DNA from: Candidatus Thorarchaeota archaeon | GTDB lineage: Archaea > Asgardarchaeota > Thorarchaeia > Thorarchaeales > Thorarchaeaceae | Assembly: GCA_046482545.1 (NCBI GenBank) | Contig: JAWOEX010000002.1 | Location: forward strand, 1 to 55,087 | Reading direction: 5' to 3' | Length of the DNA stretch: 55,087 nt | In this document: one piece after another, positions 1 through 55,087 of the stretch | Layout of the letters: every line of letters begins with the position of its first letter | How positions within the stretch are numbered: the stretch's first letter is position 1 | Notes under the pieces: generated by a model | Database searches by the model: none | Told to the model about the DNA's origin: nothing | What the model saw: the letters and a program-made list of their open reading frames with translations, nothing else | Made by a program: the position numbers and the translations under genes

Positions 1-3000
1 TGATACTCGGTCGCATTTGTTGCCCCAGTCAGTTCGAGTTGGTATAGCTGTAATGTTAGAGGGGAGTCTAACGAGGCAGTCGCGTTGTCGTATAGTCTTG
101 TCGGAGAGGTATAGTTGACATACACGTTCACGGTGGATGGGCCATCGCTTGGAGTCAGAGTATAGTTGAAATCGTAAGTACCTGTAGCATCCGTTGTTAC
201 ATTGAAGACTTGTAATGTTCCATTGTCCCAATGAATGTAGACGATGGTATTGGGCTCAGGAGTACCATTTTTGAGTAAGGTCCCGTTAAGATGGACGGTT
301 TCATTCAGGTGGTAAACTGTATCGTTTGAATGCACGGTAATCGAAGAGTCATAGTTGGTTACTTCCTGTAGAATGTGGACAGACTCATTTCCTGCTATTG
401 CGGGTGATGGGGGACTTACAGTTGCCCAGACCTCAGCAGTGCTCAATTCGTGAGAGAACGGAATAATGTAGTTATATGAATAGCTTCCAGTGCTATCGGT
501 GTATGCACCAGTCAGGTTGTATGTACCCGTACTATTGTGCCACCAGATAGTCAAATGGGTATTCTGACGGAATTCGGAGGTCTCAGGAAGGTATACCGAA
601 CCATTGATTGTGAGTGTTTCGAGAAGATGAACTGGATTTGGATTCGTCTGGAGGTGTATCTCCAAATCCCATCTCTTAACCGTGATAGTAAGATTCTCAG
701 ATTGACATGATTCGTATTCGGGAACTGGAGAATCAAATTCGACCCAATATGTTACTTCTCCCTCATAACCTGCTGACACATTGTAATTGAACTCGTAATA
801 GCCGTCTGTACCCGTTGTTTCATTAGCAACAATTCGGGCATCTGTGCCATTCTTCCACCAGAGACTAACGTTATACTCTGCCAACCCATTACCGTGGATT
901 GCATTTCTCAGAGTCCCATTCACAGTCAGTATTTCCCAAATATGCACCGGGTCAGGATTCTGAGGAGCGGAATCGATGCTCAGATTGGTTAAACTGCTCC
1001 GGACTTCTATATCGAACGTATCGCTCCAGTTTCCTGCAACCAGACTGTATGAAGAGGTCCAGTTTACATTTGCTGAGAAATTGCCTGTTGGTTGGTCAGA
1101 TGGAATATTGTAACTTGAAACGAATCCACCAGAATCATTAGTTACTACTGTATCAATCTGTGTCCAATCAAAGAAAATTCCCACATCTTCTCCTGGAAGT
1201 GGTGTTCCATTCAGAAGCTCTAGAATGCCTTCATATTGGAGCGTGTTACCTCTGTAAACCTCATGTGGGGAGACGCCTAGACTGAATCCAATACGACCAT
1301 AGACAGCAACAGTTGAGTTGTCTTCAGACCTTGCTGGCGTTAGCTCTGGATATCCTTCTTCTGTAAATTCTCCTGCATACGATGCCCAGACTGTATGATT
1401 GCCAGTGGTCATTCTCAGTGTATCTAGAGGGTCTACGTAGATATCCAGTTCATATGAACCATCAGACTGAATGGTGGCATTACCGTACCATCCCTCATCC
1501 CACATAATTTGTATCTGATCGTTATCAAGGGTGCTACCATCGACTGGTTCGCCGTCGCGCGTCATCACGCCGTGAACATGTATGGTATCTTCCCAATAGG
1601 CAGTATAGTTGTCTAGACCTAATTTTAGGTTCATTTCAACGGTTTCGCTTACAACAAAACCATCCTCCGTTGAGATAGAAAGCGGAGAACGGAGGGGATC
1701 AGGCTCTCCCGTAGCATAGACTGAAGTGTAGTTTGTTACCGAGACCGAGCTTCCATTCCAAGTTGCAGATATATTGTGAGCTCCAGTACTTGCAGTATCT
1801 GGAAAAATGTATGTGATGTTTGCCAGAGGCAGGTTAGAACCCTGTTCTATCGTTGCAGAGCCGATTTCGACATCGTCGGTGCAATCATAGAAATGGATTG
1901 TTTCTGGGGCACTGACCGGTTGGCTCTGGACCATAAGGAGTGAGCTCAGATTGAATGGTTCTCCAATTATAGCCCATGGTTCATATGAACTTGGCCAAAC
2001 CCAGAGTTCTACATCACCTTCCCCTGTATTCTCAGGAATATCGGTGATCCCCAAGTCACCCGTTAGGGGGAGTGGTACCACTTGAATCCACTCTCCATCT
2101 CCCTCACCAGCAGTAGGTATATAGACTTCTGACCAGAAAATCATGTGTTTCACTTTGACTACACGATGGCCATCATCTGCATCGCCAACTGCATAACCCG
2201 CCACCATTCGTGCAGGAATATCGAGTTCTCTCATAAATACAGAGTAAGCTGTGGCGAAATCCATTGGGAGCCCACCACCACGCTCAAGGAACCAGTCAGT
2301 GACTTCCCGTCCTTCCTCGGGACGTTGCGGGTATTCATCCTCTCCAATCATTAGTTCAAAATTGTTCCGGAAGTACATGTCTACGGCCATAGCCTTCTCG
2401 TAAGCATCGTCTCCAACATCCTCAAACTGAGAAACATTGTCAATGACCCGCTGTGTCAAATCTACGCCTTCAAGAGTTGAATAGAGTGAACTTATCTCAG
2501 CAGGAGCAGATGTACCAGGCAGAGCATTGTTGGCAATCCTGTCAATATCTTGGCTTGCGTATGTGAGATTATAGCTTACCAGAATGTTCTCACCCGTCGT
2601 GCCCTCAAGAAGGGGACTGAACAACACAGTTCCGTATTCATCAATCTCTAAATCGTACTCCCGCAGTCTGTCTTGAGGGTGTGTTCTAAACGAGTTCTCA
2701 ATCAATTGGGCTTCAGGGAAAAGAGATGGGATTTCGATGCTTCCTACGTTCGGTCCCACGGTCACATTCAGGAATACTCTGTAGATGGTATTATTCTGAG
2801 ATTCTGCCTGATCTTGAGTTATGAGGGTCAAAGGCTGGGTGGAATCTAAGCTCTTGCTCCAGCTGGACCCACTATAGCTATCATAAGCGGTTTTCCGCCA
2901 TAGCTGAGGTGGATTCTGCGGCTCAACAGCGAACAGCACATCTTCGAGATGATCCAACAAATCATCAGGCAATTCCTGATCCATTGGCATGTCGGTGTAG

Positions 3001-3221
3001 TTGATATCATCAAACCAATTGGTTCTCCCACCGGCCCAGTTCAAATCATAGGGCCACTCCTCCACCTCATCATACTCTTCATGTGGAGTTTGTGTACGTA
3101 CGTTACCGGTTTGTACAAAGTAGAAGGTGGTCAAGGCCCAAGCTAGAGTTGCTAAGAGAAACATGGTGCTAACTAGGGTTACCAAACTCATTCTACGTTT
3201 AGTTACTTTCGTAGCACTCAA
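1..3221 (-). CDS. Large membrane-anchored transglutaminase-like (TgpA/DUF3488-type) protein with Ig-like beta-rich C-terminal region; runs off window start; catalytic triad degenerate
   Basis: Absent from ORF track (no stop inside window). Manual translation from TTG 3221 (GAGGT SD upstream): LSATKVTKRRMSLVTLVSTMFLLATLAWALTTFYF (TM), LWRKTAYDSYSGSSW motif, then WFLERGGGLPMDFATAYSVFMRELDIPARMVAGY...FWSEVY...W. Confidence 0.85.
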   Translation of the reverse strand, partial: MSATKVTKRRMSLVTLVSTMFLLATLAWALTTFYFVQTGNVRTQTPHEEYDEVEEWPYDLNWAGGRTNWFDDINYTDMPMDQELPDDLLDHLEDVLFAVEPQNPPQLWRKTAYDSYSGSSWSKSLDSTQPLTLITQDQAESQNNTIYRVFLNVTVGPNVGSIEIPSLFPEAQLIENSFRTHPQDRLREYDLEIDEYGTVLFSPLLEGTTGENILVSYNLTYASQDIDRIANNALPGTSAPAEISSLYSTLEGVDLTQRVIDNVSQFEDVGDDAYEKAMAVDMYFRNNFELMIGEDEYPQRPEEGREVTDWFLERGGGLPMDFATAYSVFMRELDIPARMVAGYAVGDADDGHRVVKVKHMIFWSEVYIPTAGEGDGEWIQVVPLPLTGDLGITDIPENTGEGDVELWVWPSSYEPWAIIGEPFNLSSLLMVQSQPVSAPETIHFYDCTDDVEIGSATIEQGSNLPLANITYIFPDTASTGAHNISATWNGSSVSVTNYTSVYATGEPDPLRSPLSISTEDGFVVSETVEMNLKLGLDNYTAYWEDTIHVHGVMTRDGEPVDGSTLDNDQIQIMWDEGWYGNATIQSDGSYELDIYVDPLDTLRMTTGNHTVWASYAGEFTEEGYPELTPARSEDNSTVAVYGRIGFSLGVSPHEVYRGNTLQYEGILELLNGTPLPGEDVGIFFDWTQIDTVVTNDSGGFVSSYNIPSDQPTGNFSANVNWTSSYSLVAGNWSDTFDIEVRSSLTNLSIDSAPQNPDPVHIWEILTVNGTLRNAIHGNGLAEYNVSLWWKNGTDARIVANETTGTDGYYEFNYNVSAGYEGEVTYWVEFDSPVPEYESCQSENLTITVKRWDLEIHLQTNPNPVHLLETLTINGSVYLPETSEFRQNTHLTIWWHNSTGTYNLTGAYTDSTGSYSYNYIIPFSHELSTAEVWATVSPPSPAIAGNESVHILQEVTNYDSSITVHSNDTVYHLNETVHLNGTLLKNGTPEPNTIVYIHWDNGTLQVFNVTTDATGTYDFNYTLTPSDGPSTVNVYVNYTSPTRLYDNATASLDSPLTLQLYQLELTGATNATEY

Positions 3222-3427
3222 CTGATCTACCTCACACAATGCAGTTTCATGGGGGCCGGTAAGCACAACCTGAGCTTGAAGTGGAAACCGGCGTGGCTTG
3301 TCAGGATATTGTAACCTGAATGAGTTCTAATTTAATGATTTCTTGCAGGTAGGTTATGGTAGAAATCGAAGCTTAGAACTGCAACCCAAAAGGATTTGAT
3401 GATAGCAGTATAAACCAAAAAGTAATC

Positions 3428-4033
3428 GTGGTGCAAATGATATTTCCTGAAGAAAAGATTCGATCCCACGCAAAGAAGCTTCTATCGGGCTCAGAACGAG
3501 GAGCGCATTCGTTCAGTCATGTCGAGAGGGTATACGATATCGCAAAGAATCTCGGTGAGCGAATGGGTGCAAATATGCGAATTCTTGGGGCTGCAGCTCT
3601 TCTCCATGATATTGGTAGACCAAAGGAGGAAGAGACCGGTAAATCACACGCCATATTGTCAGGCGAGATGAGCAAAGAATTTCTCCATAATATTGGTTAT
3701 GATGAAGAAGAGATTGTGAGTGTTGTTGAAGCGATTCGAAGTCATCGGTTCAGCGAGAACATCGAGCCAACGTCGCTGGAGGGAGAAATCCTGAGCGACG
3801 CCGACAAACTCGACGCAATGGGAGCCATCGGCATTTTCAGGGCCATCGCTAGGGCCACTCTCAGGAATCTGGGAATACCTGGATTCCTTAAACATGCAGA
3901 AGAGAAACTCTTGAAACTTGTTGACTGTATGTACACAGAAGAGGGGGAGAAAATAGCTCATGAGCGGCATGAGCTTCTGCAGGCATTTGTAGAGAAATTG
4001 AAAGCAGAAGTCCGGAATGATTTGGCTCATTGA
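3428..4033 (+). CDS. HD-domain phosphohydrolase
   Basis: H..SHVERV, AALLHDIG, DADKLDAMG motifs. Confidence 0.9.
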   Translation: MVQMIFPEEKIRSHAKKLLSGSERGAHSFSHVERVYDIAKNLGERMGANMRILGAAALLHDIGRPKEEETGKSHAILSGEMSKEFLHNIGYDEEEIVSVVEAIRSHRFSENIEPTSLEGEILSDADKLDAMGAIGIFRAIARATLRNLGIPGFLKHAEEKLLKLVDCMYTEEGEKIAHERHELLQAFVEKLKAEVRNDLAH

Positions 4034-4596
4034 CTTAAGAGCAATTCCAGATAGCTTTCACGTATTGATTCATACTCGCCAGATAGTAATGTGTCAAGTA
4101 GCTTGAAGAGCTCATCTCTGCTCGACTCCACCTGCTCATCGTCTTGCACTACTTGTTCAATTTCTAAAAACCAACCGAGTCCTTCGACGGAATCTATGGT
4201 TATTGAGACACCGTCCATACGGAAATAGGTGCGTTCTTTCCTAACAGTAGCAACGTCTGTGAAGCCTACAGCTTTGAGGATGGCGAGCATGGTCTCTCCA
4301 GAATCAACTTCTACAGAGAGTTCCTCTCTAGTCTTGCTACGCGAATCGATTTTGGCGCCCTTATATGTCAGTTCATACTGTGTTGATTGGACCGTTTCCT
4401 CGTTTGAGGTGGTCTTTGCTAGTATTTTCCGTATACGGAGCGCTTCATCGGTATCCGCAAAGGAGTATTGTGGATGGTCAAGGTACAAATCCTCTTGAGA
4501 CTCACATTTCACCAGCTCGCCGCCCTTGTCAAGAATCGATTCTTCCAATCCAAGGGGATTCTCTATCTCTACCTTGATTTCCACTTCAATGGCCAT
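4027..4596 (-). CDS. cyaB: CYTH family / class IV adenylate cyclase-like protein
   Basis: MAIEVEIK (ExExK), DEALRIR, LTYKG, KTREE, GLGWFLEIE; start trimmed to ATG 4596. Confidence 0.88.
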   Translation of the reverse strand: MAIEVEIKVEIENPLGLEESILDKGGELVKCESQEDLYLDHPQYSFADTDEALRIRKILAKTTSNEETVQSTQYELTYKGAKIDSRSKTREELSVEVDSGETMLAILKAVGFTDVATVRKERTYFRMDGVSITIDSVEGLGWFLEIEQVVQDDEQVESSRDELFKLLDTLLSGEYESIRESYLELLLSQ

Positions 4597-4727
4597 TGTG
4601 AGACCAACCTCAAATTGTAACCGGATATCTTCTTCCAAAAAACATTGCTCTGGAGTCAACCCACTAAGATGGAGTCTGGTAAGACGAAAAGTAGAGAACA
4701 AAAGTCACATAACCGCGGTCTGTTCCA

Positions 4728-5999
4728 TTGAGATTGGCTGGGATTACTTTGTCTAAAATTGAACAAATCAAATGCGCAAAATGTGGAAAAGAATATGAAA
4801 TAGACAATGTGCCGCCAAATGATGGATGCGGTGGACGGATAGATTTCACCTTTGACTTAGAGAATTTGAAGGAGAAGTTCTCTCAGGAGAGTCTTGAAAC
4901 AGACAACAATAGGTCAACCCTTCAGAAGTACTTTGACTTGCTACCCTTGACAGACAGAAAGGCAGTAGTAACACTAGGTGAAGGGCAGACGGCACTCTTG
5001 AGAAGCAAACGTCTGGCAGACAAGATGGGGATAGAAAATCTCTTTCTCAAAATAGAGACTACGAATCCATCAGGATCCTTCAAAGATCGTCCAATTTCTG
5101 TTGGAGTGAGCCGTGCTCTTGAGGACGAAGCAAAAACGGTATCAGCGGCCTCTTCAGGTAATGCAGCAGCAGCCATGTCAACCTATGCAGCTGGTGGTGG
5201 CATTCGTGCCGTTGTTTTCGTTCCCGAGAACGCACCTAGCGGTAAGCTGATTCATCTACGAACACTCGGTGCGCATGTGTTCAGGGTCAAGAAAGTGCAA
5301 GAAGGAGTCGATCCTACGACAACCCTTCTAAAAGCAGCCTGCAAGGAGTTTGGCTGGACACCTTGCCCCTCATTTGGACCATTCAATTGTTTCCAATTTG
5401 AAGGGACCAAATCCCTAGGTTATGAAATCGCAGAACAGATGGAGTGGGAGATGCCGGATTGGATACTCTTTCCAACCGGAAGTGGAGGGCTTATGGCCGG
5501 GACAATGAAAGGATTCTGGGAATTCCAGCAGATGGGGTTGATTGATAGACTTCCACGCCCAGTTGTTGTCCAACCCAAAGGATGTGCTCCCGTGGTAAGA
5601 GCATTTCATGAGGAGCAAAATCCGCTTGATATCCAACCATGGGACTCCAATGAGACGGTGGCTGGCGGACTTGCAGACCCATTTCCTTGGGATGGAGATG
5701 CAGCCCTGCGATACCTGAAATTGGCAAATGGGAAGGCAATTGAAGTAAGCGACAAAGAGATAGAAGAGTATCTTGTCGAGCTTGGAAAGCTTGAAGGCAT
5801 ATTCGCTGAGCCCAGTGGGGTGGCCGGTCTAGCTGGTCTGGACGTGCTAATTGAGCAAGGAATCATAGAACGGGACGAGAAAGTTGTCGTGCCCATAACG
5901 GGTTCAGGCTTCAAGGACTTGGCAACGCCGGATAGGCTTACTCCTCCGGTCAAGTTGATTAACCCAGATACAATTGAACTACAAAAGGCTCTAAACTGA
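4728..5999 (+). CDS. thrC: Threonine synthase-like PLP enzyme
   Basis: NPSGSFKDR (PLP Lys), ASSGNAA, PTGSGG, EPSG, ITGSGFKD; start uncertain. Confidence 0.85.
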   Translation: MRLAGITLSKIEQIKCAKCGKEYEIDNVPPNDGCGGRIDFTFDLENLKEKFSQESLETDNNRSTLQKYFDLLPLTDRKAVVTLGEGQTALLRSKRLADKMGIENLFLKIETTNPSGSFKDRPISVGVSRALEDEAKTVSAASSGNAAAAMSTYAAGGGIRAVVFVPENAPSGKLIHLRTLGAHVFRVKKVQEGVDPTTTLLKAACKEFGWTPCPSFGPFNCFQFEGTKSLGYEIAEQMEWEMPDWILFPTGSGGLMAGTMKGFWEFQQMGLIDRLPRPVVVQPKGCAPVVRAFHEEQNPLDIQPWDSNETVAGGLADPFPWDGDAALRYLKLANGKAIEVSDKEIEEYLVELGKLEGIFAEPSGVAGLAGLDVLIEQGIIERDEKVVVPITGSGFKDLATPDRLTPPVKLINPDTIELQKALN

Positions 6000-6020
6000 T
6001 AATAGCAGAGGTGGAAGAGG

Positions 6021-6992
6021 TTGGCTACTACAAGGCGGCGAAAGAAAGCGAAGAAAATCGCCCAAGAGTACGGCTATCGGAAATACATGATAGAGAGGTA
6101 CCTAAAGCTGTGGGGGGAAGAAGAAACTCTCAAGTTCATCAAGGCCTGTGAAGAAGAAATTAGAACCGCCATAAGAGCCAACGAATTGAAAGCACCGATA
6201 GGCGAGCTTCTGCGTAGGCTTGAAGATAAGGAAGTGGAGCTTGAATCGATCGAATGGCTTGAGGAGGGATTCTATGCAGATTTTCATGGTTTCTCACCAG
6301 GAGCCATGTTTGAGCATCTGATTGGGCTATACTACGTGCAGGGAGTGCCCTCTATGACCGTTACAAGGATTCTAGATCCTCAGCCTGGAGAGATAGTCTT
6401 TGATTTGGCTGCAGCCCCGGGTGGAAAAACAACACACGTTGCACAGCTGATGAGAAATGAGGGGCAAGTAGTCGCAATAGAGAAGGACAAATTACGGATA
6501 GTGGGTCTGAAAAGCAACCTGATGCGGTGCGGTGTAAAGAATACTATTGTGCTCAGGGGGGATGCAACAAAAATATCCGAGATTCCTCTCACACCTGATC
6601 GTATACTGCTTGATGCACCGTGTTCAGGTGAAGGATTGATTCCTATAGATTCAACAAGAAAGACGAGTAAAACTATGGCAGATATCCGTTATTGCGCAAC
6701 AAACCAAGGAAGAATGCTGGATGCAGCTGTTGATTCCCTTGGAAAGGAGGGTATTATCGTCTATTCCACTTGCTCGATAGCTCCTGAAGAAAATGAATTC
6801 GTCATAGATGATTTGCTAAAGAGGCGAGAAGACATAGAGATTATACCCATTGATGTGGACTTTGGTCTGCCCGGATATACTAACCCGTATAACATCCAGA
6901 TGAACGACAATCTGTGCAAAGCACGGCGTCTCTTACCACATAAACATCAGACTGAGGGTTTCTTCATGTGCAAGCTCAGGAAGGTGAAATAA
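6021..6992 (+). CDS. RsmB/NOP2-family RNA m5C methyltransferase
   Basis: DLAAAPGGKTT, LLDAPCSGEG, YSTCSIAPEENE. Confidence 0.93.
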   Translation: MATTRRRKKAKKIAQEYGYRKYMIERYLKLWGEEETLKFIKACEEEIRTAIRANELKAPIGELLRRLEDKEVELESIEWLEEGFYADFHGFSPGAMFEHLIGLYYVQGVPSMTVTRILDPQPGEIVFDLAAAPGGKTTHVAQLMRNEGQVVAIEKDKLRIVGLKSNLMRCGVKNTIVLRGDATKISEIPLTPDRILLDAPCSGEGLIPIDSTRKTSKTMADIRYCATNQGRMLDAAVDSLGKEGIIVYSTCSIAPEENEFVIDDLLKRREDIEIIPIDVDFGLPGYTNPYNIQMNDNLCKARRLLPHKHQTEGFFMCKLRKVK

Positions 6993-7540
6993 TGTCATTG
7001 GAACTAGCTGAACCCGTTGAGTGGAGAAACATAAAGCACCAAATCGATAGGGATTTTGGAAAAGGAACAGCAGAGAAACTCCGCAAGAATCTACTTCTGG
7101 TGAAGATATACCATAATTCCAAGCAATCATACTATCTTATCTCACCGCAGTGGAAAGGCCTTGTAGAAACAGATTTGAATCTGTACAAGCCCGAATTCGG
7201 TGGAATCTGGCTTGGAGAGATGTATGAGAAAGAATTCAGAATCGGTCTCCATGTTCTGGATGATATATCGGAAATCACCCAAAGTAAGGTGATTGTCTCT
7301 GAAGTAGGTGCTGAGTCATTTACTTATGGTCGCAGCATACTGAAAGAGTCTGTCATAACTATCGGAGTTGGATTGGAGAGAGAACAAAAAGTAATCATCC
7401 TAAGTAATATGGGAGATAGCTTAGGCTTTGCTCAGTTGACAATCGATTCCTCCAGAATCGACCTTCTTTCTGATGAGAGCCTTGTAGCCAAAAACTTGGC
7501 CGATATCGGGTGGTACCTAAGGAAATATACTCATCGATAG
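6992..7540 (+). CDS. Nip7-like PUA-domain ribosome biogenesis protein
   Basis: GIWLGE, FTYGRSI, KNLADIGWYLR C-terminal signature; coupled to NOP2 gene (TAATG). Confidence 0.75.
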   Translation: MSLELAEPVEWRNIKHQIDRDFGKGTAEKLRKNLLLVKIYHNSKQSYYLISPQWKGLVETDLNLYKPEFGGIWLGEMYEKEFRIGLHVLDDISEITQSKVIVSEVGAESFTYGRSILKESVITIGVGLEREQKVIILSNMGDSLGFAQLTIDSSRIDLLSDESLVAKNLADIGWYLRKYTHR

Positions 7541-7577
7541 GAATCTCTCAAAAGCCTAGAGACTCCACAACACCCTA

Positions 7578-8324
7578 TCACACAAACATGTCGCTTGAAG
7601 GGCTCTCTTCTGATTCGATACTTTTTCGCATCTTCTCAAGTCGCTCGATTTCCTGACTTTCTTCTAGCAATTGATCGACATCAGCCTCAACGCCATATAC
7701 CTCATTGATTTTTTCAAGCATAGTCGCAGCAGCACCCGGGTCCGGCCGACCCCTTGTTGCATAGGTTAAGAGTCCCAAGCCTTTCGCATTCCGCATCTCT
7801 AGTTCTGCCAAAAAGAGAGCAAGCGGACCGGCAACAAAGAGACCTTCATCAAGGATAGGAATGGACCAGTTATCGAGATGATCTTTGTATGCAGAAGTTG
7901 GGACGCACCGCATATCAGAGGGATCATCTTCCTTGAAGCTTTGGTCTAGGCCGCCTATCAGCAAAGCTTCATCGAATTCGTTTGCTACTACCCATTCCGC
8001 CATATGAGAAACGAAGTTCCACTGCTCATTGTTGTGCGGCTGAAATCGAGGTACCATGAAAACCATCTTTTTTTCTGAATAGAAGTAAATTTCGAAAGGA
8101 AGGACTAATCGCTCGTTTTCCATTGATACAAAAAGAGGGAGCATGTCACTTCTGATGAAACCAACCCGTTCGGCTTCCAAGGTTCTCGTGAGATGAGCTG
8201 TACTAAGGAAGCCAACTTCACCCAAGCCGTGAAAGCCACAGATAAATGTGGAATGCTTGGGAACCTCAAAATCATCCTTAAGCATTATTTCAAACTCGGA
8301 TTCTCTAGTACTCACGAAAGCCAT
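7578..8324 (-). CDS. Proteasome assembly chaperone (PAC2 family)
   Basis: GFHGLGEVG, IGGLD, GPLALFL, PDPGAAA, acidic C-terminal tail. Confidence 0.88.
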   Translation of the reverse strand: MAFVSTRESEFEIMLKDDFEVPKHSTFICGFHGLGEVGFLSTAHLTRTLEAERVGFIRSDMLPLFVSMENERLVLPFEIYFYSEKKMVFMVPRFQPHNNEQWNFVSHMAEWVVANEFDEALLIGGLDQSFKEDDPSDMRCVPTSAYKDHLDNWSIPILDEGLFVAGPLALFLAELEMRNAKGLGLLTYATRGRPDPGAAATMLEKINEVYGVEADVDQLLEESQEIERLEKMRKSIESEESPSSDMFV

Positions 8325-8616
8325 TTCATCTCAAGCCTCAGTATGAAAAGATAGACATGAAAGCAGCCTATCCCTTTTTGCCTTGACCCAGTCAATCTTC
8401 AAGTCGCTTTTAATACTATGGAATAGCAGCATAATGCGGAGGTAGGGCAGGAAAGAATTCCTTGTAATTGGAGTTATTTCAAATCATTGATTCCAATGAA
8501 TGAGCATTTTGTATCCTCTATAATTGATACTGTTGTTGAAAACACTCTATCACACAAAAAACGCCTGTAGAGAGAGAAGATAGCACGCTCCCTTATATAT
8601 GTCACACCAAAAACTA

Positions 8617-8667
8617 ATAACTAATATCAATAGTTTACAATGATAACTAATATCAATAGTTTACAAT
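8617..8667 (+). repeat. Perfect tandem duplication of 25 bp (period 26)
   Basis: ATAACTAATATCAATAGTTTACAAT at 8617-8641 and 8643-8667. Confidence 0.95.
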
Positions 8668-8672
8668 AAAGG

Positions 8673-10904
8673 TTGAATGAATCGTTGAGTACTCTGAGAG
8701 AACTCGAATTTGAGCGTGCATCACCTCAATTGCTTGAGGTGTTGAGACGACAGGGTTTAGCTAGCCTCACAGGTTTCCAGACTGAAGCCTTGCATGGAGG
8801 TATCATGAGGGAAAACAATCAAATTTTAGTGACACATGATTATGATGAAGGTTATCAGATTGGCGAGATAGCTCTCCTAAATCGGGTCACATCTAATTTT
8901 CGAACTAGAGGCATTATCCTTTGTCCGCATCCACATCAAGCAGAGAAACGACTTCATTCGGTGGCCCAGAAATGTAGCAGACTAGGAATCGAGGTAACCC
9001 CAATAATAAGGCGGAGTGATGCAATCGATTTGCCACGAAATATGGGAGGGGTCATTGTGGCAACGTTTCGTTCGCTAAGCATAGCGGCAAGGAACCAACC
9101 ATCGCTGTGGGACAATGTGAGTTTCCTGCTAGTTGAGAGACTGGACCTTATAGGGCAACCAGGAGTCGGCGTGCACCTTGAAACATCTATAGTGAGTGGG
9201 ATGGCAAAGGGTCCTGAGATACAGTATGTTGCTTTATGTCCAGAAGTGGCAGATTTGCCTGATTTAGCAAAATGGCTTGACGCATCGATTCTCAAAGACG
9301 AGAAACCTGATGTAAACTCCATTTTCAGTGTAAAGGCATTCACAAGCATCACTGAATCTCTATCTGACCTAGCACAATATGTACACAAGAAGAAGGGGCA
9401 GGTGATTATCCTTGCGCCCGACATTTCGTCGTCTCAAGATTTGGCAGAGCAGTTGACAGGAGTAGATAGTGGTGAAAGCACACCGCATCTTGACCTCGGG
9501 TTGACTCTAGGACATCGAGATGAACTAAGAGATCTTTGCAAGCGAATAAAGAGTGTCCATCCCCGATGCAGGATGACACAGAGACTTGTGAATGTCCTCA
9601 GCAGAGGAGTTGCATTCTTCCATGAAGGAGTTGCCAGAAAGCAGAGAAGAGCCATATCAGCAGCTTGGGATGACAGACTGTTACCAGTAATAGTGATGCC
9701 TATACGATTTGCGCTGGCAAGCGGTATGACAGGCACGGTAGTCTTCTTGATTGGTGTCTTCGCACAAAAAAGAGAGAATATTGAGCGAAATGAAAAAGAT
9801 TTGGTTATGCTTTCAGAATGGCAGATGAATAATCTGTTACGAGCAGCCGGGAGAGCGAAGATTGATACTGAAGGATTTGGTATTGTAGTTGTCGATAATG
9901 AACAGGAAAGGCAGCGGGTTCTGTTGAAATATTTCAATAGTGGTGATGACGGAGAGTTACTGCCAAGACTCGGAGAGGTCGACAGCCTCATGGATAATCC
10001 CGAGAACCTTCAGTTTCTCGTTCTAGGACAGCTATGTACAGATGATGACCAAGAAAGGAAACCACTCTCAATCATCAATAAAACGTACTGGGCATCCACA
10101 AACAGAACATTCAGTCCGAAAGAGGAACGTTTTGTTCCGGTAGATGATATTTCGATTAATACATTGCTTTCGCTCAGGGCAACGAAATCCACACTGGAGC
10201 GAGCAGATACGATTGGAGATGAAGATGTCAAGATGGTCTCAGTCAACCCCTCCAAGATAGAAGGGCTTGTCCACAGCGCCAGCCGCGATCTCTGGCATTA
10301 TGTTATACTCAACTCCTCTGAAGGCGTATCTTGTAGCTGTGAATCGTGGAAGTACCAAGGAATGAAGAATCACAGATTATGCAAACACCTGGTAAAATTC
10401 GCCAAGTATGCACTACATGATAGTGAATCTAAACCATACGCGAGCGGAGTTTTGAGACATTCGTTAAGGGGGCTTGAGACTCTTGATGAAATGAGAAGGA
10501 GCGGCCTTGTAGAAAGGTATGGAGAAGAAGTCCGATGTACTGAACTCGGTAGGAGAGTTGCAGCATTGGGAGTTTCGATTGCCGATGCAAGAACAACAAA
10601 GAGAATAATCGAGAAGAGTAAAGGTAACTTCGTAAATACTCTAATCGAACTTGTAAGTACCAAGACAGGAGCTAGTTCGGAACAACTTAGGAGGATAGTC
10701 ACAGCTGTATCTGAAGGGGGTAACAAAGAGGATATGTACTGTGAGGACGATCTTCCAGGGCTCGTAGAGAACCATGTGGAGGAGTTAATCTACGTGAACT
10801 CTGTCTTAGAGCAGATGTTGATTGAAGACGAAGATGGGCTTCTCGAAGATAGACCCGTTGATTTGGGAGAGAAACTGAAACGCGGATTATCAGATATCGG
10901 TTGA
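8673..10904 (+). CDS. Hel308/Ski2-like SF2 helicase homolog with degenerate ATPase motifs and inserted SWIM zinc finger
   Basis: Q-motif region (LTGFQTEAL), GVAFFHEG, RAAGRAK, TELGRRV recognisable; Walker A and DExH absent; CSC-x13-CKH SWIM motif. Confidence 0.75.
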   Translation: MNESLSTLRELEFERASPQLLEVLRRQGLASLTGFQTEALHGGIMRENNQILVTHDYDEGYQIGEIALLNRVTSNFRTRGIILCPHPHQAEKRLHSVAQKCSRLGIEVTPIIRRSDAIDLPRNMGGVIVATFRSLSIAARNQPSLWDNVSFLLVERLDLIGQPGVGVHLETSIVSGMAKGPEIQYVALCPEVADLPDLAKWLDASILKDEKPDVNSIFSVKAFTSITESLSDLAQYVHKKKGQVIILAPDISSSQDLAEQLTGVDSGESTPHLDLGLTLGHRDELRDLCKRIKSVHPRCRMTQRLVNVLSRGVAFFHEGVARKQRRAISAAWDDRLLPVIVMPIRFALASGMTGTVVFLIGVFAQKRENIERNEKDLVMLSEWQMNNLLRAAGRAKIDTEGFGIVVVDNEQERQRVLLKYFNSGDDGELLPRLGEVDSLMDNPENLQFLVLGQLCTDDDQERKPLSIINKTYWASTNRTFSPKEERFVPVDDISINTLLSLRATKSTLERADTIGDEDVKMVSVNPSKIEGLVHSASRDLWHYVILNSSEGVSCSCESWKYQGMKNHRLCKHLVKFAKYALHDSESKPYASGVLRHSLRGLETLDEMRRSGLVERYGEEVRCTELGRRVAALGVSIADARTTKRIIEKSKGNFVNTLIELVSTKTGASSEQLRRIVTAVSEGGNKEDMYCEDDLPGLVENHVEELIYVNSVLEQMLIEDEDGLLEDRPVDLGEKLKRGLSDIG

Positions 10905-10986
10905 CTTTTTACTTGGTATTTTTGTCAACGGAAATGAAGCAGGTGCACGCTATTGTCCTGCTCTAACGTCGTATGGTGAATCGAGC

Positions 10987-12132
10987 ATGAAGCTGTTTGA
11001 GTCAGAAGCGAAAGAAATCTTCCGGGACTTTAGCATGCCCACACCGGGTAGTGGTCTCGCAAAAACGCCTGAAGAAGCCAAGAAGAAGGCTTCAGAAATA
11101 GGCAAGCCGGTTGCAGTTAAAGCACAGGTTCTTTCAGGTAAAAGAGGGAAAGCAGGGGGAATCAAGTTCGCAGACACCCCTGAAGAGGCTAAGGAATTGG
11201 CAGAAGAAATTCTTGCCATGCGAATAAATGACCTCCCCGTGGAAGCAGTGCTGATAGAAGAGAAACTCGACATCAAGCAAGAAATCTACGCAGGGATAAC
11301 AATTGATAGAAATAAACGTCAATATGTTGTTATAGGGAGCTCTGCGGGCGGTATGTCAATTGAGGAATTGGCGGAAGAAAGCCCAGAGAAAATCGTTAAG
11401 ATCCACATCAATCCACATCTTGGCCTTCAACCCTTCGAGGCTCGGCAATTGGCAGTCAGAATGGGATTCGAAGGAAAACAGATTCACCAACTTGCCTCAT
11501 TTTTCTTGAAGCTCTGGAAAATCGTGGAAGAATATGATGTAGAATTGACTGAAATCAACCCGCTGATACTAACCAAACAGGGAGATTTCTTAGCTGCGGA
11601 TGCGAGACTAAATATCGACAATAATGCCCTCTACAGGCACAAAGAACTCATAGAGAGTTTGAATCGGGCCCCATTGGAAGAAAACGAGAGGGAGAAACAG
11701 GCCAGAGAGAATGATATGGCATATGTTGAGCTGGATGGTAATATAGCGTGTATTTGCAATGGAGCAGGCCTTACTATGGCCACTCTTGATGCAGTAGCAT
11801 TGTATGGAGGGAAAGCCAGTACATTCTTGGATCTTGGAGGGGGAGCCGATGCAGAAAGAGTAGAGAAGGGAATCGAAATTGCTTTGCTGTTTGATCAGGT
11901 GGAAGCAATACTGGTCAACATCATGGGGGGTATCACTAGATGTGATGAGGTTGCTAAGGGTATTGTCGGGGCCAGAGAGGACAAAGGAATCGATGTGCCA
12001 ATGGTTATCCGTATGGTCGGAACAAATGAGAAAGAAGGACAAGAAATACTGGAGAAAGCAGGTATTCCATTTCTACAAACCATGGAAGAGGCAGCCCAGA
12101 AAGTAGTTGAGCTTGTCAAGGAGGCGGAATAG
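10987..12132 (+). CDS. sucC: Succinyl-CoA synthetase beta subunit
   Basis: MKLFESEAK, GKRGKAGG, EINPL, NGAGLTMATLD, FLDLGGG. Confidence 0.96.
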   Translation: MKLFESEAKEIFRDFSMPTPGSGLAKTPEEAKKKASEIGKPVAVKAQVLSGKRGKAGGIKFADTPEEAKELAEEILAMRINDLPVEAVLIEEKLDIKQEIYAGITIDRNKRQYVVIGSSAGGMSIEELAEESPEKIVKIHINPHLGLQPFEARQLAVRMGFEGKQIHQLASFFLKLWKIVEEYDVELTEINPLILTKQGDFLAADARLNIDNNALYRHKELIESLNRAPLEENEREKQARENDMAYVELDGNIACICNGAGLTMATLDAVALYGGKASTFLDLGGGADAERVEKGIEIALLFDQVEAILVNIMGGITRCDEVAKGIVGAREDKGIDVPMVIRMVGTNEKEGQEILEKAGIPFLQTMEEAAQKVVELVKEAE

Positions 12133-13002
12133 ATGTCAGTCTTGATTGATGAAGATACAAGAGTGGTGGTACAGGGAATAACTGGCTCTCAAGGCACTTT
12201 CCACTCAGAAGCTATGCTTGAGTATGGAACCAATATAGTCGCTGGAGTTACACCAGGTAAAGGGGGTCAAGAGATACGCCATATTCCAGTATATGATACT
12301 GTATGGGAAGCCAAGAAAGAACATGGTGTGACAGCCTCGGTGATTTTTGTACCAGCTCCCTTTGCTGCAGGAGCGGCTATGGAAGCGATAGCAGCAGACC
12401 TCGACCCTGTTGTCGTAATCACTGAACATGTTCCTGTCAAGGATGAGATTCGCGTAATCCATGAAGCAAAGCGAAAAGGTATCACAGTAATCGGCCCAAA
12501 TACCCCTGGAATCATCCATCCAGGAGCAAAACAGAAGCTGGGTATCATGCCCGGTCACGTTTTCAAGGCGGGTGAAGTTGGATTGATGTCTCGGAGCGGG
12601 ACGTTGACATACGAAATAGCAGCAGGAATGACTCAGGCCGATATCGGCATATCCACAGCGATTGGTCTTGGAGGGGATCCTTGTGTTGGGCTTACTCCAA
12701 TCGAAGGTGTGAAGCTTTTTGATAATGATGCGGATACCAAAGCCATGGTGCTAGTTGGTGAAATCGGGGGAGATGCTGAAGAGCGAGCTGCGGCATACAT
12801 CAAAGACGAAGTAGACTTGCCAGTCGTAGCCTTCATTGCAGGACGTACTGCGCCCCCGGGTAAGAGAATGGGACATGCAGGTGCCATTATCAGCGGAGGG
12901 ACTGGTACAGCCGCAGGCAAAATCAAGGCATTTGAGAATGCAGGCGTGCCGGTAGCGGAAAAACCCAGTGACGTTGCAAAGCTGCTAAGAGAAAACCTTT
13001 AA
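12133..13002 (+). CDS. sucD: Succinyl-CoA synthetase alpha subunit
   Basis: [27 protein letters not shown] (phospho-His). Confidence 0.96.
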
Positions 13003-13012
13003 ATCAATTCTA

Positions 13013-13038
13013 AATGAGCCCCCCAAGGCGGGCTCATT
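13013..13038 (+). terminator. Stem-loop after sucD (possible terminator or processing site)
   Basis: AATGAGCCC...GGGCTCATT 9-bp inverted repeat. Confidence 0.45.
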
Positions 13039-13081
13039 ACATCTTCATACGTCCGTCCATACTTCACAGGAGGTTCAGAAG

Positions 13082-13246
13082 ATTTCACCGGTAGCGGATT
13101 TAGAAAAGAGACGGTTGGCCCAGCACTACCTGCTTTACAAATCAGTATGCAGAGATTGTGGAGCTACTAATCCACTCAAAGCAAAGAAATGCAGGAAGTG
13201 CAAGAGCAAAGATCTCCGGCCGAAAGTGAGGACTAGGCGTACATAG
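13082..13246 (+). CDS. rpl40e: 50S ribosomal protein L40e
   Basis: Manual translation (I/M)[53 protein letters not shown]; start at ATT 13082 (AGGAGGT SD) or TTG 13115. Confidence 0.92.
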
Positions 13247-13274
13247 GATAATAGCCGCATGAGCCGGTGTCAAT

Positions 13275-13351
13275 GGGCCGGTGATCTAGTTGGCTATGAT
13301 GCCGCCTTCACACGGCGGAAACCAGGCGTTCAACTCGCCTCCGGCCCACCA
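13275..13351 (+). tRNA. tRNA-Val(CAC), CCA encoded
   Basis: Acceptor GGGCCGG/CCGGCCC, anticodon arm CCGCC-TTCACAC-GGCGG, T arm AGGCG-TTCAACT-CGCCT. Confidence 0.95.
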
Positions 13352-13392
13352 CCAAATCAGTAAACTAAGCAAGATAATGAGGAATCTACACC

Positions 13393-13608
13393 ATGCCTAA
13401 GCAGATATTTGACCAAGACCAGTTCCTCGAATTGAGTGACAAGGCGACCGAATGTCGAGTAAAGAGGCTATCAGACAAAGTTAAGCTGAAATTACGCACG
13501 GATAGGTATCTCTACACTCTGGTAACCAATGCTGCTAATGCAGAAGCGATTCTGGAACAGGTCCGCTGCAGAGTTGTTGAAGCTCGCCCTAGTGCAGAAG
13601 AGATTTGA
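13393..13608 (+). CDS. rpl38e: Ribosomal protein L38e
   Basis: MPKQI...VKLKLRTDRYLYTL signature. Confidence 0.88.
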   Translation: MPKQIFDQDQFLELSDKATECRVKRLSDKVKLKLRTDRYLYTLVTNAANAEAILEQVRCRVVEARPSAEEI

Positions 13609-13759
13609 TCCCAGCATCGCCCAGTTCCTTCTTTTGTACAAATATCGTAAATCTGAGAGGCTATAAGCCTCATTCCGCGCATGTTTCTACGCTATTGACG
13701 CTCAAACGGACGTTCTGCCCGTTTTCTAAGCACTCTCCGCTACATTATACAGTACGGCA

Positions 13760-15028
13760 TTATATCTCAATGATATCGTTCATGAGCGGAACGTGAGCAG
13801 TCTTACCGCGTGTCTCTAGTTGCTCAGCAAGTACTTCAGTAGATTCCGGTTCCCCATGTACGATATGGAACTCGGGGTCGCCAGGTATGCTCTCTAGCAT
13901 GTTCATCAAGCCGTATGAGTCAGAATGGCTCGAAAGATGGTGATACTTCAATTCAGCATCCACCTTGTACACCTTATCTCCAATAGTTACTTCTTTGTTT
14001 TCAAGCAGCTCGGCTCCAGGTGTGCCTGGAATCTGGAACGATACGAGAATGATAGCGTTGTTCGGATTATCATATAGCTTGCGGAAATAGGTCATACTGG
14101 ACCCGCCCTTCAACATGCCTGCAGGTGAAATGATGACTGCGTTTTCGTTAGAAGCACGCCGTCTATCATTATTGCTTCTGATTACTCTGGTCCTCTGTAA
14201 TGCTCGCTTGAACAGCTGTGGAGACCCAAGATACTCAGGGTGTCTGTTCAATATCTCATTGACCTTGCGAGCCATGCCATCGATGTAAGTCGGATACTTG
14301 TGCGTTAATCCATACTCCTCAAGAATACACATGATTTCCTGACTTCTGCCTACAGCAAAAGCAGGAATGAGAACTGTGCCATCCCGTTCAAGGGTCTTAA
14401 TCACACTGTCAATAAGGGCTTCCTCAATCTCTTCACGGCGAGGGTTAACCCTAGTTGCATACGTACTTTCCGTAACCACATAATCATGCTTCGGTAGATT
14501 CACTCGTGCACCAGCCGTGAGACGGGATTCTGTTATATTGAAATCACCAGTGAACAGAATTCTCTTTCCGTTGTAACCGACAGAAACCATTGCGCTGCCC
14601 GGAATATGGCCAGCATTGAACAGGGTCATCTCAAATCTGTGTCCGATTGGTAGTGTGTACTCGTAACCGATTGGGTGACATTGTCTCTTGATGCGTGCTA
14701 TGTCCTTTCTAGCGAATGGTAGACGCCCGCGGCTTATATTGTACATGTCCTGTGCCAAAAGCGTTGTGAGATCTCGAGTTGGTTTTGTACAGAATAATGA
14801 AAGATCATCAGACTGACTAAGGATTTTCGGAATTCCACCAGAATGATCAAGATGAGCATGTGTAACTGCTACGCCCTGCAGTCCGTCTATAGGTACATGG
14901 TCTGGAAACTTGGGCGGATTCGCAAATTTGACGCCATAATCTATAAGCAGGCTCTCTTCTCCGTCGTCGAGCATAAATCCCGAACGACCAATTTCTTTAC
15001 AAGAGCCTAAGAATTTTAAATGTGACAT
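13760..15028 (-). CDS. Beta-CASP metallo-beta-lactamase ribonuclease (aCPSF2-like, no KH domains)
   Basis: THAHLDHSG, AGHIPGS, TGDF, ESTY, PAFAVGRSQE, SSHSD, VHGE. Confidence 0.9.
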   Translation of the reverse strand: MSHLKFLGSCKEIGRSGFMLDDGEESLLIDYGVKFANPPKFPDHVPIDGLQGVAVTHAHLDHSGGIPKILSQSDDLSLFCTKPTRDLTTLLAQDMYNISRGRLPFARKDIARIKRQCHPIGYEYTLPIGHRFEMTLFNAGHIPGSAMVSVGYNGKRILFTGDFNITESRLTAGARVNLPKHDYVVTESTYATRVNPRREEIEEALIDSVIKTLERDGTVLIPAFAVGRSQEIMCILEEYGLTHKYPTYIDGMARKVNEILNRHPEYLGSPQLFKRALQRTRVIRSNNDRRRASNENAVIISPAGMLKGGSSMTYFRKLYDNPNNAIILVSFQIPGTPGAELLENKEVTIGDKVYKVDAELKYHHLSSHSDSYGLMNMLESIPGDPEFHIVHGEPESTEVLAEQLETRGKTAHVPLMNDIIEI

Positions 15029-15215
15029 TTATCGAAACATCCGACTTCAAACCGGCCTGGTTTTGTGAAAAGGTTATCGATTGCACACTGGAAGGGAATA
15101 ATTCCTTGGTGCAATCTTCGAAACCAAAAACTAAACCAATAATCGAAATCAATATTAGACCTGTATTTGTTTTATGCAGTTACGAATCCACTAACTGCAA
15201 CGGGAGCGACCTTCG

Positions 15216-15554
15216 GTGAAGGAGGAAAAAAACAGCAACGAACAGGACAAGGAGTCAGAGGAATCGCAAGGATTCAATGGCGAGCCACAGGTTCTTGTCG
15301 GCAACAAGAATGTGATGAGCTATGTTCTAGCCTGTGTTACGTTATTCAATAAGGGAGCCGACTATGTCTCCATCAAAGCGCGGGGCAGGCTGATCAGTAG
15401 GGCAGTTGATGTAGCTGAGATAACTAGGAATAGATTTGTTGATGATTTGTGTGTTCGCAGCATCGATATAGGCACAACAACTGTGAAAACGGACAAAGGA
15501 TCGGATTTGAACGTCAGCACCATAGATATCATCATCGCGAAAGAGGAAGAGTGA
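15216..15554 (+). CDS. albA: Alba DNA/RNA-binding protein
   Basis: [36 protein letters not shown]. Confidence 0.93.
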
Positions 15555-15612
15555 CACAACACAGCTTTCTTATTACCTTCGCCTGTGGGTTGCATACCCG
15601 TTATGTCCCCCA

Positions 15613-16209
15613 TTGGCGATGAAACACATGGAATTATGCGTTTGTACCTTTGACTTAGAATCAGATATGCTCTGTCCAAGTTGCCAAAGAAAACTAGATA
15701 GAGGTGAAATCACTAAGTTCGATGTGGATTTCTCCGCTTGGCTTTTTGATAGAGCTGAACAATACTCAGGGATAGAAAATCTTCATCTTCTACGAGCTAT
15801 TCGAACAAGCAATTACGTGGTTTTGGTAGTTGAACGAGGGCAATCAGATATGATTTTCTCAAATGAAAATCTTGTAGAAGATATAGAAGACGATTTTGGC
15901 GAACTGATGGTCATAGAAGGACCTATCAAGATGAGGAGCCTTATCAAGAAGCTAATTGAGCCTGCAGTTGAAGTAGGCATAAACAGCCTTTACTTGCCAG
16001 ATGGAACAAAAGAGAGCATTGTGATGCTCAGGGAAGAAGACCGAAAGCGTCTGCAGTACGATCCAGAAAACCTTGGGAAAATTATATCGGCAGTAACTGG
16101 CTATCAAGTGATTTTCGACTTCCAAAAGGAGGAAGAAGAGAAAGACGAAGAGAAGGCCGATTCATTTTCCGAGAAAATGAAGGAATTCAGCAGAAAAAGA
16201 AGATTCTAG
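15613..16209 (+). CDS. Archaeal NusA-like paralog with N-terminal Cys cluster
   Basis: CVCTFDLESDMLCPSCQRKL..GEITKFDV, VGINSLYLPDG; start may be 15619 or 15628. Confidence 0.7.
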   Translation: MAMKHMELCVCTFDLESDMLCPSCQRKLDRGEITKFDVDFSAWLFDRAEQYSGIENLHLLRAIRTSNYVVLVVERGQSDMIFSNENLVEDIEDDFGELMVIEGPIKMRSLIKKLIEPAVEVGINSLYLPDGTKESIVMLREEDRKRLQYDPENLGKIISAVTGYQVIFDFQKEEEEKDEEKADSFSEKMKEFSRKRRF

Positions 16210-17561
16210 GCCCTGTGAATCGGGTGATTCTTCATCAGTTCGCGCATGATGACAGTTGCATAACTGCCCCGTCTCAACCTGAATTGTACGCTTAGCCCGT
16301 CTTTTGTAGATTCAATCTCCAATTTCAACGGCTTCACTGAGATTGGATGAAGACCGCCGGGGGAGCTCAATGGTTCCATTCTATCGTTATAGAAATCTCG
16401 TAACGATATTTCTTCATCTTCCAATACTTGCATCAACAAGTCTGTTTGTTTCGATGGGGGAAGTTTAGTGGAATAGCCAGGCAATGGAGCTGCTACTGCA
16501 TACCGTCCCGCCTGAACTAGGGATCGTTTCTCCTGAAGGGTTCGTTCAGTAACGAATAGCCAAGTGTCTCTCCCTGAATGAGGTTCACCCTCCAGTACTA
16601 GGAAGTCACCGGCGACCGGCATGTCGATAGGAATCTCGCATTCTGCTCGTTCACTCACGAGTATATTGAACAAATAAGACTGATAGGAGTGCACAAAGAG
16701 GGTCTGAATTCGAGGGGGTATTTTTGCAAAAGCCCCGCGGTAATCTTCTGGGTTTTTTGCTAGATGTTCCATAGCTTTCTTTTCGTATCTTAGATAATCT
16801 GGAAACGCATCTATTATTTTGTCCGTTGGCGTTAAATCATCTGATAGCGCTTCTCTGGCTTCAGAGAGTTCATCTGACTCGTATTCACTTGTTGTCACGA
16901 GAAGTTCTTCCAATGCTCCTCTGAAATCCCGTTTGATGACATATTTTCCGATGATATGTGAATTCGGACGCGTTACTCCGAATCGCTGTACACCAAAGTA
17001 GTTCAAAAACGCTTTATTTTTCATCTGCTCTGTGTACTCTAGCGCTTTTTCATGTTCAACTTCGGGATTACGAAGAAGCAAAGTAAATCGATTTCCCCAG
17101 AGATCGCCAATCTGGATTTGGCGGGAACAGTACTCGAAATCCCTTAACTCGATGTTGTGGAGCTCAAGCTGTGGCAAATCATCTGCAGAAGACGCAGGTA
17201 TGGACATAATTTGTGCAGTTATTGCACGTTTGTCTTTCAGTCCGGCATAGGAGACCATCTGCCAAGGCAAATTTAGAGAAGAAGCTAGGATTCTAGCCAC
17301 ATCAGTAGTGCTGAGACCAATTTTCTGCATGGTGAAACAGATGAAGCGTTCCTGTTCTCCCGAGATGGATACAGGTTTTTCCAGCGTGTCTTCATTACCG
17401 AAGGCATGAACCTCGATGACATCCCTTTCGGGATTAATCTCCTCAACAACGAAATCTTCGAATTGTTCCTTCAATTTGCCGCCAATGCCAGGAAAATCAG
17501 TCGAATAAAACCGCATGCCAAGCTTCTGCTCAAATGGAAGCGCCGGCCGCATAATCATCAC
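16206..17561 (-). CDS. truD: tRNA pseudouridine(13) synthase TruD/Pus7
   Basis: EDFVVEE, YAGLKDKRAITAQ, GNRF, NYFGVQRFG, GSYATVIMRE. Confidence 0.95.
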   Translation of the reverse strand: MMIMRPALPFEQKLGMRFYSTDFPGIGGKLKEQFEDFVVEEINPERDVIEVHAFGNEDTLEKPVSISGEQERFICFTMQKIGLSTTDVARILASSLNLPWQMVSYAGLKDKRAITAQIMSIPASSADDLPQLELHNIELRDFEYCSRQIQIGDLWGNRFTLLLRNPEVEHEKALEYTEQMKNKAFLNYFGVQRFGVTRPNSHIIGKYVIKRDFRGALEELLVTTSEYESDELSEAREALSDDLTPTDKIIDAFPDYLRYEKKAMEHLAKNPEDYRGAFAKIPPRIQTLFVHSYQSYLFNILVSERAECEIPIDMPVAGDFLVLEGEPHSGRDTWLFVTERTLQEKRSLVQAGRYAVAAPLPGYSTKLPPSKQTDLLMQVLEDEEISLRDFYNDRMEPLSSPGGLHPISVKPLKLEIESTKDGLSVQFRLRRGSYATVIMRELMKNHPIHRA

Positions 17562-17921
17562 TCAAAGTAACTTCAGAGAGCCAGTAATTTTGTCAATTTT
17601 GTGATCGCGTGCTGGGCCGATTCCCAGTACGGTTGCAGTACCAGGCGATAATTGTGTCATTCCGGCATCACGAACGAGATAGTGGGCAATATTGTAGCTG
17701 TTGGCTTGATTCTTGAGTTCTATAAGTGTGTCCATCGAATCAACCTGTACTGCTATTTTCTTTTGCCCACCATTTAGCCAAGATTTCCAAGCATCTGGCG
17801 TTTTCTTACGGGCTGCTTCAGCAGCACTAACTGCTCCATGTGCAGTCTGAACTGCAATCTTCCCGCAACTCATATCGAGGTCGGTTCGGATAACCATTAC
17901 CTGCTTATATTGGTGAGACAT
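17562..17921 (-). CDS. pth2: Peptidyl-tRNA hydrolase Pth2
   Basis: KQVMVIRTDL.MSCGKIAVQTAH, GQKKI, DAGMTQ, GIGP. Confidence 0.95.
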   Translation of the reverse strand: MSHQYKQVMVIRTDLDMSCGKIAVQTAHGAVSAAEAARKKTPDAWKSWLNGGQKKIAVQVDSMDTLIELKNQANSYNIAHYLVRDAGMTQLSPGTATVLGIGPARDHKIDKITGSLKLL

Positions 17922-18011
17922 TTTTCGCTACCGCCTGAGAGATAGTGATATGAAAGCCATTGGTGACAGTTAAAAAAGGGTTTCATACGACCTATTCATC
18001 AGGTAGTTTCA

Positions 18012-19217
18012 TTGAAAGCAGATGTTGTGGTTGTCGGCGCAGGACCATCAGGTCTGATTGCAGCCAAAGAAATCGCGGATAGTGGATATGATGTACTGGT
18101 TGTAGAAGAACACCCACAAATCGGCGAACCTGATCATTGTGCAGGACTACTTAGCACCACAGGACTTAGCTCTCTGAATCTTAATCCCCCAGGATATGTA
18201 ATTCAGAACAACGTCGAAGGGGCCAGGATGTATTCGCCAGATGGAACCAAACTGACAATTAGTAGAGGGCATAGAGAAGCTCTAGTTGTGGATAGGCGAG
18301 AGTTCGATTCATGGTTGGCAAAACGTGCACAGAATGCTGGTGCGAGAATTTTCACAAATGCCAAGGCAATCAATGCCGAATTAAGCACCAAGAACAATTC
18401 TGTTGTTTTGTGTCGTGAACACGGAACTGTACTCGAAATCGAGACGAAGGTCATTCTAAATGCGGAGGGAGCTGGCTGCCGGTTTTCAGAAAGGGTGGGC
18501 CTTCCGACAGTGAATCAATCCTCCAAGCTTCCAGCTTTTCAGTATGAGTTCAGCAATGTTGATTTGGAGTCTGACTATGTTGAAATGTACTACGGAAGAA
18601 AGCTGGCGCCAGGCTTCTTTGCATGGTGCATCCCACTTGGAAATGGCAGGGCCAGAGTAGGGATGGCAGCTCAAAGTCATGTGAGAAAGAGACTTGAATG
18701 GGCGCTTCAAAAGCATCCTATAATCAGCAAGAACATCGATGCGGGAAAGATAGATAGAGGGATGGGGGGAGTGGTGCTGGTTGGAACCCCTATTTCTAAG
18801 ACATATGCTGATGGAATACTCGTTGTTGGTGATGCTGCAGGAATCGTGAAAGCCACAACGGGTGGAGGGGTAATTATGGGAGGAAAAGCAGCAAAGATAG
18901 CAGGTAGAGTAATCGCGGGGGCACTATCCAATGGAGTAACATCAGCTGAATATCTGAAGGCATACGAGTACCTCTGGAAGAAAGACCTCCTGAAAGACCT
19001 CTTTGTAATGTATATTGCTCAAAAAATGATTTCATTACTCTCGAATCAAGGGCTGAACTTTATCTTCAGAAAGGTGAATGACCATGGTCTGGTTGACACC
19101 ATCGAGCAACACGGTGATATGGATAGGCAATCTGAAGTAATCACTCAACTGTTGAAAGAACCACGCCTTGCTCTCAGTTTGTTCGGAGTGATGCGTTATA
19201 TTCAGCCATTCTATTAG
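18012..19217 (+). CDS. Geranylgeranyl reductase family flavoprotein (DGGGPL reductase-like)
   Basis: VVGAGPSG, PDHCAG, PGFFAWCIP, VGDAAG..KATTGGG. Confidence 0.9.
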   Translation: MKADVVVVGAGPSGLIAAKEIADSGYDVLVVEEHPQIGEPDHCAGLLSTTGLSSLNLNPPGYVIQNNVEGARMYSPDGTKLTISRGHREALVVDRREFDSWLAKRAQNAGARIFTNAKAINAELSTKNNSVVLCREHGTVLEIETKVILNAEGAGCRFSERVGLPTVNQSSKLPAFQYEFSNVDLESDYVEMYYGRKLAPGFFAWCIPLGNGRARVGMAAQSHVRKRLEWALQKHPIISKNIDAGKIDRGMGGVVLVGTPISKTYADGILVVGDAAGIVKATTGGGVIMGGKAAKIAGRVIAGALSNGVTSAEYLKAYEYLWKKDLLKDLFVMYIAQKMISLLSNQGLNFIFRKVNDHGLVDTIEQHGDMDRQSEVITQLLKEPRLALSLFGVMRYIQPFY

Positions 19218-19275
19218 TTGATTGCACAGCTTTATGTGTTTATTGAGCAGCTGGTCGCGTCAGGATGCCACAGAA

Positions 19276-20646
19276 ATGACAGAATATGGCAAAATCTTGG
19301 AGACTGCAATGCAGGTCTTGGAAGATATACCCATATGTAACCGCTGTCTAGGCAGGCAGTTTGCTTGGTTGAGCACAGATAGTGATAACGAAGAAAGAGG
19401 GCATGCAATCAAACTACTCCTCTCCATGTACGCCGATGAGTTTGTCAGAACCGGAGAGAGTAAGAAGGGGTACAGACTAATCAAGACACTGGCAGAGAAT
19501 GGGATGTTCCCACCAGCAAAATCCCTTGCAGACAATAATTCACTAGACTATCAAAAGGGCGAGCATTGCCATCTCTGTTCAATTAAGGGTGTATCAGTGT
19601 TCTCTCGCATCCCCCGTATAACGGAAGACGCAATTGACATCGAAGGGGAAATCGAGTTCGATACATACTTAGTCGGTTGTGTACCTGTGCCTGAACTCGT
19701 TGAGAGACAAGATGAGATTAGAGCAAGACATAACCTTCTTCATGGGGAGCCTTTGAAATCCGACTTCAACCGTGAGCTTGGAAAAAGCATCTATGAAGCA
19801 ATAGGCAAAGAGGTCGATTTTGAGCGCGCTGACATCGTTTTCATCTACGAGATGGAAAATGACAGGTTTCGTCTTCAGATCAATCCCCTATTTTTGGGGG
19901 GCAGATACAGGAAATTGGAAAGAGGGATACCCCAGAGTAGATGGGATTGCCCGGAGTGCCACGGGAAGGGTTGTGAGGCGTGCGATGGAACAGGAAGGAA
20001 GTATCCAGATTCCATATCAGAGTACATTGGCGTTCCAATACGAAAGGCAGCAAAAGGAACCGATTTCAAGTTCCATGCTGGAGGACGAGAGGATATTGAC
20101 GCACTGATGCTCGGATCTGGACGGCCGTTTGTTGTTGAAATTTCAGAACCACGAAAGCGGGACCTTGACTTGGAAGAGTTACAGGAGAGAATAAATCAAG
20201 AAGCGGATGGTAGAGTTGAGGTCATCAAGCTCCAGCCATCAGACAAGGATGCTGTTCATAGACTGAAATCAGAAGCATCAGAAAACATCAAAGAATACGA
20301 AGCACTAATTCAAACCGATGCAGACATAGAAGAGAGTTCACTATCAGAAGCAGAAAGCAAGCTTTCAGATATTACGATTAAACAGAGAACTCCGAATCGA
20401 GTAGCTCATAGAAGGGGTGACCTAGTCAGGAAAAAGCGGATATACGAAGTGAGAGTGGAAAAAATTGGAGAAAAGAAGTTGAAAGGCTTTTTCAAGGTGC
20501 AAGGCGGAACGTACGTCAAGGAACTGATTTCGGGCGACGAAGGTAGAACCAAGCCCTCCCTGTCAGAAAAACTTGGAGTGTTATGCGCCTGTGAGGAACT
20601 CAACGTCGTTGCGATATATGGCCTGCCTGTACACCATAATCCTTAA
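19276..20646 (+). CDS. pus10: tRNA pseudouridine(54/55) synthase Pus10
   Basis: CNRCLGRQF, GRYRKLERGIPQSRW, GREDIDA, QRTPNRV, GGTYVKELISGD. Confidence 0.95.
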   Translation: MTEYGKILETAMQVLEDIPICNRCLGRQFAWLSTDSDNEERGHAIKLLLSMYADEFVRTGESKKGYRLIKTLAENGMFPPAKSLADNNSLDYQKGEHCHLCSIKGVSVFSRIPRITEDAIDIEGEIEFDTYLVGCVPVPELVERQDEIRARHNLLHGEPLKSDFNRELGKSIYEAIGKEVDFERADIVFIYEMENDRFRLQINPLFLGGRYRKLERGIPQSRWDCPECHGKGCEACDGTGRKYPDSISEYIGVPIRKAAKGTDFKFHAGGREDIDALMLGSGRPFVVEISEPRKRDLDLEELQERINQEADGRVEVIKLQPSDKDAVHRLKSEASENIKEYEALIQTDADIEESSLSEAESKLSDITIKQRTPNRVAHRRGDLVRKKRIYEVRVEKIGEKKLKGFFKVQGGTYVKELISGDEGRTKPSLSEKLGVLCACEELNVVAIYGLPVHHNP

Positions 20647-20740
20647 GTGTTCACTGAAAGGGGCCTTAACGGGCCTCGGGTAATTAGATGTGGTCATATT
20701 CAGAAATCCGAGATAAAAGTCCAATACCGAGATGATAGCA

Positions 20741-21037
20741 ATGGTCAAGAAAAGCCATGGATTCCGTAGAAGAACGCGAAAGTTGATGACTAAAAAAGTC
20801 AGAGACAAGGGGCAGCAGCCCGTTAGTCAGGTTTTGATTGATTATGAAATCGGCCAGAGAGTTGATATCATCATCGATCCCGGTGTACACAAAGGCATGC
20901 CACACTACAGATATCACGGGCGAACTGGTGAGGTTGTCGAGAAAAGGGGTCGTGGAATTGTCGTTAAGGTTAGCCTAGGTAAGAAGGAAAAAACACTTGT
21001 TGTTCGACCAGAACATCTCAGGCCATCAAAGAGCTGA
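20741..21037 (+). CDS. rpl21e: Ribosomal protein L21e
   Basis: MVKKSHGFRRRTR, KGMPHYRYHGRTG, VRPEHL. Confidence 0.96.
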   Translation: MVKKSHGFRRRTRKLMTKKVRDKGQQPVSQVLIDYEIGQRVDIIIDPGVHKGMPHYRYHGRTGEVVEKRGRGIVVKVSLGKKEKTLVVRPEHLRPSKS

Positions 21038-21047
21038 GGGATTGCAA

Positions 21048-21383
21048 ATGCCGAGTGAAGTTACTGATAGGCGTGAAGTATCTCTGCCGCAAGTGAAGAA
21101 AATCCTGAGAAAGAGGAAGAAGCAGGGTGAACTGTCTTTTCAGCAGACGATAACTATGGAGCATGCTAAGCTCTTCTCAAAGATGGCTCCAGCAGTAGCA
21201 CGGGATTTCATCAAGAGGATGGAAGGTAAATACGAACTCGATAGATCCACTGCAGTACAGATAGCTAATATCGCTCCCACTTCCTTGGAAGAACTACGCA
21301 GTATTCTCGGAAAGCACTATACAGGCCTCACTGAGGAAGAAATGATTGAAATTGTTGACCGCGTGAAGATGAAACGGAAGTAA
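21048..21383 (+). CDS. rpo4: RNA polymerase subunit Rpo4 (RpoF)
   Basis: ELSFQQ..TMEHAKLFSK, AVQIANIAP...EELRSIL; conserved position after rpl21e. Confidence 0.9.
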   Translation: MPSEVTDRREVSLPQVKKILRKRKKQGELSFQQTITMEHAKLFSKMAPAVARDFIKRMEGKYELDRSTAVQIANIAPTSLEELRSILGKHYTGLTEEEMIEIVDRVKMKRK

Positions 21384-21484
21384 ACCGGTTTCAAATTCTG
21401 GAGCATTTTATCGCGAATATGATACATCCCGATTGACTTTTATTGACAGGCACTGCACTACTGTTTGATGCATCAAGTTACTAG

Positions 21485-22072
21485 TTGGATGGAACTGCTA
21501 TGGAGAATACACGAGCCAAGAAATACGAAAGCCACGCGTATGTGTTAGCAGTGGCACAACCAAAGGGGTTCCGTCGCGACTCAAAAGATAGTGTGTCAGT
21601 GGTACAAGGATTAGGTGAAACATATCTCACACTGCTAGAGATGGTACCTCGCCCCAACGTGAATTTTGGTACGGGAGAACGCATCTCATTGAAGAAGGGC
21701 GCAAGAAGCAAGATTGACCATGTCAAAAGAAGAATTTCCTACGAGGATTTGACACCTGAAAGCAAGTCGGAACTTCCTCTTGTTGTGGAAATCATTGTGA
21801 CGAAACACGAAGCGAAATTCGTCAAATGGTACAATCAGGCAAATCCGATTACAACAAGACTGCACTCGCTCCAGCTGCTGCCCGGAGTGGGTCAGGCATT
21901 GATGTGGGCAATACTTGAAGAGCGCAAGAAAGAGCCGTTCAAATCCTTTGAGGATATATCCGAGCGAACTAAGCTACAAAGTGCAAAGAAGGCAGTAAAG
22001 GAGAGAATCCTTGAAGAACTGAAAGGGGATGTAAAGCGCTGGCTCTTTGTTAGGCCACCTATCCGAGAATAA
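21485..22072 (+). CDS. DUF655 putative RNA-binding protein
   Basis: QGLGETYLTLLE, PITTRLHSLQLLPGVG, PFKSFEDI; conserved between rpo4 and rsmA. Confidence 0.9.
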   Translation: MDGTAMENTRAKKYESHAYVLAVAQPKGFRRDSKDSVSVVQGLGETYLTLLEMVPRPNVNFGTGERISLKKGARSKIDHVKRRISYEDLTPESKSELPLVVEIIVTKHEAKFVKWYNQANPITTRLHSLQLLPGVGQALMWAILEERKKEPFKSFEDISERTKLQSAKKAVKERILEELKGDVKRWLFVRPPIRE

Positions 22073-22104
22073 TGGATTATTTTCTTGTGCATGGGTGAAT
22101 ATTT

Positions 22105-22965
22105 TTGTCTGAAAAGAGAATAGAATTCCTGTTGCGAAAATATTCTGTCAGGCCAGACCGCAAGATTGGCCAAAATTTCCTAAAAGATAGCAGAATAGCT
22201 TCTACCATGACAAAGGCAGCCCATTTAGGAAAAGAGGACCGAGTTCTTGAGATAGGCGGGGGGTTGGGTACAATAACCCGTTGGATAGCAAAAGCAGCGG
22301 GAGAAACTTGGGTAGTTGAGATTGAAAGGGGATTGGTAGAAGCCCTTCGATACTCACTCCGCAATTATGATAACGTCCATATAATCCATGGAAATTTTCT
22401 GGAGATTGAATTGCCACCGGTCAATAAGGTTGTCTCAAATCTTCCGTACAATATATCGTCGAAAGCCATCTTTCGGATACTAGAGGAGATGGAAATAGAT
22501 GAAGCAATACTGACGTTCCAGAAGGAATTTGCTGAGAGATTGGTCGCAGAACCATCAATGATATCTTTTTCTAAGCTTACCATCAACGTTCAATATCATG
22601 CAGAAATTGAATACCTCAAGACAGTTCCGGCTGAGAAATTCTATCCCGTCCCAGCTGTAGACTCCGCAATTGTGAGGATTGTCCCTCGAGAGAGAAAAAA
22701 CACAGCTGAAGATTATCGCATTTTCAAATGGCTGCTACGTGGTGTCTATTCCTTCCCTAGGAAGCAGTTTGGAAAGGCTCTACGAATGTGGCTTGAAAAT
22801 ATGAATGAGAATCCAGCTATTGCAGCATCAATGTTGGCGGAAGTTGATCCAGAAATAGATGGGAGTAGACGGCTAAGGTCTATCACTCTTGAAGAACTGG
22901 TCGCTCTATCTGATATCCTAACACGGATGATAGATGAGGGAACAATAGAAGGTCCGAAGGAGTGA
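22105..22965 (+). CDS. rsmA: 16S rRNA dimethyladenosine transferase KsgA/Dim1
   Basis: GQNFL, VLEIGGGLG, SNLPYNIS, QKEFAERL, FYPVPAVDS. Confidence 0.95.
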   Translation: MSEKRIEFLLRKYSVRPDRKIGQNFLKDSRIASTMTKAAHLGKEDRVLEIGGGLGTITRWIAKAAGETWVVEIERGLVEALRYSLRNYDNVHIIHGNFLEIELPPVNKVVSNLPYNISSKAIFRILEEMEIDEAILTFQKEFAERLVAEPSMISFSKLTINVQYHAEIEYLKTVPAEKFYPVPAVDSAIVRIVPRERKNTAEDYRIFKWLLRGVYSFPRKQFGKALRMWLENMNENPAIAASMLAEVDPEIDGSRRLRSITLEELVALSDILTRMIDEGTIEGPKE

Positions 22966-22971
22966 GACCAA

Positions 22972-23559
22972 ATGGATGACGAGGGAATCGATGTCACTGT
23001 ATATGAAGGGGTGTACCCTCCGGCGGAGGATTCGTATCTCCTCATGGATGCCATCGAGATTGATGAATCTGATTCGGTACTGGAGATCGGCTGCGGATGT
23101 GGATTTATTACCACTGCAATTACTAAGATTGCTAAGAACGTAGTCGCAACCGATATATCACGATTAGCCTTGGAAAACGCAAAACGAAACCTGAAGGCGA
23201 ATACTGCGAGAGGTAATTGGAGCCTTTTGCAGGCTAATCTCCTTTCACCGTTGCGCCAGACTCCTGAGTTTTCGGTCATACTGTTTAATCCACCATATCT
23301 TCCCAAGGAGGTTGATGGAACAAATCTAGATCATGCCTTCATCGGAGGGGAAGAAGGTATAGAGATTACCACCGAGTTTCTAAAGCAAGCAATAAAGAGA
23401 CTCTCCTCGGATGGATTAATCTATACTATCGCTTCATCTGTCGCAAATCTCGATACCTTGTTTAGAAGCATCAAGGCCCTTGGTTTAAAATGCAAAATAA
23501 TCAAACGGAAGCGTATGTTTTTTGAAGAAGTACTCGTGCTAAAGATTAGACAGCGCTAA
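22972..23559 (+). CDS. HemK2/MTQ2-family release-factor glutamine methyltransferase
   Basis: VYPPAEDSYLL, LEIGCGCG, FNPPY, GGEEG. Confidence 0.92.
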   Translation: MDDEGIDVTVYEGVYPPAEDSYLLMDAIEIDESDSVLEIGCGCGFITTAITKIAKNVVATDISRLALENAKRNLKANTARGNWSLLQANLLSPLRQTPEFSVILFNPPYLPKEVDGTNLDHAFIGGEEGIEITTEFLKQAIKRLSSDGLIYTIASSVANLDTLFRSIKALGLKCKIIKRKRMFFEEVLVLKIRQR

Positions 23560-23638
23560 CATCATACAAGACAATGGTTTTATTGATGGATTAGGTCGGT
23601 CGGAAGAGCAGCTCAGAAGTCAGAGAGGTATTTCAGGT

Positions 23639-24412
23639 ATGTCAGGCAGCGAAGAAGAGAAAGAATCCTCGAATGGAGAAGGCGAAGGAAAAACTGTAGA
23701 AGAGAATGGCCTCGTATATGTTGACTACGTAGGCAGAACTAAGGAAGAGGGCGAAATCTTCGACCTGACGCTTGAGGATGTCGCAAAAGAAGAAGGAATC
23801 TATAACGATGAAGAACGCTACAAGCCAATGCTGGTTGCCATTGGAAAAAATTGGTTGTTACCAGCGTTGGAGGAAGAGCTTGTCGGGATGAAGGTAGGTG
23901 AATCCAAAACAGTTGAAGTACCGCCTGAAGATGGTGCTGGACCACGAGACCCTGATAAAATCAAGTTGGTTTCAAAGCGCCAACTCCAGAAGCAAGGTGT
24001 GAGCCCCAGAAAAGGGGCAAGGGTAGAGGTCGGTCGCGAGAAGGGCACAATAACGAATGTCCTTGGTCGGCGAGTACGAGTAGATTTCAATAGCCCCCTG
24101 GCCGGGAAGACTCTTATCTTTGATGTGACAGTCAGAGGTATTGTTTCTGGAAAAATAGAGAAGATTAAAGCTGTCATGAAAAGGCGGATACCCGGTTTGC
24201 CCGAGGACAAATATGGCGCCCGAATAGAGGGAGAGACTGTGTATATTGATCTGCCAAAGGAATCTAGGTACATCGAAAACGTGCAGTATGCTGAGATTGG
24301 TATTGCCAGAGATACACTAAAAGTAATCGAGGACGCTGAAGAGGTCAAAATAGTCATTACATATGAGCGCCCGGAAGCACCTAAAGAGGAAGACGAAGAG
24401 AACGAAGAGTAG
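23639..24412 (+). CDS. Long-type archaeal FKBP peptidyl-prolyl isomerase
   Basis: VDYVG...GEIFD, GMKVGE, VDFNSPLAGKTL. Confidence 0.92.
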   Translation: MSGSEEEKESSNGEGEGKTVEENGLVYVDYVGRTKEEGEIFDLTLEDVAKEEGIYNDEERYKPMLVAIGKNWLLPALEEELVGMKVGESKTVEVPPEDGAGPRDPDKIKLVSKRQLQKQGVSPRKGARVEVGREKGTITNVLGRRVRVDFNSPLAGKTLIFDVTVRGIVSGKIEKIKAVMKRRIPGLPEDKYGARIEGETVYIDLPKESRYIENVQYAEIGIARDTLKVIEDAEEVKIVITYERPEAPKEEDEENEE

Positions 24413-24573
24413 GTTTTCATGAAAGCCAAGCCAATTGATGCATTCTATTCAGTAGGAGAAACCAAACTCGCTTTGACTACCATGAGAAAAGGTTTTAATA
24501 CTGATAACTAAAGGCGTTAATTGTTCTCGTTCTCCAAGGAATAAGTCTTGTTGATAGGGAGATTAACATAAAA

Positions 24574-25209
24574 ATGCAAGAACATAGACAACCTCCACAA
24601 GAACTGAAGACTGGTACCACTACTGTTGGTCTAGTTGGAAAAGATGTTGCTGTTCTAGCCAGTGATCAAAGAGCCACAATGGGCTATCTGGTGGCTAGCA
24701 AGACCGCAAAGAAAATCCACAAGATAACAGACAGAATTGGTGCCACAATCGCGGGATCAGTAGCGGACGCACAGTCCATAATTGACCTACTGCAAGCTGA
24801 GGCCAAACTCTTTGAGATTCAACGAGGGCGACCTATGCGAGTCAAAGCATTGACACGCCTCTTGAGCAACATAATGTTCCAAGGTAGGGGCCTCTACGTT
24901 CTGCAATGCATAGTTGGAGGATATGATGGTGATGGACCACAGGTTTACTACAATGATTTTGTTGGCGCCATCCTCTCAGATGATTACACCGCCACGGGTT
25001 CCGGTTCACCGATAGCCTTTGGTGTTTTAGAATCGGAGTATGAAGAAGGACTTACGAAGAACAAAGCTATCAAACTAGGTGTTCGTGCAATAGGAGCTGC
25101 AATCGAAAGAGATGCAGCTACGGGAAATGCCATCCTTGCAAGTGTGATTGACAAGGACGGCTACCAAGAAGTTTCACAGAACAAAATCAAAAAGATCTGG
25201 TCGAAATAG
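24574..25209 (+). CDS. psmB: Proteasome beta subunit
   Basis: Propeptide then KTG/TTTVG, ATGSGS, ERDAATG. Confidence 0.96.
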   Translation: MQEHRQPPQELKTGTTTVGLVGKDVAVLASDQRATMGYLVASKTAKKIHKITDRIGATIAGSVADAQSIIDLLQAEAKLFEIQRGRPMRVKALTRLLSNIMFQGRGLYVLQCIVGGYDGDGPQVYYNDFVGAILSDDYTATGSGSPIAFGVLESEYEEGLTKNKAIKLGVRAIGAAIERDAATGNAILASVIDKDGYQEVSQNKIKKIWSK

Positions 25210-25334
25210 GAACTCACGCGTAAGTCCTTATTATTTACTCCTTGCTCCAGTTCCTCTTCGGTTCTGGGGTACTCTCTATACCTTGGATAACTAGAACACA
25301 CAGTATTACCACTTGAATTGTGAAGTGACTTTGA

Positions 25335-27245
25335 ATGGGCAATAATAAGAATAATGACCGTGACATCCGTGAACGTGTTCTAGAGGAGCTACCTCGCTCA
25401 GCGGTCATAGACTCAGTCGAGTATGAAGGGCCTGAGATTGCAATTTACAGCAAAGCTCCAAAGATCCTTCTTGATGACGGAAATATAATCAAATCTCTAG
25501 CACGCAAAATGAGAAAGCGTATAGTCGTCAGGTCTGCTCCTCAGGTAAGGCTCCCACACGATGAAGCTGAGAAGACCGTTAGAGAGCTCGTACCTGATGA
25601 TGCGGAGATTACAAGTATTGATTTTGATGACTCATGCGGTGAAGTCCTCATTGAAGCACAGAAGCCAGGATTAGTCATCGGAAGAAGTGGTAGTACACTA
25701 AGAGAAATCACTAGGCAAACCTTCTGGCGCCCTAATGTCATGCGGACCCCACCAATTGAAAGCAAACTCATCAAACAAATCAGGTACATTATTCAATCAG
25801 AAGCTGACCAACGAAACAAAATCTTCAGGAATATCGGTCAGAGAATTCACCGAGACAAACTTGTAGATAACGGATGGATAAGGCTTACTGCCCTTGGTGG
25901 GTTCAGAGAGGTTGGCCGCCAGTCTATGCTGCTTCAGACATCTGAAAGCAGTATTCTCCTTGAGTGTGGTGTAAATGTTGGCGCTCCAGAGAAGGCATTT
26001 CCAAGGTTGGACATGCCTGAATTCAGCATTGATGATTTGGATGCTGTCATAGTTACTCACGCTCATTTGGATCATTCTGGGATGGTTCCGTTTCTTTTCA
26101 AATACGGATACCGAGGGCCAGTCTACATGACCAAACCGACTCTCAATCTGGCAACGCTATTGCAGCTGGATTACCTAGATGTGGCTGAAAGAGAAGGGAA
26201 ACTGCGACCATATAGAGATAGAGACGTAAAGGAAGCGATATTGCACACGATAACACTCGGATATGGAGAAGTTACAGATATCGCTCCGGATGTGCGACTC
26301 ACGCTCCACAATGCAGGACATATACTTGGTTCAGCTATCATTCATCTTCATATTGGGGATGGACAATACAATCTGGCCTATACAGGCGACTTCAAGTTCG
26401 GACGTACCAGACTGTTGGAACCGGCTTCATTCACATTCCCACGTCTAGAAACGCTCATAGTGGAAAGCACGTATGGCCACCCCACAGACAAGATGCCGTC
26501 CCGGCAGGAAGTAGAGCGAAAACTCGCTTCTATCATCAAGAGGACAATCGATAGAGGGGGCAAGGTACTGATTCCAGTGCTAGCTGTTGGCAGGGCCCAA
26601 GAGATGATGATAGTCATAGAGGACCTAGTTAGCAAGAACAGAATTCCAAGAGTACCAGTGTACGTAGAGGGTATGATTGGTCAAGCTACAGCCATTCACA
26701 CAACCCATCCAGAAGCCCTCAGCAAGAAAATTCGCGAGAAGATTTTCCATCAGGGTGTCAATCCATTTTTGAGCGATGTCTTCGTGCAGGTTGACAACCC
26801 GGATGAGCGGGAGGAGATTGTTGAGGGGGACCCCTGTATCATCATGGCCACATCGGGAATGCTTGCTGGTGGTCCCAGTGTTGATTATCTCCGGCTACTG
26901 GCAGCAGACGAGAAGAATACCATGGTGTTTGTTAGCTATCAGGCAGAAGGAACACTCGGCCGGCGCATACAAAAGGGCTGGAAAGAGATTAACATGCGGA
27001 ATAGAGAAGGTGACACGCAAGTTGTGCCTGTGAACTTGGAGGTAACAACTGTGGAAGGTTTCTCAGGTCACTCAGATAGAAAACAGATTCTCAACTTTGT
27101 AAAGCGATGTAATCCAAGACCAGAGCGCGTGCTAACCTGTCATGGGGAAGCATCCAAATGCATCAATTTGGCATCAACAATACACAAGGCACTAAATATA
27201 GAAACGAAAGCGCTCATGGTAGCAGAGAGCATCAAGCTGGCTTAG
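25335..27245 (+). CDS. fttA: aCPSF1/FttA beta-CASP ribonuclease (transcription termination factor)
   Basis: N-terminal KH domains (EYEGPE, KPGLVIG), HAHLDH, FSGHSDR; follows psmB as usual. Confidence 0.96.
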   Translation: MGNNKNNDRDIRERVLEELPRSAVIDSVEYEGPEIAIYSKAPKILLDDGNIIKSLARKMRKRIVVRSAPQVRLPHDEAEKTVRELVPDDAEITSIDFDDSCGEVLIEAQKPGLVIGRSGSTLREITRQTFWRPNVMRTPPIESKLIKQIRYIIQSEADQRNKIFRNIGQRIHRDKLVDNGWIRLTALGGFREVGRQSMLLQTSESSILLECGVNVGAPEKAFPRLDMPEFSIDDLDAVIVTHAHLDHSGMVPFLFKYGYRGPVYMTKPTLNLATLLQLDYLDVAEREGKLRPYRDRDVKEAILHTITLGYGEVTDIAPDVRLTLHNAGHILGSAIIHLHIGDGQYNLAYTGDFKFGRTRLLEPASFTFPRLETLIVESTYGHPTDKMPSRQEVERKLASIIKRTIDRGGKVLIPVLAVGRAQEMMIVIEDLVSKNRIPRVPVYVEGMIGQATAIHTTHPEALSKKIREKIFHQGVNPFLSDVFVQVDNPDEREEIVEGDPCIIMATSGMLAGGPSVDYLRLLAADEKNTMVFVSYQAEGTLGRRIQKGWKEINMRNREGDTQVVPVNLEVTTVEGFSGHSDRKQILNFVKRCNPRPERVLTCHGEASKCINLASTIHKALNIETKALMVAESIKLA

Positions 27246-27271
27246 TTGTTCATCAAAACCGAGTAACCTTC

Positions 27272-27670
27272 TTAAAACTTGACAAAGGAAGGTGTGACGA
27301 TTACGCAGTCATCATTGACAAGGGCGATATCCGCATTGTAACCCCTTGTTTGCCCTCTTATGCGCTCCACGACCCTTTTGAGCTCCAGCTTCCCTTTGCC
27401 GTTGTTATGCATCCTTGAAATATCGAGCAGAACAATGCGGCCATCACGAACTTGATTTACAATAAAGGGTACGTCTTCTTCAAGCGATGTCAGTTTTCTA
27501 GACCGTATAAAGATATTTTCTAATTCCGCTAATTTCTTACAATCTTTTGCTGGATTTTGTTCGCCCATAGCATGAGCCGGAGAAAACAGACCGAGACTAG
27601 AACCGCGTGTCTTATCCGAATCTTCTTCCTCTTCATCCTTTTTTCGACCAAGCCCGAAAGGTAGCTTCAT
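27272..27670 (-). CDS. sepF: Cell division protein SepF
   Basis: Basic/hydrophobic N-terminus, VRDGRIVLLDI, LKRVVERI, ADIA..VIVTPSFV. Confidence 0.85.
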   Translation of the reverse strand: MKLPFGLGRKKDEEEEDSDKTRGSSLGLFSPAHAMGEQNPAKDCKKLAELENIFIRSRKLTSLEEDVPFIVNQVRDGRIVLLDISRMHNNGKGKLELKRVVERIRGQTRGYNADIALVNDDCVIVTPSFVKF

Positions 27671-27782
27671 TCAACTACACCTCAGAATTGATACCGGTAA
27701 TTCAATACGTAAAGAAAAGGGCGTGTATTATCGTACATATTTTCTTGCAGAATTCTTATACTCAGTCTTGCAGTTAGGCTAG

Positions 27783-30437
27783 TTGAATACCATGGAAATA
27801 GAGACTCTACAGGAGAAACTGAAGGTCCTCAGTAACCGATATGCAATCAGAATTTTACAGGTGCTAAGCCCAAGAGAAGGAGGAGTGGTACGCAGTTGGG
27901 GCTGGGATGATTTAGCAAACGGAATCCTCCAGCTCCAAGGGTACTCACAGCCGAACACAGCGTATGAGGAGAAGACCGAGGTTCAAGCTCAGTACGAAAA
28001 AAGGAAAGCAAAGATAACTTCCGGAGGGACACTCTATGAGACAATGGCCAAACTCGTCGAAGAAGGATTGGTGCTTGAGGAAGGAGAGAGACGCAAGAAG
28101 AATCGTGCTTTCCGAATTACCCGAGAAGGCCGAATGACTCTTTCGGCCCTGCAGGCTATGGAGGGGTCACTTGGTGCAACAACAGAATTGCAGAAAACAG
28201 CAGAGAGGCTATTGAAGCATAAGAACTTCTTGGGGCTCCTTCCGGGTCAGCGGCAATTTCTTGTAGAAGTGAAGGATTTAAGTGGAAACATGGTCATTCA
28301 AATGGGATCTGGTGCTGGGAAGACGTTTCTTGCCATAATCCTCCTGCTTTCTCGAATTCGTGATGGGGCGAAGTGTGTATATTTGGCACCCTATACATCC
28401 CTTCTCCGGCAGATACTCGATGAATATGGTATGCTCTTTGAGCAACTCGGAATCGATGTCGCAAGGCTAGACGGAACAACTCGACCAACACATCAACAGC
28501 TGAAAAAAGCCGATCTTGTGGTTGCTATCTACGAATCCTTCCTCTCAGCAATGATGGCAAATCGCGCATGGACAAAAAGCATTGATTTGGCTGTAATCGA
28601 TGAGCTTACTGAGTTGGATGGAGGGAATCGATCACTTCGAGCACGATATCTGGGAAACGCCCGCAGCACCAGACTGGACTGTCTCATAGCAATTCTCAAA
28701 GAGCAGGCCAATCTTGTTACACTTTCCGCCAGATTTGGAGGCACCCAGAAAGTAGCAGAATGGCTAGATGCTGCAGTATTTCATCCCGACAGAGTTGTCA
28801 GGCCCGAGGAGTTCATTGTCAGCAGAGAAGATAATATACTCAGTATAGAAAGTAGCGACAACTCACAACAGTGGGAAGTAAAGTGCCAAGAGAACATTGA
28901 TGGAATTATTGATTACATTGGTGAATACAAAGATAAGTCCATTCTAATAGTTGTAGGATCCAGAGGGCGGACCGAAAATATCGCGAGACGCTTGGCAAAT
29001 AGGTATCCAAGAGAGATTGAATCTGAAACGGTGGATATGATAGTTGGAAAGGAGGGTAACATGCCAATCGTCCAACGACTCAACAGGAATCTCCGAAAGG
29101 GTGTAGCGTTTCATCACGCAGGTCTTGCATCGGATATCAGATGGCGGCTTGAAAGAAGCATAAAAGAACGAGAAATCAGAACCATTGTATCAACAACAGG
29201 TATTACTGCTGGCATGAGCTTTCCAATCGACATCATCATTATAGTCTTCGATAAATCCACTAGTTATATCGCATCTAGACCCCAGTATCTCCAGATTGCA
29301 GGCAGGATTGGCGAGTACCATCTCGTTGAGAAGGGTGGAGCAGTATATCTCATTCATGAAGAGCCAACAAGGGAACTAGAGGACCATGAAAGCTTGAGAT
29401 CGAAACTCTTGCTGTCACCTCTAGAACTGATTGAACCGTCGGAGATGTATCCCTCACTAATGTTGGGTCTTATTGCGATGATTGCGATGAATCTTCAGCA
29501 ATTCACCATTCAGGATATTCGACATGAGTTCGTGCAGTTGGTGCAGAGAACACTCAAGCATTTCTTGAACGAATCTTATCTCAACACGATGGAGCAAAGG
29601 TTCGACATATTGTTCGATTGGTTGCTAAATCAGGAAATTCTCTCAAAGAGTGAAAACACAATTGCACTAGTGGATGAGGCGAAAAAGGCAATCGAATCGG
29701 GAATGTACCTTATCGACTATGTTCTCCTACGAGATAAGATAATGAACCTATCAGAGAAGAGCACATTGGATGATCTGACGAGCGTACTCCTTCGTTTCAA
29801 TCTTGTTCAATTCCTGCGACCCACAACACGCTTTCCCGAAAAGATTGAATTGAAAACAATGGGGCTGGAGGAGCCAAGCGACTGGTACGCGGATCTAGTT
29901 GAGATGCGCAGCAGGGTGAAAAGAAAGGCAATTCTAGATTGGTCAAACGAACTGAAGATGCCAACTATTATCGAGAATTCTCACAACCTTGCTCAGGAAA
30001 TAAAGATTGGAGGGAAACCCGCAGCGGGGAGTGGACTTGCTGAAGGCGATTTGATTAGGCTTGTAGGAGTTTGTAGCAATCTTGCAGGTGGGATGAGCCG
30101 ATTCCTACGTGCTATTGGCAGGGTCAACTCTGCGGAACAAATGGAGATGTGTTCCGTACGCCTTAGATATGGTGTGAAGCCAGATTTGGCAAGGACAGAC
30201 CTCTTTGAGTTAGAAATACCAAGGGGTACAGAAGCACGGACTCTTACAAGAGAAGAAGCAAGAATACTCTACAACAGAGAATACAAATCAATCCATGACT
30301 TAGTTTTCAAGGATATCGACAGGAAGAAGGAAGGATATGCTAGAGAGCGCTTTGCACAAAATTGCGGTCTTGATGAAGACGAAGGGGTGAAGATCTACAA
30401 GGCTGCGCTCAAATATGTAAGAAGGCAAAATGAATGA
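27783..30437 (+). CDS. Ski2/Hel308-like SF2 helicase with N-terminal winged-helix domain
   Basis: GSGAGKT, IDEL, LSA, FHHAGL, TTGITAGMSFP, QIAGRIG; N-terminal wHTH pattern (TLYETMAKLVEEGLV...FRITREG). Confidence 0.85.
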   Translation: MNTMEIETLQEKLKVLSNRYAIRILQVLSPREGGVVRSWGWDDLANGILQLQGYSQPNTAYEEKTEVQAQYEKRKAKITSGGTLYETMAKLVEEGLVLEEGERRKKNRAFRITREGRMTLSALQAMEGSLGATTELQKTAERLLKHKNFLGLLPGQRQFLVEVKDLSGNMVIQMGSGAGKTFLAIILLLSRIRDGAKCVYLAPYTSLLRQILDEYGMLFEQLGIDVARLDGTTRPTHQQLKKADLVVAIYESFLSAMMANRAWTKSIDLAVIDELTELDGGNRSLRARYLGNARSTRLDCLIAILKEQANLVTLSARFGGTQKVAEWLDAAVFHPDRVVRPEEFIVSREDNILSIESSDNSQQWEVKCQENIDGIIDYIGEYKDKSILIVVGSRGRTENIARRLANRYPREIESETVDMIVGKEGNMPIVQRLNRNLRKGVAFHHAGLASDIRWRLERSIKEREIRTIVSTTGITAGMSFPIDIIIIVFDKSTSYIASRPQYLQIAGRIGEYHLVEKGGAVYLIHEEPTRELEDHESLRSKLLLSPLELIEPSEMYPSLMLGLIAMIAMNLQQFTIQDIRHEFVQLVQRTLKHFLNESYLNTMEQRFDILFDWLLNQEILSKSENTIALVDEAKKAIESGMYLIDYVLLRDKIMNLSEKSTLDDLTSVLLRFNLVQFLRPTTRFPEKIELKTMGLEEPSDWYADLVEMRSRVKRKAILDWSNELKMPTIIENSHNLAQEIKIGGKPAAGSGLAEGDLIRLVGVCSNLAGGMSRFLRAIGRVNSAEQMEMCSVRLRYGVKPDLARTDLFELEIPRGTEARTLTREEARILYNREYKSIHDLVFKDIDRKKEGYARERFAQNCGLDEDEGVKIYKAALKYVRRQNE

Positions 30438-30443
30438 GGCAAT

Positions 30444-30950
30444 CTATCTGGTTTTGCCGAACTGCCAGAGTTCATCGTTAACGTGATGGTGAGAGAGTAC
30501 TACTTTACCACTTTCCGCAGCACGCATTTTTTCAGCATCCATCGTGGCTACACCGATAGCAAGTGGCTTCCCATGACGCTCGTCGACTATTGCCACTACT
30601 TGGCCTTCTTCCACGTCATCGTCCACAGAGACAACACCCGGTGCCATTATATCTGCACCGTTAGCTACGAATTTCACCGCGCCCATGTCAACTGTAACTT
30701 CAGAAATATCAACGATGCCACTCAGGAGAGCACGTAAAGTTGGGTAGAGTGTATCTTTCTCCTCCCAGAATACGATTTCGCCGTTTAATAGAAGCACTCG
30801 CGAATCATCATCCAATATCCCTTCTTCGAAACGGTCTTCGCCGAGATTCTGTACGGAAGACCCCAAAATAGTCCTGATACGTTGTAGTTCTTCCTTGTGT
30901 TCAGTTTTTTTGAGCAAATGGCGCCGCTTGATTCGTTCGAAACTTGGCAT
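30444..30950 (-). CDS. DUF1947+PUA RNA-binding protein (MCTS1/Tma20-like)
   Basis: YPTL, VTVDMGAVKFVANGADIMAPGV, HHVNDELW. Confidence 0.92.
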   Translation of the reverse strand: MPSFERIKRRHLLKKTEHKEELQRIRTILGSSVQNLGEDRFEEGILDDDSRVLLLNGEIVFWEEKDTLYPTLRALLSGIVDISEVTVDMGAVKFVANGADIMAPGVVSVDDDVEEGQVVAIVDERHGKPLAIGVATMDAEKMRAAESGKVVLSHHHVNDELWQFGKTR

Positions 30951-31093
30951 GGTATCATCCCATGCGGAGATGGGCTTTTGAAGGCTACGAAATCGGTCTA
31001 GGTTATATCACCTGTACATTCTTAAGAAGAAAACAGACCTGCCCGCAAAGGTCGGGTTTAATAGGCCTACGGAAGTTTCTCGCTTAGTGATAT

Positions 31094-31354
31094 ATGTTGA
31101 ATGCTGGTAAACCTATGAAAGTTTTGGATGAATCTATTGGTGCCCAGGTTTTGGTGGAGCTAAGACGGCAGCGAAAGATTCGAGGAAAATTGCTCAGCTA
31201 TGACCAGCACCTCAACTTGCATCTTGAAGATGCAGATGAAATCACTACGGACCTAGAAAATGGAAAGGACACAATCAAAGAAATAGGCAATGTAATCCTG
31301 CGAGGGGATAATGTAGTTGTTGTGAGCCCAACCCCGCAGAGGGCTAGAGAATAG
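31094..31354 (+). CDS. Sm-like (Lsm) protein
   Basis: GKLLSYDQHLNLHL, ILRGDNVV. Confidence 0.95.
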   Translation: MLNAGKPMKVLDESIGAQVLVELRRQRKIRGKLLSYDQHLNLHLEDADEITTDLENGKDTIKEIGNVILRGDNVVVVSPTPQRARE

Positions 31355-31472
31355 GTTTTCTCCTAGGTGTAGATGTTCAGTAAACAACGTTTTTAAACCA
31401 AGACTCACGAGCTCATCTCAGTAGCTCGGAGTAGCATGTTCCGATATATGATTCGAATCTGAAGTGGCAACT

Positions 31473-31661
31473 ATGGGTAAAGGAACTCCAGCCAAAGGTA
31501 AGAAAGGCAAGACAACTCACATCCGCTGTAGAAGATGTGGTAGAAGATCATACAACGTCAAGAAGAAGCGCTGTGCTGCCTGTGGGTTTGGTGCTTCCAG
31601 CAAGATGAGAGACCCATCTTGGTCCAACCACAAGAAAGTCAACGGGACACGCGTACACTGA
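31473..31661 (+). CDS. rpl37e: Ribosomal protein L37e
   Basis: [19 protein letters not shown]...CAACGFG. Confidence 0.96.
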
Positions 31662-31834
31662 AAATAGACAATTTTCGCGTTTGGTTGACCAATTCAAGTA
31701 AGGATGCTATTTTCCGCCTCCCCATCATCCATTATTGATGGCATTAAACAGAGAATCAGAACAACAAATCTACCAAGAAGGTATAGGTCACATCAGCTCT
31801 CCTTTTCCAAAACCACGCTACAAAAAATGATTGA

Positions 31835-31940
31835 GATGCTGAGAATGGAGGCACGCTTTCTGTGAGGTTCCGACTCAAATCTGGGCGATTGTAGGTACAG
31901 CACGAATCATACTTTCGCCCTGCTCGCCTCGGACAGTAGT
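31835..31940 (+). repeat. Palindromic intergenic repeat, copy A (full)
   Basis: GATGCTGAGAATGGAGGCACGCTTTCTGTGAGG...GCACGAATCATACTTTCGCCCTGCTCGCCTCGGACAGTAGT. Confidence 0.9.
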
Positions 31941-31985
31941 GGCGGCGAAGGAGTACTATACATTCTGATGAGCAATCCCGGCTGA

Positions 31986-32408
31986 TTATTCAAGAAACTG
32001 CAGATCATCATCAAGCATGCCAGTCTCCGTAGCGCGGACAATTTCCGCTTCTCTCCGAGCAAAAACCGCTAGACCATCCAGTACACGGGATGCAGCGACG
32101 GTGAAACAGTCAGGCAGAGAAATTGCAACTCGGCATTTGATCTTTGCATCTTCTCCCCAGACAATCCCTGTAGGAATGATTTGCACGACAGATGACTGGA
32201 TTAGGTTCTCTGTTTCATTCAAAGCGGACATCCAATCCAGTTTCCTGCAAATGATGGACGTGAATTCACTTAGAGCAAGCTCTGTGCAGGCGTAACGGTT
32301 TTCTTCTGAAGACATCTCTTTTGCAAGAGGTTTTGCAGATGGTTCACCGAGCGCCAGCGCAATCAAAACACCTGCATCAAGAACTAAGGCTTGTTGGACC
32401 TCACCCAT
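31986..32408 (-). CDS. VapC/PIN-domain toxin (family 1, copy a)
   Basis: LVLDAGVLIA, E, SLPDCFTVA PIN pattern; overlaps upstream small gene. Confidence 0.88.
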   Translation of the reverse strand: MGEVQQALVLDAGVLIALALGEPSAKPLAKEMSSEENRYACTELALSEFTSIICRKLDWMSALNETENLIQSSVVQIIPTGIVWGEDAKIKCRVAISLPDCFTVAASRVLDGLAVFARREAEIVRATETGMLDDDLQFLE

Positions 32409-32643
32409 TATCAAGGCGCCTCTCGGAGATGAGATCGTTATAGGCAGATTTGAAAGCCACTCCATGTAGTGGGGTAATGAATTCAGTCCAAGCTTCAATG
32501 TCGACTTTCTGCTTGTCGTAGACATCGACTAGTGCCTGAATTACCGTATCGAAGTCAACACGCTCTTGGTTTTTCTGTTGAATCTCACCAGCAATTCTCA
32601 ACAGTTCCCGGCGAGTCGCCTCTTTGATTGATATGGTTGTCAT
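32401..32643 (-). CDS. Putative VapB-type (RHH-like) antitoxin (family 1, copy a)
   Basis: MTTISIKEATRRELL...DFDTVIQAL; 8-bp overlap with PIN gene. Confidence 0.8.
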   Translation of the reverse strand: MTTISIKEATRRELLRIAGEIQQKNQERVDFDTVIQALVDVYDKQKVDIEAWTEFITPLHGVAFKSAYNDLISERRLDNG

Positions 32644-32686
32644 GAGTGATAGGCTATGTTGTGTTCATTGCAATACACATCAATGA

Positions 32687-32701
32687 CTGTGTTGAACACA
32701 G
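32687..32701. promoter_or_regulatory. Inverted repeat, probable antitoxin operator
   Basis: CTGTGTT-G-AACACAG; conserved as CTGTGT-CTT-ACACAG upstream of the paralog (51236-51250). Confidence 0.6.
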
Positions 32702-32951
32702 AATTCGTTTTTTCAGTATAGGGCATCAAGAGAAACCGAAATAATACAGATTTCGGCATAATCCGGGTCGGAAGTGTAAGATAGCTGTAATTTCCTCAAG
32801 ATCCGTTCATGACTGAAGACAAGAGGATTTTATTAGATCAGCTACGAGACTCCCTTTCAGTAGGGCTAGGCAAGTGGGCTAGTGCGGTAGCGCGAAGCAC
32901 ACCCAGCATTTGAGAGAGTAATTTTATCTATCCTTTTCTTATTTCAGACAT

Positions 32952-34088
32952 ATGGTCAAATTCAAGGGTTTTCAGTTCTCTATAAGCGAGTTCGCCGGAA
33001 GCTTGGGCGACTTCGGAACATTGATGCCATTCACGGTTGGTTACATAGTCCTCTGCGGCTTCAAACCCACAGGGCTAATGTTAGGGATTGGACTGACCAA
33101 TATACTCCTAGGCCTCATCTACAACCTCCCCTTGCCAGTCCAACCTCAGAAAGTGATTGGGACGGTAGCTCTAGCTGAGAAGTGGGCCATGAGACGGGTT
33201 CTCGGAGCAGGGTTCGCCGTAGGGTTAATCTGGGTGATATTATCATTATCAGAAAGGCTCAGGGACATCTTGGAGAGAATTCCCAGCAGCGTAGTCAGGG
33301 GGATCCAATTAGGTTTGGCCTTCTCTCTCGCTCTGACCGCGGGCAGTATGATGGAAGATAGTCTAATTCTTTCTTTGGCAGTCTTGGCTCTGGGACTGCT
33401 ACTTCTCCGAAGCAGATACCTCCCATCCGCCATATTCCTGATGCTTTTCGGATTCATCTATGCAACAGTAACGGGAAACCTCAATCTAGGACAGATAACA
33501 ATAGGCCTGTCACTACCAGAGGTAACCCTCTTCTCCCTAGGCGACATGGTCTATGGATTCCTCTATGCAGGCTTAGCTCAGATATTCCTGACACTGACTA
33601 ACGCTGTGGTATCAACAGTAGCCCTTATACATGAGCTATTCCCCGATAGAAAAGATGTCACTCCCCGGAAGCTGATAGCCAACATGGGAGCCATAGATAC
33701 CACTACCCCCTTCATAGGAGGGATGCCACTATGCCATGGAACTGGAGGGTTGGCGGCGCAATATCTCTTCGGTGCGAGAACTGGAGGATCTATGCTGATT
33801 GAGGGCGTTATAGAGATAAGCCTTGGATTATTCTTCTCCAATAGTCTTCAAACAATATTCGAAGCTTTTCCCGACTTCATCATAGGTGTGATGTTACTAT
33901 TAACCTCACTCGAACTTGGCAGGATTGCATTCAAGATAGAGAAAAAGAATGAGATACCCGTGCTGCTATTTACAGCGTTGATATCCACCGTCCTGAATAT
34001 TGCATACGGATTCATGGCAGGAATACTACTCTACTTAGCACTGAAAAAAGACATAGTAAAACTTGAACCAGAGAAAACCAAGACATGA
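32952..34088 (+). CDS. Putative molybdate/sulfate transporter (MOT1-like)
   Basis: EFAGSLGDFGT, PLPVQPQK, MPLCHGTGGLAAQYLFGAR; multiple TMs. Confidence 0.88.
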   Translation: MVKFKGFQFSISEFAGSLGDFGTLMPFTVGYIVLCGFKPTGLMLGIGLTNILLGLIYNLPLPVQPQKVIGTVALAEKWAMRRVLGAGFAVGLIWVILSLSERLRDILERIPSSVVRGIQLGLAFSLALTAGSMMEDSLILSLAVLALGLLLLRSRYLPSAIFLMLFGFIYATVTGNLNLGQITIGLSLPEVTLFSLGDMVYGFLYAGLAQIFLTLTNAVVSTVALIHELFPDRKDVTPRKLIANMGAIDTTTPFIGGMPLCHGTGGLAAQYLFGARTGGSMLIEGVIEISLGLFFSNSLQTIFEAFPDFIIGVMLLLTSLELGRIAFKIEKKNEIPVLLFTALISTVLNIAYGFMAGILLYLALKKDIVKLEPEKTKT

Positions 34089-34195
34089 ATCCTATGTTTT
34101 GTAGATTATCGCCTAAAGATCATTGTTTGTGGTAAGTAGCATTACATATAATGGATTAGCAGGGGAAGGGTGGAACACAGAAGCTTCATGCAGTT

Positions 34196-34366
34196 GAGTG
34201 AACCCAACTGTAGGCACCTCATCAAGGACATAATCAGTTGTTATGCGCATTCCGTACTCTGGTTGCTTCAGTTTTGTGAGAGGTCCTTAGCTCTGGTATG
34301 ATTCTTATCACGTGAGTTGAGGTATGCAATGATAACATTGCTGTCTAAGATAACGGCCACGTTCAG
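34196..34366 (-). pseudogene. VapC/PIN toxin remnant (family 2, decayed copy)
   Basis: High nucleotide similarity to the 5' part of 41421-41852; start TTG>CTG, 1-nt deletion near 34285, 3' two-thirds missing. Confidence 0.85.
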
Positions 34367-34374
34367 CTGCCACC

Positions 34375-34650
34375 CTAAACGATTTCATCCACTCTTGATG
34401 AGAGGTTCTCACTGCTAGGTCCCAAGTCCTCGGCCAAGGAGAGAACCTCTTGGATGGTCTTATCGGTCAGGGGAACTTCGCCCGCCTGTATTTCACTAAC
34501 GATACGATCGTAGTTTTCCGTGCCGATTTTGAACACCAGTTCCAGGATTTCCTTCTTGGTGAACCACTTTCCGGTATCAAGATAAACGCGAGCCTGTAGC
34601 TCTTCCAAATCAGCTTGTAGGTCAAACGTCACTGTTGACACTGGACACAC
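34375..34650 (-). CDS. Antitoxin (family 2, copy with premature stop removing YGGS)
   Basis: Near-identical to 41849-42136; TAT>TAG change four codons before the paralog's stop. Confidence 0.75.
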   Translation of the reverse strand: MCPVSTVTFDLQADLEELQARVYLDTGKWFTKKEILELVFKIGTENYDRIVSEIQAGEVPLTDKTIQEVLSLAEDLGPSSENLSSRVDEIV

Positions 34651-34651
34651 C

Positions 34652-34668
34652 CGGTAACTTAGTTACCG
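34652..34668. promoter_or_regulatory. Perfect palindrome, probable antitoxin operator
   Basis: CGGTAACT-T-AGTTACCG directly upstream of start; paralog has GTAACT-A-AGTTAC at 42142-42154. Confidence 0.65.
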
Positions 34669-34783
34669 AAATTGTATACAGGTCTGTAGAAGTTTCTGGG
34701 ATTCCTATAAGAGATGAGATAACAAGATAGAGGGGGCACGCATTCGAGTCTATTAGCCAAAGTAGTATTGTAGAAGACGCGAT

Positions 34784-34828
34784 ATGTTGAGGAATGAGGG
34801 GCGCTTTCTCTGAGGGGCAGACTCAAAG
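34784..34828 (+). repeat. Palindromic repeat, copy B (left arm only)
   Basis: ATGTTGAGGAATGAGGGGCGCTTTCTCTGAGGGGCAGACTCAAAG. Confidence 0.85.
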
Positions 34829-34937
34829 CTCGAATGTGTGAGGCATTATCTCATCAAGATTCAGATTCCAAATCTATATGAGGTTTAGCACTGAATTGTG
34901 CACAAGTCCGTACGTAATCTTGGGGCGCGCAGCAAAT

Positions 34938-35438
34938 ATGGATAAAGACCACAAAATCACAGGATACCTCATACCGGTGTGTATCGTCATCAGTACGCTC
35001 TTCACACCATATGCCGTCCAAGAATATCGAACAATGATTTTTGCTCATGGATTTATCTGGTATTTTCCGTTCTGGAGATTTTACAATGGCTATGATGAAA
35101 GAGGTACGTTCGCATTTGTCAGAACATTTGGAATGGGATTTCCTTTTGTTCAGCTGGAACCACTGATTACGGGCGTGATTCTTGGAACAGGGATGGTCCT
35201 AGCAGGAATTATGCGAGTAGTAGTAAATGACAGCAACAAGTATTCTATGGAATTGGCTTCAGTAATCGCAGCGTTGATAATCGAAATTGGTATGCCAATT
35301 CTTGCAACACTAACTATGGAAACCGATATGGCACCCTCGTTCTTAACGGGGTTGGTGCCTGTTCCAATCCCTGCTATACTTGCAATCATTGGACTTGTCT
35401 ACATTCATAGAGGTAGGGTTGATTCTCATTCGCTTTGA
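34938..35438 (+). CDS. Hypothetical multi-pass membrane protein
   Basis: About 4 hydrophobic segments, C-terminal VPVPIP; start set at MDKDH. Confidence 0.7.
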   Translation: MDKDHKITGYLIPVCIVISTLFTPYAVQEYRTMIFAHGFIWYFPFWRFYNGYDERGTFAFVRTFGMGFPFVQLEPLITGVILGTGMVLAGIMRVVVNDSNKYSMELASVIAALIIEIGMPILATLTMETDMAPSFLTGLVPVPIPAILAIIGLVYIHRGRVDSHSL

Positions 35439-36705
35439 TACAAATGAGACCTCTAACTATGGTTATACATACTCATCGAACTTCCCCACAGTCGATGCAT
35501 ATAATTCAACCCTCGGTGGATCACCGGACTGTTTTGTGACCAAGCTTGCAAGTGATGGCCAGTCACTTGTTTATTCCACATTCCTAGGAGGGGGAAGCAA
35601 TGAATGGGGACAGAGTATTGCGGTTCAAGATGGCTATGCTTATGTCACGGGCTTCACGTACTCATCAGACTTTCCCACCGTCAATGCATATGATTCGACG
35701 CATAATGGTAGTAGTGACTTTCTCGTGACCAAGATTGCAACTGATGGGCCGTCACTGACTTATTCCACCTATCTAGGAGGTAATAATGATGATGAAGGGC
35801 AGGATATTGCAGTTGAAAATGGCCATACCTATGTCACGGGCTACACATGGTCATCAGATTTTCCCACCACCAGTGCCTACAATTCGACTCACGGGGGCAA
35901 TAGAGACTGTGTCGTAGCAATCCTTTCTCAGGACAGCGATTCCGATGGATTGCTGGACTGGGAAGAGGATATTTTCTACGATTGTGACCCGTATTGCATT
36001 GACACGGACAACGACAATTTCCTTGATGGCTATGAAGTAGAGTATGATACCAACCCGACAAATCCAGCAGAGTACCCAGCCATGCCACAGGTATGGTACG
36101 ATAAAATCTACGAGAACCTTGATGGGAATGCAACCCTGCTTCAGCAAGTACTTTCTTGGCTTGACGGAAACCATAGAGCCATCGAGACGCTGTTCACGTA
36201 CGTGGAAGGAAATGCCACGCTTCTGCAGGAGGCAGTTGTTGCTCTGGATGGAAATGCAACCCAATTGGGCCTCGTCGCGGCTCTGGCAACAGACAATCAA
36301 GAATGGTTACAGAGTCTCAATTCCACAGCGATTGGAAACATCACTGAAATCAGAGAGGTGCTTGACCAACTAGGCGTAACTGTTGGCGATACTGATTGTA
36401 ACGGGCTTGATGACCTAGATGAGATCGCTGAGGGCACAGATATTCAGTGCATAGATACCGACTGCGATAACCTGAACGATGCCTATGAAATCGAAATAGG
36501 TACCGATCCCTTGGAGAAAGACACAGACCAAGACGGTTATGACGATGGCCATGAGATTATGAGCGGAACTAATCCGCTTGATGCTGCGGACCACCCCGGA
36601 ACGGGAGTATCGACTGTCATATTGGCAATGGCCGGTACTGCTGCGATTGTCGTTTTGATAGCAATCGTCCTGTTCATTTTGTGGAAGCAAAGAGCGAGCA
36701 GCTAG
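35380..36705 (+). CDS. N-terminally truncated SBBP beta-propeller repeat protein with DxDxDG (TSP3-like) Ca-binding repeats, coiled segment and C-terminal TM anchor
   Basis: Repeats YVTGxTxSSDFPT..AY.STH.G..D, DSDSDGLLDWEE, DTDQDGYDDG, hydrophobic tail plus KQR; similarity begins mid-repeat at about 35461, no signal peptide. Confidence 0.75.
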   Translation: MQSLDLSTFIEVGLILIRFDTNETSNYGYTYSSNFPTVDAYNSTLGGSPDCFVTKLASDGQSLVYSTFLGGGSNEWGQSIAVQDGYAYVTGFTYSSDFPTVNAYDSTHNGSSDFLVTKIATDGPSLTYSTYLGGNNDDEGQDIAVENGHTYVTGYTWSSDFPTTSAYNSTHGGNRDCVVAILSQDSDSDGLLDWEEDIFYDCDPYCIDTDNDNFLDGYEVEYDTNPTNPAEYPAMPQVWYDKIYENLDGNATLLQQVLSWLDGNHRAIETLFTYVEGNATLLQEAVVALDGNATQLGLVAALATDNQEWLQSLNSTAIGNITEIREVLDQLGVTVGDTDCNGLDDLDEIAEGTDIQCIDTDCDNLNDAYEIEIGTDPLEKDTDQDGYDDGHEIMSGTNPLDAADHPGTGVSTVILAMAGTAAIVVLIAIVLFILWKQRASS

Positions 36706-36709
36706 AGAT

Positions 36710-36758
36710 AGTCATACATTCCGTCTGCCCGCCTAGGACAGTACTAGCGGTGAGCTGA
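36710..36758 (+). repeat. Palindromic repeat, copy C (right arm only)
   Basis: AGTCATACATTCCGTCTGCCCGCCTAGGACAGTACTAGCGGTGAGCTGA. Confidence 0.85.
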
Positions 36759-36778
36759 AAACTCAACGATAGAGAATT

Positions 36779-36916
36779 TCATCGCTTCTTGATATAGACA
36801 CCGACTATGACCACCACTACACCTATCGCGGCACCAGCCCCAAGTACGGACAGCATCGGGTCTATTCCTTCAGGGTTTGTTGTTCCGGTGGTTGTAGTTG
36901 GTATTGTTGCAGGAAA
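36779..36916 (-). pseudogene. Orphan C-terminal Thr-rich linker plus TM anchor remnant
   Basis: Manual translation FPATIPTTTTGTTNPEGIDPMLSVLGAGAAIGVVVVIVGVYIKKR*. Confidence 0.75.
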
Positions 36917-37132
36917 TCTTACAGAAATCTTACACTTTTGCACTCGGATTTTCAGAATTTTTGTAAAACTCGCATAATCATGATTCCACTCCCTACGAGC
37001 GTGTTACTAGGTATGCTTCTTGTAGGATTCTATGACCCTCGGACAGAAAACGAGTCCTTCAATGATCTAGATGAAACATGAGCGAACGGAAACGGGAGAA
37101 ATCGCAGTGCGCTTTCAGTTCTGCTTGTTCGG

Positions 37133-37654
37133 TCATTGAAGCCAGCTGGGTGCATCTTCGGGTGGAGGGTATCTTTTGATAAAGAAATAGCCCAAAATGA
37201 GAGTTAGAGGAGTTGGAAAGATCGGCCAGAATGGGAAGCCTGGATTTGTGAAGTCATAGAGGAGGTTGGGTATGTTCAGTATCATAGGAGGTATGAATCC
37301 AAGACTGCCCACCGCGAAAGCTCTCCTAACTGTTAATTTGCGCTTATAGACACGATACATAAAGTATGCAAAGAGAATCTGGGGGCCGCCGATGAAGATA
37401 AGGAGCGGCAAAAGAGGGCCAAAGTTCGCAAAGTGAAATTCGATATAAGGGGAAGATTGTAAATCACGAAGTTGAAACATCCAACCGCCAGCCCATATTA
37501 CGAGATAAGAAGGGTCGTATTGAACCCAGTTAGGAAGAACAAGGGCACATACCGATAGAATAACGCCTACCTCTGCAGGAAAATAGTCATACCGCTCCTC
37601 TTCTTTTGGTTCTCCTTTGGTCACTCCTAATCTCCCCTTGTTTGGTGCATCCAT
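37133..37654 (-). CDS. Hypothetical multi-pass membrane protein
   Basis: About 4 TM segments, PIFPTP and RYPPPE..WL tail. Confidence 0.75.
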   Translation of the reverse strand: MDAPNKGRLGVTKGEPKEEERYDYFPAEVGVILSVCALVLPNWVQYDPSYLVIWAGGWMFQLRDLQSSPYIEFHFANFGPLLPLLIFIGGPQILFAYFMYRVYKRKLTVRRAFAVGSLGFIPPMILNIPNLLYDFTNPGFPFWPIFPTPLTLILGYFFIKRYPPPEDAPSWLQ

Positions 37655-37736
37655 TCACTGTAGCGAGACAATACTTTGAAGTATTGGTTTTGTCAGAGTT
37701 AGGATGTCCATTTATCTGTCCTAGGAGTGAAAAAGA

Positions 37737-39194
37737 TTGTGTAAAGAAGCAGCATGGAAATGGATTGTAGAACATGAATCCAAAATGGTAGCAGTCAGCG
37801 ACAGAGTTTGGGAATTTGCTGAGCTTGGACTCCAGGAATTCAAGTCTGCAGCCTTGATTGCTGATACATTGGAAGAATTCGGATTCGAGGTAGAGCGCGG
37901 AGTCGCAGATATGCCAACGGCATTTGTGGCTTCTTACGGAAGCGGCCATCCGGTAATAGGCATCATGGGAGAATATGATGCACTACCCGGCTTGTCACAG
38001 AAACCAGTAACGCATAAAGAACCACTTGAAGAGGGGGCGCCAGGGCACGGTTGCGGCCATAATATCCACGGCGTATCTGGAATGGCAGCGGCTATTGCAG
38101 TTAAACAGTCCATAGAATCGAATAACATCGATGGGAGTATCAAGTTCTTTGGTTGCCCAGCCGAGGAGAACTACAGTGGCAAGATGTTCATGGTAAGAGA
38201 TGGGCTGTTCGATGATGTCGATGTTGCGTTGAGTCATCACCCAGGGGCCTTCAACTGGGCAGGTATTGGAAGCTCTCTAGCGGTGAACTCGGTGAAATTC
38301 CATTTCCATGGTGTTTCAACGCATGCAGCTGCTTCACCAGATCGGGGTAGAAGTGCTCTGGATGCAGTGGAACTTATGAACACTGCCGTGAATTACATGA
38401 GGGAACATGTCATACAGGAAGCACGTATCCACTATGTTATTGAGAGAGGGGGGATGCAACCAAATGTTGTTCCGGCCTATGCTCGAACATGGTACTATGT
38501 ACGAGCTCCTGAACGCAATCAAGTAGACCACATTTACGAATGGATTTTGAGAATAGCAGATGGTGCCGACTTGATGGCCCGAACAACTCATGAAGTTGAG
38601 TTCTTGGAGGGCACATACAATGTGCTTCCGAACAAGAAACTCAGTGATATAGTCACAGTCAACATGAGAGAAATTGGCACGCCTCAATACACGGACGAAG
38701 AGATGGATTTTGCAAATGAATTGTTAGAAACCATCCCTAGGGAAGAGAAGATGGCAGCCCTGAGACAAACAAAACGGCCTGGCTGGGAGGACCTAATGGA
38801 TGTGACTATGGACAGGTCAATCCCTGATCCTTGGGATGAGGGTAGAATCTGGCCTGGATCCACTGATGTCGCAGACGTAAGTTGGGTAACACCCACGCTA
38901 GAGTTCAATACTGCAACATGGGTACTCGGAGTTCCAGCACATTCTTGGCAAGCGGTAGCGCTAAATGGAATGAGTATCGGTCACAAGTCGCTGATTTTCG
39001 CTGCCAAAGTAATCGCCGCTTCATCTCTTGACCTGATTATGAAGCCAGAACTATTAGAGAAAGTATATGATGAGTTCAAGGAGAGGAAGCACGGCCGGGT
39101 TTATGGATCGGCTGTTCCTCAAGATATCAAGCCTCCCTTGGAAGCAGCTAAGGAGGCTGCAGAAGCTTCGAGATATGTTCATACCAAATCTTGA
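37737..39194 (+). CDS. M20 amidohydrolase, AbgB-like (p-aminobenzoyl-glutamate hydrolase subunit B family)
   Basis: GEYDALPGLSQ, GHGCGHN, GCPAEE, GRSALDAVELMN, GSTDVADVSW, HSWQ. Confidence 0.9.
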   Translation: MCKEAAWKWIVEHESKMVAVSDRVWEFAELGLQEFKSAALIADTLEEFGFEVERGVADMPTAFVASYGSGHPVIGIMGEYDALPGLSQKPVTHKEPLEEGAPGHGCGHNIHGVSGMAAAIAVKQSIESNNIDGSIKFFGCPAEENYSGKMFMVRDGLFDDVDVALSHHPGAFNWAGIGSSLAVNSVKFHFHGVSTHAAASPDRGRSALDAVELMNTAVNYMREHVIQEARIHYVIERGGMQPNVVPAYARTWYYVRAPERNQVDHIYEWILRIADGADLMARTTHEVEFLEGTYNVLPNKKLSDIVTVNMREIGTPQYTDEEMDFANELLETIPREEKMAALRQTKRPGWEDLMDVTMDRSIPDPWDEGRIWPGSTDVADVSWVTPTLEFNTATWVLGVPAHSWQAVALNGMSIGHKSLIFAAKVIAASSLDLIMKPELLEKVYDEFKERKHGRVYGSAVPQDIKPPLEAAKEAAEASRYVHTKS

Positions 39195-39235
39195 CAGCTC
39201 TAGGTGCAGCACGAATCATCCTCTCGGACTGCCCG
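39185..39235 (+). repeat. Palindromic repeat, copy D (centre and right arm)
   Basis: CAAATCTTGACAGCTCTAGGTGCAGCACGAATCATCCTCTCGGACTGCCCG. Confidence 0.88.
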
Positions 39236-39236
39236 G

Positions 39237-41309
39237 TTAGGATATCCCTAATGTGTCTATGATGAAAGCATAGTTGAAAGCATAGTCCTTCATGTAATCA
39301 TAACGACCACTCGAGCTGAAGTGTCCGGTCTCCATCTTTGTTTTGAGTAGGAGGGGATTAGAATCGGTTTTCTTATCCCGAAGTTTTGCAGTCCATTTTG
39401 CCGGTTCCCAATAATGAACTCGTGGGTCATTGTACCCGGCGGTAATCAAAATTGGTGGGTAGTCCTGTGCCTCAACATTATCATAAGGAGAATATTCAAG
39501 CATCCATTCAAACTGCTCCTGGATACGCGGATCGCCCCACTCCGTATACTCGAAAGTAGTAAGTGGGATTGTGTCATCAAGCATCGTGTTAATTAAATCA
39601 ACAAATGGAACCGATGCCACTATGCAACCAAAGAGGTCAGGACGGAGGTTGGCAATACTACCCATCAGCAAACCCCCTGCACTTCCTCCCCAAGCACATA
39701 ACTTGCCATTTGTCGTATACTCTTCTGCTATCAGGTGCTCGGCACAAGCTATGAAGTCGGTGAAAGTTTTCATTTTGTGCCGCAGTTTCCCCTGATGATA
39801 CCATCTTTTCCCAAACTCTCCACCACCACGGATATGCGCGATGCCGAATATGATACCCCGTTCAAAAAGACTCAATCGTTTCTGATCGAACCCAGGATCA
39901 CGTGGATACCCGTAGGAACCATAGCCGTAGAGCAACAAAGCAGCACTCCCATCAAGGGGTACGTCTTTTCGATACGCTAACGAGATTGGTATCAGACTAC
40001 CATCAGGAGCCGTAGCATGTTCTCTCTTAGTAGTGTACTGTGACGGATCAAAACCCGCAATCTCTTCCACTTTCTTCGAATGTAACTTGTGGGTGTTCAT
40101 GTTGTAGTCGTAGGTTGTTTTGGGAGTAACGAGCGAACTGAAATAGAAGCGGAGAAGCTCAGTGTCATACTCAGGATTCCCGAAGTAGAAGACATCAGAA
40201 GTCCATGACAAGGAAAGGAGAATCTCATAGACGTTCCCCGGAAGCTCGACATCGTGAACCTCTCCAGATGCGATATCATAGACAGTCAGCGTGGGATGTC
40301 CATCGCTTCTTGCAAGGATGGCAAGATGATTCCGAAAGGTGACCAGCTGTGGTTGTCTTGCTTCAAAATCCCTCTCTAGTACAGGCTCCCAGTTGGCTGT
40401 ATCGAAACTATCAACTGGGGTTCGCATGAATCGAAAAGTGGTCTCCTCTTCATAATTCGTGAGAAAATAGAAATACCCCTCATGGTGTTCAACAAAGAAT
40501 TCTGTTCCATCATTTCTTGGAAAAAGAACAATTAGGTCTTGCTTCTCAGGGCGCAGGTCAAGATACTGGAGTTCTATCGTTTCTGAAGTCATGTTCATAA
40601 GATAGATGAAGAGACGGGAGTCGTCGGCCGCTTTCTCCAATTTAACCATAAATCGCTTATCATCTTCTTCGATGATTTGTACGTCCTCTGCTCTTTCTGT
40701 ACCGATTTCATGACGAGAGACAGCATACTCTCGATGAATATCATCGAGTTCGGTATAGAAGAATGCGCTATCATTTTCAGCCCATTCCAGCTGAGAGCCA
40801 ACGCCCTCTATTCTATCAATCACCTTTCCCGTATCAATTGAAACGACGTGCGCCTCATATGTCTCATCTCCTGAGAAATCAGCAGTATATGCTAGAAGTC
40901 TCTGATTGCTGCTAATCCTCAAAGTTCCAATATTGAGGTACTCTTGCCCCTCTGCAAGTTCATTCTCATCCAGTATGATCTCTTCTGAAGCTTCAAGAGA
41001 ACCTTCTTTCCGACAGTGTACTTTGTAATTCTTCCCCTCTATCTCTCTGTAGTAATAGTAGTGATCACCATACTTGATGGGGGCGCTCTCGTCATCTTCT
41101 TTGATACGGCTCTTCATCTCTTCGAACAACTGCTGCTGGAGCTCTTCCGTATGTTTCATCATCTCAACAGTGTACTCGTTCTCGGCTCGCAGGTACTCAA
41201 GAACATCTTCTGTGTCTTTGTTTCTCAGCCAGAAATAATTGTCTTTGAGTATTCTACCATGAATTTCAGTTTCGTGGGGGTCCTTCTTGGCAACAGGAGG
41301 GGTTGACAT
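39237..41309 (-). CDS. ptrB: Oligopeptidase B (S9A)
   Basis: DNYFWLR, YGYGSYG, HIRGGGE, GGSAGG, DPRVHYWEPAKW, GH. Confidence 0.93.
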   Translation of the reverse strand: MSTPPVAKKDPHETEIHGRILKDNYFWLRNKDTEDVLEYLRAENEYTVEMMKHTEELQQQLFEEMKSRIKEDDESAPIKYGDHYYYYREIEGKNYKVHCRKEGSLEASEEIILDENELAEGQEYLNIGTLRISSNQRLLAYTADFSGDETYEAHVVSIDTGKVIDRIEGVGSQLEWAENDSAFFYTELDDIHREYAVSRHEIGTERAEDVQIIEEDDKRFMVKLEKAADDSRLFIYLMNMTSETIELQYLDLRPEKQDLIVLFPRNDGTEFFVEHHEGYFYFLTNYEEETTFRFMRTPVDSFDTANWEPVLERDFEARQPQLVTFRNHLAILARSDGHPTLTVYDIASGEVHDVELPGNVYEILLSLSWTSDVFYFGNPEYDTELLRFYFSSLVTPKTTYDYNMNTHKLHSKKVEEIAGFDPSQYTTKREHATAPDGSLIPISLAYRKDVPLDGSAALLLYGYGSYGYPRDPGFDQKRLSLFERGIIFGIAHIRGGGEFGKRWYHQGKLRHKMKTFTDFIACAEHLIAEEYTTNGKLCAWGGSAGGLLMGSIANLRPDLFGCIVASVPFVDLINTMLDDTIPLTTFEYTEWGDPRIQEQFEWMLEYSPYDNVEAQDYPPILITAGYNDPRVHYWEPAKWTAKLRDKKTDSNPLLLKTKMETGHFSSSGRYDYMKDYAFNYAFIIDTLGIS

Positions 41310-41397
41310 GCCTAGTCGGTTTGATGTCTATCAGATAAGCGTTTTCAGATACATCACTGATAGCAGGAAAATAGACCAAGAAATTCTCACACAGAAC

Positions 41398-41420
41398 TCG
41401 CTCTGCTCGCCTCGGACAGT
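41398..41420 (+). repeat. Palindromic repeat, copy E (right end only)
   Basis: TCGCTCTGCTCGCCTCGGACAGT abutting the vapC stop codon. Confidence 0.8.
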
Positions 41421-41852
41421 CTATCTATTGGACACTAAGGGCACAAGTCCATCAAAATCAGAATCGTAAGTTGCCAAGTACTCGATATCGTTCTTGTCCA
41501 TAAATGCGATGATACAACAGTCTGTAAAGCTCAATGGTTTCTCAGGCCAGCTTGCGAGCGTCATCCATTTTTCCCAAGCTATGTCAAGGGTATCAAACCC
41601 GACACGGGCGAACTTGATAAAATCAGGTCTGTGGCAAATGAGGTAGTATGCCTTTTCTACAATGGATTTTTGGTGAGTGTGATTCCATAATGTAGTAAGC
41701 ACTTCATCGAGGACGTAGTCAATTGTTATGCGCGTGCCATACTCCGGCCTCTTCAGTTTTGTGAGAAGATTTCTAGCTCTGGTATGATTCTTATCACGTG
41801 AGTTGAGCAACGCAATTATGACATTGCTATCTAAGAAGACAGCCACATTCAA
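41421..41852 (-). CDS. VapC/PIN toxin (family 2, intact)
   Basis: VFLDSNVIIA, DYVLDE, LSFTDC, LATYDSDF. Confidence 0.92.
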   Translation of the reverse strand: MNVAVFLDSNVIIALLNSRDKNHTRARNLLTKLKRPEYGTRITIDYVLDEVLTTLWNHTHQKSIVEKAYYLICHRPDFIKFARVGFDTLDIAWEKWMTLASWPEKPLSFTDCCIIAFMDKNDIEYLATYDSDFDGLVPLVSNR

Positions 41853-42136
41853 CTGCCACCATATACAATTTCATCGACTCTTGATGAAAGGTTCTCACTG
41901 CCAGGGCCCAAGTCTTCGGCTAAGGAGAGAATCTCTTGGATCGTCTCATCAGTCAAGGGAACTTCTCCCGCCTGTACTTCGCTAACAATACGATTGTAGT
42001 TCTCCGTGCCGATTCTGAATGCCAGTTCCAGAATGTCCTTTTTGGTGAGCCGCTTTCCAGTATCAAGATAAAGGCGAGATTGGAGCTCTTCCAAATCATC
42101 CTGCAAGTCAAACTTCACCGTTGACATGTTGGGCAC
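41849..42136 (-). CDS. Putative antitoxin (family 2, intact)
   Basis: Small gene overlapping the PIN start by 4 bp; C-terminal SSRVDEIVYG. Confidence 0.8.
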   Translation of the reverse strand: MPNMSTVKFDLQDDLEELQSRLYLDTGKRLTKKDILELAFRIGTENYNRIVSEVQAGEVPLTDETIQEILSLAEDLGPGSENLSSRVDEIVYGGS

Positions 42137-42219
42137 ACCCAGTAACTAAGTTACCGAATTAATATATAAACCTGTAGAAATTGTGCGCGTCCAGACAAAA
42201 GTGGGAAGAACGCAATACA

Positions 42220-42308
42220 CTGAGGGGGATATTGCTTTCTTGAGGCTCAGACCAAATCTGACAGCTCTAGGTGCAGCATGAGCCATACTTTCAGTCTGTC
42301 GCCTCGGA
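42220..42308 (+). repeat. Palindromic repeat, copy F (near full)
   Basis: CTGAGGGGGATATTGCTTTCTTGAGGCTCAGACCAAATCTGACAGCTCTAGGTGCAGCATGAGCCATACTTTCAGTCTGTCGCCTCGGA. Confidence 0.9.
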
Positions 42309-42399
42309 AATCACGAACAGTAGGAAACAACCAATAGATGAAAATCGTACTTCGACCACAAAGAACAAGATTGAATATACTTTGTTGCCGTAGTTTAGA

Positions 42400-42852
42400 G
42401 TGTGGAGGTCCCATATCTTGCCTCAAGAAGAAATCAGCCCCGAAAGGTTTTCTAGAGCCATTAAGGAGTTGGTCCAAGACGACTCTGTGATAGCATGCTA
42501 TCTGTACGGATCGTACGCAAGAGGTGAAGAAACACCTCTCAGTGACTTGGACTTTGCAATCCTTTGGGAAGAAGAAGGCTCTCTTGAGGCCAGAAAGAGA
42601 AATTTGTTGCGGCTCTCACAAAAGCTCTCTCGAAGATTTAACCTTGATGTGGATGTGAGGAGCTTGAATGAAGCATCTCTAGAGCTACAATATCGGGTCG
42701 TATGCGAAGGCAAAGTAGTTTTCTGTAACGACAAGAGCAGACGGCTTGAATTTGAAGACCGAGTAGTGATGGAGTTTCTTGACTTCAAGCCAATGATTGC
42801 GGTGTATAATCAGTACATGCACAAGAGAATCGAGGAGACCGGCAAGCTATGA
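42400..42852 (+). CDS. mntA: MNT minimal nucleotidyltransferase antitoxin
   Basis: YLYGSYARG...SDLD (GSx10DxD), VDV. Confidence 0.9.
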   Translation: MWRSHILPQEEISPERFSRAIKELVQDDSVIACYLYGSYARGEETPLSDLDFAILWEEEGSLEARKRNLLRLSQKLSRRFNLDVDVRSLNEASLELQYRVVCEGKVVFCNDKSRRLEFEDRVVMEFLDFKPMIAVYNQYMHKRIEETGKL

Positions 42853-43286
42853 ATAACATGGAGATTATTGATACTCGCCTCAGCAAGTTAACTGAGACGA
42901 TGAGATTGCTGCGAGGATTTGCTCAAGAGGAGAAATCTGTGTTCCTTGAGGATCGAGTTAAATTGGGAGCTGCAAAATACTATCTCTTAGAAGCGATTCA
43001 AGTTTGTCTCGATATTGGGAACCATATCATCGGGTCTATGGGCTGGGAACGGCCACAAGACTATGCGTCTGTGTTCAGTATCCTCGAACAGAATCAGGTT
43101 CTGCCAACGGACCTTGCTGAAAAGCTAGAGGAAATGGCGAGATTTAGAAATCGAATCGTCCATCTCTATGGAAATTTTGACAATGAAATTCTCTACTCTG
43201 TTCTCAACGAGGACATCAGTGACGTTGATTCGTTTGCTGACCATGTTCTCAAATTCATGAAGACGAAAGAACAGAAGCAGAGCTAA
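42849..43286 (+). CDS. hepT: HEPN (DUF86) RNase toxin, type VII TA
   Basis: FRNRIVHLY (Rx4HxY); ATGA overlap with MNT gene. Confidence 0.9.
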   Translation: MNNMEIIDTRLSKLTETMRLLRGFAQEEKSVFLEDRVKLGAAKYYLLEAIQVCLDIGNHIIGSMGWERPQDYASVFSILEQNQVLPTDLAEKLEEMARFRNRIVHLYGNFDNEILYSVLNEDISDVDSFADHVLKFMKTKEQKQS

Positions 43287-43311
43287 TAGAGACTTTTGCA
43301 TAGTGTGAATC

Positions 43312-43401
43312 GAAGTACTTCCTTTCTCTGAGGCCTAACACCGAATCTTGGCAACTCCAGGTGCAGCACGAGTCATATTTTCGGTCTGCTCGCCTCGGAC
43401 A
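43312..43401 (+). repeat. Palindromic repeat, copy G (near full)
   Basis: GAAGTACTTCCTTTCTCTGAGGCC...GGTGCAGCACGAGTCATATTTTCGGTCTGCTCGCCTCGGACA. Confidence 0.9.
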
Positions 43402-43917
43402 TTAATCGAAATGAAAATGCAGTTGTAAAATGGAGTGAGTTCCACTGTTACCAAATAGCATTCTTAACCTGCGGATATGAATCAAAGCTTGACAGGCACA
43501 GAGATTCCTCTATTTTCGAGCATATATTTCAGATAATCCGAATTGATGATTTCGCGAGCTGTCCGTGTATAAGAGCTCACTTGAACTGTTTCTATTTGAC
43601 TTGTTTCTGACGGTTGTATGTCATATAACCCAAACAAGTCTGTCCTGTATATTGGAACTCCAACTGGAAAGCGGCCCTGCACAAACCAACATAAGTGGCG
43701 GATCCAATACAAACTTCCTGGTCAACCCTACCCTTCATAATGAATACGCCCCACCATATAGATTGGTACTATAAGAGAGTTGGTTTGTAGAAGATTCCGT
43801 TACGGAAACAATCCTCAACCGTACTCAATTATTAATAGGATGAATCTTATTGAATACTGATTTATTCTGTCAAGACTTTAGGTGGCATCTTAGCACATAG
43901 CGGAGATTTGATACGGC

Positions 43918-44395
43918 ATGATGAGAAGCAAGGCTAGAACTGAGAAAGGACTAAGAATTGCATCGGTACTTACCGCGATATATTTCGTAATAAGAATTAG
44001 GCATAGGGTTATGGACAGGGTCAATTGCCGTAATATCTGATGCAATTCATACCTTCTCAGCGGTTGGCGGAGTTTTGCTGGCAATGTTCGCCGGAAAGCT
44101 AGTGGAAAGGCGAGCCGGACCAGAGAAGACATTTGGGTACCTCAGGGCCGAAATTATTGGGTCTCTACTAAACGGATTTTTCCTGCTTGGAATGGCCTTT
44201 TTTGTTCTCTGGATGGGGTATAATCGGCTAGTAGATCCCATAGAACTCCCTCCGTTGCCCATGTTGATATCAGCTGGAGGAGGTATAATCACTGAAGTAG
44301 TTTCAATCTATTATCTTTACAAAGGCGAAGAGATGAACCTTAATGTAAGAGGTGCCTTTTGGCATATTCTCCAGACCTTCGTAAGAAGCCTAATC
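43918..44395 (+). pseudogene. Cation diffusion facilitator (CzcD-like) pseudogene
   Basis: +1 frameshift near 43992 joins ...YFVI to ELGIGLWTGSIAVISDAIH; TFGYLRAE, LNVRGAFWH; truncated after TM5. Confidence 0.85.
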
Positions 44396-44472
44396 TCCAA
44401 TGATAGTCTAGATTGGAGATTCGCCCACCTACTTTGGTCTTTTCTATTCTAAGTCTGTGCTGCCTCTATTCC

Positions 44473-47121
44473 TCAGCTTCCCATATCTACATTCTCATAC
44501 TCAACGGGATTTTCATCAAAGATTTCCTTGCAGTTGGCGGAACAGAAGTAATACATCTTCCCATTATGGACGCTAGTAAGCGCTGTAGAATCCATCTCCA
44601 CATCCATCTTGCATATAGGATCTGTTGCTACTCTAGTCTTAGCTGTACTAGGACTCCCCACCTTGGGTTCCTTATGCTTATCATGACCATAGCTATATCG
44701 TCCCAGTAGTAGGGAGTTCGTGACGACACTCACGCTTGAGAATGCCATTGCTAAAGCGGCAAACTCAGGCCGGAGTATTATACCAGTAAATGGGTATAGG
44801 ACACCAGCTGCAATTGGCAATAGAGCTAAGTTATAGATTAGAGCCCAGAAGAAATTCTGCTTAATCTTCGACATGGTCTTAGCTCCAAGATCTATCCCTC
44901 TAACTACATCCATGAGGTCGTCTTTCACCAGGACAATGTCACCCGTTTCCACAGATACGTCAGTACCGGAACCCAGAGCAATTCCCACATTGGATTGTGC
45001 CAATGCTGGTGCATCATTCACTCCATCACCAGTCATCGCAACCACATGTCCTTCGTCCTGAAGGTTTTTGACCTCGCTGGCTTTATCGCCAGGCATTACT
45101 TCTGCAAGCACATCCTGTATTCCCACTGAACGAGCTATGGCGCGAGCAGTTCGCTCCTTATCACCCGTAATCATTAGTACATTAAGCCCCATATCTCGTA
45201 GTTTCGAAACAGCAGCAGCAGAGCTATCCTTTAGAGTGTCAGCGATGGCAAACAGAGACAGAGGAGCTCCATCCCTTGATGCAAATACTGTTGTTTTTCC
45301 TTGCTCTTGCAGCCGCATAATATGCTCTTCAAAGCAGGTAATGTCGATGCTGTTCTCCTTCATGAAGATGTCATTCCCAACAAGAATCGTTGAACCTCCA
45401 ACAACGGCACTTACTCCCTGACCTGTGACAGAAATGAAGTTCCTTGCTTCTGGGATTTCAATCTCCTTCTCTTCGGCATAGTGAACTATGGCCTCCGCCA
45501 AGGGATGCTCGCTGTTCTTCTCAACAGCCGCTACAAGTTGTAGTATTGATTTATCATCGGTGCCGCCGGCAGAAATGATGTCTGTTACCGTAGGTTTCCC
45601 TATGGTGAGAGTGCCTGTCTTGTCAAAGACAATCGTATCAACCTTAGGGATTGTTTCGAGACCAGCTCCAGTCTTGATGAGTATGCCTTGTTCTGCTCCT
45701 TTTCCAATACCTACCATCAGAGATGTAGGTGTCGCTAAACCGAGGGCACAGGGACAGGCCGCAACAAGAACTGCAATCATGAAGCTGAGTGATCGCACCC
45801 ATTCCTCACCAATGAAAGCAAACCAGGCGAAGAAAGTCACTGCAGCCATTACAATCACTACTGGTACGAAAACTTCCGCGATTGCATCCGCCTTGCGCTG
45901 AATCGGGGGTTTCTGAGTCTGAGCTTTTTCCACCATTCGAACAATCTGAGAGAGGACAGTATCTTGCCCCACCTTCGTTGCACGAGTCTTGAGAACACCA
46001 TTCTTGTTAATCGTAGACCCGATTACAGAGTCACCTGCGTTCTTGCTCACTGGTATCGACTCTCCTGTCACCATAGATTCATCAACAGAAGACTGTCCAT
46101 CGATGACTTCGCCGTCAACAGGAATCTTCTCACCGGGTTTTACAAGAAGAATATCGCCAACTTCCACATCTTCAATGAGAACAGTCATCTCTTCTCCATT
46201 TCGAATCACAACCGCAACCTTCGCCTCCAGGTCCATAAGCTTGCGTATGGCCTTGGATGTGCGACCCTTTGCTACGGCCTCCAAAAACCTGCCTAGAAGT
46301 ATGAACGTAATCAACAGTGCAGCCGTGTCGTAGAATGCCACATAACCTTCAAGAATAAATGTGGCTGCCACTGAGTAGAAGTAAGCTGCACTTGTCCCCA
46401 GCATTATCAAGGTGTCCATATTTGCTTTGCCATGCCTTGCTGCTCTGAGACCCGATTTGTAAAAGGGATATCCTGCAATGAATTGGATTGGAGTTGTGAG
46501 GATGAAGTTCATGACTTCAGGTCCAATGCCAACTGGCAAGAGTGGTTCTAGAACCTGAGGCACTAATGTAAGCATAAGCACAGGTATGCTCAATACGAGA
46601 GAGAATGCGAGTAGTCGTGAGTAGTGCCGAATCTCATGCTGACGAGTCGATGCCTCCCGATCAAGGCCGGTTATGTCGTGCTGCCTTACTTCAAAATTAA
46701 TCTCCTTCAATGCCCTTTTGATTGTCTTGAATGTCACTAGGCTTTCATCGTATTCTATGAGAAGCCGCCCAGAGTCTACGAAAGGATTCGTGCTTATTAT
46801 GCCATCAATCTGACCAACTTGTTCTTGAATCAAATCCCACTGGTTTTGTTCGGGCTCGGGAGCAAGTGTGATTATCATCTTCGCTCTAATGGGTTTGTAT
46901 CCTGTCGATTCTATTGCTTTCTCAAGGCTCACCCTATCGACCTTTTCTGGTTCGTATTCGACAACAGCCTTTTCATCAAGCAGGTTCACAGTCGCGCTTA
47001 TGACACCATTCTGATTCAGTAGCGCCTTCTCGATTGTATTGACACAAGACGCACAATGCATTCCTTCGATTCTGATGGAAGCCTGTGATTTCTGAAGGGT
47101 TGTCTGATTCGTTTTGCTCAT
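44473..47121 (-). CDS. copA: Cu(I)-translocating P1B-1 ATPase with N-terminal HMA domain(s) and C-terminal YHS/TRASH domain
   Basis: GMHCASC, TGES, CPC, DKTGT, EHP, GDGVND, YN, MAFSS, DPICKM...YFCSANC. Confidence 0.95.
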
Positions 47122-47170
47122 TGATTTCACCATCTAAAAGGGATCGCAATCGTGGACCTGGCGACTCCCC

Positions 47171-47204
47171 ATGTATCTGCATAGATATGTCTGTCTCGAT
47201 ATAT
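47171..47204. promoter_or_regulatory. Tandem palindromic operator 1
   Basis: ATGTATC-N6-GATATGTC-N6-GATATAT between divergent copA and YHS gene. Confidence 0.7.
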
Positions 47205-47276
47205 TTATATTGTTGTCGGTACGAATACGATTGTAATAGACAGTCAATCTCGGATGAGACTGAGGAGTTAGATAAC

Positions 47277-47426
47277 ATGGAAGTAGATCCTGTTTCCGGA
47301 ATGAAAGTCGATGAGAAGACTACAAAATTCACGTCAGAATACGATGGAAAAACGTATTATTTTTGTTTGGAGATGTGCAAGAAAGAATTTGATGAGGATC
47401 CCTCAAAATACCTGACTGACCAGTGA
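47277..47426 (+). CDS. Stand-alone YHS/TRASH domain protein (putative copper chaperone)
   Basis: MEVDPVSGMKVD...YDGKTYYFCLEMCKKEF; GAGGAG SD. Confidence 0.85.
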   Translation: MEVDPVSGMKVDEKTTKFTSEYDGKTYYFCLEMCKKEFDEDPSKYLTDQ

Positions 47427-47868
47427 TACGTCAACGATACGAGAGTTGGACAAGAATCCCCAGAAAATCTCTGACTCAATTCTGAGTTGTTTCTGCCATC
47501 CAACTTGTCCGATTCCCTTTTTCCAATCAACAGTGAATTGCTTGTTATATACGAAAAAAGGACAGCCCAGTAGCTATTCCAGTTAGATTGTTAGGCCCCT
47601 TGAGTTGGAGTAACCAACCGTACATGAGTCACCTGGTATCCGTGATGATGAAGACTTTATTCGCGATTTCGTCATATACAGCAAACTGAGAATGACCATG
47701 AGAACATGCATTAGGATTAGACAGAATTTTACATTTACCTCTTTCGACACCGTTTTTGATCAAGCACTTGTATTGACAAGATGCTTGGTCGAAAGAAAAA
47801 AAGGAAATGGAGCAGATTATTGACTATTTCTAAGCTGTTTTTGTTCGCGTGTTGTTCAAAGTCGAAGT

Positions 47869-48339
47869 TCATTTTGTTCTGTCTGCTATGAAAGCGGCGG
47901 CACAATGAGGACAACAAAATGCCAAGACCTTGCCATCAACTTCCTTATGATAGCCCCCATCAAAGATTCTAACTCCACAGCTTGCACATTTGTCCAAAGT
48001 TGGTTCAATAGCTGATGCCGTTATAGCGGAAAAACGTCGGAAGAGCCTCTCGCAAAATTTCTCACCTTTTTCGGATAGATAATAGACTTTCTTTGGCCTC
48101 TTGCCTACAGATTCATCTATTTTATTGACTAGGCCCTTATCTTCTAGCTTCTGAAGAAATGGATAAAGCGTGCCAGCACTGAGGGTCTTTCCCGTTCTAC
48201 TCTTGAACTTCTTGATCAGAGCGTAGCCATGGTTTGGTTCTTCACTCAAGAGAAGAAGTATGTAGAATTGAGAGAAGTCGGATAGGATCTCTTTCATGTC
48301 CTCTTCTCGTCCAATGTTATCTTTGTGGTTTGAAGTCAT
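47869..48339 (-). CDS. PadR-family regulator with C-terminal Cys-rich TRASH-like domain
   Basis: HGYAL, SAGTLYPFL, KKVYYLSEKG; CASCG...FCCPHC. Confidence 0.88.
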   Translation of the reverse strand: MTSNHKDNIGREEDMKEILSDFSQFYILLLLSEEPNHGYALIKKFKSRTGKTLSAGTLYPFLQKLEDKGLVNKIDESVGKRPKKVYYLSEKGEKFCERLFRRFSAITASAIEPTLDKCASCGVRIFDGGYHKEVDGKVLAFCCPHCAAAFIADRTK

Positions 48340-48542
48340 TTCGCCATCCCCATTTCATTTTTCCTTTGATGACATAATTGAAAAGCCCATGAAACTGCTT
48401 GTCTCCGTTTACGGACTGTGTCAGCATCTAGCTGAACTCTCTTTTACAAGGAATTAAGACTTATGCTAAGGCCAGAAGAGGAAGCCCGTTGCACAGAATC
48501 TGCGTTTCTCAGATGGGTTTATTGATATCTGTCAATATCGAT

Positions 48543-48977
48543 TTATGCAGAATTATCGCTAAGGCGCCTAGTTCCTGGTGACCAGAGAATGGCAAGAATT
48601 CCGCCTACGATTCCGAGAATGAGGCCTAATCCCATTCCACCCATCCCTCCGAATATACTAAAGGCAGATAGAACTATGATGATTGCACCCCAAGTCCCGT
48701 GTTTACTGGGATTTCTCCTTAGCATCTCTGAAGATACAATTATTCCAGCTCCCAAAATGATGCCAACCACTCCGAAAACATAGCCAAATGAACCGAAGTT
48801 CATGAAGTGGAAATGCTGTTCGGTCGGATGCATAAATGAATCATACCAGTTCATCCATTCGACTGACCAATTTAATCCCATAAATAATACCCACAGTAAT
48901 CCAACAACAGCGATTACCAATCCTGCAAGGATTGATAATACATATGCCTCCATGGGCCTTTCATTACTCTGTGTCAT
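48543..48977 (-). CDS. Hypothetical Gly-rich membrane protein with Met/His-rich loop
   Basis: 4 TM; WMNWYDSFMHPTEQHFHFM loop; GGMGGMGLGLILGIVGG. Confidence 0.8.
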   Translation of the reverse strand: MTQSNERPMEAYVLSILAGLVIAVVGLLWVLFMGLNWSVEWMNWYDSFMHPTEQHFHFMNFGSFGYVFGVVGIILGAGIIVSSEMLRRNPSKHGTWGAIIIVLSAFSIFGGMGGMGLGLILGIVGGILAILWSPGTRRLSDNSA

Positions 48978-49073
48978 TTTCCTAATCTCTCCTTATCCCG
49001 ACATGGCAAGAATCATATGCAGGCCAAAGTCGGAATTCTCTTTTTGACGTATATTTATGGCGTGGGTTTATTA

Positions 49074-49107
49074 ATATATCCATGTGGATATATCCATGTT
49101 GATATAT
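49074..49107. promoter_or_regulatory. Tandem palindromic operator 2
   Basis: ATATATC-CATGTG-GATATATC-CATGTT-GATATAT. Confidence 0.75.
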
Positions 49108-49297
49108 GCTAGTGAAAGCGGGCGTTTTTGCGAACTATATATTATTCTTTGAAACTTCTGTCGCATTATGTGTTGTCTCAAGGTTGCAAGACTTATAGGT
49201 CATGCATCGTTTCTCATACTTTTCTGTCCAAGATGGGGCTCATAAATCAGCTTCACTTTTCACTCTGATAGAGCCCTCTTGTTGTTCCTTCAATTTA

Positions 49298-49540
49298 TCA
49301 TGAATTCAGTATCTTCCGGAATTCAATTTCAAGTTTGGATCCGCAATAAGGACACTTAGCGCTCACTGGTCCAACCCACTCAACCTGTTGAGAATGGATA
49401 GAGGCACCACATTCTGAGCACTCATCTGGAATTTGAGGGATTGCCAGTTGTGACACACTCTCGGGTTCCGAAGAGTCAGTATTATCCAAACCTAGTTTTG
49501 CAAATATTGTTCGCCACGGAATTTTAGGTCCACATCCCAT
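49298..49540 (-). CDS. Small zinc-ribbon protein
   Basis: MGCG N-terminus; CSECG...CPYCG. Confidence 0.75.
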   Translation of the reverse strand: MGCGPKIPWRTIFAKLGLDNTDSSEPESVSQLAIPQIPDECSECGASIHSQQVEWVGPVSAKCPYCGSKLEIEFRKILNS

Positions 49541-49598
49541 TGATCATCACTTCCTTTAGATCACGCTTCATCAATACAATATTGCAGTACCCTATTAA

Positions 49599-49632
49599 AT
49601 ATATCGAGATAGATATATCTATTGAGATATAA
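49599..49632. promoter_or_regulatory. Tandem palindromic operator 3
   Basis: ATATATC-GAGATA-GATATATC-TATTGA-GATATAA. Confidence 0.75.
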
Positions 49633-50045
49633 ATTATTCGCGTTGTTATCGGAGTTGAACATGTATGTTGCTTCCTAAGAAATAGTAAGCAAAGAAATAT
49701 CTATATGAGACAGAGATTCTCTGGACCATGTACACACATTACAGTCTTTGCTGCACCTGAAATTACTAATCAGAAAGCGATTCCCTTCGTTTGAGAGAAA
49801 TTTGCTTCTATTCCTTCTAGAACAAGCCCTAAACACAAAGCTAATTGATCTCTGATTTCTTTCGAATGAAAATGACAACTGCAACAGCCATCAATGCGAA
49901 GGTAACCCAGAAGAATGGATTCCGAAGGAAATGCAGTATAGGGGGGAGGCTCAGGCATAACGGCGACGCTTTCGAACTAGGTCGAGGAGGTGTTCAGTCT
50001 CCAAGGTTGATGCAACTATTAATATTAGGAAACCAATGCCGACTT

Positions 50046-50249
50046 ATGCCAATTGTCAAAGTCAAGTTATGGGAAGGCGTATCGAAGGATGCTGTAGAAC
50101 GCATAATATCCGGAATTACTGATGTCTTTGTTGAAATAGGGATTCCGGAGCGAGCTGTTGAAATAGTTGTTCAAGAAATCCCGAAATCCCACTGGGGAGT
50201 AGGGGGCAAACCGGCTTCAAAGGCTATGCCAGACGAGGAACCGCCATAA
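50046..50249 (+). CDS. 4-oxalocrotonate tautomerase family protein
   Basis: MPIVKV (catalytic Pro1), ITDVFV, EIPKSHWGVGG. Confidence 0.9.
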   Translation: MPIVKVKLWEGVSKDAVERIISGITDVFVEIGIPERAVEIVVQEIPKSHWGVGGKPASKAMPDEEPP

Positions 50250-50280
50250 GATTCTCAGACAGTTAGATTTGATGCGTCAC

Positions 50281-50311
50281 GGATGAAGGCACCCATTCTC
50301 TAAGATCCGAC
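50281..50311 (+). repeat. Palindromic repeat, degenerate left-arm remnant (H')
   Basis: GGATGAAGGCACCCATTCTCTAAGATCCGAC resembles copy A left arm GAATGGAGGCACGCTTTCTGTGAGGTTCCGAC. Confidence 0.6.
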
Positions 50312-50389
50312 GGCAAGTATTGTGTCTCCATCAGTAGTATTAACCACATAGTCGGTCTCTTCTCACATTCATTCTATTAAGACAAAAAA

Positions 50390-50490
50390 GATGCTGAGGA
50401 TGGAGGTACTGTTTCACTGAGGTCCTGCTCAAATCTTGACAACTCTAGGTGTTGCACGAGCTATATTTTCGGTCCGCTCCCCTCGAACGG
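50390..50490 (+). repeat. Palindromic repeat, copy H (full)
   Basis: GATGCTGAGGATGGAGGTACTGTTTCACTGAGG...CAAATCTTGACAACTCTAGGTG...TTTTCGGTCCGCTCCCCTCGAACGG. Confidence 0.9.
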
Positions 50491-50535
50491 AAGGAAGTGA
50501 AGGGAAAGGTGTATTCTGATAGGCAAACTAGTAGA

Positions 50536-50958
50536 CTATTCAAGAAATTGCACATCATCAGTAAGCAGGCCAGTCTCGATGGCGTTCACAATTTCAGCTT
50601 CTCTTCGAGCAAAGACGGGCAGTCCATCCAACACACGAGAAGCACCAATTGTGAAACAATCAGGCAAAGCAATAGGAATGTGGCATTTGATTTTGGCAGC
50701 TTCCCCCCAGACGATCCCGGTAGGGATGATTCGGACAACAGATGAATGGATTAGATTCTTCGTCTCATCCCAGGCTGACTTCCAATCTAGCTTTCTGCAT
50801 ATGATATACGTTAATTCACATAGAGCGAATTCTGTACAGACATAACGATTCTCTTCCGAAGGCATCCGCTTAGCAAGATCTTCTGCAGATGGTTCGCCGA
50901 GGGCTAGTGCAAGCAGAACGCCGGCGTCAAGAACCAGGACCTGTTGAGACTCACTCAT
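50536..50958 (-). CDS. VapC/PIN toxin (family 1, copy b)
   Basis: Close paralog of 31986-32408 (LVLDAGVL...LPDCFT...QFLE). Confidence 0.88.
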   Translation of the reverse strand: MSESQQVLVLDAGVLLALALGEPSAEDLAKRMPSEENRYVCTEFALCELTYIICRKLDWKSAWDETKNLIHSSVVRIIPTGIVWGEAAKIKCHIPIALPDCFTIGASRVLDGLPVFARREAEIVNAIETGLLTDDVQFLE

Positions 50959-51193
50959 TGTCAAGACGCCTCTCAGAGATAAGGTCACGATAAGCGGATT
51001 TGAAGTCCACCCCCGCTAATGGCGTCACAAATTCATTCCAAGCTTCAATGTCGACCTTCTGCCGATCATATATATCAACTAACGCCTGAATTACTGTATC
51101 GAAGTCAATGCGCTCTTGAGTTTTCTGTTGAATTTCACCAGCAATCCTCAACAGCTCTCGCCGAGTTTTTTCTTTGATAGATATGGTTGTCAT
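50951..51193 (-). CDS. Putative VapB-type antitoxin (family 1, copy b)
   Basis: Close paralog of 32401-32643. Confidence 0.8.
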   Translation of the reverse strand: MTTISIKEKTRRELLRIAGEIQQKTQERIDFDTVIQALVDIYDRQKVDIEAWNEFVTPLAGVDFKSAYRDLISERRLDNE

Positions 51194-51395
51194 GTTATGA
51201 GAATTATTTTGTGTTTACTGTAATAAACATAATGACTGTGTCTTACACAGATAATGTCAAATAATTGGTAGCATCCACAATAAACAGATCACAAATAGAT
51301 GCTCACGTCATCATCTACCTTGTTTGCCCTAACGTGGATTTCACTTCCATCCCGATATGGAATTTCGACGCAGTTCCAATCCCCCACTACCACAT

Positions 51396-51474
51396 CACAT
51401 CTTGACAACTCTGGGTGCAGCACGAGTCATACTTTCGGTCTGCTCGCCTCGGACAGTAGTAGCGGTGAGCTGAA
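51396..51474 (+). repeat. Palindromic repeat, copy I (centre and right arm)
   Basis: CACATCTTGACAACTCTGGGTGCAGCACGAGTCATACTTTCGGTCTGCTCGCCTCGGACAGTAGTAGCGGTGAGCTGAA. Confidence 0.9.
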
Positions 51475-51491
51475 CACCTAGCTGTGAGAGA

Positions 51492-51600
51492 TTATCGACA
51501 TTTCTTTGAAAATACAACCACTAAGACTATGGCTAACCTTATCGCAGGAGCGGCTGCGGCAACGAACCACATCGAGAGTTAGCCTTCAAATTCGTCTGTT
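51492..51600 (-). pseudogene. Second orphan C-terminal TM anchor remnant
   Basis: TDEFEG*LSMWFVAAAAPAIRLAIVLVVVFSKKCR*; same position relative to the repeat as 36779-36916. Confidence 0.55.
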
Positions 51601-51632
51601 TGTTGGTTATTGGGCTTGGGAAGTTGCATACA

Positions 51633-52481
51633 CTATCTGATTTCTGAATCCTTTGACCAGATTACGACAGTGATAGAAGTTCCGACAATTAGTGGAACAA
51701 GCTCCACTGTGGGAAGTCGCTGAATGAGTGTCTGAATCTCTTCATAGCCCCAGTAGCAGGTCAGTGAGCCGTTGATAGAATGATCCGAATGATTCGATTC
51801 GGAACCACTCTGAACGAACCACTGGCCAAGTTCTCCTTCAAGTTTTCCAATCTGAGTATCATTGAATTGGTTTTTGTATCGAATCGACATGAAGCCTAGA
51901 ATACGTACCGTAGCATCGTCCTTGACTCCAACGGATAGTGATCGAGGTTGAGCAGCTTCATCTAATTCCTGGACTTGGTAGAAATCGACGGATAATAGGT
52001 CAGTAACAGAATCATATCGTATGTAGAAGCCATCAGAAACAATATTGTGCGATGGTGTTTTACTGTTTATTGAGGTGACCATAGGAACAACAGTCGCCAC
52101 CTCTTCTCTCGATGTGCCATTCGTCACTTCCAAAAAGAATCCGAAGCGCACTGTTATGTTGTATTCCGAGCTCTTTCTATGGGGATAGGGGTTAGATGGG
52201 TCTATGCTTGTCCCGTTCATATAGTCGAACCCGTATGCAAACTGGAAGAACACTCGAAAAGTCTCAAACCCTACAGCTTCAGGTATGCTTGTGTTTCCAG
52301 GTTCAGAAGGCAAATGTGCGAGAGGGTAGTGGATACCATCAACACTGGGACTGACATAGCCGCCTGTTCTGGCTATGTGTTCAAAGGTCCCCAAGTGTAC
52401 TTCTGTCATCCGCCACCTCTCGTCTGCAAGATACAATCCTGAGAATATCAGGCCCGTAGTAAACAGCATGATTGCTGCCAT
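51633..52481 (-). CDS. Hypothetical protein with N- and C-terminal hydrophobic segments
   Basis: 282-aa ORF; no family recognised. Confidence 0.65.
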   Translation of the reverse strand: MAAIMLFTTGLIFSGLYLADERWRMTEVHLGTFEHIARTGGYVSPSVDGIHYPLAHLPSEPGNTSIPEAVGFETFRVFFQFAYGFDYMNGTSIDPSNPYPHRKSSEYNITVRFGFFLEVTNGTSREEVATVVPMVTSINSKTPSHNIVSDGFYIRYDSVTDLLSVDFYQVQELDEAAQPRSLSVGVKDDATVRILGFMSIRYKNQFNDTQIGKLEGELGQWFVQSGSESNHSDHSINGSLTCYWGYEEIQTLIQRLPTVELVPLIVGTSITVVIWSKDSEIR

Positions 52482-52570
52482 CTGTGCGGCATTCCACAGT
52501 ATACTCCGGTCTATTCTCGTAGCCTCCCTTGAATCATGAACTCCTTCTATCGACCATTTGTGCGATATGT

Positions 52571-54715
52571 CTAGTCGATTGTATAGTATCTTCCCTCCAC
52601 AACAATAACGAAATCTACTGGCTTTGAACGTTCTTTTCTACATTCAAAGTAGAGATAGATTTTTTCGCCGGGTGATAGATTGGCATGGACATCATCGGAA
52701 TATTGAAGTTCGCCAAGAACACTTCCTTTTTCGCTATGGATCGCTTCTTGGAGCTGCATCCTTTGGATTTCAATCTGATGCATAGGCTTTGTATCAATGC
52801 CAATGAAGTCGAGTTTGTGATGTGCGGTCCAAGTCAACCTGACTATTAGGGGCTCTGTAGTCTGACGAGCTAGGGATTCTGCAATCGGTATGACATTATG
52901 AGACCATCTAATCCGGGGTATAACAACTGCAATCTCACTCCAACCATTAATGGTTTTGATATCAACATGAATAGAGAATTTCTGATCTGCATCAGCTCTC
53001 ATGACTAGTCTGGCACCACTCTTGAACTGAGCATTTTCAAATTTCAGGATGACTTCATCACCTTTTTCGCCTGAATAGTAGTCTCCATCTTCGCACCCTA
53101 ACAGATTCGCAATATTAGTCTCGTTGTTTGCCCATGCCTCCTCCGGGGGATGGGGAGACATGTAAGACATAATATCACCGCTGGGCGTTATACCAACCCG
53201 AGTGGCGGCATCATGACTTACGGCGAGCAGTTCAACCTCATCGAGCGAAGAGACCTCTTGTTCAAATTCAGAAATCATAAGATGACGCATGCCATAGCGA
53301 GGCAGCGGATTGGTTGCAAGCTTATATCTATCAACCCAATCAGATTCTCCCCCAAATATCTCGGATTGGGGCAGTAGGTTATTATCTAGAGCGTATCCCG
53401 TACCATTCCATTCACTAACGAAAGGACATCCGCCTCCGTCCTCATAGATGTAGTCATACATGTTCAAATCAAACATGTTTCCACCATAAAACCGGAGGGC
53501 CCAATTATCCCCATATGGCTGAGTCCACGACACATGATGGGTTGTCTTAACTATATGAGTATTCGTAAACTGAATCTTCGCAGACGCTCCGAATACATCC
53601 TTCCTCTCCACATCGAAACCGAAAACATGGGTATGACTATCACTATCAGTGATTTTCAGGTTCATTCCGTTGAGCTGGGGTATCCGCCATTCCCCTCGAT
53701 ACTCATCACGGGTTTCAGATATGCCCTGTGCCCCGTCTAGTTCATCTACACTCATTGTATACCATTTATCGATGAATTCCCTTTGGAAATCGCCTAAATC
53801 GTGCCAGAATAGACCATCATGATACATTATGGAACCACTCTGGTAGATATGCCTGAATTCTCCTAATCGGGTCCTTACATCTCCATCGGTTGCGACAGTC
53901 GGATCCTGGATGTCCAATTCAAATGTAATCGTATCTTCATAGGTATAGGAGCCCCCAAGACCGGTCGCTTCTATTTCTGATTCGAAGGTCATTTCCTCCT
54001 CATCATAGTTGCTCATGTAGAACTCGTGTATTACGCCGGGTTCTGAGTCAACAAGTGCGACAGGATGCCACTGATTGATAATCTGTTCGTTTTCAACTAC
54101 CAAATACGTGGTGCCGTATAACCACACCATATCGCCTTCATCATCGGGAGAATTTTCAGGGGTTTTTCGTACTCCACGTTTTCTGCACGCAGTCTCGAAC
54201 CTATGTTGATCTATCAAGACTGGTGGAGATGACTTGTCATTTTGAGAATATACTGCAATATGATTGTCAGGAATGTCGATGTTCTTAAAATCAGGTAGCA
54301 AGTCAACACTAACTGAATGATTTGAATCTGGTCGCATTTCAACGAGTAACTTCTTTTGGTCTTCTGACTCACTTATCCTGAATTCCTGGTATGCATGTGA
54401 ACCGGCTCCTATATCTTCATCAATAGTTCTTGCAAGAAGATAGTAGTCGCCAGGGACAAGCCTTGTTTCCGCCATCCCAAGACCATTAGATAATAGCGTG
54501 CTCCATTTTTCTATAGAACCCACTTCGTGAATTACTATTTTCACATCTTTTGCCGGATCACGTTCTCCTGCAATATCAATGGAAACCGGAACCTTGCTAT
54601 CTGGGAAGTTTCCCTCATTTGGATTCGTAGCTCCTACGAATAAAGCTAGGAGCAAAACTATCATCATAACGCATACTGAAATTGACCTTCTATTCCCGAA
54701 ACTCATCTCTACCAA
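52571..54715 (-). CDS. Secreted hypothetical protein with C-terminal GGCPF..WNG beta-rich domain
   Basis: Signal peptide (RRSISVCVMMIVLLLALFVGA); GGGCPFVSEWNGTGYALDNNLLP...DRYKL...EFEQEVSSLDEVELLAVSH. Confidence 0.8.
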   Translation of the reverse strand: MVEMSFGNRRSISVCVMMIVLLLALFVGATNPNEGNFPDSKVPVSIDIAGERDPAKDVKIVIHEVGSIEKWSTLLSNGLGMAETRLVPGDYYLLARTIDEDIGAGSHAYQEFRISESEDQKKLLVEMRPDSNHSVSVDLLPDFKNIDIPDNHIAVYSQNDKSSPPVLIDQHRFETACRKRGVRKTPENSPDDEGDMVWLYGTTYLVVENEQIINQWHPVALVDSEPGVIHEFYMSNYDEEEMTFESEIEATGLGGSYTYEDTITFELDIQDPTVATDGDVRTRLGEFRHIYQSGSIMYHDGLFWHDLGDFQREFIDKWYTMSVDELDGAQGISETRDEYRGEWRIPQLNGMNLKITDSDSHTHVFGFDVERKDVFGASAKIQFTNTHIVKTTHHVSWTQPYGDNWALRFYGGNMFDLNMYDYIYEDGGGCPFVSEWNGTGYALDNNLLPQSEIFGGESDWVDRYKLATNPLPRYGMRHLMISEFEQEVSSLDEVELLAVSHDAATRVGITPSGDIMSYMSPHPPEEAWANNETNIANLLGCEDGDYYSGEKGDEVILKFENAQFKSGARLVMRADADQKFSIHVDIKTINGWSEIAVVIPRIRWSHNVIPIAESLARQTTEPLIVRLTWTAHHKLDFIGIDTKPMHQIEIQRMQLQEAIHSEKGSVLGELQYSDDVHANLSPGEKIYLYFECRKERSKPVDFVIVVEGRYYTID

Positions 54716-55055
54716 ACTGTGTAGGATACTAGATTTAGATAATATAAGGCCTCCAAGGTCGCGCTAGAAGCCGCCAAGAGCCCCAATCTAAGCCATTTCT
54801 GAATCCAAGGAAGAAACAACTTGGAAAAAGACCAAATACTGCAAAGTCTAATCTAAACATTCGGACAATAATTCATAATGGATAATGCGACAGGAAAGTA
54901 CCAGAAAAGGCGAATTGGTAGTGAAGACAATAGCCATGTACAGAACATGGTTTTACCGTTCCACAAAGCACAGCTATGAAGGTTTCTAAAGTGAAAATCA
55001 AGACAGAGCTCGATCTATTATTTATGGCCCCTTCAATGCGAAGAACAATTGAGAA

Positions 55056-55087
55056 ATGCTGAGGATGGAGGTACTGCTTTTCTGAGG
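55056..55087 (+). repeat. Palindromic repeat, copy J (left arm, cut by window end)
   Basis: ATGCTGAGGATGGAGGTACTGCTTTTCTGAGG, nearly identical to copy H start. Confidence 0.9.

Follow-up and report, generated by a model that had tools for sequence, protein, structure and literature searches.

The present analysis identifies the intergenic repeat that punctuates the accessory genes of a 55,087-nt stretch of a Candidatus Thorarchaeota genome (contig JAWOEX010000002.1, positions 1 to 55,087; hereafter the window) as the displaced tail of the host's own 23S rRNA gene. Every spacer joins a displaced 23S 3′ end to the stem's 3′ processing arm and a terminator. Wherever the link is assembled, the array follows immediately after the 23S gene, and a second array stands behind the 16S gene. 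When cassettes swap neighbours, the switch falls within the tail; the tails themselves are recombinant mosaics, and both junctions of a cassette vary in position and are shifted by later deletions. We consider it probable that the locus is an additive gene island anchored on rRNA genes, for which no dedicated recombinase is required.

The Repeat Is a Displaced 23S rRNA Tail

Read on the minus strand, the repeat comprises the last 0–66 nt of the 23S rRNA gene, a 3′ arm supplied by the bulge-helix-bulge (BHB) processing stem, and a U-rich terminator. Its longest copy runs unbroken into the 23S rRNA gene (RF02540, C2:80561-83864), which contradicts the novelty that a preliminary description of this DNA had ascribed to it; the Rfam comparison proposed there gave no match anywhere in the window, yet the repeat is a 23S tail. 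On folding, the native leader and trailer form a duplex of −93 kcal/mol with a BHB motif inside, a 4-bp helix with two 3-nt bulges, and a related population, sampled in a salt-lake metatranscriptome, supplied an RNA contig whose joint coincides precisely with the two bulges, so that the ligated pre-23S junction falls within the repeat. The native copy thus shows both the leader–trailer duplex and the ligated junction of a BHB processing stem. Archaeal pre-rRNA processing stems with a BHB motif and a circular pre-23S intermediate are described in 10.64898/2026.03.23.713588, and the native tail exactly equals such an element. Displaced copies lack an upstream partner leader and so cannot form the stem in cis; their role is that of DNA homology blocks and, possibly, of terminators.

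A profile search recovered ten copies between 31798 and 55087, all in one orientation (E 3e-42 to 7e-3), and in the 31.7 kb of housekeeping sequence the best score was E 0.74, both as first described. Ten of the 11 copies originally listed hold, with a profile built from the copies themselves; the one at 50281 reaches only E 0.27. The displaced tails in the window are:

31798..31948, minus strand: most distal displaced tail, with 31 nt of mature 23S, BHB arm and U-rich tract
34779..34833, minus strand: displaced tail with eroded 5′ side, beginning at +32, only the stem base left (E 9e-5)
36710..36762, minus strand: displaced tail, solely the 23S portion (−40 to +3), stem arm deleted
39177..39244, minus strand: degenerate displaced tail (−9 to +42) overlapping the M20 stop codon
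41398..41420, minus strand: displaced tail remnant of about 21 nt (−18 to +2; E 0.007)
42220..42312, minus strand: displaced tail (−19 to +77; profile match)
43304..43407, minus strand: displaced tail (−21 to +71; profile match)
50353..50493, minus strand: displaced tail (−17 to +80) with U-rich tract (profile match)
51395..51482, minus strand: displaced tail (−45 to +41; profile match)
55022..55087, minus strand: displaced tail truncated by the contig end, continuing in C17 or C45

The tail at 31798..31948 forms the array boundary beside the housekeeping block, and the same boundary copy is present in a 97%-identical relative, L179. The junction of the remnant at 41398..41420 is longer in G001 and G002. 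An RNA contig matching the tail at 51395..51482 includes the native gene's circular pre-23S junction, ligated at the BHB. At the far end of the window, C17 and C45 each overlap the contig end by 191 nt.

The copies do not form the uniform unit of about 105 bp first proposed: they range from 14 to 272 nt, with variable 5′ ends and a shared 3′ end at the U-rich transcript end. Mature 23S contains the start of 62 of 74 copies, and starts do not accumulate at the BHB cut. Nor is the repeat palindromic, as folding of both single DNA strands of four copies gave z values between −0.73 and +1.35. The reported lack of attC cores was borne out; no copy has both RYYYAAC and GTTRRRY, and single attC-type motifs occur near two of ten copies.

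Cassettes Between the Tails

The intervals between the tails, and the flank beyond them, carry the following genes:

25335..31354: conserved housekeeping flank beyond the array (aCPSF1, SepF-like, Hel308-like helicase, PUA protein, Lsm)
31986..34650: VapC-like PIN gene with upstream small gene, MFS_MOT1 transporter, second antitoxin-like gene
34878..36705, plus strand: surface-protein-like gene with SBBP and TSP3 repeats and an internal 189-nt duplication
37133..39194: small gene without known family and M20 peptidase
39237..41309, minus strand: oligopeptidase B (PtrB), Peptidase_S9
41421..42136, minus strand: VapBC-like pair
42400..43286, plus strand: MNT-HEPN pair (Polbeta and HepT-like)
44075..50249: multi-gene interval with cation-efflux fragment, CopA-type P-type ATPase, PadR regulator, DUF6114 protein and tautomerase
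50536..51193, minus strand: VapBC-like pair, 76% DNA identity to the pair at 31986-32643
51633..54715, minus strand: two genes without Pfam or NCBIfam match

Cassettes measure 0.7–7 kb (median 2.3 kb) and include divergent genes and upstream regions. Four intervals thought to hold a single module do so (oligopeptidase B, a PIN pair, Polbeta with HepT-like, and a PIN pair). The suggestion that genes stop close to the copies holds only in part: a co-oriented gene precedes 43 of 66 copies and ends within 50 nt of the copy in 24 of those 43, and the genes after a copy are mixed (32 co-oriented versus 37 convergent).

Arrays in This Genome and Its Relatives

Genome-wide, the native tail is accompanied by 34 displaced copies, which are confined to 8 of 45 contigs and keep one orientation per contig. 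A MITE or an IS end is rejected on this clustering and co-orientation, in agreement with the preliminary description; in contrast, a truly dispersed element of the same genome has 24 plus- and 17 minus-strand copies over 20 contigs. The window forms the distal end of an array at least 75 kb long, which most likely begins at the 23S gene; the physical link between the two is unassembled in this genome (G000). Relatives in which the 23S gene and the copies share a contig, all co-oriented, include G001, G003, G005, G246 and G268, among others. The second array, behind the 16S gene, is unrelated in sequence to the 23S tail and spans about 31 kb here; 16S arrays occur in G000, G001, G004, G005 and G028, and the link to the gene is assembled in G000. 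Self-comparison of the genome revealed only this 16S array besides the 23S array, and no array was found at the 5S gene.

The layout is present in twenty Thorarchaeota genomes and in one other Asgard family, and G000, G001 and G002 together hold about 75 displaced tails. The arrays thus sit at the 3′ end of a stable-RNA gene, as seen on shared contigs in several relatives, and a displaced direct repeat of the 3′ part of that gene lies at the cassette ends; the anchor is the 23S (RF02540) or 16S gene, neither a tRNA nor a tmRNA gene. The cargo comprises toxin–antitoxin pairs, a ShosTA-like DprA–PRTase pair, metal transporters, surface proteins, and an Arf/Roc-like GTPase. Our literature search found no published description of rRNA-tail cassette arrays.

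Shuffling and Mosaic Tails

All seven shared cassette-end junctions continue into different flanks, and cassette order differs in G001, G002 and the 97%-identical L179. The notion of a gene-capture and shuffling platform is supported in that module content and order vary among relatives. Specifically, the M20 cassette (37133..39194) has different neighbours in G001, and PtrB lies beside M20 in G002 but not in G001, while relatives of the VapBC-like pair at 41421..42136 occupy other positions in G001 and G002 and stand behind the 16S gene of G005. In the interval 31986..34650 the second antitoxin-like gene has a truncated toxin, of which L179 keeps the 3′ part together with one extra tail; L179 also has a tail joined into the middle of the surface-protein-like gene (window position 35457). 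The 5′ flank of the cassette at 51633..54715 is repeated, 97% identical, on contig C13.

Within the tails, four gametes were found in 156 of 171 site pairs, counts that may also stem from recurrent mutation, and linkage weakens as sites lie farther apart (permutation p 0.0005). In G263, two copies have a 23S variable-helix allele unlike that of the resident gene. Polarity is weak: overall identity correlates with position (rho 0.48, p 0.017), and trailer-only identity does not do so significantly. No capture or excision event was observed among the contigs, where all joints are explicable by paralogous copies.

Junction Positions and the Search for a Recombinase

The 58 junction families have 45 start points, with no base bias. 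The youngest copies, which match the native tail at 96.6–100% identity, begin at about −167, −146, −91, −56, −26, −12 and +66, and the same gene joins the tail at −91 in L179 and at +33 on C31. An older fixed site could be hidden, because secondary deletions move junctions; the unrelated sequence of the 16S array argues against a single sequence-specific site.

The recombinase that had been placed outside the window was not recovered. The tyrosine recombinase profile PF00589 had no match in G000 (98.9% complete), G001, G002, G003, G021 or G028, with 14 of 14 controls positive, although these genomes are MAGs and could have an unbinned integrase. The wider set of families (PF00589, PF00239, PF01548, PF16795, PF01867 and PF00078) likewise disclosed no serine recombinase, IS110, SSV-type integrase, Cas1 or reverse transcriptase in G000. 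RadA is present. No family-wide DNA-uptake marker was found, and full DprA is sporadic cargo.

A Model for the Growth of the Arrays and Its Rivals

In the model that we favour, incoming DNA from a related lineage, consisting of an rRNA end, a tail and cargo, would pair with the resident rRNA gene, the most conserved anchor for pairing in the genome. An illegitimate join of its far end, no more than about 200 nt from the rRNA 3′ end, would push the older tail and array downstream; a local duplication begun at the heavily transcribed terminator might yield an equal product. Deletions would then trim redundant DNA to 50–250 nt of homology, short enough to persist and presumably sufficient for an occasional RadA crossover. 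Such crossovers, between rRNA gene and tail or between tails, could add, remove and rearrange cassettes, both within a species and across species, with toxin–antitoxin pairs and useful cargo being retained, and the copied terminators may shield cassettes from rRNA read-through. The model does not account for two findings: joins cluster within about 130 nt, and the terminator is retained in nearly every intact copy.

An unlikely but credible course is tandem accretion of integrative elements: a virus or plasmid would bring its own integrase, take the rRNA 3′ end as attB and, as happens at tRNA genes, rebuild it from the copy that it carries. Later deletion of the integrase and of some of the displaced end would leave the cargo behind. 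The layout does match the additive islands that build up at tRNA genes and contain partial tRNA repeats (PMC7771536, PMC5217437), junction erosion is demonstrated, and the integrase could have been a transient visitor. Yet no integrase remnant was found in the six genomes searched, the youngest copies start at seven different positions, no IMG/VR contig bears either tail as an exact pattern, and the annotated cargo consists of small accessory modules. Far less is left to the first interpretation, a true integron or CALIN with non-canonical attC and an integrase elsewhere in the genome. Co-oriented intergenic repeats, cassettes of 0.7–7 kb and many toxin–antitoxin pairs recommended it, and integrons do occur in Asgard genomes (10.1101/2022.02.06.479319), but with paired cores, hairpin and tyrosine recombinase all missing, a variable crossover position, mixed gene orientation and a repeat that is an rRNA tail, it is largely refuted already and its chance is close to negligible. 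Retro-copying, by which 5′-truncated cDNA of the pre-rRNA 3′ end would be inserted via target-primed reverse transcription, would account for variable 5′ ends and a shared 3′ end; we regard it as highly improbable given that the genome has no RVT_1 (PF00078) match, that the tails are co-oriented on few contigs instead of dispersed, and that starts are not piled up at the BHB cut. Moreover, the cassettes are not transcript-like because they contain divergent genes and upstream regions.

It is also conceivable, if very unlikely, that a dedicated host enzyme or a mobile element, so far unrecognised, makes a cut at the rRNA terminator and places DNA there, duplicating a long target segment of variable length. 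The two ends of the duplicated segment are indeed sharp and variable, like long target duplications, and such an integron-like engine has a candidate behind the 16S gene: a protein of 1400–1900 aa, with a Cas4-like nuclease and a RecA/KaiC-fold domain, accompanied by a TnpB/Cas12f-like gene. The giant protein, whose fold thus includes both nuclease and RecA-like domains, belongs to a family encoded in all eight 23S-array genomes among G000–G024, and in six genomes one copy is found at the 16S tail or close to it. However, the pair occupies four further G000 sites with no tails close by, was not found in G028 despite the 16S array there, and is itself cassette-like, being tail-bounded in G004. 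Its 41 putative guide-RNA elements include no scored flank that matches either tail beyond 8 nt, and the cassette ends have no common motif. A related idea, to which we give a small chance, is a dedicated Asgard gene-capture machinery, without known recombinase, that would recognise the ends of rRNA transcription units by sensing stalled transcription or the processing stem instead of DNA sequence, insert foreign DNA there with a variable long duplication, and so give rise to arrays of integron scale; the giant protein and the TnpB-like nuclease are putative candidates for it.

Comparison with Known Systems

As in the additive flexible genomic islands at tRNA genes, such as fGI1 of Ca. Actinomarinales (PMC7771536) and those of Alteromonas (PMC5217437), cassettes pile up behind a stable-RNA gene, each with part of that gene as a direct repeat, and travel between species and genera. 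Here, in contrast, the anchors are 23S and 16S rRNA genes, the repeat includes a BHB arm and a terminator, copies reach 34 per genome, scattered junctions replace a single att core, and none of the six array-bearing genomes searched yielded an integrase. Sedentary chromosomal integrons and CALINs, which include archaeal ones (Ghaly et al., 10.1101/2022.02.06.479319), likewise form long arrays of small accessory cassettes with co-oriented repeats, rich in toxin–antitoxin pairs and reshuffled in order. Unlike them, the present arrays have no IntI, attI or attC hairpin, hold genes in both directions, cross over at no fixed base, and use the host rRNA tail as repeat.

Homology-facilitated illegitimate recombination also combines a homologous anchor with a nonhomologous join, and so brings in foreign DNA with no site-specific enzyme. 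It is known from transformation experiments, in which recipient DNA is usually deleted, whereas the event that we infer here would need to duplicate the end of the anchor and to have recurred dozens of times at the one locus. IS1549, IS1634 and the R9 rDNA retrotransposon produce inserts flanked by variable direct repeats of tens to hundreds of nucleotides, a likeness to the present arrays, although the latter have no common cassette-end sequence, no reverse transcriptase was found, and the inserts are unrelated cargo. Homology-facilitated illegitimate recombination is on record for S. pneumoniae, A. baylyi and P. stutzeri (summarised in PMC2884548).

These results indicate the site at which Thorarchaeota and other Asgard archaea acquire accessory genes, and plausibly the mechanism: behind unlinked rRNA genes, with the rRNA tail itself serving as the cassette boundary. 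If no integrase is needed, general recombination alone can build cassette arrays on the scale of integrons, and searches with attC and IntI profiles would miss them. The tails also break assemblies and create short false 23S and 16S matches, and they offer a simple marker with which to mine Asgard accessory genes.

Identity and Extent of the Repeat

What delimits the cassettes is a repeated copy of the host's own 23S rRNA gene tail. Its longest copy, at the end of contig C2 of the source genome, is continuous with that gene (RF02540, C2:80561-83864), and on the minus strand of the window a copy comprises the final 0–66 nt of mature 23S rRNA, an 80-nt trailer, and a U-rich tract. This trailer and the leader of 23S form a duplex (-93 kcal/mol) containing a helix of 4 bp and two bulges of 3 nt each, and in a metatranscriptome contig trailer is joined to leader after base 2 of each bulge (ACCTAG|TGCTGC), a circular pre-23S junction of a type reported in archaea (10.64898/2026.03.23.713588). 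The preliminary description had taken the repeat for a novel ~105-bp integron-like element and proposed a comparison with Rfam; the window alone gives no Rfam match even though the repeat is the 23S tail, because the fragments are too short. Part of that description holds: a profile search finds ten co-oriented copies in 31798-55087 and leaves the initial 31.7 kb empty, the intervals it named as holding a single module do so, and paired attC cores are indeed missing from the copies. The copy that it placed at 50281 falls short of significance in the same search.

The array extends well beyond the window. The source genome (3.05 Mb, 98.9% complete) carries 35 distinct 23S-tail copies, spread over 8 of its 45 contigs: C32, at its right end, this contig being the whole of the window; C13, C17, C18, C19, and C45, small contigs that are array throughout; the end of C2; and C31, with a single copy. 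Of the named proteins that fall into shared 90% clusters, two bear the label Candidatus Thorarchaeota and one the label Lokiarchaeota. End overlaps order the contigs as C32–C17–C13–C19, with branches to C45 and C18, and because the contig ends overlap into a chain the array must span at least 75 kb. Tails are spaced 0.7–7 kb apart (median 2.3 kb). The branches from C32 to C17 or C45 and from C13 to C19 or C18 were considered as population variants, but duplicated cassettes may explain them, with flank depth at ~2.5–3x. In contigs aligned to the array, the joints between copies extend only a short way to either side and are consistent with paralogous copies, so they show neither circles nor strain variants. 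Among the cargo, a cassette on C13 (L023:4920-6627) encodes DprA and a PRTase that match ShosA and ShosT in PADLOC, and one on C17 (L024:301-2508) encodes a protein of 735 aa that contains an Arf/Roc-like small GTPase domain, the cassette's end junction recurring in the relatives G001 and G002.

A Second Array behind the 16S rRNA Gene

The 16S and 23S rRNA genes lie 79 kb apart, both on C2, and the 16S gene is followed by an array of its own, with a repeat that consists of the 16S trailer, unrelated to the 23S tail, and a varying portion of the gene that follows.

C2:1488-32926 (fetched as L095:1488-20000 and L096:1-12926), 16S array: the trailer in five copies, plus one gene tail that lacks it

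Arrays behind 16S also occur in G001, G004, G005, and G028, the last from another family; none was found at 5S. In several genomes the 16S gene is fragmented or exceeds the model in length (source genome C2 start and C33 end; G006 C23; G011 C2; stretches L127, L128, and L129), and three of these genes have a short stretch inserted close to the 3′ end, suggestive of BHB introns.

Distribution across Genomes

Displaced 23S tails are present in 20 genomes of the family, covering at least 10 genus labels (G000–G005, G016, G021, G238, G242–G246, G253, G258, G259, G263, G267, and G268), and copies assembled on one contig with the 23S gene are always downstream of it and in its direction. They were not found in 9–38 kb stretches of G009, G012, G015, G025, G030, G236, G241, G251, and G256. 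Metagenome and GTDB scans for tails returned one short match each, nothing usable, and exact-pattern scans of IMG/VR for both tails returned no matches. A handful of copies are located away from the main array, on C31 and on C64 and C128 of G001. The lone tail on C31 (L022:8589-17926) precedes a RadA paralogue and, as judged by eye, a TBP-like gene; the gene preceding this tail sits inside the array in a close relative (L179). In addition, the start of a 3.4-kb contig in a bacterial MAG (L177:1-82) is identical to the C45 copy over 82 nt and then diverges inside the stem; this contig is either a variant binned in error or a chimera created in assembly.

Variable Junctions and Exchange within Tails

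Junctions were compared in 74 displaced copies from three genomes of the genus. The copies begin between -66 and +67 relative to the end of mature 23S rRNA, plus one at -193, with the start inside the mature rRNA in 62 of the 74; the stem base is reached by 63/78 copies when native tails are counted. Upstream, their junctions sort into 58 independent families, which between them use 45 start points and favor no particular base. Copies 96.6–100% identical to the native tail begin at approximately -167, -146, -91, -56, -26, -12, and +66, and because these starts differ a fixed crossover is absent even among young copies. The idea that the longest copies accumulate at -192 or -91 was not supported. 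Downstream junctions vary too, six copies sharing ~130–300 nt of common flank before diverging. Later deletion can shift a junction, as with one gene that joins the tail at -91 in a relative of 97% identity and, on C31, at +33, and five copies on the main path, all within the window, are eroded at the 3′ end.

The gene shuffling envisaged in the preliminary description is borne out. Seven cassette-end junctions recur across positions or species, and since the DNA beyond the tail is different at all seven, exchange takes place inside the tail. The tails are mosaic: all four gametes occur in 156 of 171 site pairs, counts to which recurrent mutation may contribute, and r2 between sites falls from 0.27 at distances of 1–5 nt to 0.04 for sites more than 15 nt apart (p 0.0005 by permutation). 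Module order varies between relatives as well: G001 and G002 arrange modules of the window differently, and in G005 the VapBC-2 family is located behind 16S. GCA_964448665.1 is 96–97% identical from the housekeeping block up to window position 35457, beyond which it has different cassettes and an extra tail; in more distant relatives (79%) the same housekeeping flank adjoins other genes, without tails.

Origin of the Arrays

These observations can be accommodated by a model in which incoming DNA would pair with the conserved rRNA gene and join illegitimately near its end; alternatively, a local duplication beginning at the terminator might start the process. The old tail would thereby be displaced, deletions would then trim the redundancy, and RadA, which is present in the genome, could afterwards move cassettes by crossovers between tails. 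An anchor combined with an illegitimate join corresponds to homology-facilitated illegitimate recombination, as summarized in PMC2884548. The model fits because distal copies hold short pieces of a gene that is still whole behind the native tail (G000, G001, and G028) and because two G263 copies carry a 23S allele different from that of the resident gene. Its weakest point is the clustering of joins within ~130 nt. Taken as a whole, we infer that illegitimate joining or local duplication, displacement, trimming, and RadA-mediated shuffling is the probable history of the arrays.

The preliminary description had presumed a recombinase outside the window, and none was found: the source genome has no match to PF00589, PF00239, PF01548, PF16795, PF01867, or PF00078, and tyrosine, serine, IS110, and SSV-type integrases, Cas1, and reverse transcriptase are absent, an absence that is not absolute because the genomes are MAGs. 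PF00589 is also unmatched in the array-bearing G001, G002, G003, G021, and G028. One IS200-type Y1 transposase is encoded on C24, away from the array, and one DDE transposase is itself cassette cargo. Among the rival explanations, eroded elements that once bore an integrase are an unlikely source of the arrays, dedicated capture machinery acting at rRNA ends is quite unlikely, and a dedicated enzyme of an unrecognized kind, for which a giant Cas4-like/RecA-fold protein is retained only as a rival candidate, is very doubtful. Retro-copying of the tails is highly improbable, and an integron has next to no likelihood. The system acts like an integron, with cassettes, shuffling, and toxin–antitoxin cargo, yet it is not one: its working resembles that of a sedentary integron, but it does not match one in IntI, attC, hairpin (no DNA hairpin folding of the copies was found), fixed crossover, or orientation (archaeal integrons as in 10.1101/2022.02.06.479319). 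Its layout is the same as that of additive islands at tRNA genes (PMC7771536, PMC5217437), from which it differs in anchor, repeat content, and copy number and in having neither integrase nor att core; we file it as a variant of additive islands at stable-RNA genes. We found no literature description of rRNA-tail cassette arrays, subscription journals being mostly outside reach. As a separate observation, no tyrosine recombinase, even XerA-like, was found in the near-complete G000, G001, G002, G003, G021, G025, and G028.

A Giant Cas4-like/RecA-fold Protein and Its TnpB-like Partner

A gene convergent on 16S, considered as an integrase, proved to be a 3′ piece of a multi-copy giant protein of 1400–1900 aa without Pfam or PHROG match. 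A single-sequence structure model was of no use (pLDDT 35); an alignment-based model (pLDDT 87) predicts RecA/KaiC-like and Cas4-like (PD-(D/E)xK nuclease) folds.

C28:881-8802, source genome, intact
C28:133568-141476, source genome, intact
C20:228653-234820, source genome, intact
C23:117543-124089, source genome, intact
L124:749-7934, G005, behind 16S
L095:1628-3511, remnant

Searches detected the protein in 18 of 25 genomes of the family and in none of 16 further Asgard genomes. Each of the four intact copies in the source genome is divergently paired with a TnpB/Cas12f-like gene (~560–610 aa), and the pair resembles a TnpB-associated system that has yet to be described. Guides by which TnpB would target the tails were sought, and the best match, 8 nt, is at chance level. 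A dispersed ~530-bp noncoding element, with 41 copies on 20 contigs in both orientations, also occurs at the 3′ ends of the TnpB-like genes and probably represents a guide-RNA or IS605-derived miniature element; its two halves within the window (32691-34230 and 36861-37133) flank the MOT1 transporter gene. Elsewhere in the source genome, ARAGORN identifies a selenocysteine tRNA at C34:60819-60909.

Follow-up and report, generated by a model that had tools for sequence, protein, structure and literature searches.

The stretch of DNA that we analysed, 55087 nt from a Candidatus Thorarchaeota archaeon (hereafter the window), carries a repeat of ~120-200 nt that occurs ten times from position 31.8 kb onward. 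Two of these copies, B and C, are incomplete and enclose two genes. In the initial annotation it was proposed that B and C are two halves of one element that was opened by an insertion, and that partial copies of the repeat share a preferred crossover or insertion point. We thus asked what the repeat is, if B and C were once one copy and if the breakpoints of the partial copies reveal a defined site.

The repeat derives from the 3' end of the 23S rRNA gene and its trailer, of which it is a spare copy; it is neither a hairpin element nor the symmetric two-armed repeat that had initially been described. The genome contains a single 23S rRNA gene, which is found at the end of contig C2 (80561-83864, Rfam LSU match). 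All repeat copies align to C2:83790-83998, where the strand of the 23S rRNA gene corresponds to the minus strand of the window. They correspond, in reverse complement, to the final ~40-60 nt of the gene and to a trailer of ~130 nt. The native tail is located at C2:83791-83998 and is contiguous with the mature 23S 3' end at 83864. No Rfam family matched in the window, and none matched a copy of the mini-transposon described below.

In archaea, the processing stem of the pre-23S rRNA carries a bulge-helix-bulge (BHB) motif, which is cut by EndA, and circularisation follows. The native copy shows the leader-trailer helix and the 3-4-3 BHB expected for such a stem (cf. PMC12918454). The trailer (83869-83953) is predicted to pair with the 5' leader (80473-80552), with a co-folding energy of -99 kcal/mol. 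Co-folding furthermore predicts a BHB of a 3-nt bulge, a 4-bp helix and a 3-nt bulge between trailer positions 83885-83891 and leader positions 80530-80536 (trailer bulge 83889-83891, helix 83885-83888, leader bulge 80534-80536). According to this prediction, half of the BHB site is found on the trailer strand of the pre-23S processing stem, and it is this strand to which the repeat corresponds. In contrast to the native copy, the spare tails have neither a leader partner nor an rRNA, and thus the motif cannot form; B and C do not contain any BHB-coding bases.

With a profile built from four copies, we detected ~35 repeat copies in the 3.05-Mb genome. The spare tails, about 33 in number, all have one orientation and form an array of ~75 kb or more. 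The copies are confined to contigs C32, C13, C17, C18, C19 and C45 and to the ends of C2 and C31, with a uniform orientation within each contig. They start at native positions between 83798 and 83902 and are separated by blocks of one to five accessory genes in either orientation. Exact overlaps of 191 nt join C32 to C17 and C17 to C13, with an alternative join of C32 to C45. The array begins at the 23S rRNA gene at the end of C2, continues through C13 and C17 and reaches the window, where copy A is its terminus. The window is the far end of the array, and the 23S direction runs from position 55087 down to copy A. To the left of copy A are core genes that encode LSM, a PUA-domain protein and a helicase. 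The copies in the window include the following (proximal refers to the 23S side):

31783-31948, minus strand: copy A, a full spare 23S tail, the last of the array (native C2 83833-83993)
39177-39244, minus strand: copy D, a proximal-only spare tail (native 83846 to ~83906)
41398-41420, minus strand: a tail fragment of 23 nt (native 83844-83866)
42214-42324, minus strand: copy E, a full spare tail that adjoins an intact VapBC module paralogous to the module of B
51393-51484, minus strand: copy I, a proximal-only spare tail preceded by a remnant of a surface-gene 3' end (native 83817 to ~83905)
55040-55087 (also given as 55052-55087), minus strand: H', a tail copy cut by the contig end that continues on C17 and C45

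Copy H' had been counted as a left-only copy. This is an effect of the assembly, as the contig ends there: the last 191 nt of the window are 100% identical to C17 and to the reverse complement of C45, and both hold the rest of H'.

The region between B and C was resolved into the following features:

34754-34832, minus strand: copy B, the distal half of a spare tail, with GGGCAGAC at 34815-34822 (native ~83897-83975)
34833-35457, plus strand: cargo piece 1 with ORF1 (34878-35438; likely start ATG at 34938), a multi-pass membrane protein of no known family
35458-36709, plus strand: cargo piece 2 with ORF2, a 5'-truncated surface-protein gene with its stop at 36703-36705
36710-36763, minus strand: copy C, the proximal half of a spare tail, with GTCTGCCC at 36723-36730 (native 83823-83876)

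As initially described, B holds only the left and C only the right part of the repeat, around two plus strand ORFs (34878-35438 and 35380-36705; ~1.9 kb in all). Copy C was recovered with an nhmmer E-value of 9e-10 and comprises 42 nt from the end of the 23S rRNA gene and 12 nt of the trailer; its nearest relatives are copy I and the C17-type copies. Copy B extends over 34754-34827 according to nhmmer and to ~34832 by eye. It is divergent, with 74% ungapped identity to copy A, and its nearest relatives are A and E. The divergence of B is much greater than that of C, which scores 35 bits over 54 nt compared to 12 bits over 74 nt for B.

Two pieces make up the composite cargo. The gene of the first piece, ORF1, is a genuine archaeal membrane-protein gene with homologues of 39-54% identity in other genera, none of which lies beside an ORF2-like gene. 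No ORF1 homologue was found in the two congeners and no ORF1 relative in metagenome contigs. A contig of run X4, from an unrelated microbial mat, is 97% identical along ORF1 and departs after 35457, 19 nt past the stop codon. ORF2 encodes SBBP beta-propeller repeats, TSP3 repeats and a C-terminal membrane anchor, and it overlaps ORF1 out of frame. An ORF2 homologue is also present on contig C85 of the related genome G001, where the contig stops short of the 3' end of the gene.

The cargo has no transposon ends and does not qualify as a transposon or MITE insertion. The best terminal inverted repeat at the cargo junctions had a score of 12, which was reached by 6% of shuffles and by 15% of random genomic windows. 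No direct repeat of at least 6 nt, as expected for a target-site duplication, was found at the junctions; instead of being duplicated, ~20-25 nt of the tail are missing.

The neighbourhood of B and C includes cassettes that recur elsewhere in the array and in two genomes of the same genus (G001 and G002):

31986-32643, minus strand: a PIN toxin and a small antitoxin-like ORF, paralogous to the module beside copy F (76% DNA identity)
32952-34088, plus strand: an MFS_MOT1 molybdate-transporter-like gene inside a block that is 96-99% identical to contig C108 of G002
34150-34215, plus strand: a remnant of the RNA 3' end of a ~560-nt aCas1-TnpB mini-transposon family, abutting the truncated PIN gene
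34210-34650, minus strand: a VapB-like antitoxin (34375-34650, 91 aa) and the first ~160 nt of a truncated PIN toxin
36779-36906, minus strand: the 3' end of a truncated surface-protein gene (~42 codons, which encode the C-terminal membrane anchor)
36907-36983, minus strand: a remnant of the same aCas1-TnpB mini-transposon family, here of its promoter end and oriented oppositely to 34150-34215

The VapB/PIN module beside B is 84% identical to 41695-42158 and has 84% DNA identity to positions 9777-10257 of contig C84 in G001, and its antitoxin has 88% protein identity to the antitoxin on that contig. Homologues of the surface-gene end beside C occur on C17, C19 and C45 and on G001:C84 and G002:C143, and each is followed by a tail copy that starts at native 83805-83818. 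Full or partial relatives of this gene precede tails on C17, C19 and C45, at copy I and in G001 and G002. We also considered an inversion between the two mini-transposon remnants. This was rejected, as B and C are oriented like the rest of the array and the left remnant is also present in G002, within the block of 96-99% identity. The terminal hairpin of the mini-transposon resembles the tail core by chance (nhmmer E of ~6-9), and its loop varies between copies.

Were B and C once one copy? Following the 23S direction, C comes first, then the cargo and then B, and the native ranges of the two copies do not overlap. This is the arrangement expected of a single tail that was cut mid-way. Together, B and C amount to one tail that lacks ~20-25 nt, and the missing part includes the BHB helix and bulge. 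Furthermore, a similar neighbourhood with an unbroken tail exists in G001. There, contig C84 contains a 298-aa surface-protein gene (stop at 9609), an intact tail at 9616-9769 (native 83818-83971) and a VapB/PIN pair at 9821-10535, that is, the same kinds of neighbours in the same order as around B and C. The flanks in G001 are only 73-84% identical and both types of cassette are multi-copy, and such a shared neighbourhood could have arisen independently with a chance of about 1 in 9. In G002, a full tail on contig C108 precedes the orthologous antitoxin/MOT1 block, which is 96-99% identical to window positions 32727-34426.

Both the common origin of B and C and the manner of their separation are our inferences from this arrangement. 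We prefer the explanation that they are one spare tail that was broken by a non-homologous insertion; it is unproven, and our confidence in it is somewhat better than even. The original tail would have been located between a surface-protein cassette and a VapBC toxin-antitoxin cassette, with C as its proximal and B as its distal piece. Its middle would have been opened by a non-homologous, end-joining-like insertion or replacement. The incoming DNA would have been a 1.9-kb patchwork of an intact membrane-protein gene and a 5'-truncated surface-protein gene, and the ~20-25 nt with the part encoding the BHB helix and bulge would have been lost at the break. Such damage would be tolerated in a spare tail, as it has no rRNA to process.

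Several observations count against a common origin. The two copies have diverged to unequal extents and have different nearest relatives, and no empty allele was found. Furthermore, a pair of this kind could arise by chance. In the three genomes, a proximal-only copy precedes another copy in 11 cases, and only in the case of B and C do the two not overlap. However, ~10-13% of all copies (about one in eight to ten) start in the zone just past the end of C, and thus chance predicts about one apparent split pair among the 11. The search for an empty allele, which had been suggested as a check, did not support the proposal: no joints of an unbroken B+C allele were present in the contigs of four public runs, and a scan of two public collections (metagenomes and genomes) with an exact pattern found none. 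As contigs hide rare variants and the search pattern demanded exact arms, the missing allele is weak negative evidence. Run X3, from another study, contains the same junction between B and the cargo with 100% identity. We detected no donor lineage for the divergent copy B in 86 genomes of the family. The initial proposal of two halves opened by an insertion is therefore backed by the order, the orientation, the fit and the parallel in G001, whereas the missing empty allele, the composite cargo and a chance of about 1 in 10 weaken it.

A different history is possible, to which we assign a distinctly lower probability: B and C could be remnants of two different spare tails that were joined by a deletion. 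C would then be a proximal-only copy such as D and I, and B would be a distal-only copy such as the copy at C18:1306. A single deletion would have taken the 5' part of ORF2, the intervening tail and the DNA behind ORF1, and the junction between ORF1 and ORF2 at 35457/35458 could be its scar. Partial copies are indeed common, with 17 proximal-only and ~13 distal-only copies among 81. The truncated ORF2 that overlaps ORF1 out of frame, the ORF1 homologues in other genera that have no ORF2 neighbour and the X4 contig that departs at 35457 all agree with a deletion at this junction, and the unlike divergence and relatives of B and C and the single pair predicted by chance agree with two source tails. 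However, this history requires three separate events, whereas two are sufficient for an insertion into one tail. It also leaves two coincidences, namely the near-exact fit between the end of C and the start of B, and the order of surface-protein gene, intact tail and VapBC in G001.

To analyse the breakpoints, we placed 81 copies from the present genome (G000) and from G001 and G002 on native coordinates. The start points of 78 copies form a smooth distribution from native 83790 to 83909 that peaks at 83830-83859, and most copies end at 83940-83999. The proximal-only copies have 17 ends: five at 83866-83876 (of which three represent one inherited event), eight at 83890-83906 and four at 83919-83925. 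A crossover or insertion point near CAAA/TC had been proposed from four copies. The described starts of D (CCAAATC) and I (CACATC) were confirmed. H', which also belongs to the four, reflects an end of the assembly. An excess does exist in this zone: 15 of 27 independent internal breakpoints fall into 22 nt (83885-83906) of the 79-nt trailer, where 7.5 are expected. This excess beside the BHB-coding core is about two-fold, for a zone that was picked after seeing the data. The proposed histogram of the endpoints of partial copies, applied to the three genomes, thus gave a mixed result: five independent proximal-only copies, D and I among them, end at 83902-83906, whereas the endpoints as a whole span more than 100 nt across the 81 copies.

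One explanation for this excess is a defined site of recombination or cleavage near CAAATC (native ~83885-83906), which lies immediately 3' of the bases that encode the BHB. Here, a dedicated enzyme would cut the core (CAAATCTTGACAACTCTAGGT on the window strand) preferentially, be it a homing nuclease, an integrase that escaped recognition or an RNA-guided TnpB/aCas1 element; foreign DNA would be captured, and B/C, D and I would be the products. We consider such a site improbable, and we rate preferential cutting of the core, for which TnpB/aCas1 could be the agent, just as low. If it were true, the rRNA tails would be a targeted platform for gene capture and B/C, D and I would be its footprints. 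The five ends at 83902-83906 come from three genomes, and three distal-only copies start exactly at 83885. Moreover, the genome has TnpB genes, on contigs other than that of the window, and dozens of aCas1-TnpB mini-transposons, of which two remnants flank the B-C region. However, even within the post hoc zone the breakpoints scatter across 20 nt. No core is common to the shortest tail segments that were retained (83846-83866, and 83895 onward), and thus one crossover site cannot explain all copies. The cargo has neither a target duplication nor terminal repeats, and no recombinase and no Pfam Cas1 was found in this genome. Outside the array, guide-like matches to any tail copy in this genome were limited to 14-17-mers at chance level, with none of guide length. 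We regard the excess as modest and local and not as a defined site, and the support for a preferred crossover or insertion point as weak. In more genomes, this statistic could separate plain recombination and decay from targeted capture.

The split between B and C is, in our preferred reading of one tail broken by an insertion, an ordinary scar, which implies that tails can be broken without a sign of site-specific chemistry. This reading also drops the false lead of a two-armed hairpin and establishes where the array ends and in which direction it runs.

The segments GGGCAGAC and GTCTGCCC are indeed exact 8-bp complements, as initially noted. This is weak as evidence for pairing, since six of the eight bases pair with GCAGAC, which is the conserved 23S end. 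The segment of B forms complementary runs of 6-7 with 22 of 41 other copies, and the two additional complementary bases result from one substitution in C. Copy E, beside the paralogous VapBC module, has a similar segment (CTCAGAC compared to GGCAGAC in B). Among the 41 full copies, complementarity within a copy is not greater than between copies, and there is no covariation within the same copy. The interpretation of the complement as a pairing of arms was therefore abandoned. A self-folding two-armed element (an attC-like site, a MITE or a structured RNA) whose arms in B and C stayed compatible across the insertion is very unlikely: the 8-bp complement, the CTGAGG/CCTCGG found in most copies and the integron-like layout point to it, whereas both strands of four copies folded individually no better than shuffles (z of -2.3 to +1.2, most not beyond -1.6), no Rfam family matched, no IntI and no R/L box or GTTRRRY architecture was seen, and the sequence is a 23S tail whose pairing partner is the 5' leader.

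When comparing the array to known systems, we find similarities with three of them. Tandem genomic islands occur at the 3' ends of tRNA and tmRNA genes as Islander-type tDNA islands (PMC4383910). As in these, blocks of foreign genes are stacked behind a stable-RNA gene, with every block delimited by a direct copy of this gene's 3' end; the start points of the boundary copies vary, and the intact gene is found at one end of the array. However, the anchor here is the 23S rRNA with its processing-stem trailer and not a tRNA or tmRNA, no island with an integrase was found in the three genomes of the genus, the blocks are small (1-7 kb) and some copies, such as B/C, are broken mid-way.

Integrons, including archaeal integrons (Ghaly et al. 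2022, PMC9668308), likewise have a long array of repeats in the same orientation that separate small accessory cassettes rich in toxin-antitoxin pairs, and their cassettes are common to related species. The array here differs from integrons as it has no IntI and no attC architecture, its repeat is a copy of an rRNA gene tail, and its blocks contain several genes in both orientations. We tested for an integron and rejected it. The tyrosine recombinase family PF00589 had no match in G000 (98.9% complete), G001 and G002, whereas all 14 control genomes were positive. Neither GTTRRRY nor RYYYAAC boxes were present in the alignment of the repeats, the folds equalled those of shuffles and the arms showed no covariation.

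The third system is the additive flexible genomic island, a concept reportedly introduced by Rodriguez-Valera and colleagues for islands that are exchanged by homologous recombination. In both cases, cassettes that vary between strains or species occupy one chromosomal spot and are apparently swapped by ordinary recombination. The homology anchors in our array differ in that they are repeated copies of the rRNA tail inside the island.

The array is thus unusual in its setting: dozens of spare 23S tails divide accessory genes in Asgard archaea in which we detected neither tyrosine nor serine recombinases (three genomes of the genus, 96-99% complete). The array may turn over by ordinary homologous recombination, which would take place between one tail and another and likewise between cassette genes that are paralogues. 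Partial tails would then be scars of occasional non-homologous joins and deletions and not marks of one defined site. The smooth spread of start points, the cargo without significant terminal repeats, the exchange between species and the missing recombinases fit ordinary homologous recombination with sloppy joins; a dedicated, unrecognised enzyme that acts on the array is possible. The exchange is visible in the MOT1 block, which is 96-99% identical over 1.7 kb between G000 and G002, whereas core genes of the two species are ~76% identical. The edges of this block fall inside cassette genes and not at tails.

Between the Thorarchaeota genome under study (G000) and the same-genus genome G002, the block at window 32727-34426 is 96-99% identical to G002:C108, compared to 76% for the core genes of the same two species (window 28501-31659). 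The antitoxin is less similar (88-91%), and the adjoining PIN module falls to 77-84%. Such a mosaic of sequence identities suggests that the species exchanged DNA recently.

The edge of the array of tail copies (spare 3' ends of the 23S rRNA gene with trailer) on the core side could be compared to both same-genus genomes. In G001 (C86) and G002 (C144), a region orthologous to the one around a tRNA gene in G000 (C14, from 16519 downward) follows about 140 nt past the LSM-side core. This neighbourhood is broken in G000 (window 31659-31783 and C14:16413-17048), where copy A, the last copy of the array, occupies the spot, and a small insert that carries a tautomerase paralogue of window 50002-50250 adjoins the tRNA.

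Within the array, one family of surface-protein genes, which share a conserved anchor at the C-terminus, repeatedly precedes tail copies that start at native positions 83805-83823 (numbered on the 23S contig, C2). Its members are found at:

Window 51485-51557
Window 36779-36906
C17:11184-12149
C19
C45

Three of the five such gene/tail units in G000 have shrunk to the last codons of the gene and a tail that keeps only its 23S-side part. Across the spare copies, native 83906-83913 is hypervariable. The predicted pre-23S processing stem of G000 (C2:80473-80552 with 83869-83953) is about 80 bp long and contains a canonical 3-4-3 bulge-helix-bulge motif.

The Phage_integrase family (PF00589) had zero matches across the whole genomes of G000, G001 and G002 (96-99% complete), which is unusual among archaea; with this model, a XerA-type recombinase thus also goes undetected.

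The assembly graph forks within a tail copy at the end of the window's contig, as window 54897-55087 matches both C17:1-191 and the reverse complement of C45:4172-4362 in exact overlaps of 191 nt. Either differences between strains or a collapsed repeat within the array could account for this fork.

Lastly, two oppositely oriented remnants of an aCas1-TnpB mini-transposon bracket the region comprising the toxin-antitoxin genes, partial copies B and C, and the cargo between them. The + strand remnant corresponds to the RNA 3' end of the family's unit of about 560 nt, and the - strand remnant to its promoter end. Dozens of copies of the family are present in G000. The two remnants and two of the copies lie at:

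Window 34150-34215 (+), remnant
Window 36907-36983 (-), remnant
C18:4620-5190, full copy inside the array
C2:78842-79301, copy just upstream of the 23S gene
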